DNA of 64,000 nt from a virus: IMG/VR virus record IMGVR_UViG_3300042892_002840, positions 1 through 64,000 of that record, one strand, 5' to 3'. Below the pieces are notes generated by a model. It made no database searches, was not told the origin of the DNA, and saw only the letters and a list, made by a program, of their open reading frames with translations. Within the stretch, counting starts at the first letter, position 1, and the number at the start of each line of letters is the position of its first letter. Shown here piece after piece: positions 1 to 64,000 of this stretch. The position numbers were made by a program, and so were the translations under genes.

Positions 1-132
1 ACAATACATTAACAGGTTATTGTTAGCCTCTGATGTTTCCTTTAAGCCTAAAGCTTTTACAATTGCTTTGACTTGGGAATGGGCATAATGCGTGGAATCA
101 ATCTTCCTTGCGTAATTCCCTCGTATTGCCAT
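1..132 (-). CDS. 5' part of probable DNA primase (runs off window)
   Basis: Hand translation from ATG at 132: MAIRGNYARK...LLMYC, open to the window edge. The final Cys is where a primase CPFH zinc motif would begin; lies just downstream of DnaB. Not in the ORF track. Confidence 0.45.
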   Translation of the reverse strand, partial: MAIRGNYARKIDSTHYAHSQVKAIVKALGLKETSEANNNLLMYC

Positions 133-401
133 GCTTTCTTCTTTCCAACATATACACCATAGAGCGTCATTAGGAACGCCCAGGATTCTCCGTCAAATTC
201 TACCGAAAAGCTAGGGTTTATGTCAAGTACTCTTGAATAACCCTTCGATTTCATGTCTTGAGTAAGAACTCTATCATATTGATTTCTTACTCTGATCATG
301 TCCGAATCGTCTTTAAATTTAACCTTTACTTGAAATCTTTTTATCTGCTTGTGATTCATTTTGCTGGAAAGGGTTCTCATAAATCTCTTTGACGATACCA
401 C
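57..401 (-). CDS. hypothetical protein (true start may be the internal MNHK)
   Basis: ORF overlapping its neighbours in the replication operon. Confidence 0.6.
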   Translation of the reverse strand: MVSSKRFMRTLSSKMNHKQIKRFQVKVKFKDDSDMIRVRNQYDRVLTQDMKSKGYSRVLDINPSFSVEFDGESWAFLMTLYGVYVGKKKAWQYEGITQGRLIPRIMPIPKSKQL

Positions 402-1587
402 GGTTGATATCCCAATCTAAGTATAGTCCAAACTCATGCCCATGTCGATTCTTACGAGAAACAACTTCAATCATGTTTGTTCCTGGATATCTATGAACTG
501 CCATAGCCATATCAGCATCGTACTCAATAGCTTTCGACCAAGCCACCTGTGACATCATTGGTGGGTTGTCTTGATCTGAAACATCGTCAGCAGTCGCTGC
601 AGTAATATCAATAATAGGAATATTGTTTGATACAGCAAGCATTTTAAACTCACGAGATACATTTCGATTTCTCTCAACTTCAGACTGGCTTCGCTTGTTG
701 TCATTAAACAACTGATGATAGTCTAGGATAACTAGGTCTGGCTTATGCTGATCAATCTTTCCTTGAATAGTAGCTGGAGTAACTTCAGTGTTACCCTCAT
801 TTGAAATAAGAATAAAACTGTTCTTGTTCTCAAACTTTTTCTGAGACCATGAGCGGAAGTCATCAATATTAATATCTCCCTTTGAAAAATCTGAAGCCTT
901 AAATAGCCCTGACCCAAGCATAGTGTAGATACGGTCACGCATATTCTCTGGCGACATTTCAAGGGATACAATCATAGGCTTAAAGCCCTGCTCCCAAGCC
1001 TTGCAAGCAAGATACGATGTAAACCATGTCTTACCACGCCCTGGCCAGCCGATAGCGACGATTAGGTGTCCTGGAGCCATACCTGTTGGGTATGCCAGAT
1101 CTATGGCCTCAAAGCCCGTCTTGATGCCTGGAGAACCACCCATTTCAGCAGAGCGGACTCGAACCAGCTCCATATGCCTAATTGCAGCATCCGCATCAGT
1201 AATATCCAAGTCTCTTACATTGTTTGTAAATCTACTAAGGTTTGCTAGTTGGCTCTGCATTTGCTCTAGAACTCTAGATGCTGCATCTTCTTTTAGAGCT
1301 GAACCGCTTTTTAAAATAATATTCTTTAGCTTATTAGACAGAAACTCATTCTTTAATGTATCTAGGTAATAGCCAGTCTCCGCCTTTGTATCCACTGGCT
1401 CAAAGTCTTTAAACTTTTCCTGCAGGATTCCTGCTTCTGGTACAGCCTTAAACTTATAGTAATATGACTTTAGGCCTTCCCAAATATCTTTGTGGGAGGT
1501 AAATAGATCGTCTACGTTATCTGCAAGCAGTGTGCTGATATCTTTATTCTTGCATACAGCAGATATTAATGTTGCTTCTGTATTCAC
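319..1587 (-). CDS. dnaB: DnaB-like replicative helicase
   Basis: Walker A GWPGRGKT, SLEM motif, Walker B LVILDY, IEYDAD and KNRHG motifs. Confidence 0.95.
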   Translation of the reverse strand: MNTEATLISAVCKNKDISTLLADNVDDLFTSHKDIWEGLKSYYYKFKAVPEAGILQEKFKDFEPVDTKAETGYYLDTLKNEFLSNKLKNIILKSGSALKEDAASRVLEQMQSQLANLSRFTNNVRDLDITDADAAIRHMELVRVRSAEMGGSPGIKTGFEAIDLAYPTGMAPGHLIVAIGWPGRGKTWFTSYLACKAWEQGFKPMIVSLEMSPENMRDRIYTMLGSGLFKASDFSKGDINIDDFRSWSQKKFENKNSFILISNEGNTEVTPATIQGKIDQHKPDLVILDYHQLFNDNKRSQSEVERNRNVSREFKMLAVSNNIPIIDITAATADDVSDQDNPPMMSQVAWSKAIEYDADMAMAVHRYPGTNMIEVVSRKNRHGHEFGLYLDWDINRGIVKEIYENPFQQNESQADKKISSKG

Positions 1588-1907
1588 TCTATTCCGCCTT
1601 GCTCTACCATCTTCTTCGTTTCTTCTAGTAACAAACGACGCTTCTCTTTGTCTTTCTCAATCTCTAACTTTAAAGCATCCATCTTATCAAAATTATAAAA
1701 AAAGAATTGAAGTGGGTGACCATTTTTGGTTAAACCAAAGTAGTACTCAAGTAATTCTTTTGCACGGTCAAATCCTACACTATCAATAACATCTTGCATA
1801 GCCCATTTCTCACGAAACTTATTTATGGTTATGGCACGACCATACTTATCTTTATATAAGTTTTGATACAAGCTGATAAGAATATATGGCTCTTTGTTAT
1901 TTGCCAC
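1584..1907 (-). CDS. hypothetical protein, replication-associated
   Basis: Overlaps the dnaB start by 4 nt. Confidence 0.7.
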   Translation of the reverse strand: MANNKEPYILISLYQNLYKDKYGRAITINKFREKWAMQDVIDSVGFDRAKELLEYYFGLTKNGHPLQFFFYNFDKMDALKLEIEKDKEKRRLLLEETKKMVEQGGIE

Positions 1908-2100
1908 GCTTCAGCTCTTCTTCTACTTCTTGTGTTTTTTGAATTAACTTATTTTCAACAAATGTATAGATTCGTTCTGTGGCAGCATCAACAGTTTCTC
2001 CCTGTCTCACATCGTCTTCTATTCCAACACCAATCTTGATGCTCTCGTAGTTGCCCAAGTTTCTAGTAAATGATAGGTCAACCTTTACCTTAGTTGTCAT
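1897..2100 (-). CDS. hypothetical phage protein (TRNLGNYES motif)
   Basis: Coupled ORF with a motif common in small phage proteins. Confidence 0.7.
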   Translation of the reverse strand: MTTKVKVDLSFTRNLGNYESIKIGVGIEDDVRQGETVDAATERIYTFVENKLIQKTQEVEEELKRGK

Positions 2101-2207
2101 TTGTGCTCCTTCTTTATGTGATTAGATAGTGTTAGATGTGCAAAATCAGATCTGACTTCAAGTTCTTTATTGCATGTTGGGCATATTACGATTCTGCTGC
2201 TTGCCAT
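2097..2207 (-). CDS. 36-aa C2H2-like zinc-finger protein
   Basis: Hand translation MASSRIVICPTCNKELEVRSDFAHLTLSNHIKKEHK; overlaps both neighbours. Confidence 0.6.
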   Translation of the reverse strand: MASSRIVICPTCNKELEVRSDFAHLTLSNHIKKEHK

Positions 2208-2692
2208 TATTCCGCCTTCCAAACAGGTACAAACTTTCCTTCATCTGTTTTAGTATACAATATAAAATTGTTTTTGAGAAGCCCCTGAAGTTCTGCTTTT
2301 GATGGAACCTCAGATGAGTGGCCTGAATCTAAGATATGTTGATGTATATCTAATATGTTTTTTTGATTAAACATATACTTAGACCAGGTCTCGCTGTCTG
2401 GTGATCCTATTGGATATATCTTTGAAGGAGACATAACTTTGCCCTCAAGAATATAATCCTGAATAGTAACTCGATGCTTATTAAGCATTTCCGCTACTTG
2501 AACAATACTGTAGGCGTTCTCCATATTCTTTCTTACTTGTGAATATGAATAGAGCATTCTTTTCTTATCTGGATAGCACCAGGCGATTAATTCATCTTTT
2601 GATCTAGATGAGCTTATCACCTTATGTACTTTATCGTTTAAGAAGAAATACCGTATGTTTTTTGGTTTGCCGTTTCTTTTAGATCTAGCCAT
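2207..2692 (-). CDS. HTH (excisionase/MerR-like) DNA-binding protein
   Basis: YSIVQVAEMLNKHRVTIQDYILEG helix-turn-helix pattern. Confidence 0.7.
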   Translation of the reverse strand: MARSKRNGKPKNIRYFFLNDKVHKVISSSRSKDELIAWCYPDKKRMLYSYSQVRKNMENAYSIVQVAEMLNKHRVTIQDYILEGKVMSPSKIYPIGSPDSETWSKYMFNQKNILDIHQHILDSGHSSEVPSKAELQGLLKNNFILYTKTDEGKFVPVWKAE

Positions 2693-2823
2693 TTACCAAA
2701 AGCACTCGTTTCCTTATTAACCATCTTGCGCCATCCGCACATGATGCAAAAAAGCTCAATATGTAATTTTTGTGAGAATACTCTGTCTACAAAAACCCTT
2801 CCATTACATTTAGCGCACCACAT
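2638..2823 (-). CDS. small zinc-ribbon protein
   Basis: CAKC...CIMCG. Confidence 0.7.
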   Translation of the reverse strand: MWCAKCNGRVFVDRVFSQKLHIELFCIMCGWRKMVNKETSAFGKWLDLKETANQKTYGISS

Positions 2824-3623
2824 TATAGTGTAAACAGCTTCCCGTCAACGACGCATGAATAGTCAGGAGCAACATGAATCATCTGAATATGAGGATAGTC
2901 ATTAACAATATGTGCAATTGCAAAACCTTTTTGCCAGTCATGGTGCTGCATATACTTCATTCCGTCTGACTTCTCATCACACATGTGACCTAATTCATAG
3001 CCACGAAGTGTCTCGCCTTCTCCATTATTTCTAAGCTCGTAAGTTACAAGGTGTGACGCAATTCTATGTGAGTGGCCTCTAATTAAAGAGATCTGAAGAT
3101 CTTCCATATCTTTACGAACAGAGCCCGTGGCTGCAATTGAAAGTCCATGGTGTACGTGAATATCTCCAAACCTTCGCTTAGGCAATTCGTTATAATAAAT
3201 ATATTCATATCCCAATGAATCTAAGCTCCATAGGGCTTCTGGAGTAACCTCTGAGATATAGTCTGGAAGCTTTGCATCCACATAATTAAATACTCGAATA
3301 TCGTGATTGCCAAGAGCTGAGAATAGCTGTGCGTCTGGAAGCATCTCTCTTGTCTTTGCATAAAAATCTCTAGCGCCTTTTGCTTCATGACGCATCATTG
3401 GAACAATTAAATCTTTGCTATCATTTTTGTGATAGTTTAAAAACTCTGCTGAACGTCCTTCTGTATACTTGCTATAGCAAGCCTGATCATCAGTATCACC
3501 AAGGTAGTCAACGACATCTGGCTTAAACCACTTCATGACCTTAAACCAAAGTGCGATCATCTTATCATCCTGATATGGGAACTGCTGGTCGGATGAAATC
3601 ATCCACTTTAAATCGTTACTCAT
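2823..3623 (-). CDS. calcineurin-like metallophosphoesterase
   Basis: SDQQ (DxH variant), GD, GNHD, HHG and GHSH motifs. Confidence 0.88.
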   Translation of the reverse strand: MSNDLKWMISSDQQFPYQDDKMIALWFKVMKWFKPDVVDYLGDTDDQACYSKYTEGRSAEFLNYHKNDSKDLIVPMMRHEAKGARDFYAKTREMLPDAQLFSALGNHDIRVFNYVDAKLPDYISEVTPEALWSLDSLGYEYIYYNELPKRRFGDIHVHHGLSIAATGSVRKDMEDLQISLIRGHSHRIASHLVTYELRNNGEGETLRGYELGHMCDEKSDGMKYMQHHDWQKGFAIAHIVNDYPHIQMIHVAPDYSCVVDGKLFTL

Positions 3624-3640
3624 TATCTACCTCAATATGT

Positions 3641-3665
3641 AAAAAAGTCACGGGTACGTGACTTT
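3641..3665 (-). terminator. intrinsic terminator ending the tail operon
   Basis: AAAGTCACG-ggta-CGTGACTTT hairpin with T-run on the minus strand. Confidence 0.65.
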
Positions 3666-3709
3666 GATGTTACAGTAATTGTAACATATTGGTATGGGTT
3701 GTCAATAGG

Positions 3710-4165
3710 TTAGGCTAGTTGTCCTACAACAAAAGCAGTAAATTGTACTTTGCTATTTGCAGTATTTGTTCTAAATCTAATAAATGCATTTGTTGAGCTT
3801 ACGCTTTCAACCTGTGGGAAAACTTGTGAGTTTGCCCATGTAGGAGATGTTTGACCAATGCTGTCAATCTGAATAAAAACATGAGGGGTTCCAACAAATG
3901 TCTTGCCAAACTTGACTTCTTTTACGCTGCCATTTGCTGCGTTTGACTTCACAGTTAGCGATGAAGGCACTGCAACTATTGTGTTGTATGCAACAGTTGT
4001 GGGCTTGCCATCTGTTTTATTTGCAAGTCCTGCTGCATCAACTGCAATATTAGAAACCGTCTCTCCTTTTGCTACAGTTTGCAGGTTGGTAATAATTGAT
4101 GAGAGAAGGTCTGATGTCACTGGATCTCCAGGATTAATAGACATAGACTGTATTGTAATTGCCAT
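3710..4165 (-). CDS. minor tail/virion protein
   Basis: Last gene of the tail operon; VKFGKTFVGTPHV beta motif typical of fibre-associated domains. Confidence 0.6.
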   Translation of the reverse strand: MAITIQSMSINPGDPVTSDLLSSIITNLQTVAKGETVSNIAVDAAGLANKTDGKPTTVAYNTIVAVPSSLTVKSNAANGSVKEVKFGKTFVGTPHVFIQIDSIGQTSPTWANSQVFPQVESVSSTNAFIRFRTNTANSKVQFTAFVVGQLA

Positions 4166-4168
4166 TTG

Positions 4169-4330
4169 TTACTCCTCTGGTTGTTCCGTTGGAACTTCCT
4201 GCTTTTTAATTTGTTCTGAAAGCTGTGTAATTTCAGCACGAAGAATTGCTATGTGCGTCTCATATTGTGATACGAGCTCACCAATTCTTTGCTGTAGTGC
4301 TTGTACTACTAGCTCTATCTTGTTATCCAT
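4169..4330 (-). CDS. 53-aa coiled-coil protein
   Basis: Hand translation MDNKIELVVQALQQRIGELVSQYETHIAILRAEITQLSEQIKKQEVPTEQPEE; fills the gap between tail genes. Confidence 0.65.
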   Translation of the reverse strand: MDNKIELVVQALQQRIGELVSQYETHIAILRAEITQLSEQIKKQEVPTEQPEE

Positions 4331-4363
4331 TATATCTCTTTTCTACTTAAAACAAGGATACCA

Positions 4364-7216
4364 TTATCCTTCAAGTGCGTCAAGTCTTGTTTTGACTGAA
4401 TCAAGCTCTTCCTTTAATTCTTTTATTGCCAATACTAGCAAAGCTGACATTCTATCATATGCAATACTTATTGGAGCGCCCTCTAAGTCATAATTTACTA
4501 CGCCCTTAAACTTTTCAATCTCATCAAGCTCTTCTGCAATTAAACCAGAAACTACCTCTTCTTCGCCTATGTAGTTAAAGCTAACTGGGTTTACAAGCAT
4601 TAGTGAATTTAAGTATCCATCTTTAGGAATGCTATTTATATTTTCTTTAAATTTTCTACTTGAGCCCGATACCTTTAGATATCCAGATGAGTTTTGTATG
4701 ATTGCAGTTCCAGTTGATCCACCTGTAGCGGAGCCTTGCGAATTTAAGCTGTCGGCAAACAACGACCCATTTCCAAAAATTGCTATCTTTGGATTTGCAG
4801 ATCCAGTGCCTGGTGTATTTGTTGATCCGTCTCCTCCAAAATAGGCTGCATTAGTTAATCTTAAATTTCTCCATCTATATGTATTGTAATTTGATCCGCT
4901 TTTTATTCCAAGATCGACTGCTCCATCTGTATAAGGGTATAAGGAACTAGTCCATCCTCCAGTATTAACTGATATAAATGCTACAGCATTTAGCCCAAGG
5001 CTTGGTATTCCAGCTCTAGAGTATAGTGTAGAGAATGCATTTGATGTTGTACTTAAAACTACGTTTGGTCCACCTTCACCGTCATCTGAAACAATTCCGC
5101 TTCCTCCATCAATGTTTATCGAGCCGCCAGTTATGACTCCTCCGCTGATAGTTGATCCTGTAATGCTACCTGAAAATGCTGCTGCGCCTGTTTGTGCATT
5201 AAGAGTAAATGTTGAGCCAGTAGTATTGCTTGTACTAGAACTATTAAATGCTGCAATACCAGCGCTATTTAAAACAACTCTGGCTCCTGATGTTGGGACA
5301 ACTGTTGCAGATCCATTGTTATTTGCAAATATTGTTATTCCCTGTGCATTTATTCCTGTTACGTTATTGGAAGAATCTGTAATTGTGCTAGCACTTTTTG
5401 TCAACTTTTTAGCAACTTCTACAGCTGCAGCATCTGCAGTATTTTTAGCTGCGGTTGCAGTAGCGCTTGCTGTAGTTGCAGTGGCATTTGCAGTTGTGGC
5501 AGTCGTGTTTGCAGTAGTAGCGGTAGTATTTGCAGTGGTAGCAGTAGCGGCAGCATTATCGATTGCTGTTTTTGTTGCTCCCGCTGTTATTACTAGAGTT
5601 CCAGATATTTCTGCTCCAGTTGCATATAGTGTTCCATTAGAATGGACTTTAAATTTAGCATTAGAAGAAGATTGAGAGCCAACCCAAATTCTGTATGTGT
5701 CTGTTGCGCTAAGCTTTACAATTGATGTTAGGGTTCCAGTAGTGTCTCCCAAAACAATTGATCCAGCGCTATCGATAACTGTATTGCTGTTGGATATCTT
5801 TCCAGTTGTTTGTCCAGAAGCGTTGATTGTCCAGCCGCCTATGTAGCCTTGACGTGCATCTATTTTTCCATCTGACTGAGTAATTGCAACAGTTTGAGCA
5901 TTATTAGTATCGTAGGCAAATAATCCTGAGCTATTTAGTCTGACTCTTGCACCTGTATTTGCCTGTGAGCCAGCAAACAAAGACCCTCCGTTTAGCTGAA
6001 CATCTCCAGTAAAAGATCCTCCAGTTGCTGTTATCTTTCCTGTTGTATATAAATCTGATCCGCTCCAAAAAAGAAATGATGTTGCGCTTCCAACTCTAAA
6101 CTGACCAGTATTTAGCCAATAGTTATGCCCATAGTTTGTACTTGATCTGTCAAGAATAATTCCATTATATGTTCCTGTAGTAAATGATGGTGTAGTTGTA
6201 ATTGAAGTATTGATGTCTTGAGCTATTCCAGTTCCTATCTTAAATAGGTCTGCATTTTTACCACCGATAGAGAATACGGATCTTAGCTGTGCAAACACGT
6301 CTGCTGGCGCATTAGAATCAATTATGGGATTAATGGTGCCAGATCTTGGAGATGCCCATGAGATTGCGTTGTAAGGACTTTTTGAAGTAAGTTGCCAGTA
6401 GTATCTGGTGTTAGGAGTTAATCCTGTTATTTCAAATGTGGTTGTAGATTTACCATCAACCTGTCCGTATTCCCATAGTGGGTTAGTAACAACAGATGGG
6501 TCTTGAGCAGACCATCTTATTACGTATCCTGAAGTGTTTGCATCAGTGTTTGCAGCCCATGAAACTGTCATCTTCCCACTAAAACCACTTTTATCGTTTG
6601 CATCTATTGATCCTACTGCAGAACCTGAAGTTGGAGCACTTGGTGGCGTAGACGTATCTGGATCAGCATTTTTAGGTATGACAGATCCATTTGTATCTGG
6701 ACCAACTGCGATTACATCTGTATGGTTTTTTGTTAGCCACTTATCTCTTGATCTAACCTTTACCCAACGTGGTGCAAAATTAGATGTGTTTATACTAACA
6801 TTTGTAGAGTTTCCAACATACACAATATATTGATTGGCAAAGTCTGATGTAAGGCTTTCAAAAATAATAATATCTTCTTGAACACTTGTTGGGTCTATTG
6901 TAAATTTGACTCCATAGGATTTAAATCCTGCAGTTAATGTTAGCCCTTGCACACCTTTAGTTAAGTTTGGAATATCAAATCCATGCTCAACTATTGGAGA
7001 CCTTGGGCCTTCTCTTAAAACTTTAGTTTCTGGATCTTGATATAAATAGTTAAACCAAAAACGATAAATTTTATCTGATATTGTTAGTGGTAGCTTTATG
7101 GTTACATCATATGAGTCTTTTGTTGTACGGCTAGCCTTAGCTGCAGCATCAACTGTATTTAGCTCTAAATCTGGTGGCAGGTATTCTCCGCCACTGTCTG
7201 GGTCCCTAATAACCAT
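4364..7216 (-). CDS. tail fibre with FN3 domain and C-terminal S74 intramolecular chaperone
   Basis: FN3 pattern (VSW...ITGLTPNTRYYW), Ala/Thr coiled coil, SSRKFKENI...GLIAEE chaperone motif. Confidence 0.85.
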   Translation of the reverse strand: MVIRDPDSGGEYLPPDLELNTVDAAAKASRTTKDSYDVTIKLPLTISDKIYRFWFNYLYQDPETKVLREGPRSPIVEHGFDIPNLTKGVQGLTLTAGFKSYGVKFTIDPTSVQEDIIIFESLTSDFANQYIVYVGNSTNVSINTSNFAPRWVKVRSRDKWLTKNHTDVIAVGPDTNGSVIPKNADPDTSTPPSAPTSGSAVGSIDANDKSGFSGKMTVSWAANTDANTSGYVIRWSAQDPSVVTNPLWEYGQVDGKSTTTFEITGLTPNTRYYWQLTSKSPYNAISWASPRSGTINPIIDSNAPADVFAQLRSVFSIGGKNADLFKIGTGIAQDINTSITTTPSFTTGTYNGIILDRSSTNYGHNYWLNTGQFRVGSATSFLFWSGSDLYTTGKITATGGSFTGDVQLNGGSLFAGSQANTGARVRLNSSGLFAYDTNNAQTVAITQSDGKIDARQGYIGGWTINASGQTTGKISNSNTVIDSAGSIVLGDTTGTLTSIVKLSATDTYRIWVGSQSSSNAKFKVHSNGTLYATGAEISGTLVITAGATKTAIDNAAATATTANTTATTANTTATTANATATTASATATAAKNTADAAAVEVAKKLTKSASTITDSSNNVTGINAQGITIFANNNGSATVVPTSGARVVLNSAGIAAFNSSSTSNTTGSTFTLNAQTGAAAFSGSITGSTISGGVITGGSINIDGGSGIVSDDGEGGPNVVLSTTSNAFSTLYSRAGIPSLGLNAVAFISVNTGGWTSSLYPYTDGAVDLGIKSGSNYNTYRWRNLRLTNAAYFGGDGSTNTPGTGSANPKIAIFGNGSLFADSLNSQGSATGGSTGTAIIQNSSGYLKVSGSSRKFKENINSIPKDGYLNSLMLVNPVSFNYIGEEEVVSGLIAEELDEIEKFKGVVNYDLEGAPISIAYDRMSALLVLAIKELKEELDSVKTRLDALEG

Positions 7217-8179
7217 TTAAAAATTTATTCCTAATCTGTACTCAATGTCCATCTGTCTTCCTGGAGATTTAGTAATTGGAGAAGATAGAACTGATCTACT
7301 TATTAAACCAAAGTCTGGCTTAAAAGAGTCTTCATCATTAATTCTAAGCCCGTCCATTAAAACTGTTGTTGCCCCTGAAGACTTTGCTTTTGCTCCAACT
7401 GTAAACTTCACTATAGCAGAATTATCTGGGGTTCCAGATCCCAGGCCGCTGTCATACAAGCTAGACAGTGTTAATGAGTTTATCTTATTACCTATGGAAG
7501 AGCTACCTGGAAATCTAATTTCATGATAGCTATCATCTGAGCTATATGCTCTAACATATATGTAGTCTAGATTTAAGTCAGACTGATAGTAAGCAATTGT
7601 CATGCTGTCATTAATGCTGTAGCCTGAAAGATCAAAGTTAATTGAATAAGAATATTTCACCGAAGAATTTGATGGTGCAAGTATTTTCATATACGAAGAC
7701 CCTATTAGTGGAGTTGGCGAAGAAACAATTTCTGCCTGATCTCCAGAATCTGATATCCAGTACTGATTATTTTCAAAGCTAGATATCGACCTGCTTGAAT
7801 AATCAGTGGCACCAATTGTTACATTTGGAAACAATCCAATTTCTTTAATAACTCCAGCAACGTCGTTAGGTATAGTAGTTTTATAAACTACTCCATATGT
7901 AGTAAGTCCTGTAGATGAACTTGTCTGTATATCTACGCTGCTAAGGTTGACTTGAGATTTATAGAACTCAAAATTTAACTGTGTATCATTTACTGTTGGA
8001 GAGGAAGTTCCTATGCCTAAAGCTATATCTTTTGCTGGACTACTAGATTGGCCTGCAAGATAAGTTGTAATGTATCTCTTTCCATATTTTGTAAGAATAT
8101 TTTTTGATCTTCCAACTTCTTTACCGTCAATAAAAAAAACATACTCTCCATTAATTAAATTTTTATTGTCCATAGCCAT
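7217..8179 (-). CDS. baseplate/minor tail protein
   Basis: NILTKYG...IALGIG...IKEIGLF pattern; position in tail module. Confidence 0.7.
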   Translation of the reverse strand: MAMDNKNLINGEYVFFIDGKEVGRSKNILTKYGKRYITTYLAGQSSSPAKDIALGIGTSSPTVNDTQLNFEFYKSQVNLSSVDIQTSSSTGLTTYGVVYKTTIPNDVAGVIKEIGLFPNVTIGATDYSSRSISSFENNQYWISDSGDQAEIVSSPTPLIGSSYMKILAPSNSSVKYSYSINFDLSGYSINDSMTIAYYQSDLNLDYIYVRAYSSDDSYHEIRFPGSSSIGNKINSLTLSSLYDSGLGSGTPDNSAIVKFTVGAKAKSSGATTVLMDGLRINDEDSFKPDFGLISRSVLSSPITKSPGRQMDIEYRLGINF

Positions 8180-8528
8180 TTACTCCCACAACTTCTGAAC
8201 CCACATGGTTCTTGATATTAAACTTAAACTCAACATATTGAGCTCCGTTGCCATCCGTAATCATCGTCTTGCTAATTAACATTATGTCTCCGAGGTTTGG
8301 GGCTTCAAGCAAAGAGTCGTCGCCTGAATCTTCTGGATCTTCTGGATCTGTTGGATCTTCAGGATCTTCACCATTTCCAACACCTACTGAGTAGACTGGC
8401 TCAAGACTTCCTTTGCTAACAATGATATACGAGTTGGGATCCAATACACCTATGAGAGGGTCGCCTGGATACAACAAAACCTTCTTTTGTTTAGGTATCT
8501 TGGAAGCTGGTACTTTTATATTACTCAT
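8163..8528 (-). CDS. minor tail protein with acidic DPE repeats
   Basis: Position; EDPEDPTDPEDPED. Confidence 0.6.
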   Translation of the reverse strand: MSNIKVPASKIPKQKKVLLYPGDPLIGVLDPNSYIIVSKGSLEPVYSVGVGNGEDPEDPTDPEDPEDSGDDSLLEAPNLGDIMLISKTMITDGNGAQYVEFKFNIKNHVGSEVVGVNGYGQ

Positions 8529-8545
8529 ATTAACATTCTACCATT

Positions 8546-11500
8546 TCATTCTGTATAAATCGACCTACATGTAACTGTTGTAGTTGCAGGATCATCTCCA
8601 TATGTTGTGTCTAGGGCAAGAATAACATACTTGCCCACGTATGGGGGATTTGTATCTTCAGATGAATATAAGTTGTTTAAGGGGTATGATACTTCTACCA
8701 CATCTCCTATTTGTAGAATTGGATTGATAAATGTCTCTATTGTTAAAACACGCTGTTGATTAGACCACTGTTTTGTTATCCATTCAGCAAGACTTTTTGC
8801 TTCAGATTCCTTTTGAATCCAAACTGATTCGAATCCTATCTGTTCCGCCTTGTCTGCATCTGTGAGCTTTGGGTCCATATATTCGTATGGGTCTGTTGGC
8901 CCAAGATAGTCTCCAACAACTATGAACTGTCTCTCCGCTCCATTATCTAGTGGTGCAAACGCTCCTGTATTATTCATAACAAAAACATCCATCGTGTATG
9001 AATCAAGAGAGGATCCAACTATACTGACATCTGGATTTTGAACTAATATTGGATATCTTGGAAACACTGGTGCGTTAGCATACCTAGATTGAACTCTGCG
9101 TAATTCTCTAGCTACTGGACCAAATTCTTTTACCCATACAGGATAGGTAGGGTCTGGCCCTTTATCGAAAACAAAGTCTGAAAAGTTTTTTACAATAAAT
9201 GAACCTGAGCCTAAGAATCCGTGGTAAATACTAAAGTAATTATTGCTTACAAAATCTTCATCTTTTATTGCAGCAGAATATACGTAATCAAATGCAGCAA
9301 TTCCCTGAAGAGATACTAGTCCTAATTTATTAGTTAATGTAATTGGGGATGTGTCTACAACTGAGAACTGCTTATTGTTAATCATTATCTTAAATACTCT
9401 TGAGGCCTGACCACCAATTGTTTGGTCTGTAGATCTTATATCAACACGATATAGCTCACCGCCATTAATATTTGTAATGATAGTTCCATCTTCATCTTTT
9501 TGGCTAGTTATCATGGATACGGGCTTACCGTCAACAATTTTATAAAAATTTATATCCTTGTATGCTTTGTCGACATTAGTATTTTGGGATGTACCCATAG
9601 TAAGCATATATCCGCTTTTATTATTTGATCCTAAAGAAAACGCAATACCTGCCAGAGTGCGTTGGTTTCCTGTAATTTCTTTTGTCTTAGGATCTTTAAT
9701 TAGAGGGAAGTACATGTTAGTCCCAATGATAAAATTCTTTTGGCCCTTGTAGTTGGCATCAATTGTAGCCATTGAATAAACTGTATTGTTTGTATATTTA
9801 GGAGGAAGTGCTGGATCTGTATTTGGAGTGGATGTAACATTCGGAGCAGTAAGTGTCATAAAGGATCTAGATACTGGATTCACTAAATTGTTTGTTGTGT
9901 CTGGAGTCATATTAGTAAGCTGGAACACATACTGGCTTGGAGTAAAATCTCCTGTTGCAGAGTTCCATTTAGTGCCAGCCCATTCATCAGTAAGAGATTT
10001 TGTTGATACCTCATGAGTTAAAGACTTAGTGTCTGTTGAGGAAATTACACCGAAGGCATTTCTTGATTTAATTCTATATCTTCCTGTTGGCTCAAATGTA
10101 TTTGGAGCAGCAAGACCTTGATACTTTGATATGTCAGAGTCTGAAGTAATCCATTTTGCTTTTGATATTCCAACATATTTATTTATTGCTGAGTTGTATG
10201 TTGCTGTTGCAATCTCTACGTACTGATACTCCACTGCATCAAATTCAATAATTTCTTTATCAATTAGAAGATAACCTGTTTGTGAATAAATAAGCTTATC
10301 GTTTCCACTAATTATAACTGGCTCTAACTTTACAACTCCATTTGGAGAAACCTCGCCCGACGAGTTGGTATCTGATGGAGCAACTGGTGGAAGTGAATCT
10401 ACTAATGCTGCGGCTCCGAGCATAGTTACAGATGATCTGTATACCATCTCAGCTGAAGCAAGATATGCTGAGCTAAGCTGTGGGCTATAAATAACCTTTA
10501 CAGATTTTACTGATGGAACATTTTCCAGCGAAAGCTGAGATATGTTTGCCAAATTTGATCCACTCTTATTGTATCTAAACTTAAACTGTGTAGATTTGTT
10601 TTTAAATATATAATCTCTTGGGTAAAACTGAAGAACATCATTCTCATCAAAAACAGCAATCATTTGAGTGTCTTTACAAAGATCTTGAATGTGCTCCCAA
10701 ACAGTTTTTGTATTATCTGTGTACCAGTATAGTGGTGAGATCGTTGAAGTATCTTCTGCAGAAACATTAAAGTAGTAGTTTGTAAATCCAACTCCATCTA
10801 GCAATCTTCTTATGATAGCAACCGAAGACATTTCTTTGCAAACAATATCTGGAGCATTCATATACTGAAGTTCTTTAGCGCCATCTAGACCAGTTATGTC
10901 TATATTTCCAAACTCTCCTACTGAGAATGCATCAGTATAGAAAACTCCTAGATTTACCTTTTCTGTGCCAATCTTTACAAACGGATACAGCTTAATATTG
11001 TTGTAAAGATTTACTTTATTTTTATCAAAAGCCTTTTTCTTGTCATGATATGCGTAAGACTGATCAAATGCATTTATTGAAAGATTAATTGAGTTTGCTG
11101 TGACATCTCCCACTGGGATTAATCCGTTAACAGAATCAGATGAGTTCTTGCCTATTGAAAACGACACAAGTCTTGGGCTTACATCTATAACATACTTAGG
11201 AGATATCTCTATTATACCTAGGTACCCGCCTGATTCTGATATTGAGTTTACCTGTAGCTTTAATCCAGCCAAATCTACTCCTGTAGTTGGTTCTGTAAAT
11301 TCTGCAGTTGACCATGTAGATCCATTATAATATAAATTTACTACGCCATCATTTGGGCATGTTGTTCCTGTAAATATAGTAGACTCTGTGCCCGTTAGTC
11401 CAACTGTTTTTAAATTCCATGACGTCGGCTTTCCATGAGATGTTTCAAACTTAATAGCAATCTTATTTGCTACTGCAGCAACATTGTTTATTTTAGGGTA

Positions 11501-11935
11501 TGTAACTGATATCGTACAATTTGGAAGAGACGATGCTGGCATAACTAAATACTTATATGCAGTCTTGCTTCCAGCATAGTACAGCCTGTTGTCAAAATTT
11601 TGAGATGAATTATAATTTTTAGCATTTAATATTCCAGATGCTTTTCTTGCTGCCAGGGTCGGGTCTCCAAGGATTAGGTATTGGACTCCAGCCTTTTTAG
11701 GCCTTCTTGGATCTATAATGCTTGTAATGGGGAACAGCTTACTGAATGGCTTTACGCCATCTGGGTTTGTGTAGGCAAGAGATCCTTCAGGGTTTTCATC
11801 TGTTCCGCCTGGCCCTCTGACTGTAACTCCAGCTATCAAATCATTCATGTTGTACTCTATCCAGCAGCCATTTGTCATTGACATTGATATAGATTGATTT
11901 ATTGAATCAAGCGTTTGCTGAGTTACAGATAGCAT
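8546..11935 (-). CDS. large minor tail (hub/Tal-like) protein
   Basis: 1129 aa, second gene after tape measure; C-terminal NPILQIGDVVEV hub motif. Confidence 0.75.
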   Translation of the reverse strand: MLSVTQQTLDSINQSISMSMTNGCWIEYNMNDLIAGVTVRGPGGTDENPEGSLAYTNPDGVKPFSKLFPITSIIDPRRPKKAGVQYLILGDPTLAARKASGILNAKNYNSSQNFDNRLYYAGSKTAYKYLVMPASSLPNCTISVTYPKINNVAAVANKIAIKFETSHGKPTSWNLKTVGLTGTESTIFTGTTCPNDGVVNLYYNGSTWSTAEFTEPTTGVDLAGLKLQVNSISESGGYLGIIEISPKYVIDVSPRLVSFSIGKNSSDSVNGLIPVGDVTANSINLSINAFDQSYAYHDKKKAFDKNKVNLYNNIKLYPFVKIGTEKVNLGVFYTDAFSVGEFGNIDITGLDGAKELQYMNAPDIVCKEMSSVAIIRRLLDGVGFTNYYFNVSAEDTSTISPLYWYTDNTKTVWEHIQDLCKDTQMIAVFDENDVLQFYPRDYIFKNKSTQFKFRYNKSGSNLANISQLSLENVPSVKSVKVIYSPQLSSAYLASAEMVYRSSVTMLGAAALVDSLPPVAPSDTNSSGEVSPNGVVKLEPVIISGNDKLIYSQTGYLLIDKEIIEFDAVEYQYVEIATATYNSAINKYVGISKAKWITSDSDISKYQGLAAPNTFEPTGRYRIKSRNAFGVISSTDTKSLTHEVSTKSLTDEWAGTKWNSATGDFTPSQYVFQLTNMTPDTTNNLVNPVSRSFMTLTAPNVTSTPNTDPALPPKYTNNTVYSMATIDANYKGQKNFIIGTNMYFPLIKDPKTKEITGNQRTLAGIAFSLGSNNKSGYMLTMGTSQNTNVDKAYKDINFYKIVDGKPVSMITSQKDEDGTIITNINGGELYRVDIRSTDQTIGGQASRVFKIMINNKQFSVVDTSPITLTNKLGLVSLQGIAAFDYVYSAAIKDEDFVSNNYFSIYHGFLGSGSFIVKNFSDFVFDKGPDPTYPVWVKEFGPVARELRRVQSRYANAPVFPRYPILVQNPDVSIVGSSLDSYTMDVFVMNNTGAFAPLDNGAERQFIVVGDYLGPTDPYEYMDPKLTDADKAEQIGFESVWIQKESEAKSLAEWITKQWSNQQRVLTIETFINPILQIGDVVEVSYPLNNLYSSEDTNPPYVGKYVILALDTTYGDDPATTTVTCRSIYTE

Positions 11936-12393
11936 TATACTTCTTCCAGGCTAATAGAAACATCCCAAAATTCTTGAGCTGCATCTGCCATGTTGCTTTT
12001 TACATTTCTTTTTACAATGCTAAAGCTAGCAGATGAAAAAACTGCAGTAATAATTTCATCTCTTCCAGAAACTCCATTATATGAAATTTTTACTTTAAAC
12101 GAACCCGTGCCTTTGCCATGATAAAAAGACCTTAAGTCTAAGGCTCCATAACCACCGTCTACAGTCATTGTAGAATATGTGGGAATCATGCTCCATGAAG
12201 TAGCAATATTCTTTTTATCAGCAACGTGTATTTTTCTAAGTGAGCCGTTTGCCATTCTTTGGGAACGCTCAATTCTTTCTGGGTCTACAGATATAGGAGA
12301 TCTGTTATGCTCAGACAGCTTAACCCATGTTGGGGTATCCGTAGCGGATGTGTCTAAATATAGTACTGATCCTACTGGTAAAGTTAATGTCAT
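11935..12393 (-). CDS. distal tail (Dit-like) protein
   Basis: Directly after tape measure; RMANG...ISLEEV. Confidence 0.7.
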   Translation of the reverse strand: MTLTLPVGSVLYLDTSATDTPTWVKLSEHNRSPISVDPERIERSQRMANGSLRKIHVADKKNIATSWSMIPTYSTMTVDGGYGALDLRSFYHGKGTGSFKVKISYNGVSGRDEIITAVFSSASFSIVKRNVKSNMADAAQEFWDVSISLEEV

Positions 12394-15300
12394 GATCTAA
12401 TGCTCACATTCTTACTGCTTCCAACCATTTTAGCATTAATCTTGGCATCCTGTCCAATAGCCACCTTTGTCTGCTGAACAACCTGTCTTACAAATGCTTC
12501 TGTATTCATTCCATCAGATGGATATATATTTTGAGTTAAATTAATAACTGATGACTTAGATCCTTCACGCATTGGCTCAAACATCTTGGCGGCCTGATTG
12601 ACATCATACCTTGGTGATGCATAAGGAACCTTTGCCATGTTGGGTATAACCATGTTATTAAATAGCATTTCTGGACCACGGTCACCAACAATTGTTGGTA
12701 CTGCTGGATTAACATTCATTAATCCCTTGCCAGCTTTTACGGCTTTTCCTACTGCTTGCTTTTCTTCATCAAAAGATTTGACTACTCCAGTCATTTTATC
12801 TACTGCATATGTTTTTCCAGCGTACTTAAATAAGTAGTATTGGTCTCCAGCAGCGCCAGTAAACTGCTTTGACTGTCTATCTGTTACAGCCTTTTTACTC
12901 GCTTCTTTTAGCGTCATATCTTCTTTTTTATAACTAGACATGCTATTACCAAAACTTTGGCCCTTAGATCCCGTTGGCTCTGGAGTTTTGGAAATATCCA
13001 TTTTTTTATTGTTTATATATACGTCGCCCTTGACTTCAATTCCCTTGGCTGCAAGACCCTTTGCAACAGCATCATTAGTTGTTGACATAATATCAAGAGC
13101 TTGATCTCCAACTGTTTTCTTTTTGCCGTCTGGAGTTTTAGTTTCTACTTTAACTCCTGATGTTGTTGTAGTTGAAACTACAACTGCAGCATCTTGCTTT
13201 CCAGCTTTTGTCTTGGCATACTCTTCTAACGTCTTTCCTGCTGCTATTGCATTAATTCTAAATGTTGTCATGGCAGTATTGACATCGTCAATTTTTTGCT
13301 TTTGCTTTGCAATCTTGTCGTTAAGTTTTCCTAAGCTTTCTCCAGCTAAGGCAGCCTTGTCAGACATCTTTTGCTGTCCATCATTTATAGCTTTTATCTT
13401 AGCTTCAAGAGGAGCATTCTTTAGCTTAAGAGCATCCTCAATTGCTTTTCTTTGTGCGTTATATTGCTGGTCTGATTGAAGACCCTTGATGTCAAGACTT
13501 GCCTGTTGTGCAGCTGCTGAATTTCCAGTTGCAATTGCTGCATCATATTCGGCCTGCTTCTTTGCAATTTGTCTTGCAATATCTCCTTCTTGCTTTGCTG
13601 CATCAAGTGCCTTTAATCTTGACTCTGCAAGTTTATTATTAGCATCTATTTGCTTTTGTAAATTCTTTAGCTGCTCTCTTGTGCTTATCTGTTCAGAAAC
13701 AGATTGTCCTCTTGCGGCTTTTGCCAAGGCATCTCTTTGCTTTGTAAGCTTACCCAACATATCATATTGAGACTTTAGAAGTCCGACTTTATTTTCTTCT
13801 ATGGTTGCTGCAGATATCGCATCTGCAACCTTTGAAAGTGTAGCAACTGCTTCTGCTCCAAGCTTAGATAGATCTCCTGTAAAACCTTTTGCCGCTAAAT
13901 TCATTTTCTGCCACAAGCTAACAACTGTATCTTGCTCTGTAGCAATTTTTTTAATAGCTGGATTCTGCTTGGCCATCTCGTTAATTGTTTCTTTGGTAAG
14001 CTTTGTCTTTGATGCTTCTAGATTATTCAGTCTATTGAGCATTTTTTCTTGTGCTTCATATTCTGTAATAACTTTAGTGTTTCCTGACTTGTCAGCCTTA
14101 GCTGCCTTCTTACTCTTGTCGACCATATCTTGAATACCAGTATCTATAGCTGTAAGTCCAGTATTTACTGCACCTGCGCCCTCACGCCCGCCTTCTCTTG
14201 AGGCTGCGCCGTAACCTGCAACAGCTCTTGCTGCTGCGTCTTGTTTTGTTTCAATTCTATTAAATCTGTCATTCTTAAGTGTAAATAAAGATGCTTCCCT
14301 TGCCTTGTTAGACATCTTAAACATTGCCCAAATTTTCTTTGTCGCATCTTCTGCAGACATACCTGCTGCCATTAGCTGAATCTTAAGATCTTCCGCCAAC
14401 TTCTTTGTATTGCCGCTACCCTTTGTCTGATTAATAAGCTTAATCTGATCTCCGTATGTATCTTTAACTTCTTTTCTAAGCTTTTTATATTCTTCAATTG
14501 TCATGCTAATTGGAGTTCCAGCATCCTCCATGCTTTCATAAAGAAGCTGATTTCTTTCTCTTAATGCTTTAATGTTAGTTACTGTGTCGGAAAGCTTAGC
14601 ATTATAGTCAGTAAACTTAAGTCCTGCTTTTTTGGCAGCCTCTTCGGTTAATCCATACTGAAGTGCACCAATTCTTAGGTGTTCGTTATGGGACCTCCAT
14701 GCCTTTATAACTCCATATATTGCAAGAGATCCTACTGCAAGCCCTACATTTAATCTTGTAAGCCCCAATCCAATTTTTGAAAGAACATTCTTAAATTTAT
14801 TTCCGCTGGTAGCAGCATCATCTAGGTACTGTCCGTATTTAGTAAATCCACCAGTTTTGCCAGAAATTACGCCCATAGGTGTTGTTGCTGAAGCTGGAAG
14901 CTTGGACATCATTCCCCCAACTTTTCCACTTCCAGTCTTCATGCTTGCGGTCATAATCATTTGTGGTAAAACAAAAGATAGCGCTTGCATTATTGTTTGG
15001 ATAACTGGATTTGCAACCTTACTAGCAAGCATCATTGGGATAATTGATGACGCCAGCATTCCTACTGTTCCGCCGATTCCATATTTGTTATTTGGAACAA
15101 TTCCTCCAGAGTTTCTAGGAACAAAAAGCTCTGGCCCCTTTTCTCCAACTAGGTAAGGCTTTCCAGCATTTACTGGTCCACCCATTTCTCTTGGCTCTAC
15201 ACTAAATATTAATTTCTTTAAAGCTTCTGTCATTGGAGTATCTTTTTTAGAATCCCAATTCATATACTTCTTTCTTAATATATCTTTATCAATAGGAGAA

Positions 15301-18300
15301 AGCTGCTTAGCTATATTTCTATCTGATATTAAATTGCTGGCAGCCATTCTAATTACAGGATCAAGTGAGTCTGGCTCCAGCCCATTCTTCAATGTGCCAT
15401 CTGGCATCTTTACATATCCATATGGTTTCTCTTGAGCTAATGCTGCTGCAAACTTATCATAAAGTAGCTTTTGAGTATTCTTCCTTAGTCCACTACTTGC
15501 AAAAAGTTTTTCTGCCATCTCGATAGACAATGAGTTTACTCCCCATGGAGCTGACTCGTACATGCTAGGTTTTGGTGCACCAGTTGGTCCAAATCCTGCG
15601 CCGATCCTATGCATTGCTTTGCCCTTAAGTACATTGCCAATAAGACCACCTATTGCAAATCCATTTGCAGCTGTTTTGAATGAAGCATCTGAAAGGCTTA
15701 CAGAGTGACCCTTTTGTCTGCGCTTTAGTTCATCTGCTGCAATCATTTTTGCAATTGCTGCAGGAGTCATTGGCCTTGACTCAGATATTTTAACAGAAGA
15801 GTGGACACCATGAAGTTCTCTCCAGTTAACTCCTCTAGCATCTGCAAGACGCTTAATCATAGAATTATATATGACCTTTTCTTCAGAGTTTAAATCAAAT
15901 CTTCCAACTGTTTGCTTAAGTTTTGGCAAAGCAGTTTCAATTTCCAAAAGCATTCTTTCATGATATTCGTTTGCAGTCATTCCTTTTGGAATATCTAAAG
16001 TTGATTCGGCAAAGAATTTCTTTGTTTGACTTCCCTTTACACCTAAAAGGTTAATCATTGCTTGATCTTTCATTGATGGCATTGTCTTAGAGTAATCTCT
16101 TAAGCCAGAGGCTGATCCAAATACACCAGCAGGGCCAACGTCAGCCAAAACATTGCCAGAAAGATTGCCTCTTCCTAAATCCTTATCGCCTCTAAGTGCT
16201 GAAGCAACTAGCTGTCTAAAGTATTGATCTGATGTAAACTTTCCATCTTGATTAGCAAATGCCTCATCATATTGTGATTCAAGAGCAAGTATTTTTCTTT
16301 TGCCCATAGGATCCGTTGGGTCACGCATAACAACAATCTTTTGCTTTGGAGCATTTAAGCCGTGTACTTCACGTGCAATTTGAGTTGCTCTCATTTCAGC
16401 TAAAGCTGCTTTTTCGTCTAGAACTGGCTTAACAAATACTCTTTCTCCTGCTTTTGAATAAACTCCACCGATTCCTGAGACTGGGAAACTTCTTCCAGAA
16501 GTTGGCTCTAAAAGTTCATCATATTGAGAAATTGGCTTTTTTGCAAACCTTGAATCATTAACTGCAGCGTTTGCTTTTTCCATTGCAGACTTTGCCGCTC
16601 TTTGAGCTTCAACCTGTTTTATAGTTCTAGGCATTCCAAGGAACATTGTTTTTCCACCGCCAAACAATCTCTGTGCAAACTGCCCTGGAATTTGTCCACC
16701 TTCATTACGTGCGACAATTGGCATCATCGTATTGTTTGGTCTAAAAGCAGATCTCTTATCTACAAGCCCTAGGAAAGCTCTCTTTAAAAATTCAATTGCT
16801 TGTTTTTTATTTGTTCCAATTCCTCGTTCTCTATTCCATCTTTGCTTTAGCTCTACGCCCTTGTTACTAAGCGTAAGCATGTCTGGAATTACTCCTCTTG
16901 TATCTCTGTTCAAATCATTGGTAAGAGAATTAATATCTCCTTCTCCAAGCATAGCCATTCCCAGATTACCTGCTAAAGTAACAACTTTTCCTCTTGAGTC
17001 TTTCCATAGTTTTCTTCTTGCAGTATGCTCTGAAACTGTTGAGTCTACTCCATTTTTAAATAATGAGTCTGACATGCTGTCAAAAACTTTAACTCCGCCG
17101 AATTCGCTTGCACGTGCTCTAAACTCTCCGATTAAATTTGTTGTAGGTCTAAATCTTTCTCCATGCTGACCTTGATATTGCATGAAGTGTCTAAACTTTC
17201 TAATGCTTTTTTGTGGCTGCTGACCTTCCTGCATATCGATCATGGCTTTAACCTGATTTTGTCTTTCGTTTGCTATATTAATTCTTTCTTGTATCCATCT
17301 TTTCATGTCAATATGGCCATCTTTTTGCTTGGCAGCATTCCATGCTCTTTCATAATCTGCTTTTGCCATATTAATTGCATCTTGTTCTTCAAAACCAGCA
17401 TAGGAGTTGTACACTCCAGCATCGTGAAGTACGTGTCTTAGCTTTACTTCTTCTTCCCAGTTTGGTGAATTAAACATTCTTGCATCTATTTTTAATGCTT
17501 TCTCTAGCATTTTTTTAGCTGCATCATCTAGCTGAGCTTTTGTATATCCGCCAGCATTGTGCATACCGCCTGATGTGTTGCCTGGACCACCATTTAATGA
17601 GTACATCAAAGGCATATTTTGTTGTGCTATTTCTGCAGGTATTACCGCTTCTCCTGGTGTTAATACAACAGGAACTTGTCCCCCTGCATTTCTAAATACT
17701 GGTCTTCCTCCTAAAAGATCTTGGATTATTGGCATATTCTGCTCGGTGCCCGCCTTGTTAATTACAAATGCTCCAGGCTCTGCAGTTGTATGATAAGTAT
17801 CAGTATTTCCTGTACCAGGAACTATGCCACCCTTTGCAAACTTTGGCTTTGTTGTTTCAATATTATATCCAGCTCCAGAAGTTCTTACTCCGCCTAATGC
17901 TCTTGCAATTCTATCCGCTATAGTTTTTGTTGTTCCTTTGTGAAACATTTCTTTCATGTTTGATTTTCCAGTTGATGGGTCAACTACTGGCTGGGAGGTA
18001 AGAGGAACTGTTGTGAGGTTTGCTACACGACCCATACCAGCTGCTGTAAGGTTTGTTGTTTCGATAAGCATTGCTTCTACTGTTGCATTTAGCTGAATAA
18101 CTTTTGCTCTCGCCTGATCTACCGTTATCTTGCTTGCCTGCAGCTGTGCAACTATTGCCTGTGTTTCCGCTGCTGCAAGCTGTGTGATCTCAGTAAATTG
18201 AGGAAGAAGCGCCTGGTAAGAATCAGACAAGCTTGATGTAACTGTTCCTGTTGCCATTACTTCTGTTTTTAATAACTTAATTTCTGCTTCTGACTGCATT

Positions 18301-20543
18301 GCAATTGCTGCTGTCATAGCATGCCATTTAGCAGCTTCTGCTGCAACAATTCCTGTTGATGTTCCGCCTACTGATGTGACTCCAGGAATTTTTGGTAGAT
18401 CTTGATTCATGTATGCCTGTGGGTTTTTACCAATTCTAACATTTACGGGGCCAGCTCCTGGCACTGTTCCAAATATTGTTCCTGCCTGTTGAGTTTGTGC
18501 TGGAATTAAATGAGACATGTCTCTTGAGTATGGTTCACCAATTAATGGATTAGACTTGTCTACCATTCTTTGTCCCATACCGCCAGATGTCAGGACTCCA
18601 CCCGCTACAGTCGATATGGCTGGCTGTACTGCAACCTTCGCTGCATTTGCCTTTAACTCAAGTGTGTCAAAAGATGCTGCTAGCGTATTGACGGCATTTG
18701 TTAAAACAATTGTTGCTTCTGAATCTGAGTAGAATGATGTAGCTAAACCTTTTGCCGCAGCATCTGCTGCCATGATTTCTGGCGTAAGTAGCTTAAATCC
18801 CTGTCCACCTTTTGCAAGTTGTCTAAGGTGAAATATTCCCTTGATAACATAACCGATAAAGTTGCCCATAACACCAGTAAGCATGATGAGTGGTCCAGCA
18901 AATGCTGTTATTCCACCTAGGGTATTAAGAAATGTTTTAACTGGACCTGGAAGCGATTGGAAGAAATTAATAATAGCATCTACTACTTTTAGAACCTTTG
19001 TGCTTATTCTTAAGAACTGCTCTCCAACAGTTGCAAGGTCTGCTTGAACAGATGCCCAGGCTCTTTTAAACTGTCCAGAAGCTGACTCTGTCATCATCTT
19101 TAATTCTCGTTCGGAAATGTTTGCAAGGTCTGTTACACTTGCTTTCATTAGATCCATAACCTGAAGAGTTTGAGATCCAGACTTTCCTAAGTTTTCAAAT
19201 AGCGCAGACATTCTTGCGTATTGAAACTTTCCAAAAAGCTGCTCGATTGCTCTTGATTTGCTTAATGGGTCTAGGTTATCCAATGCAGACTGTAGGTCAA
19301 CAATTGTTTGAGTTAGGTCTCCAGCATTTGATGTAACAATTTTATCTATATCTATACCGAATCCAGTGAACATCTCTCTTGCAACCTTTGTTGGGTTAAT
19401 AAGAGATGCCATTGCTGACTTGATTGCGTTAGCGCCTTCTGAGGCATTAACTCCGCCTTCTTTCATTGCAGTTAAATAGAGAGCTAAATCTTTTACATCT
19501 CCACCCAATGATTTAACAACGGGACCTGCTTTAGGAATTGCTTCAACTAGGTCTTGTAGAGATGTTGAAGTTTGGTTTTCAACTGCGTTAAGGAAGTCAA
19601 TTGATTGTGCTAGCTCTTCTGTATTTTGCTTAAATGCATTTTGAATTGCAAGAGTTGCTTTCATTGCTTCTTGTCTATCAACTTCACCAAGCACTGCTAG
19701 CCTTGTTGTTTGCTGAGTTGCTGCTATTAAATCATTTCCTTGCTGGCCAGTAGCTGCGAGATCTGCTGCTAGTGCAATTGTTTCTTTGTACGCAACTCCA
19801 TAAGAACTTGCAATCTCTTTTGCTGTTGCAGTTACATCTTTTCTAACTTGTGCAAGATCCGCTGAAGATACTGCAGCAAGTCCTCCATAAACCTTTGTGA
19901 GTCTTACTAGCTCTTGATCTGCTTCTCTAAATGCTTTTTGTGCTGCTGCGCCAAATGCAACTAATGGGACTGTCAAACCTACTGTTAGCTGACGACCAGC
20001 CCACTGGGTATTCTTACCCCAGTTAATAAGCTGATTTGATCCATCAAGCATTACCTTATTCATAATTGCAGCTTCTTGTCTTGCAATCATCATCTTGTTC
20101 TTTACTTCATCAAGACCCTTTGCAACCATTACGTTGTATTGCATCAAGCCCTGTGCGTTTTTACCAACTGGCTGAACAATTGCTTGCTGAAGCATAACTT
20201 GCTGCTTAGCTAAATCTCTAATTAATGTACTTGTTTTTTTGGTGTGGCCGCTCCATGCATTGTAATAATCATTAAGCTTTAAACGGCCACGATCAAGATT
20301 CTTTCCAAATTTGTCTACGTCTGAAGACAGCGACACAAAGTGCTGTGAAAACTGTCCTGTTGAAGTAAGCGTTGTTGCAAACGACTTATTCATTACTGCA
20401 ATTTGATTTGCAAGCTTAGCGTTTGTTCCCGCTGTTGTTTCTTGTAATTTTACGAGTTGGGCAGTAACCGCAGCCAGTTGAGTTCTTAAACTCGTAAAGT
20501 CTGCGTTGGCGGTAATATTGGTCGTGATTAAATTATCTGCCAT
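12390..20543 (-). CDS. tape measure protein (TP901-like core) with inserted domains, including a kinase-like domain
   Basis: 2717 aa, Ala-rich helical, follows the tail chaperone; TMP core and xxGG / VGE.GPE motifs. Confidence 0.92.
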   Translation of the reverse strand: MADNLITTNITANADFTSLRTQLAAVTAQLVKLQETTAGTNAKLANQIAVMNKSFATTLTSTGQFSQHFVSLSSDVDKFGKNLDRGRLKLNDYYNAWSGHTKKTSTLIRDLAKQQVMLQQAIVQPVGKNAQGLMQYNVMVAKGLDEVKNKMMIARQEAAIMNKVMLDGSNQLINWGKNTQWAGRQLTVGLTVPLVAFGAAAQKAFREADQELVRLTKVYGGLAAVSSADLAQVRKDVTATAKEIASSYGVAYKETIALAADLAATGQQGNDLIAATQQTTRLAVLGEVDRQEAMKATLAIQNAFKQNTEELAQSIDFLNAVENQTSTSLQDLVEAIPKAGPVVKSLGGDVKDLALYLTAMKEGGVNASEGANAIKSAMASLINPTKVAREMFTGFGIDIDKIVTSNAGDLTQTIVDLQSALDNLDPLSKSRAIEQLFGKFQYARMSALFENLGKSGSQTLQVMDLMKASVTDLANISERELKMMTESASGQFKRAWASVQADLATVGEQFLRISTKVLKVVDAIINFFQSLPGPVKTFLNTLGGITAFAGPLIMLTGVMGNFIGYVIKGIFHLRQLAKGGQGFKLLTPEIMAADAAAKGLATSFYSDSEATIVLTNAVNTLAASFDTLELKANAAKVAVQPAISTVAGGVLTSGGMGQRMVDKSNPLIGEPYSRDMSHLIPAQTQQAGTIFGTVPGAGPVNVRIGKNPQAYMNQDLPKIPGVTSVGGTSTGIVAAEAAKWHAMTAAIAMQSEAEIKLLKTEVMATGTVTSSLSDSYQALLPQFTEITQLAAAETQAIVAQLQASKITVDQARAKVIQLNATVEAMLIETTNLTAAGMGRVANLTTVPLTSQPVVDPSTGKSNMKEMFHKGTTKTIADRIARALGGVRTSGAGYNIETTKPKFAKGGIVPGTGNTDTYHTTAEPGAFVINKAGTEQNMPIIQDLLGGRPVFRNAGGQVPVVLTPGEAVIPAEIAQQNMPLMYSLNGGPGNTSGGMHNAGGYTKAQLDDAAKKMLEKALKIDARMFNSPNWEEEVKLRHVLHDAGVYNSYAGFEEQDAINMAKADYERAWNAAKQKDGHIDMKRWIQERINIANERQNQVKAMIDMQEGQQPQKSIRKFRHFMQYQGQHGERFRPTTNLIGEFRARASEFGGVKVFDSMSDSLFKNGVDSTVSEHTARRKLWKDSRGKVVTLAGNLGMAMLGEGDINSLTNDLNRDTRGVIPDMLTLSNKGVELKQRWNRERGIGTNKKQAIEFLKRAFLGLVDKRSAFRPNNTMMPIVARNEGGQIPGQFAQRLFGGGKTMFLGMPRTIKQVEAQRAAKSAMEKANAAVNDSRFAKKPISQYDELLEPTSGRSFPVSGIGGVYSKAGERVFVKPVLDEKAALAEMRATQIAREVHGLNAPKQKIVVMRDPTDPMGKRKILALESQYDEAFANQDGKFTSDQYFRQLVASALRGDKDLGRGNLSGNVLADVGPAGVFGSASGLRDYSKTMPSMKDQAMINLLGVKGSQTKKFFAESTLDIPKGMTANEYHERMLLEIETALPKLKQTVGRFDLNSEEKVIYNSMIKRLADARGVNWRELHGVHSSVKISESRPMTPAAIAKMIAADELKRRQKGHSVSLSDASFKTAANGFAIGGLIGNVLKGKAMHRIGAGFGPTGAPKPSMYESAPWGVNSLSIEMAEKLFASSGLRKNTQKLLYDKFAAALAQEKPYGYVKMPDGTLKNGLEPDSLDPVIRMAASNLISDRNIAKQLSPIDKDILRKKYMNWDSKKDTPMTEALKKLIFSVEPREMGGPVNAGKPYLVGEKGPELFVPRNSGGIVPNNKYGIGGTVGMLASSIIPMMLASKVANPVIQTIMQALSFVLPQMIMTASMKTGSGKVGGMMSKLPASATTPMGVISGKTGGFTKYGQYLDDAATSGNKFKNVLSKIGLGLTRLNVGLAVGSLAIYGVIKAWRSHNEHLRIGALQYGLTEEAAKKAGLKFTDYNAKLSDTVTNIKALRERNQLLYESMEDAGTPISMTIEEYKKLRKEVKDTYGDQIKLINQTKGSGNTKKLAEDLKIQLMAAGMSAEDATKKIWAMFKMSNKAREASLFTLKNDRFNRIETKQDAAARAVAGYGAASREGGREGAGAVNTGLTAIDTGIQDMVDKSKKAAKADKSGNTKVITEYEAQEKMLNRLNNLEASKTKLTKETINEMAKQNPAIKKIATEQDTVVSLWQKMNLAAKGFTGDLSKLGAEAVATLSKVADAISAATIEENKVGLLKSQYDMLGKLTKQRDALAKAARGQSVSEQISTREQLKNLQKQIDANNKLAESRLKALDAAKQEGDIARQIAKKQAEYDAAIATGNSAAAQQASLDIKGLQSDQQYNAQRKAIEDALKLKNAPLEAKIKAINDGQQKMSDKAALAGESLGKLNDKIAKQKQKIDDVNTAMTTFRINAIAAGKTLEEYAKTKAGKQDAAVVVSTTTTSGVKVETKTPDGKKKTVGDQALDIMSTTNDAVAKGLAAKGIEVKGDVYINNKKMDISKTPEPTGSKGQSFGNSMSSYKKEDMTLKEASKKAVTDRQSKQFTGAAGDQYYLFKYAGKTYAVDKMTGVVKSFDEEKQAVGKAVKAGKGLMNVNPAVPTIVGDRGPEMLFNNMVIPNMAKVPYASPRYDVNQAAKMFEPMREGSKSSVINLTQNIYPSDGMNTEAFVRQVVQQTKVAIGQDAKINAKMVGSSKNVSIRS

Positions 20544-20552
20544 ATACTTATG

Positions 20553-20927
20553 TTACTCTATTCGGTATCCTAATCCTGCTCCAACGCCAAAACCAGCTTC
20601 CGCTGCAAATGAGCCTTGTAGTGAAACAACATCATCTGCTGATGCATTTATACCAAGTGCTCTTCTTTTGACATCTTCGAAGGAGGAACCCCCCTCATCT
20701 TCATTACTGCTTTCATTTAAATCAACACCTTGAATTGAAGCTAAGAATCTTCTTTTCTCCGACTCAGTCTTTTGCATTGATTTAAAAGTCTGGATTAACT
20801 CTGGCATTGAAAGATTATCTTCTAGCTGTTCGTAATTTATCCAATTACCTAAAAGAAAAACTTCCCCTTCTAAAGCGGCTAGATCTAGTTCTGACCAGCC
20901 AGTACTGCTGCCGCTAGTAGGTTTGGG
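20553..20927 (-). CDS. tail assembly chaperone, -1 frameshift extension (gpGT-like)
   Basis: Frame is open from the slippery site: PKPTSGSSTGWSELDLAALEGEVFLL...MPELIQ to 20553. Confidence 0.8.
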   Translation of the reverse strand, partial: PKPTSGSSTGWSELDLAALEGEVFLLGNWINYEQLEDNLSMPELIQTFKSMQKTESEKRRFLASIQGVDLNESSNEDEGGSSFEDVKRRALGINASADDVVSLQGSFAAEAGFGVGAGLGYRIE

Positions 20928-21217
20928 TCGTCCATCTTAATTCCTCCGCAAACCTCAAGTATGCGGTTGATAGTTGGAACGTCAAGTGTGTCTTCAAATG
21001 CGTCTTTATCTGCTACAAGGTCTGGAAGCTGCTTTTGCAGTGCTACTCCACATGCCTCAATAAGAATTGTTAGCGTCTCATCTTCTGATGTTACTTCTTG
21101 TGTCTTCTGAATGACTTTCATAAACTCACGAAGCTCTTTAATTGTTAAAGGCTTCAGCTTAACTGTTGCGCCATTTTGTAGTTGAATTTCTTCAACATCA
21201 TATACTGTAGTTGCCAA
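20885..21217 (-). CDS. tail assembly chaperone (gpG-like)
   Basis: Between major tail protein and tape measure. Confidence 0.85.
   Translation of the reverse strand: MATTVYDVEEIQLQNGATVKLKPLTIKELREFMKVIQKTQEVTSEDETLTILIEACGVALQKQLPDLVADKDAFEDTLDVPTINRILEVCGGIKMDDPNLLAAAVLAGQN
20921..20927 (-). other. -1 ribosomal frameshift heptamer C CCA AAC
   Basis: X XXY YYZ in the correct phase (GAC CCA AAC); the -1 frame joins the 20553..20807 ORF. Confidence 0.8.
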
Positions 21218-21278
21218 TTTAATCCTCCTAGGATTTCGTCTTAATTATTGTATCATATACAAAATACCAGCGCAATAG

Positions 21279-21302
21279 AAAACCCCCTAATTTCTTAGGG
21301 GG
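21279..21302 (-). terminator. intrinsic terminator after major tail gene
   Basis: CCCCCTAA/TTAGGGGG stem followed by a T-run. Confidence 0.7.
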
Positions 21303-21325
21303 CATTCTATTAATTAATTATTTAA

Positions 21326-22015
21326 TTATACTGTCAAAACACGGTCTACGATGAAACCATATTCTGCGCCTGCGTTTGCTGAGTCACCTGATGGAAGCAA
21401 ACGGAATGTAACTGGGAATGTTGATGCTGCGTTACGAGCCAAAGAGAACTGTGACTGTTGTACAGAAAGAACACGACGTGCATAGTATACACGCTCAGTT
21501 GCTGTTGCTTCAGATGTTGGAGCCTGGCCTACTGCAATAAGCTGACGCTCTGTTGGAGCCTCACCTAGTGCACCACCAGCAAGACCGAGCTTGTCGGTTG
21601 CTGTTGCGCCTGTTCCTGCTGATGTAAGTGTTGATGAGCGCTGACCGAATACTGTAAGAACGTTCTCAAGAGTACCTTCTGCCATTTCTGTTGCGATCAT
21701 AACTTCCATTGACTCCTTGAAAAGCTTAGCTGTATCAAGAAGCTGATCTACTGTTACTGAACCGTATGATGGGTTATATGTAACCTGAAGACCATTGTTT
21801 GTGTAACCAACGTTACGGTATCCGAATTCTCCAGCTACCTGGTCGATATCGTTAAGTGTCTTTGTGTAAGAAATTCCTGATGCAAAAGCGTAGTCGCCTG
21901 TTGCACCTGGCTCTGCATTTTCTACATAATCTGCTGATGTGATGTCAATGTTCGAAAGGAACAATGGTGACGCACCAACAAGAATATTTTTAGCATTACC
22001 TGTATTTTGTGCCAT
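21326..22015 (-). CDS. major tail (tube) protein
   Basis: NILVGA...VGYTNNG...VDQL...PVTFRLLP siphovirus tube pattern; position. Confidence 0.85.
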   Translation of the reverse strand: MAQNTGNAKNILVGASPLFLSNIDITSADYVENAEPGATGDYAFASGISYTKTLNDIDQVAGEFGYRNVGYTNNGLQVTYNPSYGSVTVDQLLDTAKLFKESMEVMIATEMAEGTLENVLTVFGQRSSTLTSAGTGATATDKLGLAGGALGEAPTERQLIAVGQAPTSEATATERVYYARRVLSVQQSQFSLARNAASTFPVTFRLLPSGDSANAGAEYGFIVDRVLTV

Positions 22016-22129
22016 TTGTAAAACCTCCTGTTAAATAAACATATATATATATTAATTCAATCTAAATCAAAGCTGGCTAGGCTTTTTACCTCAAGTCCAA
22101 TTTTACGGTATAGTCAATCAAAAGGCAAG

Positions 22130-22639
22130 CTAGATAAATCGTCCATCTGGGCCAGTAATTCTGGAATATTTAACCTCTAATATAATGTCTGCAGAAAGGA
22201 ATCCCTGAAGCTCCTCAGAGGGTGATATCGGGGATATTTCAAGCATATTGATGCTATGAAATTTAAGCTTTGGTTCTTCTTTAAATTTATTAATATCTCT
22301 TGCTGAATCATCCATTCGTCTAAACAGATCTGTCATTAAATTTCGGATTTCGTAGATATCTGTTATCTCCGTTGAATATACGGTAAATAAAATTTTCTCT
22401 GTGCATAGTAGCCAGATATCATCATATGATATTCCTATCTTGTCGTAGACTATATGCTTCTTCCCGCTCAAAAATTGATTCATTTCTGGCTGCTGCTGGA
22501 CAGGGATAATTGGGACTATTTCTAGCCCTATGTTGTCGCTATAATAATCGTTTTCGTCAAATATATTATTTACCTTAAGCTCATTCCAGAGGAACTTTCT
22601 GATCTCGAAAACTGAGTCAATTTTGTAATCTACTGTCAT
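22130..22639 (-). CDS. tail terminator-like protein
   Basis: Position upstream of major tail protein; size. Confidence 0.6.
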   Translation of the reverse strand: MTVDYKIDSVFEIRKFLWNELKVNNIFDENDYYSDNIGLEIVPIIPVQQQPEMNQFLSGKKHIVYDKIGISYDDIWLLCTEKILFTVYSTEITDIYEIRNLMTDLFRRMDDSARDINKFKEEPKLKFHSINMLEISPISPSEELQGFLSADIILEVKYSRITGPDGRFI

Positions 22640-23424
22640 AATGATCCTCCAAATGCTGCCTGTAATTTTGAATCCGCCTCTAGTCTTATTTTACCAGGGC
22701 TGAAGCTATATTGCACTTTCTTAATTGTTACTGGGACTGATAATGCTTTTGCAATCTTAGGGTTAAATATTCTTTGAAAGCCTGAGTTCTTTATTGAACT
22801 ATTTACTAGCTCCCCGCCAAAATATCTTCCGAAGTGGAGTCTAAATTGATTTGAAGAGGCACGTCCTCCTGGGCTCTTGACGGTCACTGAGGAGCCCTTT
22901 GGCATGAATACTGTTATGCCATCTAACTCGAACACAAGTCGCTCTGCGGACCTTGGGCGAATTATCACGGGCATTCCTGCTTCCATCACTGAAGCCTTGT
23001 TAGCAAATATATATTTTTTCTTTTGTTTTTTATTTTTTGAAGGAACGCTAGTCTTAGATAATTTAAAATCATATCCTATTCTAAATGAAAGTCCATCTGC
23101 ATCTATTCGTTTTATCTTAAATAATCTTGAAGTCTTTTGTCCTGTACGGTTCCATTCATAAACATGGTGAAGAGACTTTGGCTTTACCCTTGCAGATGAA
23201 TCCATAAATTCACCGAAGTCTTTATCTATTTGATCAAACAATGTTTTCTTAAATAAATTCTTAAATTCTCTATTTGATGTAAGCCTTCCCATGACACTTG
23301 CTTGATAATATAGGAATGCAGATATTTGTGCTACAGAAGAATCTTTTATTATTCCAACTGGAGGAGCAGACATTGTTTTTTCAAGTCCGCTTGCTGTTTG
23401 TAATAAAGCAACACTAGAGTCCAA
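22636..23424 (-). CDS. neck/tail completion protein
   Basis: Basic protein in the head-tail joining block. Confidence 0.55.
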   Translation of the reverse strand: MDSSVALLQTASGLEKTMSAPPVGIIKDSSVAQISAFLYYQASVMGRLTSNREFKNLFKKTLFDQIDKDFGEFMDSSARVKPKSLHHVYEWNRTGQKTSRLFKIKRIDADGLSFRIGYDFKLSKTSVPSKNKKQKKKYIFANKASVMEAGMPVIIRPRSAERLVFELDGITVFMPKGSSVTVKSPGGRASSNQFRLHFGRYFGGELVNSSIKNSGFQRIFNPKIAKALSVPVTIKKVQYSFSPGKIRLEADSKLQAAFGGSL

Positions 23425-23839
23425 TTACCTGATTCTCCGATCTACGGGCTACAAGGCTGTATCCAAGCACTCCACCAAACGGGTCTGTTATTGGCGTAGT
23501 TCCTGTTAGCTCAAATACGGTTGGAGTTTCTGTAGGATAATCAAGCTCGGTCCAGATAACGTTTTCAGATGAATCTCTAATATTTGTTACCTTCTCCCGC
23601 AATGTTATTCTTTTTTGGGTTCTAATTTCAATAGTCTGCTGATTTACATATGTGTTTCCCATTGTTTGCTTGTCAGAAGTTCTTGTTGTTGAATTGCTAA
23701 TTATCCCCTTAGCGTAGCACGGCACTGTTCTTGAGTAGTGCCAGCTTTTTTTAATAGCGCCAGTATTGGGATCCTGGACATCTTGCTGAACATAAACATC
23801 CATCTTCATATTTAGGATGGAGTCAACAAGAATACTCAT
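23414..23839 (-). CDS. head-tail stopper/joining protein
   Basis: Position and beta-rich 141 aa. Confidence 0.6.
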   Translation of the reverse strand: MSILVDSILNMKMDVYVQQDVQDPNTGAIKKSWHYSRTVPCYAKGIISNSTTRTSDKQTMGNTYVNQQTIEIRTQKRITLREKVTNIRDSSENVIWTELDYPTETPTVFELTGTTPITDPFGGVLGYSLVARRSENQVIGL

Positions 23840-23840
23840 T

Positions 23841-24755
23841 TTATATCAACACCATCTTGCTTATAACATAAGGAAGCAAGAGCTGATCTACGTAGTTATT
23901 GCCAGTACCAGAGAACGTGGCTGAGTTAAAATCAAATTGCCAGTCAAATGTAGATATAGACTTAATGTATTTATTACGCCATACCTTATCTTTTGAGAAG
24001 TAATCCTTCATTAACTCTATCGCCGCCATCTCAACTTCATTTGGAACTCTTGTCCACCCAAATGAACCAGTGATTTTGTACCTAGCATCTTTATTAAATA
24101 TGCCTGAATAATCATTAATTGTTGGAGGGATCATTCCGTTAGCCGTATAAACAGTATTATCTAGCATGTTGGCTCTATTTAATCTTACGGCAAATCCACT
24201 TTCAGCAATCTCAAATGGCATATTTTCAAGAGGAAGATCGTTTACAAAAACTTCATCAAGACTGTTAATCTTGCGAGTTAATGGAAGGATATCATTTCCT
24301 GAGCCATATGCTATCTCAGATGAATCGTAGCTATAAAATTTTTGCTGAGTATAGTTTTCAATAACCTTACGAGCATATCTTTCTGCTTCTATTAAGTCCT
24401 GATATGTTCTGCTATTTGGATCGTTGTAATCAGACCCTAAGCCTAGCCCATTAATAACTTGTGAAAGGTCTACATATGGTTTAACGATATCAATATTCTG
24501 ATCATGAGATATAGAAACTCCCTCTACCTCATATTCCCATGTTGCAATAAGAGATAGTCCAGCCAGCTTTGTGATCTGTGGCGCATAAAAATTATACACA
24601 CCGATATCTGTTTCTGACTCGACTGCTTCTCCAGAATACAACATTTCTTCGCCATCAAATAAAGATACTACTGGTGCGCTATCTGCCACTGCAGATTCGC
24701 CTTTCCAGAATACTCTATGCTGTATTGGTGAATTTGTTCCTATTGATATTTCCAT
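23841..24755 (-). CDS. head-tail adaptor protein
   Basis: C-terminal GWTRVPNEVEMAAIEL...TGNNYVDQLL adaptor-type motif. Confidence 0.7.
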   Translation of the reverse strand: MEISIGTNSPIQHRVFWKGESAVADSAPVVSLFDGEEMLYSGEAVESETDIGVYNFYAPQITKLAGLSLIATWEYEVEGVSISHDQNIDIVKPYVDLSQVINGLGLGSDYNDPNSRTYQDLIEAERYARKVIENYTQQKFYSYDSSEIAYGSGNDILPLTRKINSLDEVFVNDLPLENMPFEIAESGFAVRLNRANMLDNTVYTANGMIPPTINDYSGIFNKDARYKITGSFGWTRVPNEVEMAAIELMKDYFSKDKVWRNKYIKSISTFDWQFDFNSATFSGTGNNYVDQLLLPYVISKMVLI

Positions 24756-24769
24756 AGTTTGTGTTAAGT

Positions 24770-25162
24770 TTAGCTATAAAAGTCTTGAACTTCCTTTGGT
24801 GTTGCTAAACGAAAACCCTCCTCTAAATCAAAAATTAACTGAGCATCTTCTTCTGACATTGCTACAAACGGATGGGTCTTTGTGAATGTATGATTTGCAA
24901 TATCATATCTTGCGTTGTCTCTTGTCATTCTTACCAAGACAGAATCTTTATCTACCGTCTTAGGGTCAAACTTTGGAAGAATTTCAATTTCTTCTGTGTC
25001 CTTTTCAATTGCCTCTAGTGTGCTTTGATATACGGCCCATGTGACGCCTTCTTCTGATAGAGCTGCAATTACGTCTTTTTTGTTCTTGAGTCCTTCTGTA
25101 TCTACAGCAAACTCGGTTGCAATTTCTTTAAGTTCGGCTACTTTTAATGTGTCAAATGACAT
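24770..25162 (-). CDS. protein with Rho-N/HeH-like N-terminal domain
   Basis: LKVAELKEIA...KKDVIAAL; typical position after the MCP. Confidence 0.65.
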   Translation of the reverse strand: MSFDTLKVAELKEIATEFAVDTEGLKNKKDVIAALSEEGVTWAVYQSTLEAIEKDTEEIEILPKFDPKTVDKDSVLVRMTRDNARYDIANHTFTKTHPFVAMSEEDAQLIFDLEEGFRLATPKEVQDFYS

Positions 25163-25216
25163 ATTTATTTCTCCTCTTTCTAGGTCCTTTAATTATAGCA
25201 TTGATAAATTAAAATG

Positions 25217-25243
25217 AAAAGCCCCCAAAATTAATTGGGGGCT
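25217..25243 (-). terminator. intrinsic terminator after major capsid gene
   Basis: AGCCCCCAA/TTGGGGGCT stem followed by a T-run. Confidence 0.7.
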
Positions 25244-25268
25244 CTTCGGTGGTTTAATTCTTAATTAA

Positions 25269-26339
25269 TTAAGAAGCAACCTTAATGTTCTTAACAACGA
25301 CCCAAGCGTCTGCCTGCTCGACCTGAACACCAACACGAGTATACATTGTGTACTCGATTGAGTCCTTACGTGGCCAGAAGAAGCGGTAAACTGTGATGTC
25401 ACGCTTGATACCAATAACAACGTTATTTGGGAATGTCAAGTGGATATCACCGTGTGAGCCTGCTGCTCCTGTGTATGAACCTGTCTGTGTCTCAGGAAGA
25501 AGTGGAACTTCAACGATTGGAATACCAAATGCGTATGGAGCTACATATCCTGCTGGACCACCAAGAACTGGAACATCTCCACGGATGATGCCTGAAGCAA
25601 TGTCCTGTGGGTTAACGTTCTGAATGTTCTGTGATGTTGAGTATAAGTAATCCTGGATCAAGTTTGAACCTGATAGGAAGCGAAGGTCTGTACGACGTTG
25701 CTTGTACTTACGTGGGAGTGCCTTAAGAGCTGCGTTGAATACTGCACGGTCAAGACCTGTTGCTGTATTTGCGCCCTTGATCTGTGCAGCGTCGACTACG
25801 TGGCCTGAAGCCTTAGCCTTCTTAACTACACCATTGAATGACTTGTAAAGTGCATCGCTTGTTAGTGACTCATCACCGTTAAGAATAACATCTTCGATGT
25901 CATTTCCTGCCTGTGTTGCCATCAAACGTGCAATGTGATCTTCAAGATCTGCACCTTCAATATTGTCTTCTAGAGACTCTGTTGAAAGCTCCCAGTCCAT
26001 GCGAAGCTTCTTAGTTGTGAGAGAGATTTTTGAGAAAGTAACACCGCTGTTTGAAGCTGTGTTCTCGCCTTCAGATGCAAGCTTAACAAGCTTTTCTCCT
26101 ACTGACATACGATCAATCTCTGTTGTGTCAGACTTCATTCGGACAGTACGTGCAACCTTACCAATTACGGTAGCATCGAACATATAGTCCAAGAATCGTG
26201 CTGATTGTTCTGGGTTTAGAAGTCCACCATTGCCATTTTCTGAAGCAACGTGAACGCCTGAACCACCAGTTGTTGAGCCAAAGCCAGTTGATACTGTTGT
26301 ACCTGCTGCTGCAGCCTTTTCTAATAATTCATTACTCAT
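25269..26339 (-). CDS. major capsid protein (HK97 fold)
   Basis: GGLLNPEQ, ESLEDNIEG, ILNGD; follows the protease; followed by a terminator. Confidence 0.92.
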   Translation of the reverse strand: MSNELLEKAAAAGTTVSTGFGSTTGGSGVHVASENGNGGLLNPEQSARFLDYMFDATVIGKVARTVRMKSDTTEIDRMSVGEKLVKLASEGENTASNSGVTFSKISLTTKKLRMDWELSTESLEDNIEGADLEDHIARLMATQAGNDIEDVILNGDESLTSDALYKSFNGVVKKAKASGHVVDAAQIKGANTATGLDRAVFNAALKALPRKYKQRRTDLRFLSGSNLIQDYLYSTSQNIQNVNPQDIASGIIRGDVPVLGGPAGYVAPYAFGIPIVEVPLLPETQTGSYTGAAGSHGDIHLTFPNNVVIGIKRDITVYRFFWPRKDSIEYTMYTRVGVQVEQADAWVVVKNIKVAS

Positions 26340-26360
26340 TTTTATTTCACCTACCTTATT

Positions 26361-27740
26361 TTAGTTAAAGATTTCATTTACGGAACCGAGGAAAGCTCCT
26401 GACCATTTTGATTTTGATTTAGTAAAAACCTCAGACCCGCCAAGGTCAGAGGACTTCTTGATTGCTGTGTCGCCTTCTACGGCATCCACACGCTTTTGAA
26501 CACCATCAATGGTGCCCTTGATTTCTGCAACAGCCTCACTGAGGGCATTGCTCTTTTCTGCCAAATCTGCAATTCTAACATCTACGCTCTTGCTGAAAGC
26601 TTCAACAGTCTCTTGGATTGTTGTTACTTGTGCTGCATTTGCTTCAGATGCCTTATTGAGAGTCTCTGAGAAAAAGCCTTTTAGATCGCCTAACATTTTT
26701 GCAAAATCAGGTTCATCAACCATAACTTCTACTGCTTCGGCTGCTTTTTCAACGTTATCGGCAGAGGTATCTTCTGTTGCAACTTCTGCAACTTCAGATG
26801 ATTTGTCAAAAAGATTGACGTTTGATTCATCTGCTGCTTCAGCAACTGGTGCTTCTTCAACTGGTGTCTCAACTTCTGGAGTAACTTCAGCTGGAGCTTC
26901 AACAATTGCTTCTGCAACTACTGACTCTTCTTTGCCTACATTAAGTTTTTCCATGTCATTACCTCCTTCTACGTTTGCCTGTTTTGCTAATTGTGTTTCA
27001 GGCAACGGTAATCTTGACTTCTTAAATGAAGCAAGAATCTTGTCTATTTCTTTTGATTTGTTAATATCAGAACTTTCTACCCAGCCTATTAGCGATGCTG
27101 GCTTTCCTGATATTGGTGATTCAAATGTCTTTTCTGTTGACATAAATACTGAATCACTTTCTTCGCAATAAAAAATGTTTTCTGTTACAACCTCTGTTGC
27201 TAAACCTTTGTAAATCATTTTGCCGCCAACTTTCTCTATGGAAAAAATGTTGCATAGCTCGTTTGCTGGTGAGTCAACAATTGATAACTCAATAAGATCG
27301 TAGTCTTTAATAAATCTTACTTGCTCTCCAGTTGCTTTGTTCATTTCATTATCTGAGTCATTAATCTTTCCGCCAATAGAAAAACCAGAAAGAGTGCCGT
27401 CAAGAACTTTTTCCCAAGTATCTTGTGCACCCTTTGAAATATATGATGTTACGTAAACACCATTGTAAAAATTTTGAGACTTCTGGTCATAGTATGTTTC
27501 AGGTTTAAAAGAAACAACTTTACCAACTGCAACTGACTGATGCATCTCACGGAGATTTCCTCTGAAATTTTCAAACGCTTTGATACTTGCTTCCGCTGTT
27601 ACAACGTCGCCTGTTTGATCTATGTTGTCTAGTGTTGCAAATCCAGAGACAGTTCTGTTTTCTCTGTTTACCTTTGTGAAGGGAACAGATAAATGCAGGT
27701 TATCGCCATTGCTGGACCAGTGTGATTTCTCGATGTTCAT
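26361..27740 (-). CDS. prohead protease fused to acidic/coiled-coil scaffold
   Basis: VSGFAT..NIDQTGD, REMH, GFSIGG, ELSIVDSPAN; Glu/Ala-rich C-terminus. Confidence 0.9.
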   Translation of the reverse strand: MNIEKSHWSSNGDNLHLSVPFTKVNRENRTVSGFATLDNIDQTGDVVTAEASIKAFENFRGNLREMHQSVAVGKVVSFKPETYYDQKSQNFYNGVYVTSYISKGAQDTWEKVLDGTLSGFSIGGKINDSDNEMNKATGEQVRFIKDYDLIELSIVDSPANELCNIFSIEKVGGKMIYKGLATEVVTENIFYCEESDSVFMSTEKTFESPISGKPASLIGWVESSDINKSKEIDKILASFKKSRLPLPETQLAKQANVEGGNDMEKLNVGKEESVVAEAIVEAPAEVTPEVETPVEEAPVAEAADESNVNLFDKSSEVAEVATEDTSADNVEKAAEAVEVMVDEPDFAKMLGDLKGFFSETLNKASEANAAQVTTIQETVEAFSKSVDVRIADLAEKSNALSEAVAEIKGTIDGVQKRVDAVEGDTAIKKSSDLGGSEVFTKSKSKWSGAFLGSVNEIFN

Positions 27741-27793
27741 ATGCTTAATTTTATAGGTTTATCTACTCTAACGCAAATAGCAGTCGATTAAAC

Positions 27794-29386
27794 TTATTTG
27801 ACTTTGGGACCATCGCCTTTCGCATTTCGGCCTTCCCCATTTTTATCTGGGGCATTTTTGGCTCGCTCTTGGTCTCGTGACCTATTGCCTGTGGATTTAG
27901 CATTTTGGTCAGCAGCCTGCTGAGGCTTTAATTCTACTACTTCGTCGCCTCCGTCACGAGGAATCATATTCCTTCTAATTCTAACTTCGTTAGGAGTAAT
28001 TACCTGCATTCTCAAATAGATCTCGTCTATCTGGCTTTGTGTAATTTCGTCAGTAAGGCTGAGCTCGTTAAACTTCAATTCAACGACATCTGTCTTTTCT
28101 GCAATTAAATAGTTTAATTTCTTTTCAAGTCTATCTTGGGCTGGTCTACAAACCTGCTCTTTAAATGTTTTATCTGCGTCACGAGCATTTGCAAGAGAAG
28201 CACCTTCAGGCAAACCAATCTTATTGATTGGAACTCTGTGGGCTAAAAGGATTTCATCTCTATTTGTTTTACGATAAATATTAAATGAAGACTCTTGCTC
28301 TCCAGCCTCAATAGGCTCCATTTTGAATTCAGTTTTTGAATCTGGTGTATCTGCAGGCAATGGAATATAAAGAGATCTATGGTTCTTTCCCTTTAGGCCA
28401 ACCTGGAAAAATTCAAGAAGCTTTCTTTCTGACTCTGGTGAAAGCTTTGCTCCTTTTACTGTGATAATATATCTTGGCACCGCCTTATTTTCAAAGTAGT
28501 CTAAGTTATATCGTCCCGCAAATTCGTTACCCGCAAGGGCTTGCTGAGCAGCAATAATATCTGGCACTCCGTAGTAGTTATTGTTTGGAGTGTACTTCTT
28601 TAAATGAATAATTTCGTTTGGTCGGTCTTCTTGGCCAGCAATAGGGCTAAGAGTTTCTAGGTCTCCAAAGTTTCTAAAGAAAACAGCCTTGCCATAAAGC
28701 AACTGAATAAATCCGTCACGGAATCTACGCACACGCATTGTTTTAGCTGGTATGTGGCCGATGTAGCCTATGTCACCTGCTGTTGTACGTCCTATCTCAA
28801 TGTAACCGTTACCTGTAGCCTCAAGGTCTGTGTAAGCCTTTATGAGGGTCTCTGTGAAAGACTCTTCCTCGTTACAATCATCAAGCCATTTATCTAAATT
28901 TGTTTTAATTCGATTAATCTTTGATCTTGCTCTATCAAGCTGCTTTGGATCAGTTATTTCGTCCATTGCGTCTTTTGCTTTTGATGTCTCTGCAAATGTA
29001 TACCCTAGGCCTACAATATTAGAAACCTTTGCATTAATAGCTGCATAGTTATATGTTGACACTTCGTAAATTCTTGATAGATACTCTAGATTATATGTTG
29101 GCTCAACTAAATCAAAAAGAGCATATCCGCTAATTGCTTGTTGCAATAAATTTTGCTGTGTGCCTACTCCAGATGTTCCTACAAATGCTTTTGAAAAATC
29201 TCTGTTTATCTTGCGCTTAAAATTGCTTCCAAGCCCTCTGAGTTTTTTAATATCATCTAAGCCGATGTTGAATGGATCTTCGTGCTCCTCTGCTTTCTTA
29301 AAGGAGAACCAGTCGGCTGTATTTGAAATATCAATTGTTTGTGATTGTGAATCTGACTCGAAGTCTTCTACATATTCAGCTCTCAA
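27794..29386 (-). CDS. portal protein
   Basis: TGNGYIEI, EIIHLK..YYGVP, YFENKAVP, AHRVP, ITPNEVR. Confidence 0.92.
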   Translation of the reverse strand: MRAEYVEDFESDSQSQTIDISNTADWFSFKKAEEHEDPFNIGLDDIKKLRGLGSNFKRKINRDFSKAFVGTSGVGTQQNLLQQAISGYALFDLVEPTYNLEYLSRIYEVSTYNYAAINAKVSNIVGLGYTFAETSKAKDAMDEITDPKQLDRARSKINRIKTNLDKWLDDCNEEESFTETLIKAYTDLEATGNGYIEIGRTTAGDIGYIGHIPAKTMRVRRFRDGFIQLLYGKAVFFRNFGDLETLSPIAGQEDRPNEIIHLKKYTPNNNYYGVPDIIAAQQALAGNEFAGRYNLDYFENKAVPRYIITVKGAKLSPESERKLLEFFQVGLKGKNHRSLYIPLPADTPDSKTEFKMEPIEAGEQESSFNIYRKTNRDEILLAHRVPINKIGLPEGASLANARDADKTFKEQVCRPAQDRLEKKLNYLIAEKTDVVELKFNELSLTDEITQSQIDEIYLRMQVITPNEVRIRRNMIPRDGGDEVVELKPQQAADQNAKSTGNRSRDQERAKNAPDKNGEGRNAKGDGPKVK

Positions 29387-29736
29387 TGTACTTTACCATC
29401 CCTAAGTAGTCCGTCTTTGTAAACACCAATATCTAGTGGGTCTGGAGTAAGACCCCACTTCAATCTTTCATGTTGGTGCTCAAACTCTTCATCGTCAATT
29501 TTTCGTCTTCCAGACAAGAACTTGGGCTTGCCTTCATAAATACCGTATGACTGAACTTCTCTTGCCAGCGCATCGATTCTGGAACGATTGTCTTTCATTG
29601 ATGTTATAGACAAAAAGTTACCGTCGTCGTCGCCAATCCATCTGCCGTCTGGCATTTCCCAGACGTATATACCTAGTCTGGTTTCTTCTACGAATCGAGT
29701 ATTTTTATTTAATATTTCCATGATGTAACATATCAT
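29383..29736 (-). CDS. hypothetical protein coupled to portal
   Basis: 4-nt overlap with portal. Confidence 0.7.
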   Translation of the reverse strand: MICYIMEILNKNTRFVEETRLGIYVWEMPDGRWIGDDDGNFLSITSMKDNRSRIDALAREVQSYGIYEGKPKFLSGRRKIDDEEFEHQHERLKWGLTPDPLDIGVYKDGLLRDGKVH

Positions 29737-29785
29737 ACCATTATTCCTGGCCCAAGTCCAGAGAATGTACTGGCTATGTACAGAA

Positions 29786-31588
29786 TTAAATAGATACTGC
29801 TTCTGGTTGTACCGAAATTACTATGTATGGGGTAGAATCTGTACCAGATGTGGACTCTGCTATTGAAAATGAAGTATCTGAAATAGGCTCTGAATCTATT
29901 TCTCTGTACATCAAGTAGTGTTTTGATATCTGATAGGATGAAAGCTCATAGTCATATAGGCCTAGGTTATTGTAGGTATTTGATCCGCCGCTTTTAGAGT
30001 CTGCCTGGTTCTGATTAAACTTAAGTCCTTCTTCAACCGCAGATGAGAGTATTACTATTATGTGGTGTGTTGCCCTGTCTACAAAAAACTCAGAGATATT
30101 TGAGGCTGTTGTGACATCAACCCCATTGACATATACTGAGTCTATTCCAGACTTGCTTATCGCCCCAAGGCTATCCCACTCATATATTGCGGATGGAGTT
30201 GAAAATAAAACATTTTCATCCATATCTGGTGTAAACAAAACCTCTATGGTTTTTGTAGACAAATCTGAGTTTATTGTAAACCCATGACCATTTACCATTC
30301 TTAGGCCATTGTTTATATTGTAAGATAGTGCTCTCTTATTGGATAGAGGAAGGGCGTAGTCGTAGTCAGAAGAAACAAAGTACCCAAAGTTGTCTGAGTA
30401 AAAATCTTTATCATTAAAGAAATCAATAATAATAGATCTTAGGATTGGAAGATGAAGTGATGTATCTGAAGAGGACATCTCAACCTTTATATATAATACC
30501 TCTGCTGTAATTGGCTCATTTTTATTAAAATGCGGAAGAGGGAATCCGTTTACACAGGGAATCCATGTGTCTCCATCTGTAGATGCACTGATAGATATTC
30601 CATCTGTATCTGAGTCCCAGTATATCTGTGAGCTAGAAACATTAAGTGTACTTGGAACTGTTATTACATCTGTAAATGTAAATGATCCATCTAAGGATTC
30701 GTCAAAGAACAAATAGGATGAGTCTCCTGATAACCTTACTGAGTCATTAATAAACCCAGTCCATCTTATTCTAGAAGGGTATGCATATCTGTATACTGGC
30801 TTCATCAAGGAGGCATTCATTGTAAAAAGGTATCCATTGTCATTATGAACAATTTGCAATGGACTGGTTTCTTTAATTCCAGCCGAGTAATGCTTAAATA
30901 TTTGAGCAGGTAACAGGTTGTACTTATAAAAAGCTACAGCATCTATCATAAAGGCAGATGTAGTAGTTCCAGATTTAAATGAGGCCTCTTCGTTTAAAAA
31001 TTTATATGAATCAATAGATATTGTGCTAACTTTATTGCCATTTATAAATAAAGACATTGAGCTTGAGGAAAACTGTCCAACAATATGTATCGCCTCGTTT
31101 GATGTAACTTTATAGAATACCTTATTTTCGCCTACCTGAAATATGACATTGCCTGATTGATAAAATACGCCAACATTATTTGCCTCGTCTGAAACTATGC
31201 CTATTTTTGAAGTAGTGTATTCTGGCATAATGGCCCACAGCTCTATGTCAAAAGAATTGTCTGCATAATACTTGTTTGCTATACCATTAACTGTATAACT
31301 TATAACTGTCTCTGGCTCAACAAGGGTTCCTCTTACTCCACCGCTCACAAGTGGCATAAGCTGCATGATAGAAGCATTAATTGCATATCCATGATTTGAG
31401 TTCCCAGAGTAGTCGTAAACTGGAAGCCCGCTTAAAGCAGAATATGAAACTCCGTTATCTTTTAAGTCCTGATAGGTTGCAAATATATCTTTAAGGCTGT
31501 TGTAAGAGCCAATGTCTCCAGATCTAACCTCATCTAACAAAAAGAAAGATGATGGCTTATCCTGTAAGACCGTGTATTTATATGACAT
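29786..31588 (-). CDS. LamG/concanavalin-like virion protein
   Basis: DYSGNSNHG, HIVG...LFING, IDAVAFY...QIFKHY. Confidence 0.75.
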   Translation of the reverse strand: MSYKYTVLQDKPSSFFLLDEVRSGDIGSYNSLKDIFATYQDLKDNGVSYSALSGLPVYDYSGNSNHGYAINASIMQLMPLVSGGVRGTLVEPETVISYTVNGIANKYYADNSFDIELWAIMPEYTTSKIGIVSDEANNVGVFYQSGNVIFQVGENKVFYKVTSNEAIHIVGQFSSSSMSLFINGNKVSTISIDSYKFLNEEASFKSGTTTSAFMIDAVAFYKYNLLPAQIFKHYSAGIKETSPLQIVHNDNGYLFTMNASLMKPVYRYAYPSRIRWTGFINDSVRLSGDSSYLFFDESLDGSFTFTDVITVPSTLNVSSSQIYWDSDTDGISISASTDGDTWIPCVNGFPLPHFNKNEPITAEVLYIKVEMSSSDTSLHLPILRSIIIDFFNDKDFYSDNFGYFVSSDYDYALPLSNKRALSYNINNGLRMVNGHGFTINSDLSTKTIEVLFTPDMDENVLFSTPSAIYEWDSLGAISKSGIDSVYVNGVDVTTASNISEFFVDRATHHIIVILSSAVEEGLKFNQNQADSKSGGSNTYNNLGLYDYELSSYQISKHYLMYREIDSEPISDTSFSIAESTSGTDSTPYIVISVQPEAVSI

Positions 31589-31591
31589 GTC

Positions 31592-32743
31592 TTACGCCTC
31601 TTCTAGTGCTTTTACTCTCGCTGTAAGTTCTTGTACCGCTTTAATTAATGGAGAAATAAACTCTTCGTATCTAAGAGCTTGTTGTCCTTCTGAATCATTT
31701 ACATCAGATATTACCCAACCACCAAAATCTTCGACGTCAGAGTCATCTACTGCTTGTTTTACCTCTTGTGCGATCAAGCCGTAGTGTGTTCTGTCCCCAT
31801 CAATCTTGGTATACTTAACTGGGTTTAATCTATTGATAAAGTCTAAACCTAAATCAGTTTCAATTATATTTTCTTTTGTTCTTGAATCAGAGATGACTGT
31901 TGCTGCAGTATTCAAATATATGTTTTTCCAGGCTCTGGTTGTTGAGCTTGTTCCTCCATCAATTGGCCCAATAATTCCCAAAGAGTATTGGTTAGTTGAA
32001 AGAGGAAACCAGTTAGACGAAACTCCAACTGAGGATGTAATAGTAGTATTTAAACCTATGATTGTTGAAATTGGATTAAGCGAAGGAGTAACTCCAGCTG
32101 GCCCCTGTGCGCCCTGTGCGCCTGCAGCGCCTGGCTCTCCTGGTGCCCCATCTTGTCCTCTTGGGATAACAAAGTTTAAAAGAACATTACTTGATGTCCC
32201 AGAGTTTGTTACATCTGCATTTGATCCAGGTGCCGAAGTAGTTGTTGAAACAACCTGAATTGTTGCCGCTGCATCTCCCTTTGCTCCTGTAGCTCCAGTA
32301 CTTCCTGTAGCACCCGTAGGTCCAACCATGGTTGTTCCCGCTGGCCATGCACCAGAAACTTTTGGGCCAAATATTGTTGTTGAAGATGTATTAATATAAA
32401 AGTCTCCATCTGAACCAACTTCTGAGCTTGGGTTAGATGTTCCGTTAAGCACACTGTTTCCGCCCATTGCTGTTCCAGATCCCCATGCTCCAGATGTTTT
32501 AGGGCCAAATATTGAGTTGCTTACTGTGTTGATGTAAAAGTCTCCATCAACCCCAGTAACGCTTGTTGGGTTTGATGTCCCGTTAAGTACGCTAGTGCCT
32601 CGCTCTCCCTGCTCACCTTGTGGGCCTGGGTTAGCCTCAATAAAGGCAGAGATATCCTCTGCAAGAACCCCTAGATCTCTAGGGACATCTGGTGAATCGG
32701 AGTAGCTGGGAAAACGCCAGCCGTTTATACCTGTTGTGCTCAT
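31592..32743 (-). CDS. collagen-like fibre with S74 chaperone
   Basis: Three Gly-X-Y stretches; SDSRTKENI...HYGLIAQEV. Confidence 0.85.
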   Translation of the reverse strand: MSTTGINGWRFPSYSDSPDVPRDLGVLAEDISAFIEANPGPQGEQGERGTSVLNGTSNPTSVTGVDGDFYINTVSNSIFGPKTSGAWGSGTAMGGNSVLNGTSNPSSEVGSDGDFYINTSSTTIFGPKVSGAWPAGTTMVGPTGATGSTGATGAKGDAAATIQVVSTTTSAPGSNADVTNSGTSSNVLLNFVIPRGQDGAPGEPGAAGAQGAQGPAGVTPSLNPISTIIGLNTTITSSVGVSSNWFPLSTNQYSLGIIGPIDGGTSSTTRAWKNIYLNTAATVISDSRTKENIIETDLGLDFINRLNPVKYTKIDGDRTHYGLIAQEVKQAVDDSDVEDFGGWVISDVNDSEGQQALRYEEFISPLIKAVQELTARVKALEEA

Positions 32744-32762
32744 TTTTTAATTATACCACCTA

Positions 32763-33374
32763 TTAATTTAATTTACTTCTTTTGAACATGAATGCTGGAC
32801 ACATATACTTAAACCCAGAAACAATCGGTGTTGATTCGTGATAGTAAGGCTTTACTGATGGGAACATCAAAAGGCTTCCTGGCTCTGGCTTTAATTTAAT
32901 GTTGTGATTTTTAAATATAACATCGCCACCCTCAAAATCATCATTTAGATATAGGACAATTGAAGCTGTTAATCTTGCTTCGTCATCATCATCTTCACAA
33001 TCAATGTGTGGACCCATTTGTCCACCTGGGTGATACTTTCTAATGGTTATTTCATCTGGTAAAAAACCAAGGTCTTTATCGACTGACTCAGAGTAATCAT
33101 TAATGCACATCTGTATTGCATCATGAATAGTTGATATAATCAAAAAAGATTCTTCGTCTACAGAACCATCAAGACCGCTTCTATATGCACCCGCTTTAAA
33201 CTCTCCGAACACATCATCTGGCCTAGTACTTGAAACCCATGGTTCCCAATTACTGAGAGTAGGATTGCTTGCCATCTTAAGATTAAGCTCTTCTATTTTT
33301 TTAATAAAAGCATTAGGATTTGGAATTAATTCTTTGTAATAAAAAATCCCATCTGCTAAAACTTCTTTTATCAT
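32763..33374 (-). CDS. 2OG-Fe(II) oxygenase, prolyl-4-hydroxylase-like
   Basis: HID, YLNDDFEGG, YH, K (SGFKY). Confidence 0.9.
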   Translation of the reverse strand: MIKEVLADGIFYYKELIPNPNAFIKKIEELNLKMASNPTLSNWEPWVSSTRPDDVFGEFKAGAYRSGLDGSVDEESFLIISTIHDAIQMCINDYSESVDKDLGFLPDEITIRKYHPGGQMGPHIDCEDDDDEARLTASIVLYLNDDFEGGDVIFKNHNIKLKPEPGSLLMFPSVKPYYHESTPIVSGFKYMCPAFMFKRSKLN

Positions 33375-34069
33375 TCTCTACCCTTTGGCATAGATGGCTT
33401 TCCTTCTGGAGTTGCCCATTTTTTATAAAGCTCTTCTTGCTCTTCTCTGACTTTCTTTAACTCTTCTGCCCATGCTTGCTTCTGTTCTTCTGTATACACA
33501 CATCTAGCATCATCCCAAAAGGATCCGATTGTGTATCTTATTCCGCCTCGAACAGTTGTGACCATGTGCTCTCTTGTATGACCGCCAGCAAAAAATGCTG
33601 CTAGGCCAATCTCTGGCTTTACGTCAATGCCATTGTCTTTAAATTTTAAATGACCACCTTCAAAATCATCATTTAAATAAATGAAGACTGCATATTTACT
33701 TTTTTCAAAAGCTGTTGGATTTCCATCATCGTCTGAGTTATCTGAGTGATAGTCAGCAAATGCACCATCAATCCATCTCTGTGCATGGTAGCTGACTTCA
33801 TTAACCTCAAACCCTAAAAGCTCTTCAGTCTTTGACTTAATTTTTTCTTTAAGTTGACCGAAGAAGTCTGGGTCAAGGCCAAATAACTTAAGCCTATCGT
33901 CTGTTGGCCAGTATCCCATGGCTTGTGATCCGTAAAAAGAGATCTCGTTCCATTTAAGAACCTTATTGTCTACAAGGTAGTCAAAGTATTTAATGACAGC
34001 TTCGCAGGTCTCTTTATCTATAAAATTTTCTACAAGAAAAAATTCATCTCTAATAGGCCTGTCTGTCAT
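33371..34069 (-). CDS. 2OG-Fe(II) oxygenase, prolyl-4-hydroxylase-like
   Basis: HSD, YLNDDFEGG, H, R (GIRYT). Confidence 0.9.
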   Translation of the reverse strand: MTDRPIRDEFFLVENFIDKETCEAVIKYFDYLVDNKVLKWNEISFYGSQAMGYWPTDDRLKLFGLDPDFFGQLKEKIKSKTEELLGFEVNEVSYHAQRWIDGAFADYHSDNSDDDGNPTAFEKSKYAVFIYLNDDFEGGHLKFKDNGIDVKPEIGLAAFFAGGHTREHMVTTVRGGIRYTIGSFWDDARCVYTEEQKQAWAEELKKVREEQEELYKKWATPEGKPSMPKGRE

Positions 34070-34854
34070 GATTCATACCCTAAATGTTTTCTTTCTGAGT
34101 ATTTCATGTTTTTTGGATTTTCTTTTTCAATTCTATCCCACTCCATCTTAGCCCATCTGTATGCCCCAATGTGTTTTTGGTTAGCTATCCATTCTGGGGT
34201 TCCATCAAAGATATGCTGAATAAAATTACGAATAAAGAATTTTTCTCCATTTTTAATTACTCTAACTCCATGGAAATATGGTTCTGTTGAAGGGAATACA
34301 AGGATGTCTCCCGCCTTTGGCTTGTATGGATAGTATACGTCATCAACAATAAACTCAATATCTCCGCCCTCGTAGTCATCGTTTATGTATGTTGTGCAAG
34401 TCAGCAAAAACTTTGGACCTGGCATATCTCTTTCAGAAATAATATAATCCGTGTGGTATTGCATTGTCATTTCATTTCGCATAGTATCAATGTTTGAATT
34501 ATATTTTGAAAACGAAGATGTCATCAACTTTGAGGTTGGTGGCATTTGAACATTGTATCTTTCTACGTAGTCTTCAATTGCAGTATTGTATGCCTCGTAA
34601 ACTCTATCAGACAAATGCTTTTCTTCATCATACATAGGGCCAAACTCTCTAGGCTCATTGTCGTCGTGTTTTTGCTGTGAGTATGTACCAAAAATAGACC
34701 ATTGGTCCCAAGTTCTTAAGTAGTACTTTCCTTCTGATGTGCGCTCAGATCTCTTCATTATGTCATAAAGATTATCTGCGTCAGGTAGTAATCCCTGATA
34801 AATTCTTACATTTGGCAGTAACTCAAATGATGTGTACTCTTGCTTACTTGTCAT
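34066..34854 (-). CDS. 2OG-Fe(II) oxygenase, prolyl-4-hydroxylase-like
   Basis: HTD, YINDDYEGG, FH, K (GEKFF). Confidence 0.9.
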   Translation of the reverse strand: MTSKQEYTSFELLPNVRIYQGLLPDADNLYDIMKRSERTSEGKYYLRTWDQWSIFGTYSQQKHDDNEPREFGPMYDEEKHLSDRVYEAYNTAIEDYVERYNVQMPPTSKLMTSSFSKYNSNIDTMRNEMTMQYHTDYIISERDMPGPKFLLTCTTYINDDYEGGDIEFIVDDVYYPYKPKAGDILVFPSTEPYFHGVRVIKNGEKFFIRNFIQHIFDGTPEWIANQKHIGAYRWAKMEWDRIEKENPKNMKYSERKHLGYES

Positions 34855-35521
34855 CCTCTAATCCCAACTTTGTTATTGTCCAGAAAAATGGGGCAGTATA
34901 TCTAGTCCCACTTGTAACCTTTGTCACTCCATGAATATAGTTCTTGTCCCCAGGGAAAAAGTACGCTGCTCTTGGTTTAGGTTTAAATTTAATATTTTGA
35001 AGTGGAAAGAATAGCTCTCCGCCTTCATAGTCGTCGTTTAAATAAAATACAGTTCCTAAGTCATACCATGGAAATTCATTTGGTGTTCCTGCGTCTGGGC
35101 CTTCGTGAAGCTCTTTATCTGCATGTGGAAACTGCATTGTGCCTACAGGCCACCTTACAATAGCTGCATCAGTCGGCTTTACTTCAACCTGAAACTTTTC
35201 TCTAATATAAGGTGTCATTCTTTCAATTACACGATCTAAAATTGCTACAACTTCGCCTGTTGGATCTGCTTTCAAAAGAGTATTCATTGTTGCTACTCTG
35301 TCTTCCCAAACCCTGTGGTCATATATAATGCTTCCATTTTCATTCCATTGGGACTCTGTTACATCCCATACAGTGTTGCTTTTTGCAAAAGTAAGAAGAT
35401 AGTCTTGCTCTTCTGGTGTCACCATGTCCTCTAGCTCGACAACATTATCTGGTGAATTGCCAAAGTATCCAGAAGGAGTGATAGTTTCTCTTGCGTATCG
35501 TGCTCTTTTAGTATATTCCAT
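34844..35521 (-). CDS. 2OG-Fe(II) oxygenase, prolyl-4-hydroxylase-like
   Basis: HAD, YLNDDYEGG, IH, R (GTRYT). Confidence 0.9.
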   Translation of the reverse strand: MEYTKRARYARETITPSGYFGNSPDNVVELEDMVTPEEQDYLLTFAKSNTVWDVTESQWNENGSIIYDHRVWEDRVATMNTLLKADPTGEVVAILDRVIERMTPYIREKFQVEVKPTDAAIVRWPVGTMQFPHADKELHEGPDAGTPNEFPWYDLGTVFYLNDDYEGGELFFPLQNIKFKPKPRAAYFFPGDKNYIHGVTKVTSGTRYTAPFFWTITKLGLEDDK

Positions 35522-35528
35522 TTTTTAC

Positions 35529-36257
35529 CTATTCATATTTCTTTAGAGATCGAACGGTTTGCTTGTATGCACCGCCGTCTTTTGTTCTAAACTTTTTTGC
35601 CTGAGCATTGTGTCTTTCTTGCAAAGAAACAAGGTCATGAAATTTTGGCTCCATTTTCCACTCTTCTCTTTTATATGGAATTAGCTGAAGGTAAGGAGTT
35701 CCTTTTGGAACCTTACCCTCAAAGTCATTCCTTAAGAAAAACGGTATAAGACCTGGAGTATTCATCTTATCATTATCTATTATAGCAGAGGTGGTTATAA
35801 ACGGTAAATCAAATCTGTTGATTGGATTTACATATAAAACGCTATATCCATCTGGAACCTCTGGTGCCCAATTAGGATACCAGTGGAAGTGTCTGTCTAG
35901 GTATCCGTGTGGAACTGGAAACTCATTCATAGGGGCTCTTGACCCAACAAAATCTTCGTATCCTGGTTCTGGTATTGCTATCATCTCACCATTTGGCAGT
36001 TTGCTAAAAACAATATCGCATGGGGTTACATAAAAATATCCAGTGATAAATATATCAAGTAAACCTGGGCAAGACTTAAAGCTTCTTACTAGTCCACCTT
36101 CAGGGTTGGGCCAGTACTCTCCTGTCTGCTTGTTAAGCTCAAACTTGTCTGCTTTTTTAAACCATTCTGGAGTTAAATTTCTTGCTGGCTTTGGCTGATA
36201 TTCTTCGCTTATAATGTTGTACAGCCTATTAGAATGAAATTTTATTTTATTGCTCAT
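35529..36257 (-). CDS. DUF6065-like protein of unknown function
   Basis: KSCPG..D...GY..TPCD, NRFDLPF, GTPYLQLIPYKRE; paralog of 39473..40204. Confidence 0.6.
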   Translation of the reverse strand: MSNKIKFHSNRLYNIISEEYQPKPARNLTPEWFKKADKFELNKQTGEYWPNPEGGLVRSFKSCPGLLDIFITGYFYVTPCDIVFSKLPNGEMIAIPEPGYEDFVGSRAPMNEFPVPHGYLDRHFHWYPNWAPEVPDGYSVLYVNPINRFDLPFITTSAIIDNDKMNTPGLIPFFLRNDFEGKVPKGTPYLQLIPYKREEWKMEPKFHDLVSLQERHNAQAKKFRTKDGGAYKQTVRSLKKYE

Positions 36258-36945
36258 TTGTTTTTAACCTAATTACCTTTAGCTCGTGTTCACCTATTTT
36301 GTTGCCTAGATGATCTGTTGCATTCCTATAAAAGCCAGCCCACTTACCCTGCTGATTAATTCTTTCTGCTGTCTCTCCATATTCTCTTCCATCAAATTGA
36401 GCACCGACGTAATCCTTACCGTCGTGTAAATTAATTTCAGAATTATTTAATTCAGACAAAGTAATTGGGAGTATGGCAGCTACTGGTGTATTTGCTGGTA
36501 TTGTTATAATCTTTCCTGGGGAAGTTATTCTCCAAACAACTGGAATCTCGCCTGAAAAAAATGATGTTGTTAATAGCGTAGTAAATGCTTGAGCTCCATC
36601 TATAAATTGATTTGGAACTGGCATAATAAGAGTTGTTGTCTCCAAGTTAGTCTTAAAGGTTAGCCCTGTCCTAAAGCTTATTGTTCCATTTGCTCTATTT
36701 GTGTGACAATAATTTTCTCCAGAAAGAACCTTTACATGATCTGGGCTGCTATTAGAAATGCCATCCCATATAAAAGAAATATCTTCTGGAAAAGAAATTC
36801 CCCATCCTAGTTGATTTGCAAGGCTTACTGGAAAACAATTGTAGGCGTGTCTATCTACAGTATTTTCCATCCAGTCTCTCTTTACAGAAAGCTGGGATAT
36901 CTCCCCTGGATTTTTATCAGCCTTATAAACCTCTATTTTATGCAT
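36247..36945 (-). CDS. DUF6065 family protein
   Basis: RDWM...HAYNCFPVSLANQLGW signature. Confidence 0.7.
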   Translation of the reverse strand: MHKIEVYKADKNPGEISQLSVKRDWMENTVDRHAYNCFPVSLANQLGWGISFPEDISFIWDGISNSSPDHVKVLSGENYCHTNRANGTISFRTGLTFKTNLETTTLIMPVPNQFIDGAQAFTTLLTTSFFSGEIPVVWRITSPGKIITIPANTPVAAILPITLSELNNSEINLHDGKDYVGAQFDGREYGETAERINQQGKWAGFYRNATDHLGNKIGEHELKVIRLKTNEQ

Positions 36946-37636
36946 AGCCCTCAGTGTATCTCTTTTCTATTTCCCTATAGTCTGGAGTATGCGGAGCCTC
37001 TAAATAGTCTAGCATTGTTACTATTGAATATTTTGTGCCGCTTGTTACTGGAAGCGAAGCGTGAGAAAACAGATAGCTTGAAGGGAAAAGGTACAGGTCT
37101 CCTGCTTTAGGCTTAATCTTTAAATTAAATTTATCAAAGTAAAGTTCGCCTCCTTCATAGTCATCATTAATATATCCTACCGATGACAGCACACATATAT
37201 AAGAGTATCCATGATCTGAGTGTACTTGAAAATGCTGGCCTGGCCCATACTTTACAAAATTAAATGATTCCCAGTACTTGAGTGGAGCAACATTAAAGCG
37301 CTGTCTATAATCTTCAACAGGACCTATTTGCACATCTCTTGAGTCTTCCCAAATTTTTTCTAGCTTTATCTGATCTGGGCTCTTGTTGGAATCATCTGGA
37401 TTGTTTTTCTTAACTTTAAAATCAAAAGCATCTCTATACTTAAGGTCGTTGTTAGCGTATCCCGTTGTAGCCTGCTTCCATTTGTATGTGGAGTGAGGGG
37501 AATCAGAATATCCAACCCCTTCTGCATTAGGGTCTGAAGATAGGCATTCTTCTAACCTATTAATTAGATCCATTTCTTTTGTAAATACATTTCTGTAAAC
37601 AAGCACACCTGGTGCTAAAATTTCTGGCTGGTTCAT
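36938..37636 (-). CDS. 2OG-Fe(II) oxygenase, prolyl-4-hydroxylase-like
   Basis: HSD, YINDDYEGG, SH, K (GTKYS). Confidence 0.9.
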   Translation of the reverse strand: MNQPEILAPGVLVYRNVFTKEMDLINRLEECLSSDPNAEGVGYSDSPHSTYKWKQATTGYANNDLKYRDAFDFKVKKNNPDDSNKSPDQIKLEKIWEDSRDVQIGPVEDYRQRFNVAPLKYWESFNFVKYGPGQHFQVHSDHGYSYICVLSSVGYINDDYEGGELYFDKFNLKIKPKAGDLYLFPSSYLFSHASLPVTSGTKYSIVTMLDYLEAPHTPDYREIEKRYTEGYA

Positions 37637-37675
37637 TTTGTCTCCCTTATCTATATTATATATAATTCTTGCAGT

Positions 37676-38437
37676 TTAGTCAATCAACTTATCTTTTATA
37701 AATCTACCTCTTTTTTTATCTATAGCAACAAGACTTGACTTATATAAGTCTTTTGTCCAAAAGCTTGTGTGAGTGTATCTGTTGCCAGAAGTTATCTGTC
37801 TGATACCGTGCATTGTATTTATGTCACCACTGAATATTAAAAGCATTCCAGCTTTTGGCTTAATTGAAAACTCATTATGTTGAGGAAAGAAAAGCTCTCC
37901 TCCTTCAAAATCATCATTAAGATACAGCATTGAGGTGTAAAGTTTATTTGTAAATAGCCTTTTATATTCAGTTATATTTTTTTCTTCAAAGAAATATTTG
38001 CATTGCTCTGGGACTAAAGATAAATCAATAGTGCTTAGGTCAAAGTTTGGATCGATAAAGTCAACATGTGGCTCTTGAAGATGTGGGTAATACCATTTAA
38101 CTATTTCCCATAACTCGCTGTATATTTCAAAATCAGGCTTAAAGAAATCTTTTACTTGCTCTTCCATTCTTTCTTGAATTGGAACAACAAATTTAAACAG
38201 TTCTTTGTAGTTTTCCATGCCCTCTCTGTAAAGCTCATTTATCTCTATTCTACGATTATCCCAGTGCTCTGCTGCAGACTTATAGTCTTCTTCTGTCTTA
38301 AAAGTTTGTCTTTGTCTATTATGCTTAGACCATAATCCAGATTCTTCTGAATATTTAATTAGCCAGTCGCATTCTTCCTTGCTTATAAAATTCTCAACTA
38401 TTCTACAATGTGGTGATTTTAGGTCTTTTATATTCAT
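37676..38437 (-). CDS. 2OG-Fe(II) oxygenase, prolyl-4-hydroxylase-like
   Basis: VENFISKEEC, HVD, YLNDDFEGG, MH, R (GNRYT). Confidence 0.9.
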   Translation of the reverse strand: MNIKDLKSPHCRIVENFISKEECDWLIKYSEESGLWSKHNRQRQTFKTEEDYKSAAEHWDNRRIEINELYREGMENYKELFKFVVPIQERMEEQVKDFFKPDFEIYSELWEIVKWYYPHLQEPHVDFIDPNFDLSTIDLSLVPEQCKYFFEEKNITEYKRLFTNKLYTSMLYLNDDFEGGELFFPQHNEFSIKPKAGMLLIFSGDINTMHGIRQITSGNRYTHTSFWTKDLYKSSLVAIDKKRGRFIKDKLID

Positions 38438-39000
38438 CTCAACCAGCTTGCTATTGCGTATCTGGTTCCAGAGATTACTGGATTAACCTTATGCCTATAT
38501 GCATATGAAGAAGGAAACATTATAAAATCTCCTGCCTGTGGCTTATACTTTACATCAAATGAAGGGAACTCTATTTCCCCTCCCTCATAGTTATCATTTA
38601 AATAAAATACAGTTGATGCCCTTCTAAAAGTTGCGCCTGCGTCATCTATGTGTAGATCAAATTTGCCGCCGACATCGTACTTTAGTATCTTGTAGGGCTG
38701 ATGAACCTTAAATTTAATATAATGGTCTTCTTCATAATCTTTCTCTATTTCAGAGAATGTTTTATTGAAAAGGCTTGAAAAAAACTTAACATAGTCTTCG
38801 TCTTCTTCCCTTGAGTAAGCTGTAATATCTATTGATTTTGTATCTCTGTAAGAACTGTCTAGTGATTTGTTTCCGTCATTAGCATCAACAACATACTCTG
38901 ATAGCCATTCGGCATTTGACAAAGATTCTATTTCTTTAAAAATTTTTGAGCTATCTATCTTGTAGACAACTATTCCTGGCGCTAGTGTACTTTTAATCAC
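38434..39000 (-). CDS. 2OG-Fe(II) oxygenase, prolyl-4-hydroxylase-like
   Basis: HID, YLNDNYEGG, RH, R (GTRYA). Confidence 0.9.
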   Translation of the reverse strand: MIKSTLAPGIVVYKIDSSKIFKEIESLSNAEWLSEYVVDANDGNKSLDSSYRDTKSIDITAYSREEDEDYVKFFSSLFNKTFSEIEKDYEEDHYIKFKVHQPYKILKYDVGGKFDLHIDDAGATFRRASTVFYLNDNYEGGEIEFPSFDVKYKPQAGDFIMFPSSYAYRHKVNPVISGTRYAIASWLR

Positions 39001-39473
39001 ATAAACATCCTGTAGTAGGGCCTAATAAACCATTTTGGAGTAATAGGATTTACATGCATCTTCCATATTATTGCAAATGCATAGGTGTCGTTATTAAAAT
39101 TATTTAAATATGATTCTCCATTTTTAATAACAAATGTGCTGTTTTCATATTCACCATTTAAATATGTTAGAGTCTGACAAAATGTGTCTTCGTCAAACTT
39201 AGCATTCTCTATATTTCCATTAATTTTTAAAATTTGATAATAAAATGGAAACACTTTTTCTGAAACATTATGGTTGTCGTATATTATTTGCTGAACAGAT
39301 AGCCCAGTCTCTTCGACAATTCTAGCTGAGTGCCTATGTATTTTATACATCATCTCGCCATCAATTCTATTTTCTGTCCACAGCTTTGGCTGTTTAGAAA
39401 GGTTCCATTGATCTAATGATATTAGTACTTCTTTGTAAGGGTCAAGCAAAGAAGATGGTATGTGTGTGTACAT
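38997..39473 (-). CDS. degenerate oxygenase-like protein lacking the HxD/H triad
   Basis: TYLNGEYE resembles the YLNDDYEGG motif, but no HxD is present. Confidence 0.5.
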   Translation of the reverse strand: MYTHIPSSLLDPYKEVLISLDQWNLSKQPKLWTENRIDGEMMYKIHRHSARIVEETGLSVQQIIYDNHNVSEKVFPFYYQILKINGNIENAKFDEDTFCQTLTYLNGEYENSTFVIKNGESYLNNFNNDTYAFAIIWKMHVNPITPKWFIRPYYRMFM

Positions 39474-40204
39474 TACTTATACTCTCTTCTTTCCCAAAAC
39501 TTATCCTTATATACTCCGCCATCTGGCTTTCTAAATATCTTTCTTGTTTTTATAATTCTATCATATATATCGCCAGCCTTGTCTATCTGCAATTCTGATT
39601 CCCAATTTTCTCTTTTGAATGGTATTATTTGTGCATATGGGGTGCCAGCTGGTATTACTCCTAGCCAACCTTCAATTAAAAAAAATGGCAAAGATCCTGG
39701 CATAGAAACTTTATCTGTATCTATAATCCCAGATGTGTTGATAAACGGTAAATCAAATCTATTCATTGGCGTTATATACAGAGAGCTATAGCCGTCTGGA
39801 GTTTTAATTCCCCAGTCAGACATCCAAGCAAAGGATTCTTTTCTATATCCTAATGGCGTGGGAAATCCAGAGAGCGGATGCCTTATTTCACAAAAGTCTT
39901 CATATTTTGAATCTTCTATTTTTACATCTATTTCTAAGTTTTCATTAATAAAAAATTCAATATCACATGGTGTTTTTAATACATATCCTGTTGTAAATGC
40001 ATCAAGTAAAGCTGGACAACCTTTCCATGTTGCCATCTTTCCACCATCTGAGTCTAAAACATATTCATTTTTTTCATTTTTAAAAAATCTATCTGCAATA
40101 CTATACCATTTTGGAATAAATTTAGATGTTGGCATTGGGCTGCTTATGCTTGACTTATTCAGCCAATGCCTATTAGCAATAAATGTTATTAGGCTTGCTT
40201 TCAT
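39473..40204 (-). CDS. DUF6065-like protein of unknown function
   Basis: KGCPA..D...GY..TPCD, NRFDLPF, GTPYAQIIPFKRE. Confidence 0.6.
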   Translation of the reverse strand: MKASLITFIANRHWLNKSSISSPMPTSKFIPKWYSIADRFFKNEKNEYVLDSDGGKMATWKGCPALLDAFTTGYVLKTPCDIEFFINENLEIDVKIEDSKYEDFCEIRHPLSGFPTPLGYRKESFAWMSDWGIKTPDGYSSLYITPMNRFDLPFINTSGIIDTDKVSMPGSLPFFLIEGWLGVIPAGTPYAQIIPFKRENWESELQIDKAGDIYDRIIKTRKIFRKPDGGVYKDKFWERREYK

Positions 40205-40911
40205 TACTGTGTCTTAAGAAATGAATTTGTTTTAGCCCCTTGAGAACTAACAACATGGCCTCTGTCTGTATAATCAAGCATTGTAACTACTGAATACTTG
40301 GTTCCGCTTGTTACTGGCATGGCTCTATGTGGGTACATAAAATTAGATGGGAATACAACAAGGTCCCCCTCTGAAGGATTATACATTATGTCTTGAAGCC
40401 TAAAATATAATTCCCCTCCATCATAATCGTCGTTAATGTATCCTACAAGAGATACAGTGGATGTGTAAGAAAAACCATGGTCCGTGTGCTCTTGGAAATG
40501 CTGACCCTCATGATATCTGATAAAATTCATTACTTCCCAGTACTGTAACTCGCTTATATTGTACATTAAACAATAATCTTTTACGGCTTCAGACATTACG
40601 TCGTAGCATTGTTGCCACATATCTTTTAAAATTTCAGTTCCTTCATCTGTATTATGAAGGTCATCTTTTCTAAATTTAAAGTCAACACAGTCTCTGTAGT
40701 CTGGCTTTTTAAATCCGTATCCTACTGTTGCTTCTCTCCATTTATATGGGTTAAGCGTTGATCCTAAAACAGACTCTATTTTATTTATAATTCCTATATC
40801 TTTTTTTAAAAGATTTTTATAAACAACTATACCTGGAGCGAGAATTTCTTTCTCGCTCCAGGTTTTAGTTATAGAGTTAGGATCAATTAATTTAGGTCCT
40901 ATTGTTGACAA
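40204..40911 (-). CDS. 2OG-Fe(II) oxygenase, prolyl-4-hydroxylase-like
   Basis: HTD, YINDDYDGG, PH, K (GTKYS); paralog of 36938..37636. Confidence 0.9.
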   Translation of the reverse strand: MSTIGPKLIDPNSITKTWSEKEILAPGIVVYKNLLKKDIGIINKIESVLGSTLNPYKWREATVGYGFKKPDYRDCVDFKFRKDDLHNTDEGTEILKDMWQQCYDVMSEAVKDYCLMYNISELQYWEVMNFIRYHEGQHFQEHTDHGFSYTSTVSLVGYINDDYDGGELYFRLQDIMYNPSEGDLVVFPSNFMYPHRAMPVTSGTKYSVVTMLDYTDRGHVVSSQGAKTNSFLKTQ

Positions 40912-40934
40912 GCTAATCTCTTTTCTTTTAAATA

Positions 40935-42254
40935 TTACTTATTATGTATAAGTAATCCGCTGACAAAGAACCAGTCGTATGGTTCGCAAGAAAGTTGATA
41001 AACGCTTGTTGGTGCTTCATTTGAATACTTAATGTCTTCTATAGGGACTTCAGTCATTAGACCGTTTGAGTCTACAACAATTAAGTTTTCTCCAATTTCA
41101 GCATAGTAAGATTCTTTAATCTTATACTGTCCGTCAGATGTTTTAACGAATATAGGCTGAGTAAATGTCATTCTGATGTCAGTGTTTCCATTAAAGTACA
41201 TAATATCTGACTCTTGAGTTTCAATTATTTCAGTAATTGTTGTTTCAACAAATTGTCCTAAAGATAATGCATCTGAATTCCATGTCGAGAACTGATATGA
41301 ATCTGGTGTAGTTGGATCAATTTGATTGATCACTACAGACTTAATCTTGTCTCCGACCTGTAAGAACTTAGCTGGTACTTGACCATCCATTGTATCTACA
41401 AGTGTGTTTTCTTCTACACAAGGAGGTCCAAACCAAGGGATGAAGTAAAAGCTTGGAGGTGCAAAGAACCCTGGGGGCGAGAAGAACCCTGGAGGCGAGA
41501 AGAACCCTGGAGGTGCGAAGAACCCTGGAGGTGCGAAGAACCCTGGGGGCGAAAAGAACCCTGGAGGTGCAAAGAACCCTGGGGGCGAGAAGAACCCTGG
41601 AGGTGCGAAGAACCCTGGGGGCGAAAAGAACCCTGGAGGGCTAAAGAATGAAGGTGGTGAGAAGAAGGTTGTAATGCTATTTGATGGAGATGATGTTTCA
41701 CCATTACCGTTAGCATTAGCTGCATAGACTGTATATGTCTGTGCGGTTCCTTGTTCTTGAGATACAGATACTGATGTAGATGCTGTGCTTCCAGATTTTC
41801 CGTCTGATGATGCCCAGTAGTATGCTGTTATTGCTGATCCACCATTTGCTGGTGCTGACCAAGACACTACGTCTGTTCCTGCAGATGATGATGATGCTGA
41901 AGGAGCACCAACCTGTGCTGGAACCGTTGTAGGTGTTGTGGCGTTTGATGTGGTTGTAAGACCATTACCAACTGCATTAGATGGAGTTATTGTGAATGTG
42001 TATGATGTTCCACCAGCTAGTCCTGTGAAGGAAAACGAGGTAGAAGATGTTGTTTTTGTTGTTGTTGCTGGACTTGACACTATTGTATATAGTGTTGCTG
42101 CTGGTGAATCGGATGGAAGCGTCCAAGCTAGGTTCGCTGAACCGTTATTGAACGCCCCTCCGTTAACACCAGTGGCAGTAAATCCAGTAACAGCCTTTGG
42201 CTCTAGGAAGTTATCCTGAGCTGAAGACTTAATACCGATTTTCTTATTTGCCAT
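40935..42254 (-). CDS. FN3-FN3-(FFxPPG)12-Hint domain protein
   Basis: Two FN3 patterns, 12 hexapeptide repeats, then CVEENTLV...LQVGD...GLLIHNK Hint domain. Confidence 0.85.
   Translation of the reverse strand: MANKKIGIKSSAQDNFLEPKAVTGFTATGVNGGAFNNGSANLAWTLPSDSPAATLYTIVSSPATTTKTTSSTSFSFTGLAGGTSYTFTITPSNAVGNGLTTTSNATTPTTVPAQVGAPSASSSSAGTDVVSWSAPANGGSAITAYYWASSDGKSGSTASTSVSVSQEQGTAQTYTVYAANANGNGETSSPSNSITTFFSPPSFFSPPGFFSPPGFFAPPGFFSPPGFFAPPGFFSPPGFFAPPGFFAPPGFFSPPGFFSPPGFFAPPSFYFIPWFGPPCVEENTLVDTMDGQVPAKFLQVGDKIKSVVINQIDPTTPDSYQFSTWNSDALSLGQFVETTITEIIETQESDIMYFNGNTDIRMTFTQPIFVKTSDGQYKIKESYYAEIGENLIVVDSNGLMTEVPIEDIKYSNEAPTSVYQLSCEPYDWFFVSGLLIHNK
41337..41444. repeat. 108-bp exact repeat, copy 1 (copy 2 at 48250..48357)
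   Basis: Base-by-base identity; encodes FIPWFGPPCVEE...GDKIKS. Confidence 0.95.
41451..41666 (-). repeat. coding tandem repeat, 12 x 18 bp, FF[S/A]PP[G/S]
   Basis: Counted from DNA and protein. Confidence 0.95.
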
Positions 42255-42280
42255 TTTTATCTCCTATTTTTTTAATCTAA

Positions 42281-44095
42281 TTAAGCTGAAAGGTCTCCGA
42301 CAAGCACCCAAGTATTTGCCGCTCTCTTGATGAGAGTTGCTGATGACCATTGTGCACGAAGCTTTAATCCTGGAGTTGCATTTACTGTAACTCCACCTGC
42401 TGCTGCAACATCTACTGCGCCTGCTCCCACTCTCAGAACATCTAGGGATGTACCGATTGGGAATGCAACTGCTGCATCTGTTGGAATTGTTACTGTTGTT
42501 GCAGAAGCTGAGTTCATTTCAATCATTGAGTCTTTTTCATTGACTGATGAAAGAGTGTAGCTTGCTGTCTTCTGTGAAATTGGTGTAGCAGAAGGAACCT
42601 TGCCAGCTAACGCTGTTGTTACAGTAGCTGCGTAGTTTGCGTCATCTCCAAGTGCTGCTGCTAATTCATCAAGTGTGTTTAGCGCTGCTGGTGCTGATGC
42701 AATTACTGCATTCACCTGTGCTGTTGCATCTGCAATAGCTTCTGACTTAGCTGTTGCAATTGCTGTAGCCTGTGCTGAAGATACTGGCTTATTAGCATCT
42801 GATGTATTGTCAACGTTTCCTAGGCCAAGTGTAGTTGCTGTGACAGCTGCTACTTCTGACTTAAGTGCTAGAAGTGATGTATCTGAAATTCCGTGTACAT
42901 TTGTTGTATCTGAGTTGTGATCTGATACCTTTGTGTCAGCAGCTGTTGCTGCTGCTGTAATAGCTTCTGACTTAGCATTTGCTGCCTTTGTTGTAGCATC
43001 TGCTGCTGCTGCTGAAACTGCACCATCTGCTTTAGTTGTAGCGTCTGCTGCTGCTGTAGCTAGTGCAGTTGTAATCGCTGAGTCACGATCTGCAACTGTT
43101 GAAATTACAGTCTGGTCAACGCTAAGTGTTAATAGGTTTCCTGCATCGTCATATACTCTTCCAAGACCGTTTCCAGCAGTAACCTGAATCATTCCTGCTG
43201 CTGTATCTTGAATTAGCTCTGCAGCATTTGCCTGAGAAACGTATGTTGTTGATGCGTTGTTAATTGTTAAATATGTGCTTGCAGCATCTGTCTTTGCAAG
43301 GTAGTCGGCATCATTGAGTGCCTTATTCTGATAGCTTGCTTCTAGAGCTGTTGTTGTGACGTATCCTTCAATTGAAGCACCAGCTGGAATTGTTACTGTT
43401 CCAGTAAATGTTGGTGATGCGATTGTTGCCTTTGTTGCTAAAGCAGATGTTACTGTTGTAGCGTAGTTAGCATCATTAGCTATTGCTGTTGCAAGCTCAT
43501 TAATTGTATCTAGGGCCTCTGGAGCTCCGTTTACAAGTGTTTGAAGTGATGCATCTACATATGTGCGTGTAGCAACTGTTGAGTTAATTGCAATTGCACC
43601 TGTTGTATTGTCGTATGAAATTCCTGTTCCGCCTGAGAGCTTTGCTCTAACTGATGCGTCTGAAATTTGATCCGCAAGGACCTTTGCGTTTGCATCAAGT
43701 GATGCTACACCAAAAGCTACACCCTTATCGGCTTCTGGAACATATGTTCCATCAGCTGAGTTAGATAGTGCAGTAACTGCGTTATCTACGTAATCTCTAT
43801 TTGCCCATACTGTATCACTAATTTCAATAGTAATTGTATTTGCACCATCGTTGTATGTCTTTGTAAGACCAGTTCCAACTACGAGTGCTGAGTTAATTGC
43901 ATCTTGTGCAATTTCTGTAACTCCTGGGGTATCTGATGCGCCGTATGAAAGTGTATTCCATGCTCCTGTACCATTACCAAATTTAAACTTATTACTATCT
44001 GTCTCATATCCCATTTCACCTGCGGCTAATACTGGGTTTACTGAAGACCAGTCTGCTGCCAGACCTCTTCTTACTTGAATTCTTACTGTTGACAT
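42281..44095 (-). CDS. fibre protein with Mtd_N-like N-terminus
   Basis: RIQVRRG..W...NPVLAAGEMGYETD; APEALDTINELA motifs; Ala-rich heptads. Confidence 0.8.
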   Translation of the reverse strand: MSTVRIQVRRGLAADWSSVNPVLAAGEMGYETDSNKFKFGNGTGAWNTLSYGASDTPGVTEIAQDAINSALVVGTGLTKTYNDGANTITIEISDTVWANRDYVDNAVTALSNSADGTYVPEADKGVAFGVASLDANAKVLADQISDASVRAKLSGGTGISYDNTTGAIAINSTVATRTYVDASLQTLVNGAPEALDTINELATAIANDANYATTVTSALATKATIASPTFTGTVTIPAGASIEGYVTTTALEASYQNKALNDADYLAKTDAASTYLTINNASTTYVSQANAAELIQDTAAGMIQVTAGNGLGRVYDDAGNLLTLSVDQTVISTVADRDSAITTALATAAADATTKADGAVSAAAADATTKAANAKSEAITAAATAADTKVSDHNSDTTNVHGISDTSLLALKSEVAAVTATTLGLGNVDNTSDANKPVSSAQATAIATAKSEAIADATAQVNAVIASAPAALNTLDELAAALGDDANYAATVTTALAGKVPSATPISQKTASYTLSSVNEKDSMIEMNSASATTVTIPTDAAVAFPIGTSLDVLRVGAGAVDVAAAGGVTVNATPGLKLRAQWSSATLIKRAANTWVLVGDLSA

Positions 44096-44151
44096 TTATG
44101 CCACCCCTTATTTTATATTATTTGTAAAGTATACCATTTTTTCAATTACAA

Positions 44152-44511
44152 TTATGCGTTAATTGTGCTTGAGTCAAATGATAGGTCAAACGATGTTGTT
44201 GCTGGGGTTCCGCCATCAGCGAATTTAGTCGCTGTTGTGACAACCCCGTTTGCTTGTACTGTATAAACAGGATTGCCATCATAATCAATAGCCAATCCAA
44301 TATCCATAAAGCTTATTGCACCTGATGTGTCTACTACATCTGTTGTATGTGCCAAAGAGACCCAAGTTCCGTTGATCTGAACCTTGAGCCTTCCTGATGT
44401 TTCGTCGAATGCTATTGGGGCGGTGCCTAATACGATGTCAGAATCAAATGTTGCTGTACCAGCTACATTTAACCCATTCTTTACTCTAAAATTTTTATTT
44501 ACTGTTGCCAT
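44152..44511 (-). CDS. small virion/fibre-associated protein
   Basis: KNFRVKNGL N-terminus shared with 44582..46009. Confidence 0.65.
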   Translation of the reverse strand: MATVNKNFRVKNGLNVAGTATFDSDIVLGTAPIAFDETSGRLKVQINGTWVSLAHTTDVVDTSGAISFMDIGLAIDYDGNPVYTVQANGVVTTATKFADGGTPATTSFDLSFDSSTINA

Positions 44512-44543
44512 TTAAGTTCACTTATCCCCTAATTGTTTATTGT

Positions 44544-44566
44544 GGGGGATTTTTAAGGAATCCCCC
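44544..44566. terminator. GC-rich intergenic hairpin, probable terminator
   Basis: GGGGGATT/AATCCCCC stem. Confidence 0.55.
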
Positions 44567-44581
44567 GAAACCTTTATTTAA

Positions 44582-46009
44582 TTATTTAAGAAGTGTTCCA
44601 GTTACTTTGATTGTTGAATCATTTACTGGATCTACTCTTAGCTGAACATTTGCACCAGATACTGATGCTGTTATTGTTCCTCTTGATCCATTAGTTCCGA
44701 CAATTGCGTATTCTGTAATTGCTACGTTATCTGATGAATCTAGTGTTACTAGAATTTCTGATATTTCATTGTTTGTTCCATTGTCAATTTTAACAAGGAA
44801 CTTACCTGAGCGGAAATCCGCTTTTGCCCACTGATAAGCAGTTACTGGAACTGATCCCAATGATGCTGATGTAGCTGCAATATGCTTAGCCTCATCATTT
44901 ACATTAATTTCTGTGAATGCTGTTGTGCCGTCTACAAGATTGTCTACAAGGCCATCTGCATGTCCTTCTGCTGCTGTCTGTGCTGCTGAAGCAGATCCTG
45001 CTGCATCGTAGTTAGATGCTAGGCTGTCTGCATATCCTCTTGCTGAGGTATCTGCAGCATTTGCTTTATTTGTAGCATCGGTTGCTGCTGCTGTCTGTGC
45101 TGCTGAAGCAGATCCTGCTGCATCGTATGCTGCTGATGTTGCAGAAAGTGCTGCTGTGTTGAAATCTGAGATATCTGCTGAATCAAGACCAGTTACAGAA
45201 ATTGTTGATCCTGTAATATCAATGTTTGATCCTGCTGTTAATGTATCTTGCTTTCCTGCTGCAATATCCTGAAGATCAGAGATAATGTCTGGATTGTCCT
45301 GAAGTGCTGCTGCCAACTCGTTGAGTGTATCAAGTGTTGCTGGGGCTGAGTCTACAAGGTTTGCAATTGCGGTGTCTGCATGAAGTTCTGCTGCTGCTTG
45401 AGCAAGACCAATTTCTGTGCTTGTCTTGTATGCTGACCAGACCTTATCTGAAGCGCTTGAAGCGTCATTGATCTTGTTGTCTGCATAATCTTCTGCTGCA
45501 GACTGAGCATTATTTGCAGCTGTTGTAGCAAATGATTCTGCTGCTGACTGTGCTGCATTTGCCTTATTTGTAGCATCTGTTGATGCTGTAGCTTCTGCGG
45601 CTGCCTGAGCATTATTTGCTGCAGTTGTTGCAAATCCTTCTGCTGCAGTCTGTGCTGCTGCTGCAGCGCCTGCTGCATCGTAATTTGATGCTAAGCTGTT
45701 TGAGTATGATTGTGCATCTGCAAGAGCTTGATTAGCCTTATTAGTTGCATCTGTTGCTGCTGCTGCTTGAGCCGCTGAAGCAGATCCGTATGAATCAAAA
45801 GTATTAGCATTTACTGTAAGGTTTCCTGAACCATCTACATTAAATACGCTGGTGTCAACGGACTTAACAAGAGTCGCTCCGCCAACAAGGTTGAGGATAT
45901 AGCTATCTCCACCTGTTTCTGTAAGGATGTTTTGGCCATTGATTGTACCTGTGGTACCTTCAACTATAAGGCCAGATTTAATTCTAAAGTTTTTAACTAC
46001 TGTTGCCAT
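44582..46009 (-). CDS. Ala-rich coiled-coil fibre protein
   Basis: Repeated DATNKA / YDAAGSASAAQ units; LVDSAPATLDTLNELA. Confidence 0.75.
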   Translation of the reverse strand: MATVVKNFRIKSGLIVEGTTGTINGQNILTETGGDSYILNLVGGATLVKSVDTSVFNVDGSGNLTVNANTFDSYGSASAAQAAAATDATNKANQALADAQSYSNSLASNYDAAGAAAAAQTAAEGFATTAANNAQAAAEATASTDATNKANAAQSAAESFATTAANNAQSAAEDYADNKINDASSASDKVWSAYKTSTEIGLAQAAAELHADTAIANLVDSAPATLDTLNELAAALQDNPDIISDLQDIAAGKQDTLTAGSNIDITGSTISVTGLDSADISDFNTAALSATSAAYDAAGSASAAQTAAATDATNKANAADTSARGYADSLASNYDAAGSASAAQTAAEGHADGLVDNLVDGTTAFTEINVNDEAKHIAATSASLGSVPVTAYQWAKADFRSGKFLVKIDNGTNNEISEILVTLDSSDNVAITEYAIVGTNGSRGTITASVSGANVQLRVDPVNDSTIKVTGTLLK

Positions 46010-46036
46010 TTATATGACTCCTCTTGTTGCTTTTTA

Positions 46037-46588
46037 TTATGCCTTGATTGCTGTTCTAATAAATCTTACTGATATAGAACCGCTCACAGGGGTGACTCTT
46101 AGATTAATTATACCTGAAGTTTCTTCAAATGTATAAGTAAATAAATTATTATCTGTTGTGGAAATAATGTTAGTCTCTGAGACTAGAACATTTGTTCCAT
46201 CATGTGTCGTTGAGATGTCAGAAGAATAAACATCTGCACCCTTTGTTACCTGTATTTTATAAAATACAGACTTCCAAACACTTTTTGCAAAAGAATCAAT
46301 TGTTGTTTGATTCTCAATTCCATTTACCTCTAGGTCATTGTTACCGTCAAGTCCTAGCAGCTCTTCTACGTATCCTGAGTTGTTAGTAAGCCCATCTACT
46401 GCTGTAGATAGATTGTTTATCTTGTATGTTAATGAATTTGAGTCTGCTGAGTTTGTAACTCCTACTACAGTTTCCAAAGCCTCAATAGCGTCGTTTGCAT
46501 TGGCATGCTGAGCAGCATGTCCTACTAGCTCGTCTGTTGAATTTGGATTTGTAAGGTTGTCCTTACTTGTTGGGAAAACTGTTGCCAT
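46037..46588 (-). CDS. virion protein sharing a C-terminal beta domain with 44582..46009
   Basis: HAAQHANANDAIEALE N-terminus; similar C-terminal strand pattern. Confidence 0.65.
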   Translation of the reverse strand: MATVFPTSKDNLTNPNSTDELVGHAAQHANANDAIEALETVVGVTNSADSNSLTYKINNLSTAVDGLTNNSGYVEELLGLDGNNDLEVNGIENQTTIDSFAKSVWKSVFYKIQVTKGADVYSSDISTTHDGTNVLVSETNIISTTDNNLFTYTFEETSGIINLRVTPVSGSISVRFIRTAIKA

Positions 46589-46644
46589 TTATATAAGCCT
46601 CCTGGCGGTGGTGCATGTTATCTAATTATATCTTATATATTTTT

Positions 46645-47829
46645 TTAAGACGGAATAAAACCAGAAGGCAGTCCTTTTATTACACGCTCTTCTAATTCAC
46701 CAGTTGAGAAGTGTATGCCAGAATACCTTTCAAAATCTTCAAGTGTTCTCTCTGCAAATAAGCCATTTACTGGATCAATCTTGTTTTTAACTATAATCTG
46801 CTGAAAGTAAGACTTCGATGCATTATGTCTTGGATAAAATTCTTCTGGAAAGTCGTCCCAAAACAAGACTCTGTCTGGTCTACCGTATCTATGATACACG
46901 AATACTTTTCTTGGAGTTACTAGATTGTAACCCGCTGTAAAAAACCTAAGTGCCATAAGTGGCTCTTCCTCAGTAAATGTAACTTCATCTACAAATGGCA
47001 CAGATTCAATTACTGTTTTTTCAGTAAAGAAAAAGTGGCCAGACAAATAGGGGGAAAGCACATTTGTTTCTGGGTTAGTGTATTGTGGGGTAAACTGAGG
47101 AACAAGAGTAGACTTAAAATGTGCAATGTTTGACTCTGACATAAAGAATGTTGGATTAGCCTCACATTCCTGAAGTTCGTCATTTCCATTTTCATCTACT
47201 GTATATGGTGGTACATATGCTGTAAATACAAGTTCATCAAAGTTTTGCTTGGCATAGTTATACTCTTTAATTAATTCTGTATCCCACCCAGATATTGATC
47301 TCATGTGGGAGTCCATGTTAAGATAGTAGTCTTGGTTGTTATAAAACTTGTGAGAATTCTTCCTAGCAGGCTGGCAACCAATAATTGATCCAGGATTTAA
47401 TGAATCAACTGACACATTTTTTCTTTTTGATGCTTCTGCTATATTAAAATCTATGTCATCATCCTGAATAGTTAATCCAAAATACACTCTATCTGGAAAC
47501 TCAGCATTCTTTAAGAAGTTATCTACTGTGGTCCAAATCTCTGGGTCTTTATATGATGGAATATTGATAAATATAGTAGCTTCATTCTGTATCATAAGCA
47601 ATTCCATTTCTTTTTCTGTTACTGGATCTTCTCCGCCCCATTTATGAATAGGGCATTCTGCTAACTGCAATTTGGTTTTGAATTTCATAAAACAACCACA
47701 CTTTTTACATTGCTTGGTTGTATTAATAAACTCTGGGCATGCCTTGCATATCTCATATCTTGATTTAGCAAGATCTGGAGTGGCATATTGACTATTAGGG
47801 TTTAATAGGTCCCATGGCTTTACTGACAT
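46645..47829 (-). CDS. Gnt1/GT60-like (hydroxyproline) polypeptide GlcNAc-transferase with N-terminal Cys-rich domain
   Basis: TIFINIPSYKDPE, YYLNMDSHMR..GWD, FTEEE, VYHRY match the Skp1 Gnt1-type pattern (IFV.I.SYRD.E...QIDSHMRF..WD); N-terminal six-Cys domain ending CPIHKW. Confidence 0.8.
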   Translation of the reverse strand: MSVKPWDLLNPNSQYATPDLAKSRYEICKACPEFINTTKQCKKCGCFMKFKTKLQLAECPIHKWGGEDPVTEKEMELLMIQNEATIFINIPSYKDPEIWTTVDNFLKNAEFPDRVYFGLTIQDDDIDFNIAEASKRKNVSVDSLNPGSIIGCQPARKNSHKFYNNQDYYLNMDSHMRSISGWDTELIKEYNYAKQNFDELVFTAYVPPYTVDENGNDELQECEANPTFFMSESNIAHFKSTLVPQFTPQYTNPETNVLSPYLSGHFFFTEKTVIESVPFVDEVTFTEEEPLMALRFFTAGYNLVTPRKVFVYHRYGRPDRVLFWDDFPEEFYPRHNASKSYFQQIIVKNKIDPVNGLFAERTLEDFERYSGIHFSTGELEERVIKGLPSGFIPS

Positions 47830-47847
47830 ATATATATGATATCATTT

Positions 47848-50469
47848 TTACTTGTTGTGGACAAGCATGCCATTTACAAAGAACCAGTCATATGGTTCAC
47901 AAGAGAACTGATATACATTTACAGTCTCGTTTGCCATAAACTCTATCTTATTAACAATAGTTTCATTAATTGTTCCATCAGAATTAACAGTTATTAAATA
48001 TTCTCCACGCTCAACATAATATGCCTCTTTAATCTTATATTTACCGTCTAGGGTTTTAACAAAAACTGGCTGAGTATATGTCATTCTTGTATCAACATCA
48101 TCGTTAAAATATAATATGTCAGATTCTTGTGTTTCAATAATATCTGTTATTGTTGTTTCAACAAATTCATTAACGGATAAGTTGTCTGAAGACCATGTTG
48201 AGAATTGATAAGAGTCTGGTGTGGACGCATCTATTTCATCAATTACTATAGACTTAATCTTGTCTCCGACCTGTAAGAACTTAGCTGGTACTTGACCATC
48301 CATTGTATCTACAAGTGTGTTTTCTTCTACACAAGGAGGTCCAAACCAAGGGATGAATACAAAGCTTGGGGGTGCGAAGAACCCTGGAGGAGAAAAGAAT
48401 CCTGGAGGAGAAAAGAACCCTGGAGGTGCGAAGAACCCTGGAGGGCTAAAGAACCCTGGAGGTGCAAAGAAACTTGGAGGGCCAAATGCTAAAGCTCCTC
48501 CACAGCATGACCAGCCTGAAGGAACATTGTATACATCAGATCCACCAAGACGTGAATAGCCAAGCTCTGAACATGTGTAAGAAGTTGGATTTGTTATTGT
48601 TCCAGGACAATCTTGTTTTGTTGGTGTAGGAGTTGGTGTAGGAGTTGGTGTAGGAGTTGCTGTAGGATTTGGTGGTGTTGGGGTTGCAGTTGGTGTTGGG
48701 GTAGGTGTCGGAGTTGGTGTAGGAAGCGCTCCTCCACAGCATGACCAGCCGCTTGGTACATTGTAAGCATCAGATCCGCCAAGTCTTGTATATCCTAATT
48801 CTGAACATGTAGAAGACACTGGATTGGTTATAGTTCCAGGGCAGTCTTGTAAAGGTGTTGGGGTGGGCGTTGGAGTTGGAGTAGGTGTTGGAGTTGGGGT
48901 TGCAGTTGGTGTTGGGGTAACTGTTGGATCACAAGCAGCAGCTGCAGCATCCCGTAATGCAGCCGCATAGGTTGTTCTATAAACTGTTTTTACTGTTCCG
49001 TTAACGTTATAAACCGATGTATCTGCAGGAATTCCTGTTGTATTTGTAGTTGGTCCAGAAGCTGAAGGTGCAGACACATATTCTCCGCTAGTACCCTTGC
49101 ATGTAGATGTTCCAGTGTAGTAAACATATGTTGTTGGGGTTGCAGTTGGTGTTGGGGTAGGTGTAATTGTTGGATCACAAGCGGAGTTTCCTGCATCCAC
49201 AAGGGCGGCAGAATAAGTCGTTCTATAAACTGTTTTAATGCTTACTGTTCCATCAAGTACCTGTGTATCTTGTGGAAGAGTGTTGCCTTCTGCAACAAAT
49301 GGGCCAGTAACTGAAGGAGATGCGGAATAAACTCCACTGAATCCATTACATCTAGAGACTCCAGTGTAATAGCTTACTCCAGTTAAAGTAGTGAATTCGA
49401 CAGTATTCGATGTCCAGGATGTCTCATCAAAATTTGGTGTTGTTCCAGATGCTACAACTTTATACCTATATGTTTCTCCAGCTGTTAGGAATGTTATTGG
49501 AATTGTATTAGTTGTTCCTGAGTCATTTCCTGCTGGCAAAGAAGATCCATCTGGGTTTACCCAGTAAAGCTGCCAGCCATTTTGAGTAAAGTTAGATGTA
49601 GACCATGAAAGTGTTGCTGTGGTTTGTCCGATATCTGAAACTGATAAAACTACAGTTGGATCAAATGGTTTCATATCTGGGACAACATATTCTTTATAGG
49701 CGCCTTGAAGAGGCTGTCCTGTTGCTTGAAAATAAGGGTTGTTTGTGTTTTGTGAAGCAATATAAACTAACAATGGACCATCTGCTTTACCTAAAAGACT
49801 TTCAAATGGAGCTATTGATGAAACTAAAGATGTGGTTTCATAAGCAGTTTGATTTTCTACTGAATCAACAATCTTTTCGTTTTGAATTCCTGCTCCTACA
49901 AAATAAATTTTAAATTTATTTGCACTTGGAACCCTTAACCATCTTAAATTAACTTTGCTATTTTCTGGAACAGTAGCATCTATATATATTACATCTTGTG
50001 GCTTTACTAAATAGTCATTGAGTCCAGCTAAAAGGTTATTGCCATTTACGTAAACTGGTTCGCTATCACCAAACTCATTTGTTGCCACAACTTTACACCT
50101 AAGAACATATCCTACCATTTGCTTATCAATATAAGAAGAATTGTTATTTGAACCAAAATCAATCCATGTTGCATTTGTATAATCATTTGAAATCAAGTAT
50201 GCAGCTTTTTGCCAAGTATATCTGTAAGAGGTTGGTGTATTTGTCCATGTGCCGCTTGTAATTGTTACAAACTGATCTGCCATTCGATTATTATTTTGCC
50301 AATTAAAAACTGGAGATTCTGTAAGAACTGGGACAGCAGCCCCAAACTTTTTCCATTCAGTTCCATCGAAAACATAAGATGCCTTTGAATCAACCCATGA
50401 AGAACCGTCATGTATCTTGATTTTCTTTAATGGCTTCCATTCGGATCCATCAAATATATTTAAAGGCAT
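47848..50469 (-). CDS. multidomain Ig/FN3 + PT-rich + Cys-repeat + (FFxPPG)6 + Hint protein
   Basis: GTWTNTPTSYRYTWQ Ig-like motif, FN3, TPTPTP tracts, two duplicated Cys modules, CVEENTLV...GMLVHNK. Confidence 0.85.
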   Translation of the reverse strand: MPLNIFDGSEWKPLKKIKIHDGSSWVDSKASYVFDGTEWKKFGAAVPVLTESPVFNWQNNNRMADQFVTITSGTWTNTPTSYRYTWQKAAYLISNDYTNATWIDFGSNNNSSYIDKQMVGYVLRCKVVATNEFGDSEPVYVNGNNLLAGLNDYLVKPQDVIYIDATVPENSKVNLRWLRVPSANKFKIYFVGAGIQNEKIVDSVENQTAYETTSLVSSIAPFESLLGKADGPLLVYIASQNTNNPYFQATGQPLQGAYKEYVVPDMKPFDPTVVLSVSDIGQTTATLSWSTSNFTQNGWQLYWVNPDGSSLPAGNDSGTTNTIPITFLTAGETYRYKVVASGTTPNFDETSWTSNTVEFTTLTGVSYYTGVSRCNGFSGVYSASPSVTGPFVAEGNTLPQDTQVLDGTVSIKTVYRTTYSAALVDAGNSACDPTITPTPTPTATPTTYVYYTGTSTCKGTSGEYVSAPSASGPTTNTTGIPADTSVYNVNGTVKTVYRTTYAAALRDAAAAACDPTVTPTPTATPTPTPTPTPTPTPTPLQDCPGTITNPVSSTCSELGYTRLGGSDAYNVPSGWSCCGGALPTPTPTPTPTPTATPTPPNPTATPTPTPTPTPTPTKQDCPGTITNPTSYTCSELGYSRLGGSDVYNVPSGWSCCGGALAFGPPSFFAPPGFFSPPGFFAPPGFFSPPGFFSPPGFFAPPSFVFIPWFGPPCVEENTLVDTMDGQVPAKFLQVGDKIKSIVIDEIDASTPDSYQFSTWSSDNLSVNEFVETTITDIIETQESDILYFNDDVDTRMTYTQPVFVKTLDGKYKIKEAYYVERGEYLITVNSDGTINETIVNKIEFMANETVNVYQFSCEPYDWFFVNGMLVHNK
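48250..48357. repeat. 108-bp exact repeat, copy 2
   Basis: Identical to 41337..41444. Confidence 0.95.
48364..48471 (-). repeat. coding tandem repeat, 6 x 18 bp, FF[S/A]PP[G/S]
   Basis: Counted from DNA and protein; preceded by degenerate AFGPPS. Confidence 0.95.
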
Positions 50470-50482
50470 TTAATGTCTCCTA

Positions 50483-52210
50483 TTAGTACTGTATGTAAAT
50501 ATCTCCAGCTACTGGTGTAGCTATTGATGTGTATCCTGTAGCAGATGTGCCATATGCAATCTTATTTGCAATAGATCCATCTGAAGAATTATGGTATCCA
50601 TATTCTTTTGCGTTATCAATTGTTGCATATGTTGTTGATGCCAATAAGGATGTCAGATATAGACTAAAATCAACATCTTCCCAAGAAGAATTTGTTCCGT
50701 CTGTTTTTAGATACTTACCCGCATAACCTAGTTGGTTAGGAAGTGTGGATGGCAGCCCAGATAACGATACGTTAGTAAAATCTATTGATCCAGTAAATAC
50801 TGGGTTATTAGAATTTGCTTTGTCGTCTAAAGCTGTTTGTGTAAGTGTAGATATTGGCTTATCTAGATCTGATGTATTGTCTACATTTGCAAGCTCTACC
50901 ATTGATTTTGTTATCCCAGAAACAGTTCCTGTAAATGAAGGTGATTCAATCGGTGCTTTTAATGTCAAAATTTCTGTAAGTCCTGCTGTGCTTTCTGCTG
51001 ACTGTAATAAGGATGCAATTTCTCCGAGAGTATTTAGTGTTCCTGGAGCAGAATCAACTAATGTATCTATAGCTGCAGTAATTGCAGAGTTTCTGTTTGT
51101 AACCTCTGTAGATATTGCTGATGAAATTTCTGTTGTTACTGCAGATGCTCTTGCAATTGAAGAAGGAATTCTATCTACATTTATTTTAGAAGATGCGTCC
51201 AGGCCTGGGAATCCAAAAGCTGCGTCTCTCTGACCCTCATCAACATACCCATCAAGTGAGTTCTGTAATCCGCTTTGAAGAACATACTTGCTATCTGCAT
51301 CAGATGTGTTAGTATAGTTATTAAATAAGTAAGTTGACAAAGAGTCAATATTGCTATTAACGCTAATTACTGTATCTGTAATTGTTGTATTAAGAGCTTC
51401 TACTGCTCTTGAATTTGTAAAATAAAGATTTTCTGATCCTTCAGCAAGGTCATCAGTTGTTTTGGTTGCAAGACTTATGTCATTTAGCTGTGACTGAACT
51501 GCTGATACTGCTCTAGCATTTGTAAAATACAAATTTGTGCCTTCGGCAACATCTGAAGTTGTTACTGCAGCAATTGCAATGTTTCTATTTGTAATTTCTG
51601 AATTTATAGCATCAGATATAGCTATACTTCTATTTGAAGATTCTTGATCTATAGCGGAATCTGTATATGAATTTGCTGCCGCTGTAGCAGTAGATATAGC
51701 TGTAACATCTTTTAGTTCTGCAGCATTAATTGCATTTAATTGCGCTGCTGCAGCTTTATTTGTAGCATCTGTTGTAGAAATTACAACCGCTTGGCTTTTT
51801 GCAGATTCGATAGCAGCATTGATTTCAACAACTTCCGATGCAATTTCTGAAGCAACTGCTTCAATTGCTCTTTCGTCTGTAAAGTATAGATTTGATCCTT
51901 CAACTAATGTGGTTGTTGAAAGAGCTGCAAAGGCTGCATTAATATCTGCTGTAATAGAAACGGCATCTGGAAGCTGTGAGGATACTAGTTTGCCAGATGA
52001 GTTGAGTGTTGCAACTCCATTTGCCTCGCCAGGCTTAAATGCATAAGATGTAATCTGGTTCCATCTGAGACCATTTCCAATTTTAAACTTAAGTGTATCT
52101 GTCTCAATTCCAATTTCACCACTAAGCAATGTAGGGTTAATTGATTGCCATTGAGCGGCTGTATCTCTTCTAAGTTGAATTCTTACTGTCATTTTATGCT
52201 CCTCCAGCAT
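50483..52210 (-). CDS. second fibre protein with Mtd_N-like N-terminus
   Basis: RIQLRRD..W..INPTLLSGEIGIETD; three EGxNLYFT repeats; NVDNTSD. Confidence 0.8.
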   Translation of the reverse strand: MLEEHKMTVRIQLRRDTAAQWQSINPTLLSGEIGIETDTLKFKIGNGLRWNQITSYAFKPGEANGVATLNSSGKLVSSQLPDAVSITADINAAFAALSTTTLVEGSNLYFTDERAIEAVASEIASEVVEINAAIESAKSQAVVISTTDATNKAAAAQLNAINAAELKDVTAISTATAAANSYTDSAIDQESSNRSIAISDAINSEITNRNIAIAAVTTSDVAEGTNLYFTNARAVSAVQSQLNDISLATKTTDDLAEGSENLYFTNSRAVEALNTTITDTVISVNSNIDSLSTYLFNNYTNTSDADSKYVLQSGLQNSLDGYVDEGQRDAAFGFPGLDASSKINVDRIPSSIARASAVTTEISSAISTEVTNRNSAITAAIDTLVDSAPGTLNTLGEIASLLQSAESTAGLTEILTLKAPIESPSFTGTVSGITKSMVELANVDNTSDLDKPISTLTQTALDDKANSNNPVFTGSIDFTNVSLSGLPSTLPNQLGYAGKYLKTDGTNSSWEDVDFSLYLTSLLASTTYATIDNAKEYGYHNSSDGSIANKIAYGTSATGYTSIATPVAGDIYIQY

Positions 52211-52655
52211 CTACTATGTTCTCATAGACTGATGATGCGTTTCCAATATCATTAATTGTATCATTATTATCTGGCCAATACAGAGAATCTGGTTGACCAG
52301 CATCAAATAAGGTTAAGCTTTCCCATGTAGGGTCTTGTACTGTACTAGATGGGTCTCCGCCATCTACTCCAACCACTTGTGGCAATGTTATTGCGGGAGA
52401 TGCAACTTCATTGTAATCCGTAAATCTGATTGGGTTCTGAATATCAATGCTGTGTACTTCACCGTCAAATGTGTGTGTGTGTCTATAAAATGGAGTTGGG
52501 TCATTACTTGGTGGTGTTAGCTCAACCCAAACCTCGCCATTATATATGCGTAAGTTTTTGCTTAAAACATTAAAATAGACGTCACCAGACTTAGCGTTAT
52601 CTGGATCTGAAGCCACTGTAAGTAGATTAAGGGCAACTTTCATTTGACGTGACAT
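52194..52655 (-). CDS. virion/fibre-associated protein
   Basis: GDVYFN...IYNG..W motif. Confidence 0.6.
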   Translation of the reverse strand: MSRQMKVALNLLTVASDPDNAKSGDVYFNVLSKNLRIYNGEVWVELTPPSNDPTPFYRHTHTFDGEVHSIDIQNPIRFTDYNEVASPAITLPQVVGVDGGDPSSTVQDPTWESLTLFDAGQPDSLYWPDNNDTINDIGNASSVYENIVDAGGA

Positions 52656-52657
52656 TT

Positions 52658-53626
52658 TTAGCCTACTACTACTACTTTAAATTCTCCAGCTGATGGTGCG
52701 ACTGCAAAATCAACCTTAATATTATTAGCATCATGTAGCTTAATGTCGGCTTCAACTAGTGCGCCTGTTGCGACATCAAAAACTTGAGCAGTGACATCTA
52801 ATGATCCTAGCTTATGGTTTACTGTGTATGATGTAGCTGATGTGCCAAGCGTCGTTACTGATTTTCTAACAATTGCATGATAATCTGTTCCATTATTTGT
52901 TAATGTCCAGTTATTTGATGTTTCGTTCCATAGAAGCTCTACATCTGCTTCATCTCCACGCTCAACACGAATTCCAGCATCTGTAGTAGGTGTTCCTGTG
53001 AAGTTGGTATTAAGGTTTACCTTATTATCTTCAATGTTAATCTGTGTAGTATTTACAGAGTTAACTGTTCCAATAACATTTAGGTTTCCGCCTACCTGTA
53101 AGTTACCAACAATTTCAACATCATCTGGTAAACCAACTGTGACAGCTGCATTTGAGCCAGAGTTCGGAGATACATCAATTTGGCCTTCTGTACCAACAAT
53201 AGTTGCTACATAGTCTCCAGTTGTCTGTGTTGCCAAATCAATGCTAATATTTGCATCGCTAGCATTTGTGAGTCTACCTTGAGCATCGACTGTAAATGTT
53301 ACTGTCTTTGATGTAGAGCCATATGTTCCTGCAGATACATCTGTGTCTGCTAAATCTATTGTTGTTGTGCCTGTAGAGTCAGAATATGTAGAAACAATTC
53401 CTGTTCCACCTGCTACATATGTACCGATAGCATCTTGAATTACCTCAAGAGAACCAGATGTAGATATCCACTCTGTACCGTTCCAGAAGTACATAACGTT
53501 GTCTTGTGAGTTATAGTAAATCTGACCAGATACTGGATTTGAAGGGGCTGACCCTAAGTTTTGAATTCTAGCATTGAGTAATTCATTTTTATTAAGATCA
53601 ATGCTTACTAAATATTTTTTTGCCAT
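52658..53626 (-). CDS. fibre-like structural protein
   Basis: [42 protein letters not shown]. Confidence 0.7.
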
Positions 53627-53640
53627 TTCTTATCTCCCTT

Positions 53641-54087
53641 TTAAGACAGGTATGCTGTCCCTGAAAATGGTTGTGCCATTGTCAATGTTAATTTATTGTT
53701 ATTGTTATAGTCTATACCTGTTTCAAGTATATCCCCTGCGCTTGATTTAATTGTAACGTTTGGATTAAACCCAAGGTTATGATTTACAACCACTGAATAT
53801 ATTCCATCTACTGGTCCAACTATTTGTGCCATTTCCCAGGAATAAGAAAAGTTTTCTGGAGTAGATGCAAGCAATATTACATTTGCTCCCGCCCAACTTG
53901 AGTCTTCTGGTTTTGGTCCGTAGAAATCTGATGTGGTACTGTTAAAATAAAAATCTCCAGCGAGACCTAGGTTATTTGATGGGGGCACAGTCCCGCTAAG
54001 GATTGTTCGACCTCTTGGACCTTGTGGACCTGGAGAAGATATTATTACCTTGTTTTTAGTTTCTGATACTTTTACTGACTCGGCCAT
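53641..54087 (-). CDS. virion protein with short collagen stretch
   Basis: GPQGPRG; GDFYFN...YGPK module also present twice in 31592..32743. Confidence 0.65.
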   Translation of the reverse strand: MAESVKVSETKNKVIISSPGPQGPRGRTILSGTVPPSNNLGLAGDFYFNSTTSDFYGPKPEDSSWAGANVILLASTPENFSYSWEMAQIVGPVDGIYSVVVNHNLGFNPNVTIKSSAGDILETGIDYNNNNKLTLTMAQPFSGTAYLS

Positions 54088-54437
54088 TATATAGTCACCG
54101 ATCTATTAAGAGTCATAAAACCCTCAAGGAGTTTTATTTTGTTCCCATTAGAATCGATAACCATAACATCGTATGATGACTTAGGATAAAAAAGCTTGTT
54201 TGTTTGTGTAGGTGTCATCTTTATATTTAAAACACCTTCTGGACCGTCAATTGTTATACCACCAGACGGGGATGTAAGTGTTACAGCTAGCTTATTGCCA
54301 CCTTTTGTATCACGAACTTGCATCTTTGCAGATGCACCAGTTAGATCAATGGGCGTAGTTTCATCTTCTTCGGTATAAGTAACCTGAAAGCTGAAAGTAG
54401 CATTTTGATCTACTTCAAAGTTTTTTTGTCCTGCCAT
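54087..54437 (-). CDS. small virion structural protein (BppU/LtfC-like Ig fold)
   Basis: IDLTGASAKMQVR...YDV...KLLEG pattern. Confidence 0.65.
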   Translation of the reverse strand: MAGQKNFEVDQNATFSFQVTYTEEDETTPIDLTGASAKMQVRDTKGGNKLAVTLTSPSGGITIDGPEGVLNIKMTPTQTNKLFYPKSSYDVMVIDSNGNKIKLLEGFMTLNRSVTI

Positions 54438-54457
54438 TTGCCATAGTCTCCTAAATA

Positions 54458-54496
54458 GGAATACTCCTGTACTAATTTTAGCACAGGAGTATTTCT
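54458..54496 (-). terminator. long hairpin, probable terminator overlapping a TGCTAAAAT -10 element
   Basis: ATACTCCTGT/ACAGGAGTAT inverted repeat. Confidence 0.55.
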
Positions 54497-54508
54497 AATC
54501 GACTATAT

Positions 54509-54748
54509 TTAAGCCTTGTTTGTAAAACCGAAGTTTTTGTCGTTCGGATTAAGGGCCTTCAAAATTACTGGCGCTACAGCTGCAATGCCACCCATAATCA
54601 GGTCATTTGGATCTGTATTCCCAGTCATGTAAAGAGCAATTGCTGCTGACAAGAATGCTCGCCCGTAAGTTCCTAATGCTGATAGAATCTGTTCCTGCAT
54701 TGTTACTTTCCCATCTTTGTTTAAATCCGCTTTATCGAATTTAGCCAT
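54509..54748 (-). CDS. small membrane protein, holin-like, with N-terminal EF-hand-like loop
   Basis: Two hydrophobic segments, LNPND..FG tail, DLNKDGKVTMQE. Confidence 0.55.
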   Translation of the reverse strand: MAKFDKADLNKDGKVTMQEQILSALGTYGRAFLSAAIALYMTGNTDPNDLIMGGIAAVAPVILKALNPNDKNFGFTNKA

Positions 54749-54814
54749 TTTATCGTCTCCTCGTGGGCGGGTTGCCCATGAATTTTGGTATTACCCAATA
54801 CTATAATTCTACCA

Positions 54815-56749
54815 CTATGCTGAGATATCCACAAGCTCACAATTTCCATCTGAGCTACAAGCAAGTGTAGCTGAAGGAGATGTTCCATCTTCTGTTTCAT
54901 AAAAAGATAGATCTTCCCATCTAATGTTAGTTGGCATCTTTGCAACAAGAGCATCATATTCTTCTTTGCTTACCTCTTGGTATGGAGCCTGCTTATATGT
55001 ATGATCTGAATGCGGAAGGAATGATATTCCAGAAACCTCGTCAAAGTTTTTATAAACCCAAGCTCCAACCTCCATCCATTCATCTTCTTTTACAGAAACT
55101 GTAATTGATGGTTTGTGCTCACACCAAGCACGTTGGTATACAAGCCAAATATTAAGGTGATCAATTGCCGTCAAATCGTTTCTTACAATTGCTCCTTCTG
55201 GTGCCTTAACTGGAAATGAAAAAACATATGTGTCGTTTGGTTTCATAACATCATCTTCTACTGGAATTCCAACTTCCTTTAAAAATGTAGAGATTGGATC
55301 TCCCTTTGAGCCACGAACTGTGCGAATGTAATATGGTGAATGCCATGGGTGCATTCCTGAAGACACTCCTACTAGCTGAGATACTGTTCCAGAAGGCTTT
55401 ACACATGTGATAGCAGCTGATTCGGGGATTCCAATTTTCCCAGATTCTTCTTGATTAATTTCTCTTGCACGATCACGCATTGACATCAAGAATGCCTCTA
55501 ATGCAATAATATCTTGCTTGCCAGACATGAACTTGTGTCCAAACTGTCCAGTTAAAGAAACACCTAGCAACCTTTCTTCTTCTGTATTGTCTTTCCAAAT
55601 TTTGCGAAGGTATTTAAAATCAGTTAGCGTTGACTGCCATGTTCCAAGAATTGTTGCAAGTTCAACTTTACGCTTAATATCTTCTTTTGTATCATTTTCA
55701 CGTAATACGACTTCTGAAAGATTACAAAACTGGTAAGGACGTAAAATAATTTCTGAGCATGGGTTAGTCCCGTAGTGTATATCTGGATCTCTTCTTCCAA
55801 ACTTGGCTGCTTGGGCTTGAGCTGCGGCCACATTGTATATACCTCGTTCTCCTGACTTGGAGTCATATAAAGATTTCCATTCTGCAATAAACTGCTCCAT
55901 CTCTGGTTTGCGTGAGTATGCAACAGAGTTATTTGATAAAGCTCTTTGTGGACTATTTTCCCACCAGTTTCCTGCCTTTGCTTGCGCCATCTCAATATCA
56001 TTAATGTTAGACAAAGAAATCATTGCTGAGCGTCGAACTCCTCCAACTACAACAACTTCGCCAATCTTGCACATGATGTCATGGCACTCAATTGGCTTTA
56101 GGTTTCTTCCTGCTGCATTCTTAAACTTTGCAATAGTAAAATCAAAAAGATTAATAAGTGGTTGTGGTCCAGATGATCTTCCGCCCATTGTCTTTAGACG
56201 TGCACCTGCTGGTCTTACCTTAGAAACATCAATTGCTGGAATATGACCAGTCCATAGGAGGGCAAGTAGCTCACGGTATGCCTTTGCCCAACCTTGCTTT
56301 GAATCCTCTACAACAATTACTGTATCTGACTTTTCAAGTTTTTCTGGGACGGCAGGAAGCTTATTAATATACTTATACTCAACAGAGAATCCAACTCCAG
56401 TTCCACACATCAACACATACATTGTTTCATCAAATGAGCGAGGAGAATCAACTGGTAAAAATGCACAATTGTACCCAGCTACATTATCTCTATCCAATGC
56501 TGCTCCAGATGTCATAACTGATCTCATGGATGGCATAACATTTCGTTCAAAAACAAACTCTTTTAATTCCGCAACTAGCTTTTCATTTGGAATGTAATTA
56601 TGATTTAACTTTAAATGATTAGTCATAAAGTCAAAATATCTATCTACTGTTTCTCCCCATGTTTCTCTACGTCCTTCTGATTCTACCCATTTTGCATATC
56701 TGGATAAAGCAATAAAGTTCTCATATGGATTTTCAATAGTTTGTGACAT
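54815..56749 (-). CDS. nrdJ: class II (adenosylcobalamin) ribonucleotide reductase
   Basis: GYNCAF, GTGVG, VRRSAM, TNPCSEI, TCVKPSGT, C-terminal CxxxxxC; no NrdB/NrdG partner. Confidence 0.92.
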   Translation of the reverse strand: MSQTIENPYENFIALSRYAKWVESEGRRETWGETVDRYFDFMTNHLKLNHNYIPNEKLVAELKEFVFERNVMPSMRSVMTSGAALDRDNVAGYNCAFLPVDSPRSFDETMYVLMCGTGVGFSVEYKYINKLPAVPEKLEKSDTVIVVEDSKQGWAKAYRELLALLWTGHIPAIDVSKVRPAGARLKTMGGRSSGPQPLINLFDFTIAKFKNAAGRNLKPIECHDIMCKIGEVVVVGGVRRSAMISLSNINDIEMAQAKAGNWWENSPQRALSNNSVAYSRKPEMEQFIAEWKSLYDSKSGERGIYNVAAAQAQAAKFGRRDPDIHYGTNPCSEIILRPYQFCNLSEVVLRENDTKEDIKRKVELATILGTWQSTLTDFKYLRKIWKDNTEEERLLGVSLTGQFGHKFMSGKQDIIALEAFLMSMRDRAREINQEESGKIGIPESAAITCVKPSGTVSQLVGVSSGMHPWHSPYYIRTVRGSKGDPISTFLKEVGIPVEDDVMKPNDTYVFSFPVKAPEGAIVRNDLTAIDHLNIWLVYQRAWCEHKPSITVSVKEDEWMEVGAWVYKNFDEVSGISFLPHSDHTYKQAPYQEVSKEEYDALVAKMPTNIRWEDLSFYETEDGTSPSATLACSSDGNCELVDISA

Positions 56750-56889
56750 TTATTATACGACCTGTTCTCCGCCTTGCGGTGTAATTTTTTAGATGAAGTC
56801 CTAGTGTATCAAACTTTTATTTAATGGTCTAGCGTTAAAAAAACATTTTTAATATATCACATTGTGAGATTTACTTTTGGTTGACTGGC

Positions 56890-56919
56890 TTGACACGGGT
56901 TTGCATTTAATGCTATTCT
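56890..56919 (+). promoter_or_regulatory. sigma70-type promoter
   Basis: TTGACA-N18-TATTCT with TG extension; AGGAGG RBS before 56947. Confidence 0.6.
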
Positions 56920-56946
56920 TATAGTTCGTTATCTCTATAGGAGGAA

Positions 56947-57498
56947 ATGCCAATGGAGAATATAAAACAGCAGTTTAGCGATTTAGTTCGTGACTGGACG
57001 ATAATAGCAATGGCAACATTGTTTTTATTTTCTGGACCACAAGCAAGTGCTTTGACTGTAGTAGAACCTTTAGTGAAAACTGAAGCCCAATTAAAGCAAG
57101 AAGTCTTAGATAGTTTTAGTAAAGAGATTTACAAGCCATCTGAGATGCTTACAGACGAAGAGTTAGTTTTACTACTTGAATCTGTAGGATTCGAAGGGCT
57201 AGGCCTTAAAAAAGCTTGGTCAATAGCAAAGCGTGAATCTAATGGAAGACCGCTTGCATATAACGGGAATAGGAATACAGGAGATAGTTCTTACGGACTG
57301 TTTCAGATAAACATGATTGGAAATCTTGGTCCCACAAGACTTAAGAAATTTGATCTACAGAGTAACAAGGAGTTATTCGACCCAGTAACAAACGCAGAGA
57401 TAACGTACTATATGACCGAAGGCGGAAGTGATTGGTCGGCTTGGAAGGGTATGACCCCAAGAGCACAGGAATTTTATTTAAAATTTCCGACAAAGTAA
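56947..57498 (+). CDS. secreted lytic transglycosylase (lysozyme-like)
   Basis: Hydrophobic N-terminus with ASA site; RES catalytic Glu, GLFQIN, DPVTNA, WSAW. Confidence 0.85.
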   Translation: MPMENIKQQFSDLVRDWTIIAMATLFLFSGPQASALTVVEPLVKTEAQLKQEVLDSFSKEIYKPSEMLTDEELVLLLESVGFEGLGLKKAWSIAKRESNGRPLAYNGNRNTGDSSYGLFQINMIGNLGPTRLKKFDLQSNKELFDPVTNAEITYYMTEGGSDWSAWKGMTPRAQEFYLKFPTK

Positions 57499-57508
57499 AG
57501 GAGATGGG

Positions 57509-57724
57509 ATGAGGATACAATATGTATCAACTTACATCTCCATGTCAAAAGATGGATTGGTTGAAAAGCTTTTATGCCCAGTAGACCAATCTTTCCTTTT
57601 TTGTAATCAAGATTTAGAAGATAACATATTCCTATACTGCCTTGAATGCAGTTATAAAAAAGATTTGGGCGTAGCGACTTACGCAAAGCTTGCTTTAGCA
57701 GTAGAAGCACAAAATGTGCGATAA
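57509..57724 (+). CDS. small zinc-binding protein
   Basis: CPVD...CLEC; GGAG RBS. Confidence 0.7.
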   Translation: MRIQYVSTYISMSKDGLVEKLLCPVDQSFLFCNQDLEDNIFLYCLECSYKKDLGVATYAKLALAVEAQNVR

Positions 57725-57818
57725 CGAAAATGCGGTTCAAAATGAATCAGAGCCAATTAGGGTTACTGATGCAATGGGTAGAGAGATGTTTTGGTTAGAT
57801 GCAGGAAGACCAGACTAA
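57714..57818 (+). CDS. 34-aa hypothetical protein
   Basis: Hand translation MCDNENAVQ...FWLDAGRPD bridging its neighbours. Confidence 0.45.
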   Translation: MCDNENAVQNESEPIRVTDAMGREMFWLDAGRPD

Positions 57819-58014
57819 AGAAGACCAGGTAGAAAACAACTTGGAAGATAATTTGCCTATGGTAAATTATATTATGATGCACAGAGTGTACGACATGCTA
57901 ACGCTTATAGCCAATAAGGTAGTTGGCAACGAAGACACTCAAAAAATGATAGACTATCATGATCAGGGGTATTTATTAGGACCTGCCCCTTCATTTCAAC
58001 CTAGTGAGGAATAA
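57799..58014 (+). CDS. hypothetical protein
   Basis: ORF in the plus-strand operon. Confidence 0.65.
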   Translation: MQEDQTKEDQVENNLEDNLPMVNYIMMHRVYDMLTLIANKVVGNEDTQKMIDYHDQGYLLGPAPSFQPSEE

Positions 58015-58016
58015 AT

Positions 58017-58205
58017 ATGGAAAAAGAAAAAGTAGTACTACTAATGCTAGAAAAATTGAACAACGATACACGATTTGCTGGAGTTTCTAGCGGTGCAGAT
58101 ATTGCAGATGTAGAACAGCAGATTATCAAGAACCAGCCATTCTTGCAATGGCAAATGGGAAACATGTACGACCTTCTTCTTGAAAAAGGCGTAATTAAAC
58201 CTTGA
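58017..58205 (+). CDS. hypothetical protein
   Basis: GAGG RBS; operon context. Confidence 0.65.
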   Translation: MEKEKVVLLMLEKLNNDTRFAGVSSGADIADVEQQIIKNQPFLQWQMGNMYDLLLEKGVIKP

Positions 58206-58230
58206 CATTGTATTTATAATACCTTATACT
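58202..58230 (+). promoter_or_regulatory. near-consensus sigma70 promoter
   Basis: TTGACA-N17-TATACT. Confidence 0.75.
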
Positions 58231-58235
58231 TTTAA

Positions 58236-58308
58236 GGTGTTGGTCGAGTTTTGCTCCCAGTACATAAAGCCCTATTCGGATCCGCCTCTGAATGGGGCTT
58301 TATTATTT
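58236..58308 (+). ncRNA. candidate ~70-nt two-hairpin small RNA
   Basis: Own promoter; hairpin 1 GTGTTGG..GAG-TTTTG-CTC-CCAGTAC; hairpin 2 is a 15-bp stem with TCCGCC loop and U-rich tail. Confidence 0.5.
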
Positions 58309-58329
58309 AGGTGGTATAATTATAATACT

Positions 58330-58488
58330 ATGACAAGAGACCATTTTGCAAAGGCAAATAGGAATTCTAGATATCAAAGTAGCTTCTATAAAAACAGCGA
58401 ATCTAGAGAGGCTAAGGCTGAGCAAAATATAGAAAATTTTTTATCTAAAATGATAAATAAGACTAAAAGAATATTTGGTAGAAAATAA
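58330..58488 (+). CDS. 52-aa basic hypothetical protein
   Basis: ATG at 58330 follows TGGTATAAT (58312..58320); the track start at 58237 overlaps the RNA hairpins. Confidence 0.6.
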   Translation: MTRDHFAKANRNSRYQSSFYKNSESREAKAEQNIENFLSKMINKTKRIFGRK

Positions 58489-59327
58489 TGTTTACGGATA
58501 ACGAAAATTTTGAGCAAATAGCAGATCAAGTTTGGGTCTGGAGAAACTTTGTAACCGAAGAAGAAAATGAGTTAATAACTTCTTTGATGAGAGAGCACGA
58601 ATCACGATTTGACGACAAAGACGAAGCATTTAAATTTGAAGATCAGGCCATCGATTGGTACAAAGACAAGACTGGCCCACTAATGATTGAGCTAAAGCCA
58701 ATCTGGGACAGAATATCAGCATCTCTATATCCTGAGCACTATATCCATCCACAGCTATTCGTTAACGTAATGCGTCCAGGCGATGAGGGAATGTTCGTAC
58801 ACGCAGACAGCCCAGGGATGAACATGGAGCACGAGTTAACTCAGCTAGACAGATGGAAGACTTGCTGCAGATTAAGCCATGGAATAGTAACATACTTTGG
58901 CGACTATACAGATGGACAGATCTTTTATCCTAACATTGAAAAAGACGGTACTGTAAAAGAAAGACCTGGAGACCCATTTGATTGCCTAGAAGTAGATGTC
59001 AGACCTAGAGATCTTGCAATACATGGAGCAGTTCATCCATGGGAGCACGGTGTAAGAAAGATTACATCTGGAACAAGATATGCTTATTCAAACTTCTGCA
59101 TGGAAAAAGAGCATGCTCCAGGAACATATGAATTATTTGATCCGAACAAGCATCCACACATGACTGATAGAGCAGAGATTATAGAATGGGTTGAAAAGGT
59201 TCATCCTGAAACAACATTCTGTAAGAAGAAGTGTATCTGCGGTCAATCAGGAGATCTTCCTTATTGTGACAACACACACAAGATTATTAATAAGAAGAAA
59301 CAAGAAGAGGGCAATTCGGACATTTAG
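58488..59327 (+). CDS. 2OG-Fe(II) oxygenase fused to a CDGSH-type Fe-S domain
   Basis: HAD, EH, R (GTRYA); C-terminal CICGQSGDLPYCDNTH. Confidence 0.85.
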   Translation: MFTDNENFEQIADQVWVWRNFVTEEENELITSLMREHESRFDDKDEAFKFEDQAIDWYKDKTGPLMIELKPIWDRISASLYPEHYIHPQLFVNVMRPGDEGMFVHADSPGMNMEHELTQLDRWKTCCRLSHGIVTYFGDYTDGQIFYPNIEKDGTVKERPGDPFDCLEVDVRPRDLAIHGAVHPWEHGVRKITSGTRYAYSNFCMEKEHAPGTYELFDPNKHPHMTDRAEIIEWVEKVHPETTFCKKKCICGQSGDLPYCDNTHKIINKKKQEEGNSDI

Positions 59328-59383
59328 TGCGAAAAGTGCAAAAGTGAAAAAATTGAAGTGCGGCGGCGGAAGAAGAGCCTATT

Positions 59384-59674
59384 TTAATCCCATGGATCAT
59401 TCTTAGCAAACTCTGCTATATATCGATCATCTGAGCTATATTCATATATTAGATTCATTAGTAATAAACAGTCAGAATGGGATTCTAAGTACCATATGTC
59501 ACATACCCCTGAACTTGCATTCATACAAGTCTCTAATCGCCTCTTAAGACCTTCTGAGACCCATTCTAGCAAACACTCTGCAATGAATCTGTCAGCTTGG
59601 TAGTAGTTGCATTCCTCATATCGACGATTTTGCAGATATTTAGCTAGTTCGTCTCTTTTGTCCGAATTGTACAT
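59384..59674 (-). CDS. hypothetical protein
   Basis: ORF track; Cys/His residues. Confidence 0.55.
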   Translation of the reverse strand: MYNSDKRDELAKYLQNRRYEECNYYQADRFIAECLLEWVSEGLKRRLETCMNASSGVCDIWYLESHSDCLLLMNLIYEYSSDDRYIAEFAKNDPWD

Positions 59675-59708
59675 GTTGTACCCAATCTACGATAGCCAGA
59701 GTATTGAC

Positions 59709-59852
59709 CTAGTATGTTTCTTGATCGATATCTTCATTTAGGTCGAAATCAAAGATTTCTACTTGTCCCGCCCAATTTAAAAATTTAGACAATGCAACTC
59801 CTGAAAGGATTGCTATCGCAATTAGCATAATTAGAGCTAAGATTTTTTTCAT
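59709..59852 (-). CDS. 47-aa membrane protein
   Basis: AGGAG RBS; MKKILALIMLIAIAILSGVAL... with acidic tail. Confidence 0.6.
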   Translation of the reverse strand: MKKILALIMLIAIAILSGVALSKFLNWAGQVEIFDFDLNEDIDQETY

Positions 59853-59864
59853 TTTTCTCCTTTG

Positions 59865-59939
59865 TAGGGATACTGGGATTTGAACCCAGAGTCGATTGTA
59901 TATAAGACAATTGCTTTAACCAGATTAAGCTATATCCCC
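59865..59939 (-). tRNA. tRNA-Ile, anticodon UAU
   Basis: Acceptor GGGGATA/TATCCCT, D arm GCTT/AAGC, anticodon arm ATTGT-CTTATAT-ACAAT, T arm CTGGG-TTCAAAT-CCCAG, discriminator A; CCA not encoded. Confidence 0.9.
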
Positions 59940-60019
59940 TAGAACATATATATCTGCATTAATATGCCACATATATGAACTAGGATAGCTACGATGCCGA
60001 TCCAAAGTATTGTCTTCAT
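59939..60019 (-). CDS. 26-aa hydrophobic peptide
   Basis: MKTILWIGIVAILVHICGILMQIYMF; ATGA overlap with upstream ORF. Confidence 0.45.
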   Translation of the reverse strand: MKTILWIGIVAILVHICGILMQIYMF

Positions 60020-60129
60020 TTCCCGCCTTTAATTAATTTCTGAATGCACTCTACACAAAAATTCTCAAGAACTCCTTTAGAGTTAAGTCTTTCTACATAT
60101 TTTTGATTATCACAAAAGTTACATTTCAT
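60016..60129 (-). CDS. 37-aa zinc-ribbon peptide (leaderless)
   Basis: MKCNFC...CVEC; TGGTATAAT 6 nt upstream. Confidence 0.6.
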   Translation of the reverse strand: MKCNFCDNQKYVERLNSKGVLENFCVECIQKLIKGGK

Positions 60130-60165
60130 ATTATTATTATACCATAATCTTAGTCAACTAGAATA

Positions 60166-61047
60166 TTACCTAACTATGAATTTCTTACTTAGGTTTCCTA
60201 GGCTTGCAATTTCTTCAACTGAAGTATAAATATTAGCCTGATGCGAATAGGTTGCAAAACATTCTTTTCTAGATATATCACGTTTTTCATTTATTTGATC
60301 TTGAGTCATAAATTCTGTTTCTTTCTTGTACCAATTAGGCATAGGTGATTCAACATACATTCTTATAAATACCTTTTCGCCATTCTTAGTTCCATATACA
60401 CCATGATAGTGTAATGAAGAGAAGAACATTGCATCTCCCGCTTCTGGGAAATACTCTACTGGCTTATCTATTTCATAATATTCTACGCCATTATCTGTAA
60501 ACTTTCTTTCTGCCGTTTCCATGTCTATAAATGCTAATCCGCCACCTTCAAAGTCATCGTATGGATATACGTTTAATGTAAATGCATGTGGAGAAGATCC
60601 CCAAAATGGAGTTCTGTCTACGTGATATCCATTAATAAATCCATCATCTCCAAAGCTATCTGAATAGTCTACAAGAAGTATATCTGCAGATCCCCATCCA
60701 CCTGAATTTACTGCTTCTTCATGTGTTGCTGGTATATTATAGTTTGGTTCTACATCCAAAGACTTTAGGTAATCCATATCAAGATAATTGTCTTTGTAGT
60801 AGTTAATGCATTGAGTATATATACTAGCGAGCTCTTTGATAATCTCTCCAGGCTCGTTATCCAAGTCTCTAGTTTCATATGGATCTAGTGTAGACTTATA
60901 TCCTGAGATTCCCCAGTCCATCCAGTCTGTAAACAACTCATGCTTGTCTACTTGAGATCTCTTTATGATGTCGTATGTTCTTTTGGGATCTTTGAGTACA
61001 TTCTTGAATACAAGAACACCCTTAGTTAATTCGAATGAATCAAACAC
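60166..61047 (-). CDS. 2OG-Fe(II) oxygenase
   Basis: HVD, YPYDDFEGG, YH, K (GEKVF). Confidence 0.85.
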   Translation of the reverse strand: MFDSFELTKGVLVFKNVLKDPKRTYDIIKRSQVDKHELFTDWMDWGISGYKSTLDPYETRDLDNEPGEIIKELASIYTQCINYYKDNYLDMDYLKSLDVEPNYNIPATHEEAVNSGGWGSADILLVDYSDSFGDDGFINGYHVDRTPFWGSSPHAFTLNVYPYDDFEGGGLAFIDMETAERKFTDNGVEYYEIDKPVEYFPEAGDAMFFSSLHYHGVYGTKNGEKVFIRMYVESPMPNWYKKETEFMTQDQINEKRDISRKECFATYSHQANIYTSVEEIASLGNLSKKFIVR

Positions 61048-61963
61048 CTTTAATCACACAGACTATTTGATTGTTATCTCCACCGTTGCCTATTTCTTCT
61101 TTTGAATTGAATACTCTGCACTGCCAGCCAAACTGCTCAAATCCTTCTTTTTCTTTTTCTTTTAGGAAAGCTTCAAATTCTGATTCAGACATGGATTTTT
61201 GCATATTTCTGTATTCTTCTTTAAATGTTGCAGTTAAAAATTGACGAACATAAAACTTGTTCCCAGTCACTGGAGTTACTGCATGGAAAACATCTGTTCT
61301 AAATAGAAGTCCATCCCCAGCTTCCATTTTGTATCTTACTGGTTCATCAATCATTAGACATTCTTTCTCAACCCCATTAGCATCTGTGTATGTTGACTTT
61401 TCTGCATCTTCAGTATTGATAATTAATATTTCGCCACCCTCGTAATCGTCATTTGTGTAGATATTGAAATTGAATATATGTGGAGTTCCGCCGAACCAAG
61501 GTCTGCGATCCTGATGATATTCCATTGATAGATGTAGTGACTCGTCAGTGTTTTCGGACTCAAGTATAACGACATCTGCAGAACAATATGTTGGATGTCT
61601 TCTTGCTTCACTCATTGAAGTTGGAATATTTGGATCTTCGCCAATTAGCTCAAAATATTTTTGATTAAAATAGTTTTCTTTGTATATCTTGATAGCTTCC
61701 CAGAATACATCTAGAAATTCTTTTAAGTGCTCAGCACCCTCTGAAGTATCATTTACATATTCAGGGTTCTCATATGGATAGGCTTTTGAATATTGACCCC
61801 ATGGTCTCCAGTCCTGCCAGTCCCCAAACCATTTGTCTTTATTAGTTTTTGATCGAATTACAAAGTCTTGAGTTGCAGCTGCGTCTTTCAGTACATTCTT
61901 AAAAAGAATTACGTCTTTAGTTAAAAGTTTATGTTCCATATTGCTCCTAAGCCTAGAATACAA
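61040..61963 (-). CDS. 2OG-Fe(II) oxygenase (paralog of 60166..61047; start probably MEHK)
   Basis: HQD, YTNDDYEGG, FH, K (GNKFY). Confidence 0.85.
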   Translation of the reverse strand: MYSRLRSNMEHKLLTKDVILFKNVLKDAAATQDFVIRSKTNKDKWFGDWQDWRPWGQYSKAYPYENPEYVNDTSEGAEHLKEFLDVFWEAIKIYKENYFNQKYFELIGEDPNIPTSMSEARRHPTYCSADVVILESENTDESLHLSMEYHQDRRPWFGGTPHIFNFNIYTNDDYEGGEILIINTEDAEKSTYTDANGVEKECLMIDEPVRYKMEAGDGLLFRTDVFHAVTPVTGNKFYVRQFLTATFKEEYRNMQKSMSESEFEAFLKEKEKEGFEQFGWQCRVFNSKEEIGNGGDNNQIVCVIKGV

Positions 61964-62267
61964 TTATATCATCCAGATATCCTAGTTGACTGTAATTTCA
62001 TATATAGTAGAATGTTAATAAAATATTTTTTTGGGTTCTATCACTTGATCTTAGGTCTTAGGTCTTACTATATATTTAATATTTATTATTTATTGATTTA
62101 CTGACCCCCCGACCCCCCTAGAAAAATTATACTATTTCTATTTTCGATGTCAACACTTTTGGAATTTATAAAAATGTTAATATAGATTTTTCTTGTATGA
62201 TACACATATTTAGCAAATTCGGACATTTAGGATAGTCCGCACATATCAGGCGTGATTAAGTGGTCAA

Positions 62268-62283
62268 TGTGATGCACCTCACA
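62268..62283. promoter_or_regulatory. Crp/GlxR-type site
   Basis: TGTGA-TGCACC-TCACA. Confidence 0.7.
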
Positions 62284-62388
62284 AAGTATTTTGGCAAGAT
62301 GTCCCTAATGTCCGTTTTGCGAGTTGATATTTGTCAGACCCCCATGTTAAGATTTATATATAAAGAAAAACAAACGAAAGGGGTCAAT

Positions 62389-62544
62389 ATGACTCAACTA
62401 ACCGAACAACTGTTCAGCACTATCGTGCATGACTTCCACAATGGTGGAGTAAAGTCCTCATATGGTTTAGATACCTACACACGCAAGGAAGTCCTTGCCT
62501 ACCTTATCCGCTCTAAGGGTTGTGAGTGTATCAACTGCCTGTGA
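62389..62544 (+). CDS. 51-aa protein with C-terminal CxCxxC
   Basis: AACGAAAGGGG RBS before ATG at 62389. Confidence 0.7.
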   Translation: MTQLTEQLFSTIVHDFHNGGVKSSYGLDTYTRKEVLAYLIRSKGCECINCL

Positions 62545-62555
62545 GGTATCTCACA
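62540..62555. promoter_or_regulatory. Crp/GlxR-type site
   Basis: TGTGA-GGTATC-TCACA. Confidence 0.7.
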
Positions 62556-62638
62556 CGACACGACCCCCTAACCTCCCCCTATTTGTCCTACCTATCCGCT
62601 ACAATTACAACATAACGAACTAACGAAAGAAGAAAAAC

Positions 62639-62818
62639 ATGTCCTACGCTTACTCATACGAAACTAACTCTATCTCTAAGTGGGATACAATTCAGGAAGA
62701 TGTTGCAGACGCTTACTCTTACCTAGATGAAGAAACCGAACAACCACCCGTTGATGATTTTAATGATGAAGATGATGAACAACTAGCCAAACTATTCGCA
62801 CTAACATGGGAGAACTAA
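62639..62818 (+). CDS. 59-aa highly acidic protein
   Basis: Hand translation; 17 D/E versus 2 K; AACGAAAG RBS. Confidence 0.7.
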   Translation: MSYAYSYETNSISKWDTIQEDVADAYSYLDEETEQPPVDDFNDEDDEQLAKLFALTWEN

Positions 62819-62820
62819 TC

Positions 62821-62988
62821 ATGACTATCACTTACTCAATTTGGCAAGGTGGGCGCTTGCTTTCTATCGACAACATGGCAAAAGATGTAAAGGAAATCGA
62901 TACACTAATTAAAACGCTAAACGATAGCGACCTAGGAAAACGCACTAAGTTTTCCGCTAACATAATGACTCTAAAGGCTGGTGAATAA
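62821..62988 (+). CDS. hypothetical protein
   Basis: GGAG RBS before ATG at 62821. Confidence 0.65.
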   Translation: MTITYSIWQGGRLLSIDNMAKDVKEIDTLIKTLNDSDLGKRTKFSANIMTLKAGE

Positions 62989-63080
62989 TGATAACTCTAC
63001 AATGTCGCACATGCGACGAAGATGTGTCTAGCATGTGGCTAGATGAAGATGATGTAGTTACATGTGAGGGGTGTTGGTAA
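62988..63080 (+). CDS. 30-aa zinc-ribbon peptide
   Basis: MITLQCRTC...CEGCW; TAATG coupling at both ends. Confidence 0.6.
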   Translation: MITLQCRTCDEDVSSMWLDEDDVVTCEGCW

Positions 63081-63184
63081 TGACTAGACTACTAACCACT
63101 ATCGTGCAATTAGGTATTGCTATTCCCGCCCTAATCATGTTGCGCCTTGTAATTAAAGACCTTAGAGAGAATGGATTAAATTAA
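63080..63184 (+). CDS. 34-aa membrane peptide
   Basis: MTRLLTTIVQLGIAIPALIMLRLV...; TAATG coupling. Confidence 0.55.
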   Translation: MTRLLTTIVQLGIAIPALIMLRLVIKDLRENGLN

Positions 63185-63355
63185 ATGATAACTAGAAAAC
63201 ACTACATAGCCACCGCCGACATACTTGCATCTTATAAAGATTTAATCGGAGACGAATTTACTTTCCATGATCTAGTTGATGAATTTGCGGGCATGTTCGC
63301 AGAAGATAACCCCGCATTCGATGCGGATAAATTTATAACCGCTTGCAATAAATAA
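63185..63355 (+). CDS. 56-aa phage protein (TRKHY...DNPxFD..KF..AC)
   Basis: Hand translation; motif familiar from small phage proteins. Confidence 0.7.
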   Translation: MITRKHYIATADILASYKDLIGDEFTFHDLVDEFAGMFAEDNPAFDADKFITACNK

Positions 63356-63494
63356 AAATAAATAACGGCGTGTCGGCTTGACAAAATCAAGCTGGCCCGC
63401 AAAGGCACGGGGTCGGGCGTGTCGTTACGGCATTGTTATAAAACCCCTGAAAATTTACGGCGTGTCGATTTGACAGACAAATCGGACATTTGCA

Positions 63495-63510
63495 TGTGAC
63501 CTTTATCACA
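63495..63510. promoter_or_regulatory. Crp/GlxR-type site
   Basis: CA-TGTGA-CCTTTA-TCACA-TG extended palindrome. Confidence 0.7.
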
Positions 63511-63614
63511 TGACTTGAGCGTCTCACATCATGGACTTACTGGCTAGTAGGTAGATAAATGTCAGTCCCCTAATGTATAATGTCTACTATAACAACAACG
63601 AAAGAAGGTCACTC

Positions 63615-63731
63615 ATGAACCTAGATGAATTCAAGGCGCACATCACCGCCACCCGTCAAGCAAGCAAGGCAGAAGCCTTGTCAGTGCTATCTGCTACAAT
63701 TACCAAATCAACAACGAAAGAAGGCAACTAA
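63615..63731 (+). CDS. 38-aa hypothetical protein
   Basis: AACGAAAGAAGG RBS; MNLDEFKAHITATRQ...; TAATG coupling. Confidence 0.65.
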   Translation: MNLDEFKAHITATRQASKAEALSVLSATITKSTTKEGN

Positions 63732-63931
63732 TGTCAGCAAATGTCTATACTGTAGAAAGTCTCCTAGTGGGAAAAATGTATTACTCAAATTCTGTAAAGG
63801 GAGAAATTATCTCCGCAGAAAAAAATGATGATGTCTGGTATTCCGACTCAGACACTTACAAGGTGCAGGTGCGCCCTCTAAATTCTTTTAAGGATACTTA
63901 CCGCTATGTAGCGGTGAAGGTCGGTGACTAA
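63731..63931 (+). CDS. hypothetical protein
   Basis: AACGAAAGAAGG RBS; coupled. Confidence 0.7.
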   Translation: MSANVYTVESLLVGKMYYSNSVKGEIISAEKNDDVWYSDSDTYKVQVRPLNSFKDTYRYVAVKVGD

Positions 63932-64000
63932 TGACTTTAACAATTTACAAAACTGAATTTTATGAAATCATAGACGAGCAACACTTTTGCTGTGATGAAA

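What the first reader, a model, noticed from the sequence alone, without database searches (positions are those of the whole stretch)
31592..50469. Candidate phage proline hydroxylation + O-glycosylation system with its own (FFxPPG)n-Hint substrates
Seen: two genes (40935..42254, 47848..50469) encode FN3/Ig domains, then 12 or 6 FF[S/A]PP[G/S] repeats, then a Hint domain. The first is followed within ~25 bp by a cluster of 8 intact P4H-like oxygenases and 3 DUF6065-like genes, ending at a collagen-like fibre. The second is followed within ~20 bp by a Gnt1/GT60-like transferase. Established: X-Pro-Gly is the canonical prolyl-4-hydroxylase target (collagen; bradykinin RPPGFSPFR), and in Dictyostelium/Toxoplasma PhyA hydroxylates a Skp1 proline that Gnt1 then GlcNAcylates. 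Inference: the phage encodes enzymes and substrates for making hydroxyproline-linked glycoprotein virion appendages (adhesion, protease shielding, fibre stability, or O2/2OG sensing). This would give a concrete substrate for otherwise unexplained phage oxygenase arrays.
Basis: partly seen in the sequence, partly recalled or inferred. Interest (0 to 1): 0.95.

Follow-up and report, generated by a model that had tools for sequence, protein, structure and literature searches.

The report
Hint-capped proline-repeat phage proteins beside hydroxylases
An uncultured freshwater phage of actinobacteria has two tail-fibre-region proteins that end in a sticky Phe/Pro repeat capped by a probably self-removing intein-like domain. 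They sit beside hydroxylase and sugar-transferase genes in a module kept across very distant relatives, so the repeats are a testable but unproven substrate for these phage enzymes.

Summary
Two minus-strand genes encode FN3-type domains, then 12 or 6 FF[S/A]PP[G/S] units, then a 161-aa Hint (bacterial intein-like) domain. It has Cys1, Gln in place of the block-B His, and ends HN-K-stop. One gene is followed after 23 nt by eight PF13640 oxygenases with intact iron and 2OG residues plus three DUF6065-like genes. The other is followed after 18 nt by a PF11397 (GT60) transferase.

- For: Hint-tract genes stay next to a PF13640 gene in 32 of 51 dereplicated relatives. This holds through at least six gene orders and down to about 30% identity, often together with DUF6065-like, DUF6171-like and GT60 genes.
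- Against the specific version: X-Pro-Gly is not conserved. Relatives carry PFF, FTPFG or PPPPNF tracts.
- The GT-linked proteins all carry Thr/Pro mucin-like linkers, which are equally good acceptors.
- DUF6065-like proteins have a dUTPase fold.
- In unrelated phages the parts occur separately.
- No chemistry has been shown.

Earlier follow-ups in this scan reported the same kind of module on at least six other genomes, with the same "partly supported" verdict. I found no published description.

The parts
40935..42254 (-). Gene A: fibre-associated protein, FN3 + FN3-like + 12 x FF[SA]PP[GS] + C-terminal Hint domain
   Evidence: ORF and translation; Pfam fn3 E 2.8e-9; repeat positions
41451..41666 (-). 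12 hexapeptide repeats of gene A (18-bp period), followed by the invariant junction IPWFGPP|C
40935..41420 (-). Hint (BIL-like) domain of A: Cys1, TxTQP in place of the TxxH block, HN-K-stop
   Evidence: Alignment A1 invariants; profile vs PDB 2lwy E 6.5e-5; 6rpq alignment
40204..40911 (-). PF13640 oxygenase directly after gene A; its clade is Hint-adjacent in relatives
   Evidence: Pfam E 4.6e-14; triad; tree
39473..40204 (-). DUF6065-like / phrog_7084 protein with dUTPase-like fold
   Evidence: phrog_7084 E 6.5e-36; AF2 pLDDT 83; Foldseek and VIA hits to dUTPases, Z up to 9.8
38997..39473 (-). Degenerate oxygenase paralogue lacking the HxD...H triad
   Evidence: No Pfam or PHROG hit; alignment; conserved in relatives
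38434..39000 (-). PF13640 oxygenase
   Evidence: Pfam E 1.7e-17; PDB PiuC and P4H hits
37676..38437 (-). PF13640 oxygenase
   Evidence: Pfam E 1.2e-8
36938..37636 (-). PF13640 oxygenase, 44% identical to 40204..40911
   Evidence: Pfam E 5e-13; blastp
36247..36945 (-). DUF6065 (PF19541) protein
   Evidence: Pfam E 3.6e-27
35529..36257 (-). DUF6065-like / phrog_7084 protein
   Evidence: phrog_7084 E 3.7e-28; alignment A3
34844..35521 (-). PF13640 oxygenase
   Evidence: Pfam E 1.7e-7
34066..34854 (-). PF13640 oxygenase
   Evidence: Pfam E 1.1e-8
33371..34069 (-). PF13640 oxygenase
   Evidence: Pfam E 1.7e-9
32763..33374 (-). PF13640 oxygenase
   Evidence: Pfam E 4.7e-11
31592..32743 (-). Fibre with short collagen-like G-X-Y runs and a C-terminal Peptidase_S74 self-cleaving chaperone domain
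   Evidence: Pfam S74 E 3.1e-13, Collagen E 1.1e-3 below cut-off; G-X-Y runs and 4 X-P-G sites
47848..50469 (-). Gene B: N-terminal domain + FN3 + two (PT)n-linked Cys-rich modules + 6 repeats + Hint domain
   Evidence: 234-bp internal duplication
48364..48471 (-). Six hexapeptide repeats of gene B
47848..48333 (-). Hint domain of B, 70% identical to that of A
46645..47829 (-). GT60 (PF11397) glycosyltransferase fused to a DUF6171-like Cys module
   Evidence: Pfam E 7.3e-41 and DUF6171 E 4.4e-4; phrog_24687 and phrog_13558; DSH motif conserved with L101
42281..44095 (-). Mtd_N-type tail fibre gene directly upstream of gene A; syntenic in relatives
   Evidence: Pfam Mtd_N E 1.7e-13; synteny
50483..52210 (-). 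Mtd_N-type tail fibre gene directly upstream of gene B
   Evidence: Pfam Mtd_N E 2.5e-12; synteny

Best explanation
This is the late tail-fibre block of an uncultured freshwater actinobacterial phage.

The proteins. Two fibre-associated, adhesin-like proteins each end in a Pro/aromatic low-complexity tract fused to a C-terminal Hint (bacterial intein-like) domain. The Hint domain most likely removes itself. Cys1 would attack the preceding peptide bond to form a thioester, which is then hydrolysed or passed to another nucleophile. The terminal Asn can release only one Lys. The mature protein would therefore end in the sticky tract.

The enzymes. The adjacent genes are PF13640 oxygenases, dUTPase-fold DUF6065-like proteins, a DUF6171-like Cys module and a GT60 transferase. 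They form one conserved module with the Hint genes. Their most likely job is to hydroxylate and O-glycosylate the Pro-rich and Thr/Pro-rich segments of these virion proteins in the infected cell.

Shown: the domain families, the catalytic motifs and the conserved linkage.
Inferred: self-cleavage, the substrates, the modified residue (Pro or Thr) and the sugar.
For: Architecture and motifs.

Hint homology: 2lwy E 6.5e-5. In family representatives Cys1 is present in 65 of 65, the block-B position is His in 50, Gln in 47 and Glu in 11 of 114, and HN ends most members.

Virion role in another lineage: Dickeya phage AD1 gp108 is annotated as a virion structural protein and is collagen-like with a C-terminal Hint domain.

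Oxygenases: all eight keep the iron and 2OG ligands. Their PDB relatives are protein hydroxylases. GT60: Pfam E 7.3e-41.

Linkage: 32 of 51 dereplicated Hint genes have a PF13640-like ORF within 700 nt. This holds across several gene orders and down to 27-30% identity, Pfam-verified. Specific oxygenase clades go with specific Hint gene types; the adjacency label needs at least 8 changes on the tree against a shuffled mean of 18.

Operon: genes overlap or lie under 40 nt apart on one strand, among structural genes.

Candidate targets: only the Hint proteins carry PP dipeptides in the fibre block. The lineage whose A-type tract lacks PP (FTPFG) also lacks the adjacent array.

Host: WhiB gene and a Streptomyces-phage-like portal.
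Against: No modification or cleavage has been observed.

- Pro at position -1 and Gln in place of the block-B His are both unfavourable for canonical intein chemistry (own knowledge of intein biochemistry).
- The AF2 model of the Hint domain was poor, pLDDT 49.
- All linked loci belong to one broad phage family, so conserved synteny is not fully independent evidence.
- In unrelated phages the parts occur separately. AD1 has a Hint-capped fibre but no PF13640. XacN1 has a GT60-like gene near its DNA polymerase and no PF13640. Cyanophage S-RIM4 has scattered PF13640 genes. No phage in the cultured collection matches the C-terminal domain.
- The DUF6065-like proteins have a dUTPase fold and sit next to ribonucleotide reductase genes elsewhere.
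- Eight ancient, individually conserved paralogues are more than one repeat substrate seems to need.
- Three further PF13640 genes lie outside the structural block.
Confidence: 0.42

Rival explanations
1. First reader's specific version. Prolyl 4-hydroxylases convert the second Pro of FFxPPG to 4-hydroxyproline and the GT60 adds GlcNAc to that Hyp, as in the Skp1 PhyA/Gnt1 pathway.
For: PF13640 and PF11397 are the two families used in the Skp1 pathway. In distant relatives a PF13640 gene sits between the B-type Hint gene and the GT60. Very Pro-rich tracts such as PPPPNF go with a full oxygenase, GT60 and DUF6065-like cluster.
Against: X-Pro-Gly is not conserved in relatives. In this window the GT60 follows gene B with no oxygenase beside it, and gene A with its 12 repeats has no adjacent transferase. 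B-type proteins carry long Thr/Pro linkers, the known acceptor type of other GT60 enzymes. The oxygenases are below every NCBIfam equivalog cut-off, and their PDB relatives include lysyl hydroxylases.
Confidence: 0.17
2. Neighbours by location only. The junction between the fibre genes and the portal gene is a cargo hot spot. The oxygenases and dUTPase-fold proteins act on other targets such as host proteins, metabolites, nucleotides or phage DNA, or on 2OG levels. The Hint proteins mature without them.
For: A class II ribonucleotide reductase fills the same slot in the FTPFG lineage, and four oxygenases of that lineage sit 25-35 kb away. The DUF6065-like proteins have a dUTPase fold and neighbour reductase genes in haloviruses and a cyanophage. 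A GT60-like gene lies near the DNA polymerase in XacN1. Oxygenases are scattered among unrelated genes in S-RIM4. Multi-copy oxygenases in cyanomyoviruses have been linked to 2OG levels (PMC3037559).
Against: A PF13640 gene stays adjacent to the Hint gene through many rearrangements and at about 30% identity. In L101 the enzyme cluster lies between an FN3-Hint protein and a PASTA-domain protein. The genes are in a late structural operon. PF13640 and PF11397 members of known function act on proteins (own knowledge of the families).
Confidence: 0.28
3. The oxygenase array serves the collagen-like S74 fibre at its end, by collagen-type Pro or Lys hydroxylation, not the Hint proteins.
For: The array ends at the S74 fibre in the window and its close relatives. 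The fibre has G-X-Y runs with APG and EPG sites. The best PDB hit of one oxygenase is collagen lysyl hydroxylase LH3. The FTPFG lineage lacks both the array and a detectable S74 fibre.
Against: There are only about 4 X-P-G sites and 54 G-X-Y residues. The PFF lineage has the array but no S74 fibre was detected within 1-1.8 kb after it. Clusters of the L101 and L093 type have no collagen-like gene.
Confidence: 0.08
4. The repeats are a multi-core RiPP-like precursor. The enzymes tailor released FFxPPG peptides.
For: Strict hexapeptide phase with synonymous codon variation (note e1-6076795).
Against: There are no protease sites between units. Relatives have irregular PFF/PPFF tracts with no unit boundaries. 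The tract lies between FN3 domains and a Hint domain in a fibre gene block.
Confidence: 0.02

Closest known systems
Bacterial intein-like (BIL) domains (e.g. Clostridium thermocellum BIL, PDB 2lwy) and Hedgehog/Hog C-terminal autoprocessing domains
   Same: Hint-type sequence profile, Cys1 nucleophile, His-Asn at the C-terminal end, position at the end of a secreted or surface-type protein, and no homing endonuclease.
   Different: Gln replaces the block-B His in this clade and Pro is at -1. Only one residue (Lys) follows the terminal Asn. The domain is always preceded by a Pro/aromatic tract. It lies in a phage fibre gene block. Pfam Hint models stay below threshold.
Skp1 prolyl hydroxylation and glycosylation pathway of Dictyostelium and Toxoplasma (PhyA + Gnt1, GT60)
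   Same: A P4H-superfamily oxygenase and a PF11397/GT60 transferase are encoded together.
   Different: No Skp1-like target. The candidate targets are repetitive virion proteins. There are many oxygenase paralogues plus a dUTPase-fold partner. The acceptor residue is unknown.
Hydroxyproline-rich glycoproteins of plants and green algae, and chlorovirus PBCV-1 prolyl 4-hydroxylase with Pro-rich repeat peptides (Eriksson et al. 1999, listed in PMC7019647)
   Same: Pro-rich, aromatic-containing low-complexity proteins encoded with P4H-type enzymes. A virus-encoded P4H acting on the virus's own Pro repeats is a precedent.
   Different: Bacterial virus, cytoplasmic setting, Hint cap, and a GT60 rather than Hyp-arabinosyl or galactosyl transferases. 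The PBCV-1 review cites an unpublished analysis that found no Hyp in virions.
Virion O-glycosylation of mycobacteriophages by phage glycosyltransferases (Freeman et al. 2023, cited in PMC12801897)
   Same: Actinobacterial phages with their own transferases beside structural genes that decorate virion proteins.
   Different: Different transferase families and different targets (capsid and tail tube). No hydroxylases or Hint domains are involved (own knowledge; the paper is not held in the library).
Multi-copy 2OG-Fe(II) oxygenases of T4-like cyanophages (Sullivan et al. 2010, PMC3037559)
   Same: Nearest cultured relatives of the window's oxygenases at 27-36% identity. Several copies per genome, function unknown.
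   Different: Scattered singly among unrelated genes in S-RIM4, and no Hint-tract protein is detectable in cultured phages.
Peptidase_S74 intramolecular chaperone of phage fibres and spikes
   Same: A C-terminal domain of a fibre protein that is expected to cut itself off after assembly. One is present in the same block.
   Different: Unrelated fold and chemistry (Ser-Lys dyad versus Cys thioester).

Membership tests
Hint superfamily (BIL / Hog-type autoprocessing domain) | Sequence or profile homology to Hint domains | tested here: met
   Profile A1 vs PDB: 2lwy BIL E 6.5e-5, inteins 6rpq E 1.8e-4 and 5bkh E 4.7e-3. Family members give sub-threshold PT-HINT, Hint_2 and Intein_splicing hits. 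No Pfam hit for the window proteins at E<0.01.
Hint superfamily (BIL / Hog-type autoprocessing domain) | N-terminal Cys/Ser nucleophile at position 1 | tested here: met
   Cys1 is invariant in 26 of 26 close relatives and 65 of 65 distant representatives.
Hint superfamily (BIL / Hog-type autoprocessing domain) | Block B TxxH histidine | tested here: not met
   The window and all 26 close relatives have TxTQP with Gln. Across 114 representatives the position is His in 50, Gln in 47 and Glu in 11. The clade is therefore a variant within a family that otherwise has the His.
Hint superfamily (BIL / Hog-type autoprocessing domain) | Penultimate His and terminal Asn | tested here: met
   H159 and N160 are invariant. 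HN is present in about 93 of 114 representatives.
Hint superfamily (BIL / Hog-type autoprocessing domain) | Hint fold | tested here: inconclusive
   The AF2 model has pLDDT 49 and was not usable for a fold search.
Intein (protein splicing element) | C-extein with a +1 Cys/Ser/Thr nucleophile, inserted in a host protein | tested here: not met
   Only Lys and then the stop codon follow the terminal Asn. This is not an intein.
Prolyl 4-hydroxylase-like 2OG-Fe(II) oxygenases (PF13640) | Pfam model above the gathering score | tested here: met
   Eight ORFs score 32.5-64.6 bits against a cut-off of 27.
Prolyl 4-hydroxylase-like 2OG-Fe(II) oxygenases (PF13640) | HxD...H iron triad and a basic 2OG-binding residue | tested here: met
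   All eight keep them; 38997..39473 does not.
Prolyl 4-hydroxylase-like 2OG-Fe(II) oxygenases (PF13640) | Peptidyl-proline as substrate | not testable with these tools
   PDB relatives include lysyl hydroxylase LH3, B. anthracis P4H, PiuC and P3H1. No NCBIfam equivalog is reached.
GT60 / PF11397 polypeptide GlcNAc transferases (Gnt1 type) | Pfam model above the gathering score | tested here: met
   141.2 bits against a cut-off of 21, E 7.3e-41. No solved structure matches by sequence.
GT60 / PF11397 polypeptide GlcNAc transferases (Gnt1 type) | DxH metal/nucleotide motif | tested here: met
   DSH in the window aligns with DSH in the 27%-identical L101 homologue.
GT60 / PF11397 polypeptide GlcNAc transferases (Gnt1 type) | UDP-GlcNAc donor; Hyp or Thr acceptor | not testable with these tools
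   Needs an enzyme assay.
Skp1 hydroxylation/glycosylation pathway | Skp1 target with the modified Pro | not tested
   No Skp1 search was run. The similarity is by enzyme families only.
dUTPase / dCTP deaminase superfamily (for the DUF6065-like genes) | Trimeric-dUTPase-type beta-barrel fold | tested here: met
   AF2 pLDDT 83. Foldseek top hits are all dUTPases or dCTP deaminases. In VIA-align the top 22 hits are all dUTPase-family or related proteins with Z 5.5-9.8, and the next unrelated entry (rank 24) has Z 3.5. Profile vs PDB: WSSV dUTPase E 0.014.
dUTPase / dCTP deaminase superfamily (for the DUF6065-like genes) | Catalytic motifs I-V | tested here: inconclusive
   The phrog_7084 type keeps IIDTD and AQIIP, which resemble motifs III and IV. 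The DUF6065-proper type does not. No motif V was seen.

The most novel reading that the evidence does not exclude
A large family of aquatic actinobacterial phages carries a dedicated module that builds hydroxyproline-rich, O-glycosylated virion appendages. The module holds a Pro/aromatic-repeat adhesin matured by a C-terminal Hint domain, cognate prolyl hydroxylases, a GT60 transferase and a dUTPase-fold helper. This would be a bacterial-virus counterpart of plant extensins or Skp1 glycosylation, and the first defined substrate for phage 2OG-oxygenase arrays.
Probability: 0.22. Interest if true: 0.9.

Novelty: new variant of a known kind. Interest (0 to 1): 0.68.

Why it matters
Multi-copy 2OG-Fe(II) oxygenases are common in aquatic phages and have no known substrate. 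This module puts specific oxygenase clades, a GT60 transferase and Pro-rich virion proteins side by side. That gives a concrete, cheap experiment: co-expression followed by intact-mass and peptide mass spectrometry. It also defines an undescribed family of C-terminal Hint domains (472 cluster representatives at E<=1e-3) that cap Pro/aromatic tracts in phage fibre proteins. This may be a new way of maturing or anchoring virion appendages. Finally it assigns a fold, dUTPase-like, to DUF6065.

Tried and rejected
- Complex prediction of oxygenase 40204..40911 (alignment A4) with residues 185-285 of protein A: verdict 'no answer', score 0.01. This is neither support nor evidence against.
- AF2 on the Hint domain with a 26-row alignment: pLDDT 49, unusable.
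It found nothing for P0011, P0016 or P0017 in viral contigs.
- Megablast and tblastn of the region and of the C-terminal domain against cultured phages: no match. tblastn with P0036: no match.
- The search for homologous proteins on the C-terminal domain returned only four unnamed proteins.
- The promoter and terminator scan gave no more sites than shuffled sequence.
- Collagen-like triple helix for (FFSPPG)n, based on a small residue at every third position: rejected, because relatives have periods of 3/4, 5 and 8.
- RiPP multi-core precursor: rejected, see rivals.
- Literature searches found no description of Hint-capped Pro/aromatic phage proteins or of phage P4H+GT60 modules. Freeman et al. 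2023 is not held in the library.

Full report
**Setting.** The window is the first 64 kb of a 97-kb IMG/VR virus record, linear and estimated 86% complete. All genes from about 27 to 53 kb lie on the minus strand. They overlap or sit less than 40 nt apart. The block runs from Mtd_N-type tail fibres (50483..52210 and 42281..44095) to a portal gene (27794..29386; phrog_12, E 1.7e-58). The portal is 54-58% identical to portals of ~127-kb Streptomyces phages. The genome also carries a WhiB gene. The host is therefore very probably an actinobacterium. The 34-43% GC and the lake-type sources of the relatives point to freshwater lineages.

**Observation.**
- Gene A (439 aa) has a Pfam fn3 domain, a second FN3-like stretch, twelve FF[SA]PP[GS] units (residues 197-268) and a 161-aa C-terminal domain that begins at Cys279.
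- Gene B (873 aa) has an N-terminal domain, a weak fn3 match, two (PT)n-linked Cys-rich modules made by a 234-bp duplication, six repeat units, and the same C-terminal domain.
- Both arrays show an 18-bp DNA period.
- Gene A is followed after 23 nt by eight ORFs above the PF13640 gathering score. All eight keep HxD...H and an Arg or Lys.
- The array also holds one degenerate paralogue, one Pfam DUF6065 gene and two phrog_7084 genes homologous to it.
- The array ends at a fibre with short G-X-Y runs and a Peptidase_S74 chaperone domain.
- Gene B is followed after 18 nt by a PF11397 (GT60) gene (E 7.3e-41) fused to a DUF6171-like Cys module.

**The C-terminal domain is a divergent Hint domain.** A profile of 26 relatives hits the solved bacterial intein-like domain 2lwy (E 6.5e-5) and mini-inteins. 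The single sequence aligns its TFTQPIF segment with intein THPFF, and its C-terminal IHN with VHN. Cys1, His159, Asn160 and Lys161-stop are invariant. The block-B His is replaced by Gln.

A profile search of 1.84 billion cluster representatives finds 472 relatives at E<=1e-3. Nearly all carry the domain at the C-terminal end. Cys1 is present in 65 of 65. The block-B position is His in 50, Gln in 47 and Glu in 11 of 114. Most end HN plus 1-6 residues. There is no C-extein nucleophile, so this is not an intein. It resembles BIL or Hog-type self-cleaving caps. Pro at -1 and the Gln make the chemistry uncertain. The AF2 model was too poor to use.

**The repeat is a compositional tract, not an X-Pro-Gly motif.** In relatives the FFxPPG units are replaced by several other tracts:
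- (PFF/PPFF/PYF)n without Gly;
- (FTPFG)n and (FSPFGVFG)n;
- (PHFPP)n and (IPAPFFPP)n;
- poly-Pro PPPPNF;
- short non-repetitive Pro/aromatic stretches.

Forty of 65 representatives have at least 40% Pro plus aromatic residues in the 40 residues before Cys1. Copy number varies from 5 to 14 among close relatives of A. N-terminal parts are FN3, PASTA or Cys-rich modules, as expected of surface-binding appendages.

One unrelated group gives the only annotation-level link to virions. These are jumbo phages of Dickeya, Erwinia and Yersinia. In Dickeya phage AD1, gp108 is annotated as a virion structural protein. It has a collagen-like region, an Ig-like part and a C-terminal Hint domain with a canonical His.

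**Are enzymes and Hint genes linked?** Within the phage family, yes, and strongly. In 38 IMG/VR loci the order seen in the window is kept. In more distant members, B-type genes are followed by a small PF13640 gene, a separate DUF6171-like ORF and a separate GT60 ORF.

A metagenome scan added 56 loci whose Hint domains are 26-46% identical to the query (one short fragment 57%). Maps built with my own HMMs, checked with Pfam, show at least six arrangements:
1. fibre, Hint, oxygenase/DUF6065 array;
2. Hint, PF13640, Cys ORF, GT60;
3. FN3x2-Hint, PF13640 after a 12-nt gap, a 200-aa ORF, DUF6065-like, DUF6171-like, PF11397, PASTA protein;
4. PPPPNF-Hint, PF13640, DUF6065-like, PF11397, PF13640, DUF6065-like x2;
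5. FTPFG B-type, a Hint-like ORF, PF13640, and further on a GT25 transferase;
6. PF13640, Hint, and further on the portal.

Of 51 dereplicated Hint genes with at least 1.5 kb downstream, 32 have a PF13640-like ORF starting within 700 nt. The type-3 Hint domain and GT60 are only 30% and 27% identical to the window's. On an oxygenase tree the Hint-adjacent copies fall into several clades, each tied to one Hint gene type. The adjacency label needs at least 8 changes against a shuffled mean of 18. The paralogues are old: 22-51% identical to each other, mostly over the catalytic core, but up to 98% identical to their orthologues.

**What weakens the link.**
- All these loci share fibre and portal homologues. 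They are one large family, so conserved synteny is not independent replication.
- In the FTPFG lineage the A-type gene is followed by three unknown ORFs and a class II ribonucleotide reductase, not by the array. Four of its five oxygenases lie 25-35 kb away.
- Across unrelated phages the parts occur alone. AD1 has no PF13640 in 262 kb. XacN1 has a GT60-like gene beside its DNA polymerase and no PF13640. A halovirus has a DUF6065-like gene beside its reductase and no PF13640. Cyanophage S-RIM4 has 4-7 scattered PF13640 genes. No phage in the cultured collection has a detectable homologue of the window's Hint domain.
- Three more PF13640 genes of this genome lie outside the structural block.

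**DUF6065 has a dUTPase fold.** An AF2 model of 39473..40204 reached pLDDT 83. Foldseek returns only dUTPases and dCTP deaminases. In VIA-align the top 22 hits (Z 5.5-9.8) are all dUTPase-family or related proteins; after one Z 5.0 entry the scores drop to 3.5. The profile also touches WSSV dUTPase (E 0.014). The phrog_7084 subtype keeps motifs like dUTPase motifs III and IV; the DUF6065-proper subtype does not. In types 3 and 4 this gene is translationally coupled to the GT60. A role with uridine nucleotides or nucleotide sugars is therefore one inference. A role in nucleotide or DNA modification is the rival.

**Which residue?** The GT60-linked Hint proteins examined carry long Thr/Pro or Thr/Ala mucin-like linkers. 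This is the acceptor type of trypanosomatid and Dictyostelium GT60 enzymes (own knowledge; also raised in note e1-6076796). The A-type proteins lack such linkers and lack an adjacent transferase. Thr O-GlcNAcylation is thus at least as likely as Hyp glycosylation.

The oxygenases' solved relatives include lysyl hydroxylase LH3, B. anthracis P4H, PiuC and P3H1, and no NCBIfam equivalog is reached. The residue they act on therefore cannot be inferred. Within the fibre block only the Hint proteins contain PP dipeptides. The collagen-like fibre offers about four X-P-G sites.

**Verdict.** The general idea is the best available reading, at about 0.4: this is a phage module pairing Pro-rich, Hint-capped virion proteins with their own hydroxylases and a GT60. 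The specific claim of X-Pro-Gly hydroxylation followed by Hyp-GlcNAc is one sub-case, at about 0.17. A hot-spot or other-substrate reading remains serious, at about 0.28.

Earlier follow-ups in this scan reached the same verdict on related genomes. I used them as leads only. I found no paper describing the module.

Noticed in passing
window 35529..36257, 36247..36945, 39473..40204 (-): DUF6065 / phrog_7084 proteins have a dUTPase / dCTP-deaminase-like fold (VIA Z up to 9.8). Cultured relatives in haloarchaeal tailed viruses and cyanophage S-RIM4 sit next to ribonucleotide reductase genes. This gives a fold to a domain of unknown function.
   Followed up: yes
window 40831..40863: A perfect 14-bp-stem hairpin lies just inside the 5' end of the first oxygenase ORF, 72 nt after the stop of gene A. 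It is kept in close relatives with a compensatory GAG/CTC to GAT/ATC change and a G-U wobble, and is absent in the PFF lineage. It may be an attenuator or RNA-processing site that sets the structural-to-enzyme expression ratio.
   Followed up: partly
window 38997..39473 (-): A 158-aa degenerate oxygenase paralogue without the HxD...H triad is conserved at the same array position in relatives. It may be a non-catalytic partner.
   Followed up: partly
window 46645..47829 (-); L015-L031, L101: The N-terminal DUF6171-like Cys module of the GT60 is a separate ORF in distant relatives and a stand-alone small gene in cyanophages and in Stenotrophomonas and Rhizobium phages. This is a fusion/fission pair of unknown function.
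   Followed up: partly
window 48494..48918: A 234-bp duplication (1.8 copies, 77% matches) creates two (PT)n-linker plus Cys-rich modules (CPGTITNP...CCGG) in protein B. The module has no Pfam match.
   Followed up: no
L042 13450-15480 and 4436-5185: In the FTPFG lineage a class II ribonucleotide reductase fills the slot between the A-type Hint gene and the portal. A GT25 transferase, the family of collagen hydroxylysine galactosyltransferases, replaces the GT60 downstream of the B-type gene.
   Followed up: partly
L054 7017-8456 (Dickeya phage AD1 gp108): A jumbo-phage 'virion structural protein' combines a collagen triple-helix region, an Ig-like part and a C-terminal Hint domain (TxxH His present, ends HN plus 11 residues). 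The genome has no PF13640 gene. Homologues occur in about 50 Erwinia, Dickeya and Yersinia jumbo phages.
   Followed up: partly
G000 contig 75991-76251, 85392-85643, 91229-91477 and 86403-86576 (beyond the window): Three further PF13640 oxygenase genes and a WhiB gene lie outside the structural block of the same genome.
   Followed up: no
L101 11793-12722; protein P0008: PASTA (peptidoglycan-binding) domains occur in a protein just after the enzyme cluster and as the N-terminal domain of one Hint-tract protein. This fits cell-wall-binding appendages of phages of Gram-positive hosts.
   Followed up: no

Follow-up and report, generated by a model that had tools for sequence, protein, structure and literature searches.

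Two fibre-like phage proteins end in Hint domains that may act as self-removing C-terminal caps

In the window analysed here, a stretch of 64,000 nucleotides (positions 1 to 64,000 of IMG/VR virus record IMGVR_UViG_3300042892_002840), two genes encode fibre-like proteins whose last 161 residues, judging from sequence profiles and a structure model, are domains of the Hint (Hedgehog/intein) superfamily with their two termini meeting at the active site. Tentatively, and with slightly less than even confidence, we read each of them as an active, domesticated Hint resembling the type-A BILs, which would act once and in cis, removing itself from the C-terminal end of the fibre-like virion protein that it caps. 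Inteins, Hedgehog signalling, BIL domains and polymorphic toxins are the established settings of Hint domains; a large phage lineage that carries them as the terminal part of its virion fibre proteins would add a new biological setting for thioester-based processing.

A first-pass annotation of the same DNA had described two such C-terminal domains, each with Pro at −1, Cys at the start, a modified block B and no C-extein nucleophile. Both domains are present (Table 1), align without gaps at 70% identity, and are the only Hint copies in the 97-kb virus record. In each, IPWFGPP runs into CVEENTLVDT, and H-N-K directly precedes the stop codon. The predicted N-flank, or cargo, of Hint 1 is a tract of twelve hexapeptides, the DNA of which constitutes an 18-nt periodic repeat family (D1); gene 1 also matches fn3 (Pfam, E 2.8e-9).

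Table 1 Positions of the Hint-bearing genes, their parts and their neighbours in the window
Feature	Positions	Strand	Residues or content	Basis
P4H-like 2OG-Fe(II) oxygenase gene, first of cluster	40204..40911	−		Pfam 2OG-FeII_Oxy_3, E 4.6e-14
Gene 1, 439-aa fibre-like protein	40935..42254	−	two FN3-like domains, 12 FF[S/A]PP[G/S] repeats, IPWFGPP, Hint, Lys, stop	ORF list, translation
Hexapeptide repeats (12), gene 1	41451..41666	−	aa 197-268	regex on translation
IPWFGPP junction, gene 1	41421..41441	−	aa 272-278; Pro278 is −1	
Hint domain 1	40938..41420	−	gene 1 aa 279-439	profile, AF2, Foldseek, VIA
Hint 1 Cys1 codon	41418-41420	−		
Hint 1 block B	41157-41168	−	T85-F-T-Q88	
Hint 1 Gln88 codon	41157-41159	−		
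Hint 1 end	40938-40946	−	His159-Asn160-Lys161	
Hint 1 Lys161 codon	40938-40940	−		
Gene 1 stop codon	40935-40937	−		
GlcNAc-transferase-like gene (PF11397)	46645..47829	−		Pfam GlcNAc, E 7.3e-41
Gene 2, 873-aa fibre-like protein	47848..50469	−	N-terminal domains, FN3-like, Cys-containing modules linked by (TP)n, 6 repeats, IPWFGPP, Hint, Lys, stop	ORF list, translation, Pfam
FF[S/A]PP[G/S] repeats (6), gene 2	48364..48471	−	aa 667-702	
IPWFGPP junction, gene 2	48334..48354	−	aa 706-712	
Hint domain 2	47851..48333	−	gene 2 aa 713-873	
Hint 2 Cys1 codon	48331-48333	−		
Hint 2 block B	48070-48081	−	T-Y-T-Q	
Hint 2 Gln88 codon	48070-48072	−		
Hint 2 end	47851-47859	−	H-N-K	
Hint 2 Lys161 codon	47851-47853	−		
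108-nt tract	41337..41444		identical to 48250-48357	base-by-base comparison

Matches to the Pfam Hint families stayed below the gathering threshold (Intein_splicing PF14890, 16.7 bits, cut-off 35.8; Hint_2 PF13403, 14 bits, cut-off 28.4; likewise PT-HINT PF07591 and Hint PF01079), and Intein_splicing was matched by 33 of 69 family members at E ≤ 0.01. A family profile found the BIL domain of Clostridium thermocellum (2lwy; E 1.1e-12) and many inteins (~1e-8). The AF2 model, built on a 69-sequence alignment, reached pLDDT 95.2 and pTM 0.89 (a shallow 28-sequence alignment gave pLDDT 48), and its top Foldseek matches, all at probability 1.0, were BIL2 from the Tetrahymena thermophila BUBL1 locus (6y75/6tmm; E 4.8e-7), 2lwy, inteins and Hedgehog (1at0). 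Superposition by VIA gave Z 17.0 for BIL2 (rmsd 1.9 Å over 132 residues, termini aligned), 16.9 for 2lwy and 16.7 for 1at0, within a range of 15-17 at ~2 Å across Hints; BIL, intein and Hedgehog values are tied within 1. The profile scores place a BIL, 2lwy, first, and the structural scores do not separate BILs from inteins and Hedgehog. Since model residues 1-161 align to BIL2 1-144, Cys1 and Asn160 sit on the two catalytic termini. The first-pass annotation had proposed a C-terminal Hint, suggested profile and structure searches as the check, and named the lack of a Hint fold as grounds for giving the proposal up; those searches bear the fold out, so that objection falls away, and its interpretation as a whole is partly supported.

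The active site combines type-A BIL features with substitutions. Cys1 and His159-Asn160 are present and the +1 residue is Lys, i.e. not Cys, Ser or Thr; a ligatable host C-flank is missing, the C-flank being this single Lys. Where the superfamily has Thr-x-x-His in block B, Thr85 is kept and His is replaced by Gln88 in both copies (TFTQ and TYTQ, profile-aligned to TPTHP and TFDHP of inteins and BILs), and the block-F Asp position is Gln142. Type-A BILs likewise have Cys1 and a terminal His-Asn without a +1 Cys/Ser/Thr or an endonuclease, sit in variable, non-essential surface-type proteins, and are expected to form an N-terminal thioester and cyclise Asn, with cleavage dominant (PMC4031507). 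Unlike them, the phage domain (~22% identity) has Gln in place of both His in block B and Asp in block F, Pro at −1 and an invariant Lys-stop as C-flank, and is phage-encoded, always after aromatic/Pro repeats and near hydroxylase-like and glycosyltransferase genes.

Three known classes were tried and rejected: a canonical class 1 intein, given the +1 Lys followed by stop, the variable N-terminal host parts and the lack of a true C-extein; a class 3 intein, given that Cys1 is present, that the F:4 equivalent is Gln142 and that Cys145 lies off F:4 and is Ala in P0007 and P0008; and a Hedgehog/Hog Hint, given that the protein stops one residue past His-Asn with no adduct-recognition region. Hedgehog (Hog) nonetheless offers a likeness, in that its Hint, also C-terminal, uses a Cys1 thioester both to release and to modify the N-terminal cargo, but its junction is Gly-Cys-Phe, its block B is TxxH, a sterol-recognition region follows its Hint, and a terminal His-Asn is missing.

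Clustered at 50% identity, the phage Hint-cap family falls into at least 180 clusters. Among the 150 relatives listed, nearly all carry the Hint at the extreme C-terminus, after aromatic/Pro repeats, and their N-terminal domains vary. When IPWFGPP-coding sites were collected from viral contigs by DNA pattern only, 42 of 48 continued with Cys and the same domain, and every copy retrieved in this way that was complete on its contig ended HNK-stop. This recovery, together with dN/dS of 0.05-0.18 over the Hint domain, argues that the IPWFGPP-Cys-Hint arrangement is not due to chance; by the same ratios, the domain is under purifying selection. Cys1 was found in 28/28 aligned close homologues and in all 42 family sites found by the flank motif only, and residue 1 across the wider family is Cys or Ser. 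It is very improbable that the domains are ordinary selfish mini-inteins that landed by chance near a fibre gene end. The Hint fold, Cys1 and terminal His-Asn would fit one, as would the frequency of inteins in phages, but there is no +1 Cys/Ser/Thr, the C-extein would be one residue and a homing endonuclease is absent; moreover, the same site is occupied in hundreds of divergent proteins with differing N-terminal parts, no intein-free alleles of the host genes were found, and the module is conserved together with the repeat tract.

We found the modified block B to be less exceptional than the first-pass annotation had implied in calling the active site atypical: Gln does stand in for His, but it is nearly as common as His in the family (133 non-redundant members: His 68, Gln 57, Glu 7) and is not special to this phage. 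On the tree, His/Gln/Glu changed at least 11-13 times, and the starred branches alone force five changes each for His and Gln; the underlying alignment included the block-B trait column and omitted the adjacent Pro column, which can bias only towards fewer inferred changes. Gln or Glu occurs only with Cys1, every Ser1 member has His, and deep Gln clades retain Cys1 and His-Asn. From these repeated switches, the restriction of Gln/Glu to Cys1 and the intact catalytic ends of the deep Gln clades, Gln looks functional in place of the block-B His. Loss of this His is known to be compensable (PMC6333167); compensation by the −1 residue, however, was rejected here, the −1 residue showing no association with the block-B state (Gln with G/P/K/R/S/Y/F, His with G/A/Y/N/P). 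The Pro at −1, invariant with the rest of IPWFGPP within the clade of both copies, was correctly noted at first but marks that one clade, others having G, K, R, S, Y, F and so on.

The same residues bear on whether the Hint is catalytically dead and stays attached to the fibre as a compact tip with a structural or binding role, or as a folding nucleus, with Cys1 and His-Asn kept for structure. Gln at the positions of both block-B His and block-F Asp, the Pro at −1 and the sub-threshold Pfam scores would all fit such a loss; they equally count against an active cap, Pro being an unfavourable acyl donor at −1. Strong conservation of the whole domain (51 invariant columns in the alignment) fits a lasting role, and cultured jumbo-phage relatives are annotated ‘virion structural protein’. 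A structural first residue, however, would not be expected to alternate with Ser only, to co-vary with block B or to stay constant as Cys across at least 11 His/Gln switches, and the conserved ends (Cys1, Thr/Ser85, His-Asn plus one residue) are a signature of Hint chemistry. Receptor-binding tips are also normally variable, and the Hint is the most conserved part of these proteins. We regard a dead Hint as rather unlikely.

An active cap, the reading we prefer, draws on the Hint fold and homology, retention of the nucleophile, purifying selection and the extreme C-terminal position. The analysis shows the fold and homology, how the residues are conserved, how the family is distributed, and the synteny; each chemical step that follows is inferred. 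A prolyl thioester would form by an N-S acyl shift when Cys1 attacks the carbonyl of Pro(−1), with Thr85 and Gln88 in place of the usual Thr/His pair. The thioester would be resolved, most simply by water, into a mature fibre ending ...IPWFGPP and a free 18-kDa Hint, and the released FF[S/A]PPG tract may become accessible to the products of the neighbouring proline-hydroxylase and glycosyltransferase genes. The kept His159-Asn160 and the obligatory Lys161 could mean that Asn still cyclises at the C-terminal junction, or that these residues aid the first step. Type-A BILs, with Cys1 and His-Asn but no +1 nucleophile, mainly cleave (PMC4031507). Peptidase S74-type tail-spike chaperone domains offer a functional analogy only, as C-terminal domains removed autocatalytically after fibre assembly; their fold is unrelated, with a Ser-Lys dyad, and has no sequence or structure match to the phage Hint.

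What simple cap removal does not explain is the strict His-Asn followed by exactly one Lys, given that one clade does without His-Asn. All 75 one-residue tails are Lys, and none of the 164 members that have a terminal [HYWCN][ND] pair stops at its Asn/Asp, which indicates that Asn always retains a scissile bond behind it. In the clade without His-Asn, both residues were lost together and Cys1 and [ST]xxQ were retained. The absence of a C-extein nucleophile, as first annotated, therefore holds for Cys, Ser and Thr but overlooks that the sole flanking residue is an invariant Lys, of the type whose epsilon-amine acts as acceptor in BIL2, where an isopeptide bond results (PMC8616854); this precedent makes the +1 Lys suggestive. 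BIL2 itself differs in lying between two ubiquitin-like domains, keeping the block-B His (H69) and being zinc-regulated, and shares 17-20% identity with the phage domain, which has one Lys only. Nor is the description as non-splicing established: His-Asn with one following residue is under selection, and a sister clade combines Ser1, TxxH and His-Asp followed by Ser with a conserved 35-45-aa tail (~40 aa), a set of residues that looks splice-competent.

These observations favour an active Hint whose thioester is used for coupling instead of hydrolysis, a possibility we consider unlikely on balance. Either the +1 Lys would take the acyl group, on its epsilon- or alpha-amine, as Asn160 cyclises, leaving a fibre with a peptide- or isopeptide-linked lysine, or a Lys or other nucleophile of a second virion component would capture it, covalently anchoring the variable N-terminal domains much as Hedgehog is joined to cholesterol. 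Beyond the tail statistics, the joint loss of His and Asn and the chemistry of BIL2, the best structural match, ligation by type-A BILs uses the amine that the C-flank exposes on release (PMC4031507), +1 is a nucleophile in sister clades (the Ser above; Thr in Dickeya phage AD1 gp108), and a conserved C-terminal module behind variable N-terminal domains is as expected of C-terminal anchoring. Prolyl thioesters are slow in ligation (PMC5458133), and a sluggish one would withstand hydrolysis and could await its acceptor. On the other hand, a single added lysine could be encoded directly and seems without purpose in itself, +1 is non-nucleophilic in many relatives (L, I, Y, A, G, V, F), and the Lys could have a structural or charge role. 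More specifically, an undescribed lysine-dependent, splicing-like reaction, in which the prolyl thioester is taken over, as Asn160 cyclises, by the epsilon-amine of the +1 Lys or by a Lys from a different virion protein, strikes us as doubtful. If true, the hydroxyproline-type fibre would end in an isopeptide-linked lysine or be anchored, a phage analogue of the ‘ubiquitination by splicing’ of BIL2 or of Hedgehog lipidation; coupling of the fibre to lysine or another protein would amount to an ATP-free protein ligation system with value as a tool.

The natural variation of the family offers mechanistic controls to the intein field: Cys1 with Gln or Glu in block B, Ser1 with His only, the rule of His-Asn plus one Lys, the clade without His-Asn and the sister clade with full splice residues. 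By tblastn, the Hint domain matched Phage NCTB only. The C-terminal Hints of jumbo phages (Phage NCTB BN7874_136/132, with the GenBank note ‘contains intein domain’; Dickeya phage AD1 gp108; Erwinia Alexandravirus relatives; PHROG 38766) also belong to fibre or tail proteins, at 27-30% identity, but they have TxxH and no FFxPPG repeats; Gly runs or collagen-like repeats precede them, and 7-10 residues (+1 Ala/Thr) come after their His-Asn. Our literature searches, which covered phage tail fibres and structural proteins with Hint or intein-like domains, found no paper on the lysine-ended family and no experimental study of the jumbo-phage Hints just named; the literature on phiCbK, CBB and PaBG mentions inteins solely in terminase.

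The 10.5-kb region had no megablast match among GenBank phages. The P4H-like oxygenase cluster begins 24 nt after gene 1 and the GlcNAc-transferase-like gene 19 nt after gene 2, and related loci share this synteny of oxygenase and GlcNAc-transferase with Hint fibre genes. The linkage to proline-hydroxylase-like and GlcNAc-transferase genes suggests multi-step maturation of a new type of phage surface glycoprotein. Finally, the 108-nt tract that is identical in the two genes runs from the final residues of the repeats through IPWFGPP to codon 28 of the Hint, against ~72% identity over the remaining Hint DNA, and probably reflects gene conversion.

Two repeat-Hint genes lie co-oriented on the minus strand of the window, in the part of a tailed-phage structural module that encodes fibres; the contig they come from, an uncultured virus record of 97 kb, has a completeness estimate of 86%. 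In both, FF[S/A]PP[G/S] repeats (12 units in gene 1, 6 in gene 2) and then the heptapeptide IPWFGPP precede a C-terminal domain that begins Cys-Val-Glu-Glu-Asn-Thr, carries an internal Thr-[Phe/Tyr]-Thr-Gln-Pro and ends His-Asn-Lys-stop. The first-pass annotation, which had described two 161-aa C-terminal domains with a Cys start, T[F/Y]TQ and HNK-stop, was right in each point of this description. The domains align without gaps at 70% identity. A 108-nt tract over the repeat/Hint junction is identical between the copies (41337-41444 and 48250-48357), against ~72% identity in the remaining domain DNA, and recent gene conversion is therefore likely. Neither the window nor the 97-kb record has a third Hint copy. 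Between the Hint genes sits a 604-aa Ala/Thr-rich fibre gene (42281-44095, minus strand) with an N-terminal Mtd_N (Major tropism determinant) match (E 1.7e-13).

Positions of the repeat-Hint genes and of surrounding genes in the window
Feature	Position	Strand	Description
Repeat-Hint gene 1	40935-42254	-	ORF, 439 aa; C-terminal 161-aa domain at 40938-41420
Repeat-Hint gene 2	47848-50469	-	ORF, 873 aa; C-terminal 161-aa domain at 47851-48333
Portal, protease, major-capsid genes	25-29 kb		
Tail genes	4-20 kb		
Several fibre-like genes	31-53 kb		
DUF6065(-like) genes	36247-36945, 39473-40204, 35529-36257	-	

Because Pfam gave only sub-threshold matches, one at each end of the domain (Hint_2 over residues 1-27, E 0.07; Intein_splicing over the last ~70 residues, E 0.006), we built the family from 39 close loci on viral contigs and from a search that covered 1.8 billion cluster representatives exhaustively and returned at least 180 matches at E ≤ 0.001, including 54 at E ≤ 1e-10. 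The profile made from 28 close sequences matched the P. horikoshii CDC21 intein and the C. thermocellum bacterial-intein-like (BIL) domain at ~1e-4, aligning T-F-T-Q-P opposite T-P-T-H-P / T-F-D-H-P and the terminal HN opposite the intein HN; with 69 sequences the BIL match reached E 1.1e-12, and some dozen inteins matched at 1e-8 to 1e-5. Using the 69-sequence alignment, AlphaFold2 returned a model with pLDDT 95.2 and pTM 0.89 (pLDDT 48 with a shallow alignment), for which Foldseek gave probability 1.0 to Tetrahymena BIL2 (6y75/6tmm), C. thermocellum BIL (2lwy), many inteins and the Hedgehog Hint domain (1at0). Against BIL2, VIA-align gave Z 17.0 and rmsd 1.9 Å over 132 residues; model residues 1-161 correspond to BIL2 1-144, which places Cys1 and Asn160 on both catalytic termini. 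The modelled fold is thus that of a Hint domain, and the Hint identity proposed in the earlier annotation held in profile and structure searches alike.

Cys1 is invariant in the 28 aligned close homologues. When viral contigs were searched for DNA patterns coding for IPWFGPP, without using Hint similarity, Cys and the domain followed at 42 of 48 sites, and every retrieved copy that reaches its end on the contig closes with HNK-stop; the other six sites lie in unrelated contexts. Three viral contigs hold ORFs ending ...ITELIPWFGPPPPPLPARG-stop (L120:4569-4588, L128:3790-3809, L137:869-888, minus strand), with the junction heptapeptide and no Hint, which may reflect coincidence or a relative without the domain.

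Across the family, residue 1 is Cys or Ser and block B reads Thr/Ser-x-x-[His/Gln/Glu]; of the 133 sequences left by an 85% identity filter, 68 have His, 57 Gln and 7 Glu at the last of these positions. The tree requires 11-13 His/Gln/Glu changes, and its well-supported branches alone force five for His and five for Gln; the block-B column stayed in the tree alignment, where it could bias only towards fewer inferred changes. These repeated changes indicate that Gln is a recurrent, long-lived state and no oddity of the window's phage. Gln (78 sequences) and Glu (7) occur with Cys1 only, and His is kept in all ~48 Ser1 sequences (S[IV]GA starts counted as Ser), counts drawn from sequences that are not phylogenetically independent; the pattern fits a chemistry in which Ser, the weaker nucleophile, would need the block-B His and a thiol would not.

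A terminal [H/Y/W/C/N][N/D] pair is present in 164 sequences, none of which stops at that Asn/Asp, and exactly one residue follows in 75, Lys every time. Asn cyclisation needs a peptide bond after the Asn, and the retention of that bond in every case speaks for selection on the C-terminal reaction, or at any rate on this geometry. The twelve sequences without the terminal Asn also lack the penultimate His. Over the Hint domain dN/dS is 0.05-0.18, with synonymous sites near saturation. The -1 Pro is limited to the window's clade and a few others, being G, K, R, S, Y, F, A, N or L elsewhere, and no relation of this residue to the His/Gln state was found in the family.

Type-A BIL domains carry Cys1 and a C-terminal His-Asn without a +1 nucleophile, form an N-terminal thioester, cyclise the C-terminal Asn and give mostly cleavage products, ligation being possible via the freed amine of the C-flank (PMC4031507). 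[quoted passage not shown] Given this match and such compensation, we read the domains as predicted active self-processing caps; the replacement of two canonical residues speaks for a catalytically dead Hint retained on the fibre, a somewhat unlikely alternative. In an active cap, Cys279 (Hint 1) or Cys713 (Hint 2) would attack the Pro-Cys bond and the Hint would depart from the fibre. Hydrolysis of the thioester, the simplest outcome, would leave a fibre ending ...GPP, and this is our tentative best guess. Coupling, with the thioester passed to Lys161 or another acceptor, would accord with the strictness of the His-Asn-Lys ending, with the nucleophiles (Ser, Thr) found at +1 in sister clades and with the isopeptide bond to a Lys epsilon-amine formed by BIL2, the best structural match (PMC8616854); we consider it unlikely. 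Prolyl thioesters are slow in ligation chemistry (PMC5458133), and the thioester in the window's clade may therefore be long-lived or conditional. A selfish intein is very unlikely.

The Hint stands at the extreme C-terminus in nearly all of the 150 relatives listed. An aromatic/proline repeat (FFxPPG, FFPP, FGFTP and YTFTP among the types) almost always lies directly upstream, and the N-terminal parts vary (FN3, PASTA-like and Cys-rich modules, (TP)n or Thr/Ala linkers). PASTA domains occur in 12 of 69 members of a divergent family alignment (best E 1.1e-9; see also BFVD A0A6J5NY54) and FN3 in others, which makes the cargo look like interchangeable modules for surface binding. Three broad groups emerge: (i) the window's clade, with IPWFGPP before Cys1, TxTQ and HNK-stop; (ii) clades with (FGFTP)n-... 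before Cys1, SxxQ or SxxH, and HNK-stop or HN plus a short tail, including a sub-clade that lost His-Asn and ends ...V-I-[S/A]-stop; and (iii) a Ser1 clade with (FGFTP)n-K before S[IV]GA[DE]T, [ST]xxH, His-Asp then Ser, and a conserved 35-45-aa tail thereafter. Judged by its motifs, the Ser1 clade has the full complement of splice-type residues, so its proteins may genuinely join the repeat tract to the tail by splicing. These fibre proteins (L067-L104, e.g. L070:4511-5830, L069:3946-6699) carry the tail motif ...LDAMYQQW[RK]..., and some of the contigs encode two such genes.

Other arrangements were also seen. P0119 (1003 aa) has four tandem Hint units whose ...VHNK-GCF... joints form Lys-Gly linkers between successive Hints, and a subfamily (P0040, P0042, P0052, P0059, P0072, P0080, P0114) has a conserved 12-19-residue tail past His-Asn with the motif [FY][QH]G[PLI]TxxD. 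Small ORFs overlapping or directly following clade-B Hint stops (L043:6845-7498, L044:6921-7283, L052:6734-7420, L064:6337-6924) resemble the Hint profile in its N-terminal half only and have no Cys1.

Cultured representatives are distant relatives only. Jumbo phage NCTB has two tail proteins of the form GGGG-C...T-x-Q-H...HN-A-tail (TEQH in BN7874_136, TQQH in BN7874_132), as well as a 154-aa Hint-like protein that stands alone and ends HNKVD (gp135; L040:6480-6941); this protein and the small Hint-like ORFs may be dead or partner copies. Dickeya phage AD1 gp108 and its Erwinia relatives, annotated 'virion structural protein' (PHROG 38766), combine collagen-like repeats with SG-C...THEH...HN-T and nine further residues. 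Some uncultured-phage relatives are labelled 'Hint domain containing protein' in UniProt/BFVD, and our search of the literature on Hint/intein-like domains in phage fibres and structural proteins found no paper describing or testing these relatives. Type-A BIL domains appear nearest in similarity and predicted working, but the phage domains lack their block-B His and real C-flank and score below Pfam Hint thresholds; they are best called a Hint lineage specific to phages, C-terminal in position and ending in lysine.

Downstream of the Hint gene, all 39 close loci show one of two gene contents, starting within tens of bases of the stop codon: 2OG-Fe(II) oxygenase (P4H-like) genes clustered with DUF6065-like genes, or a GlcNAc-transferase-like gene, sometimes preceded by a small oxygenase. 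In the wider family, Ser1 clade included, DUF6065-like genes and often oxygenases lie 1-2 kb downstream. Genes for these enzymes thus co-occur with those for repeat-Hint proteins, whose repeat tract is likely the substrate of the neighbouring oxygenases, glycosyltransferase or DUF6065-like enzymes. The sole match among 185,579 species genomes, an 8.8-kb contig of a Chitinophagaceae MAG (L041, JBJTNS010000209.1), encodes a 690-aa protein ending IPWFGPP-C...HNK, and genes resembling oxygenases and GlcNAc-transferases come after it; the contig probably belongs to a phage and was binned with the MAG, which gives a weak hint of a Bacteroidota host. DUF6065(-like) genes (in the window and in L066-L115) are present beside Hint-fibre genes as far out as the distant Ser1 clade, in which oxygenase matches are weak or absent within the flank; the former may be the most constant partner of repeat-Hint proteins.
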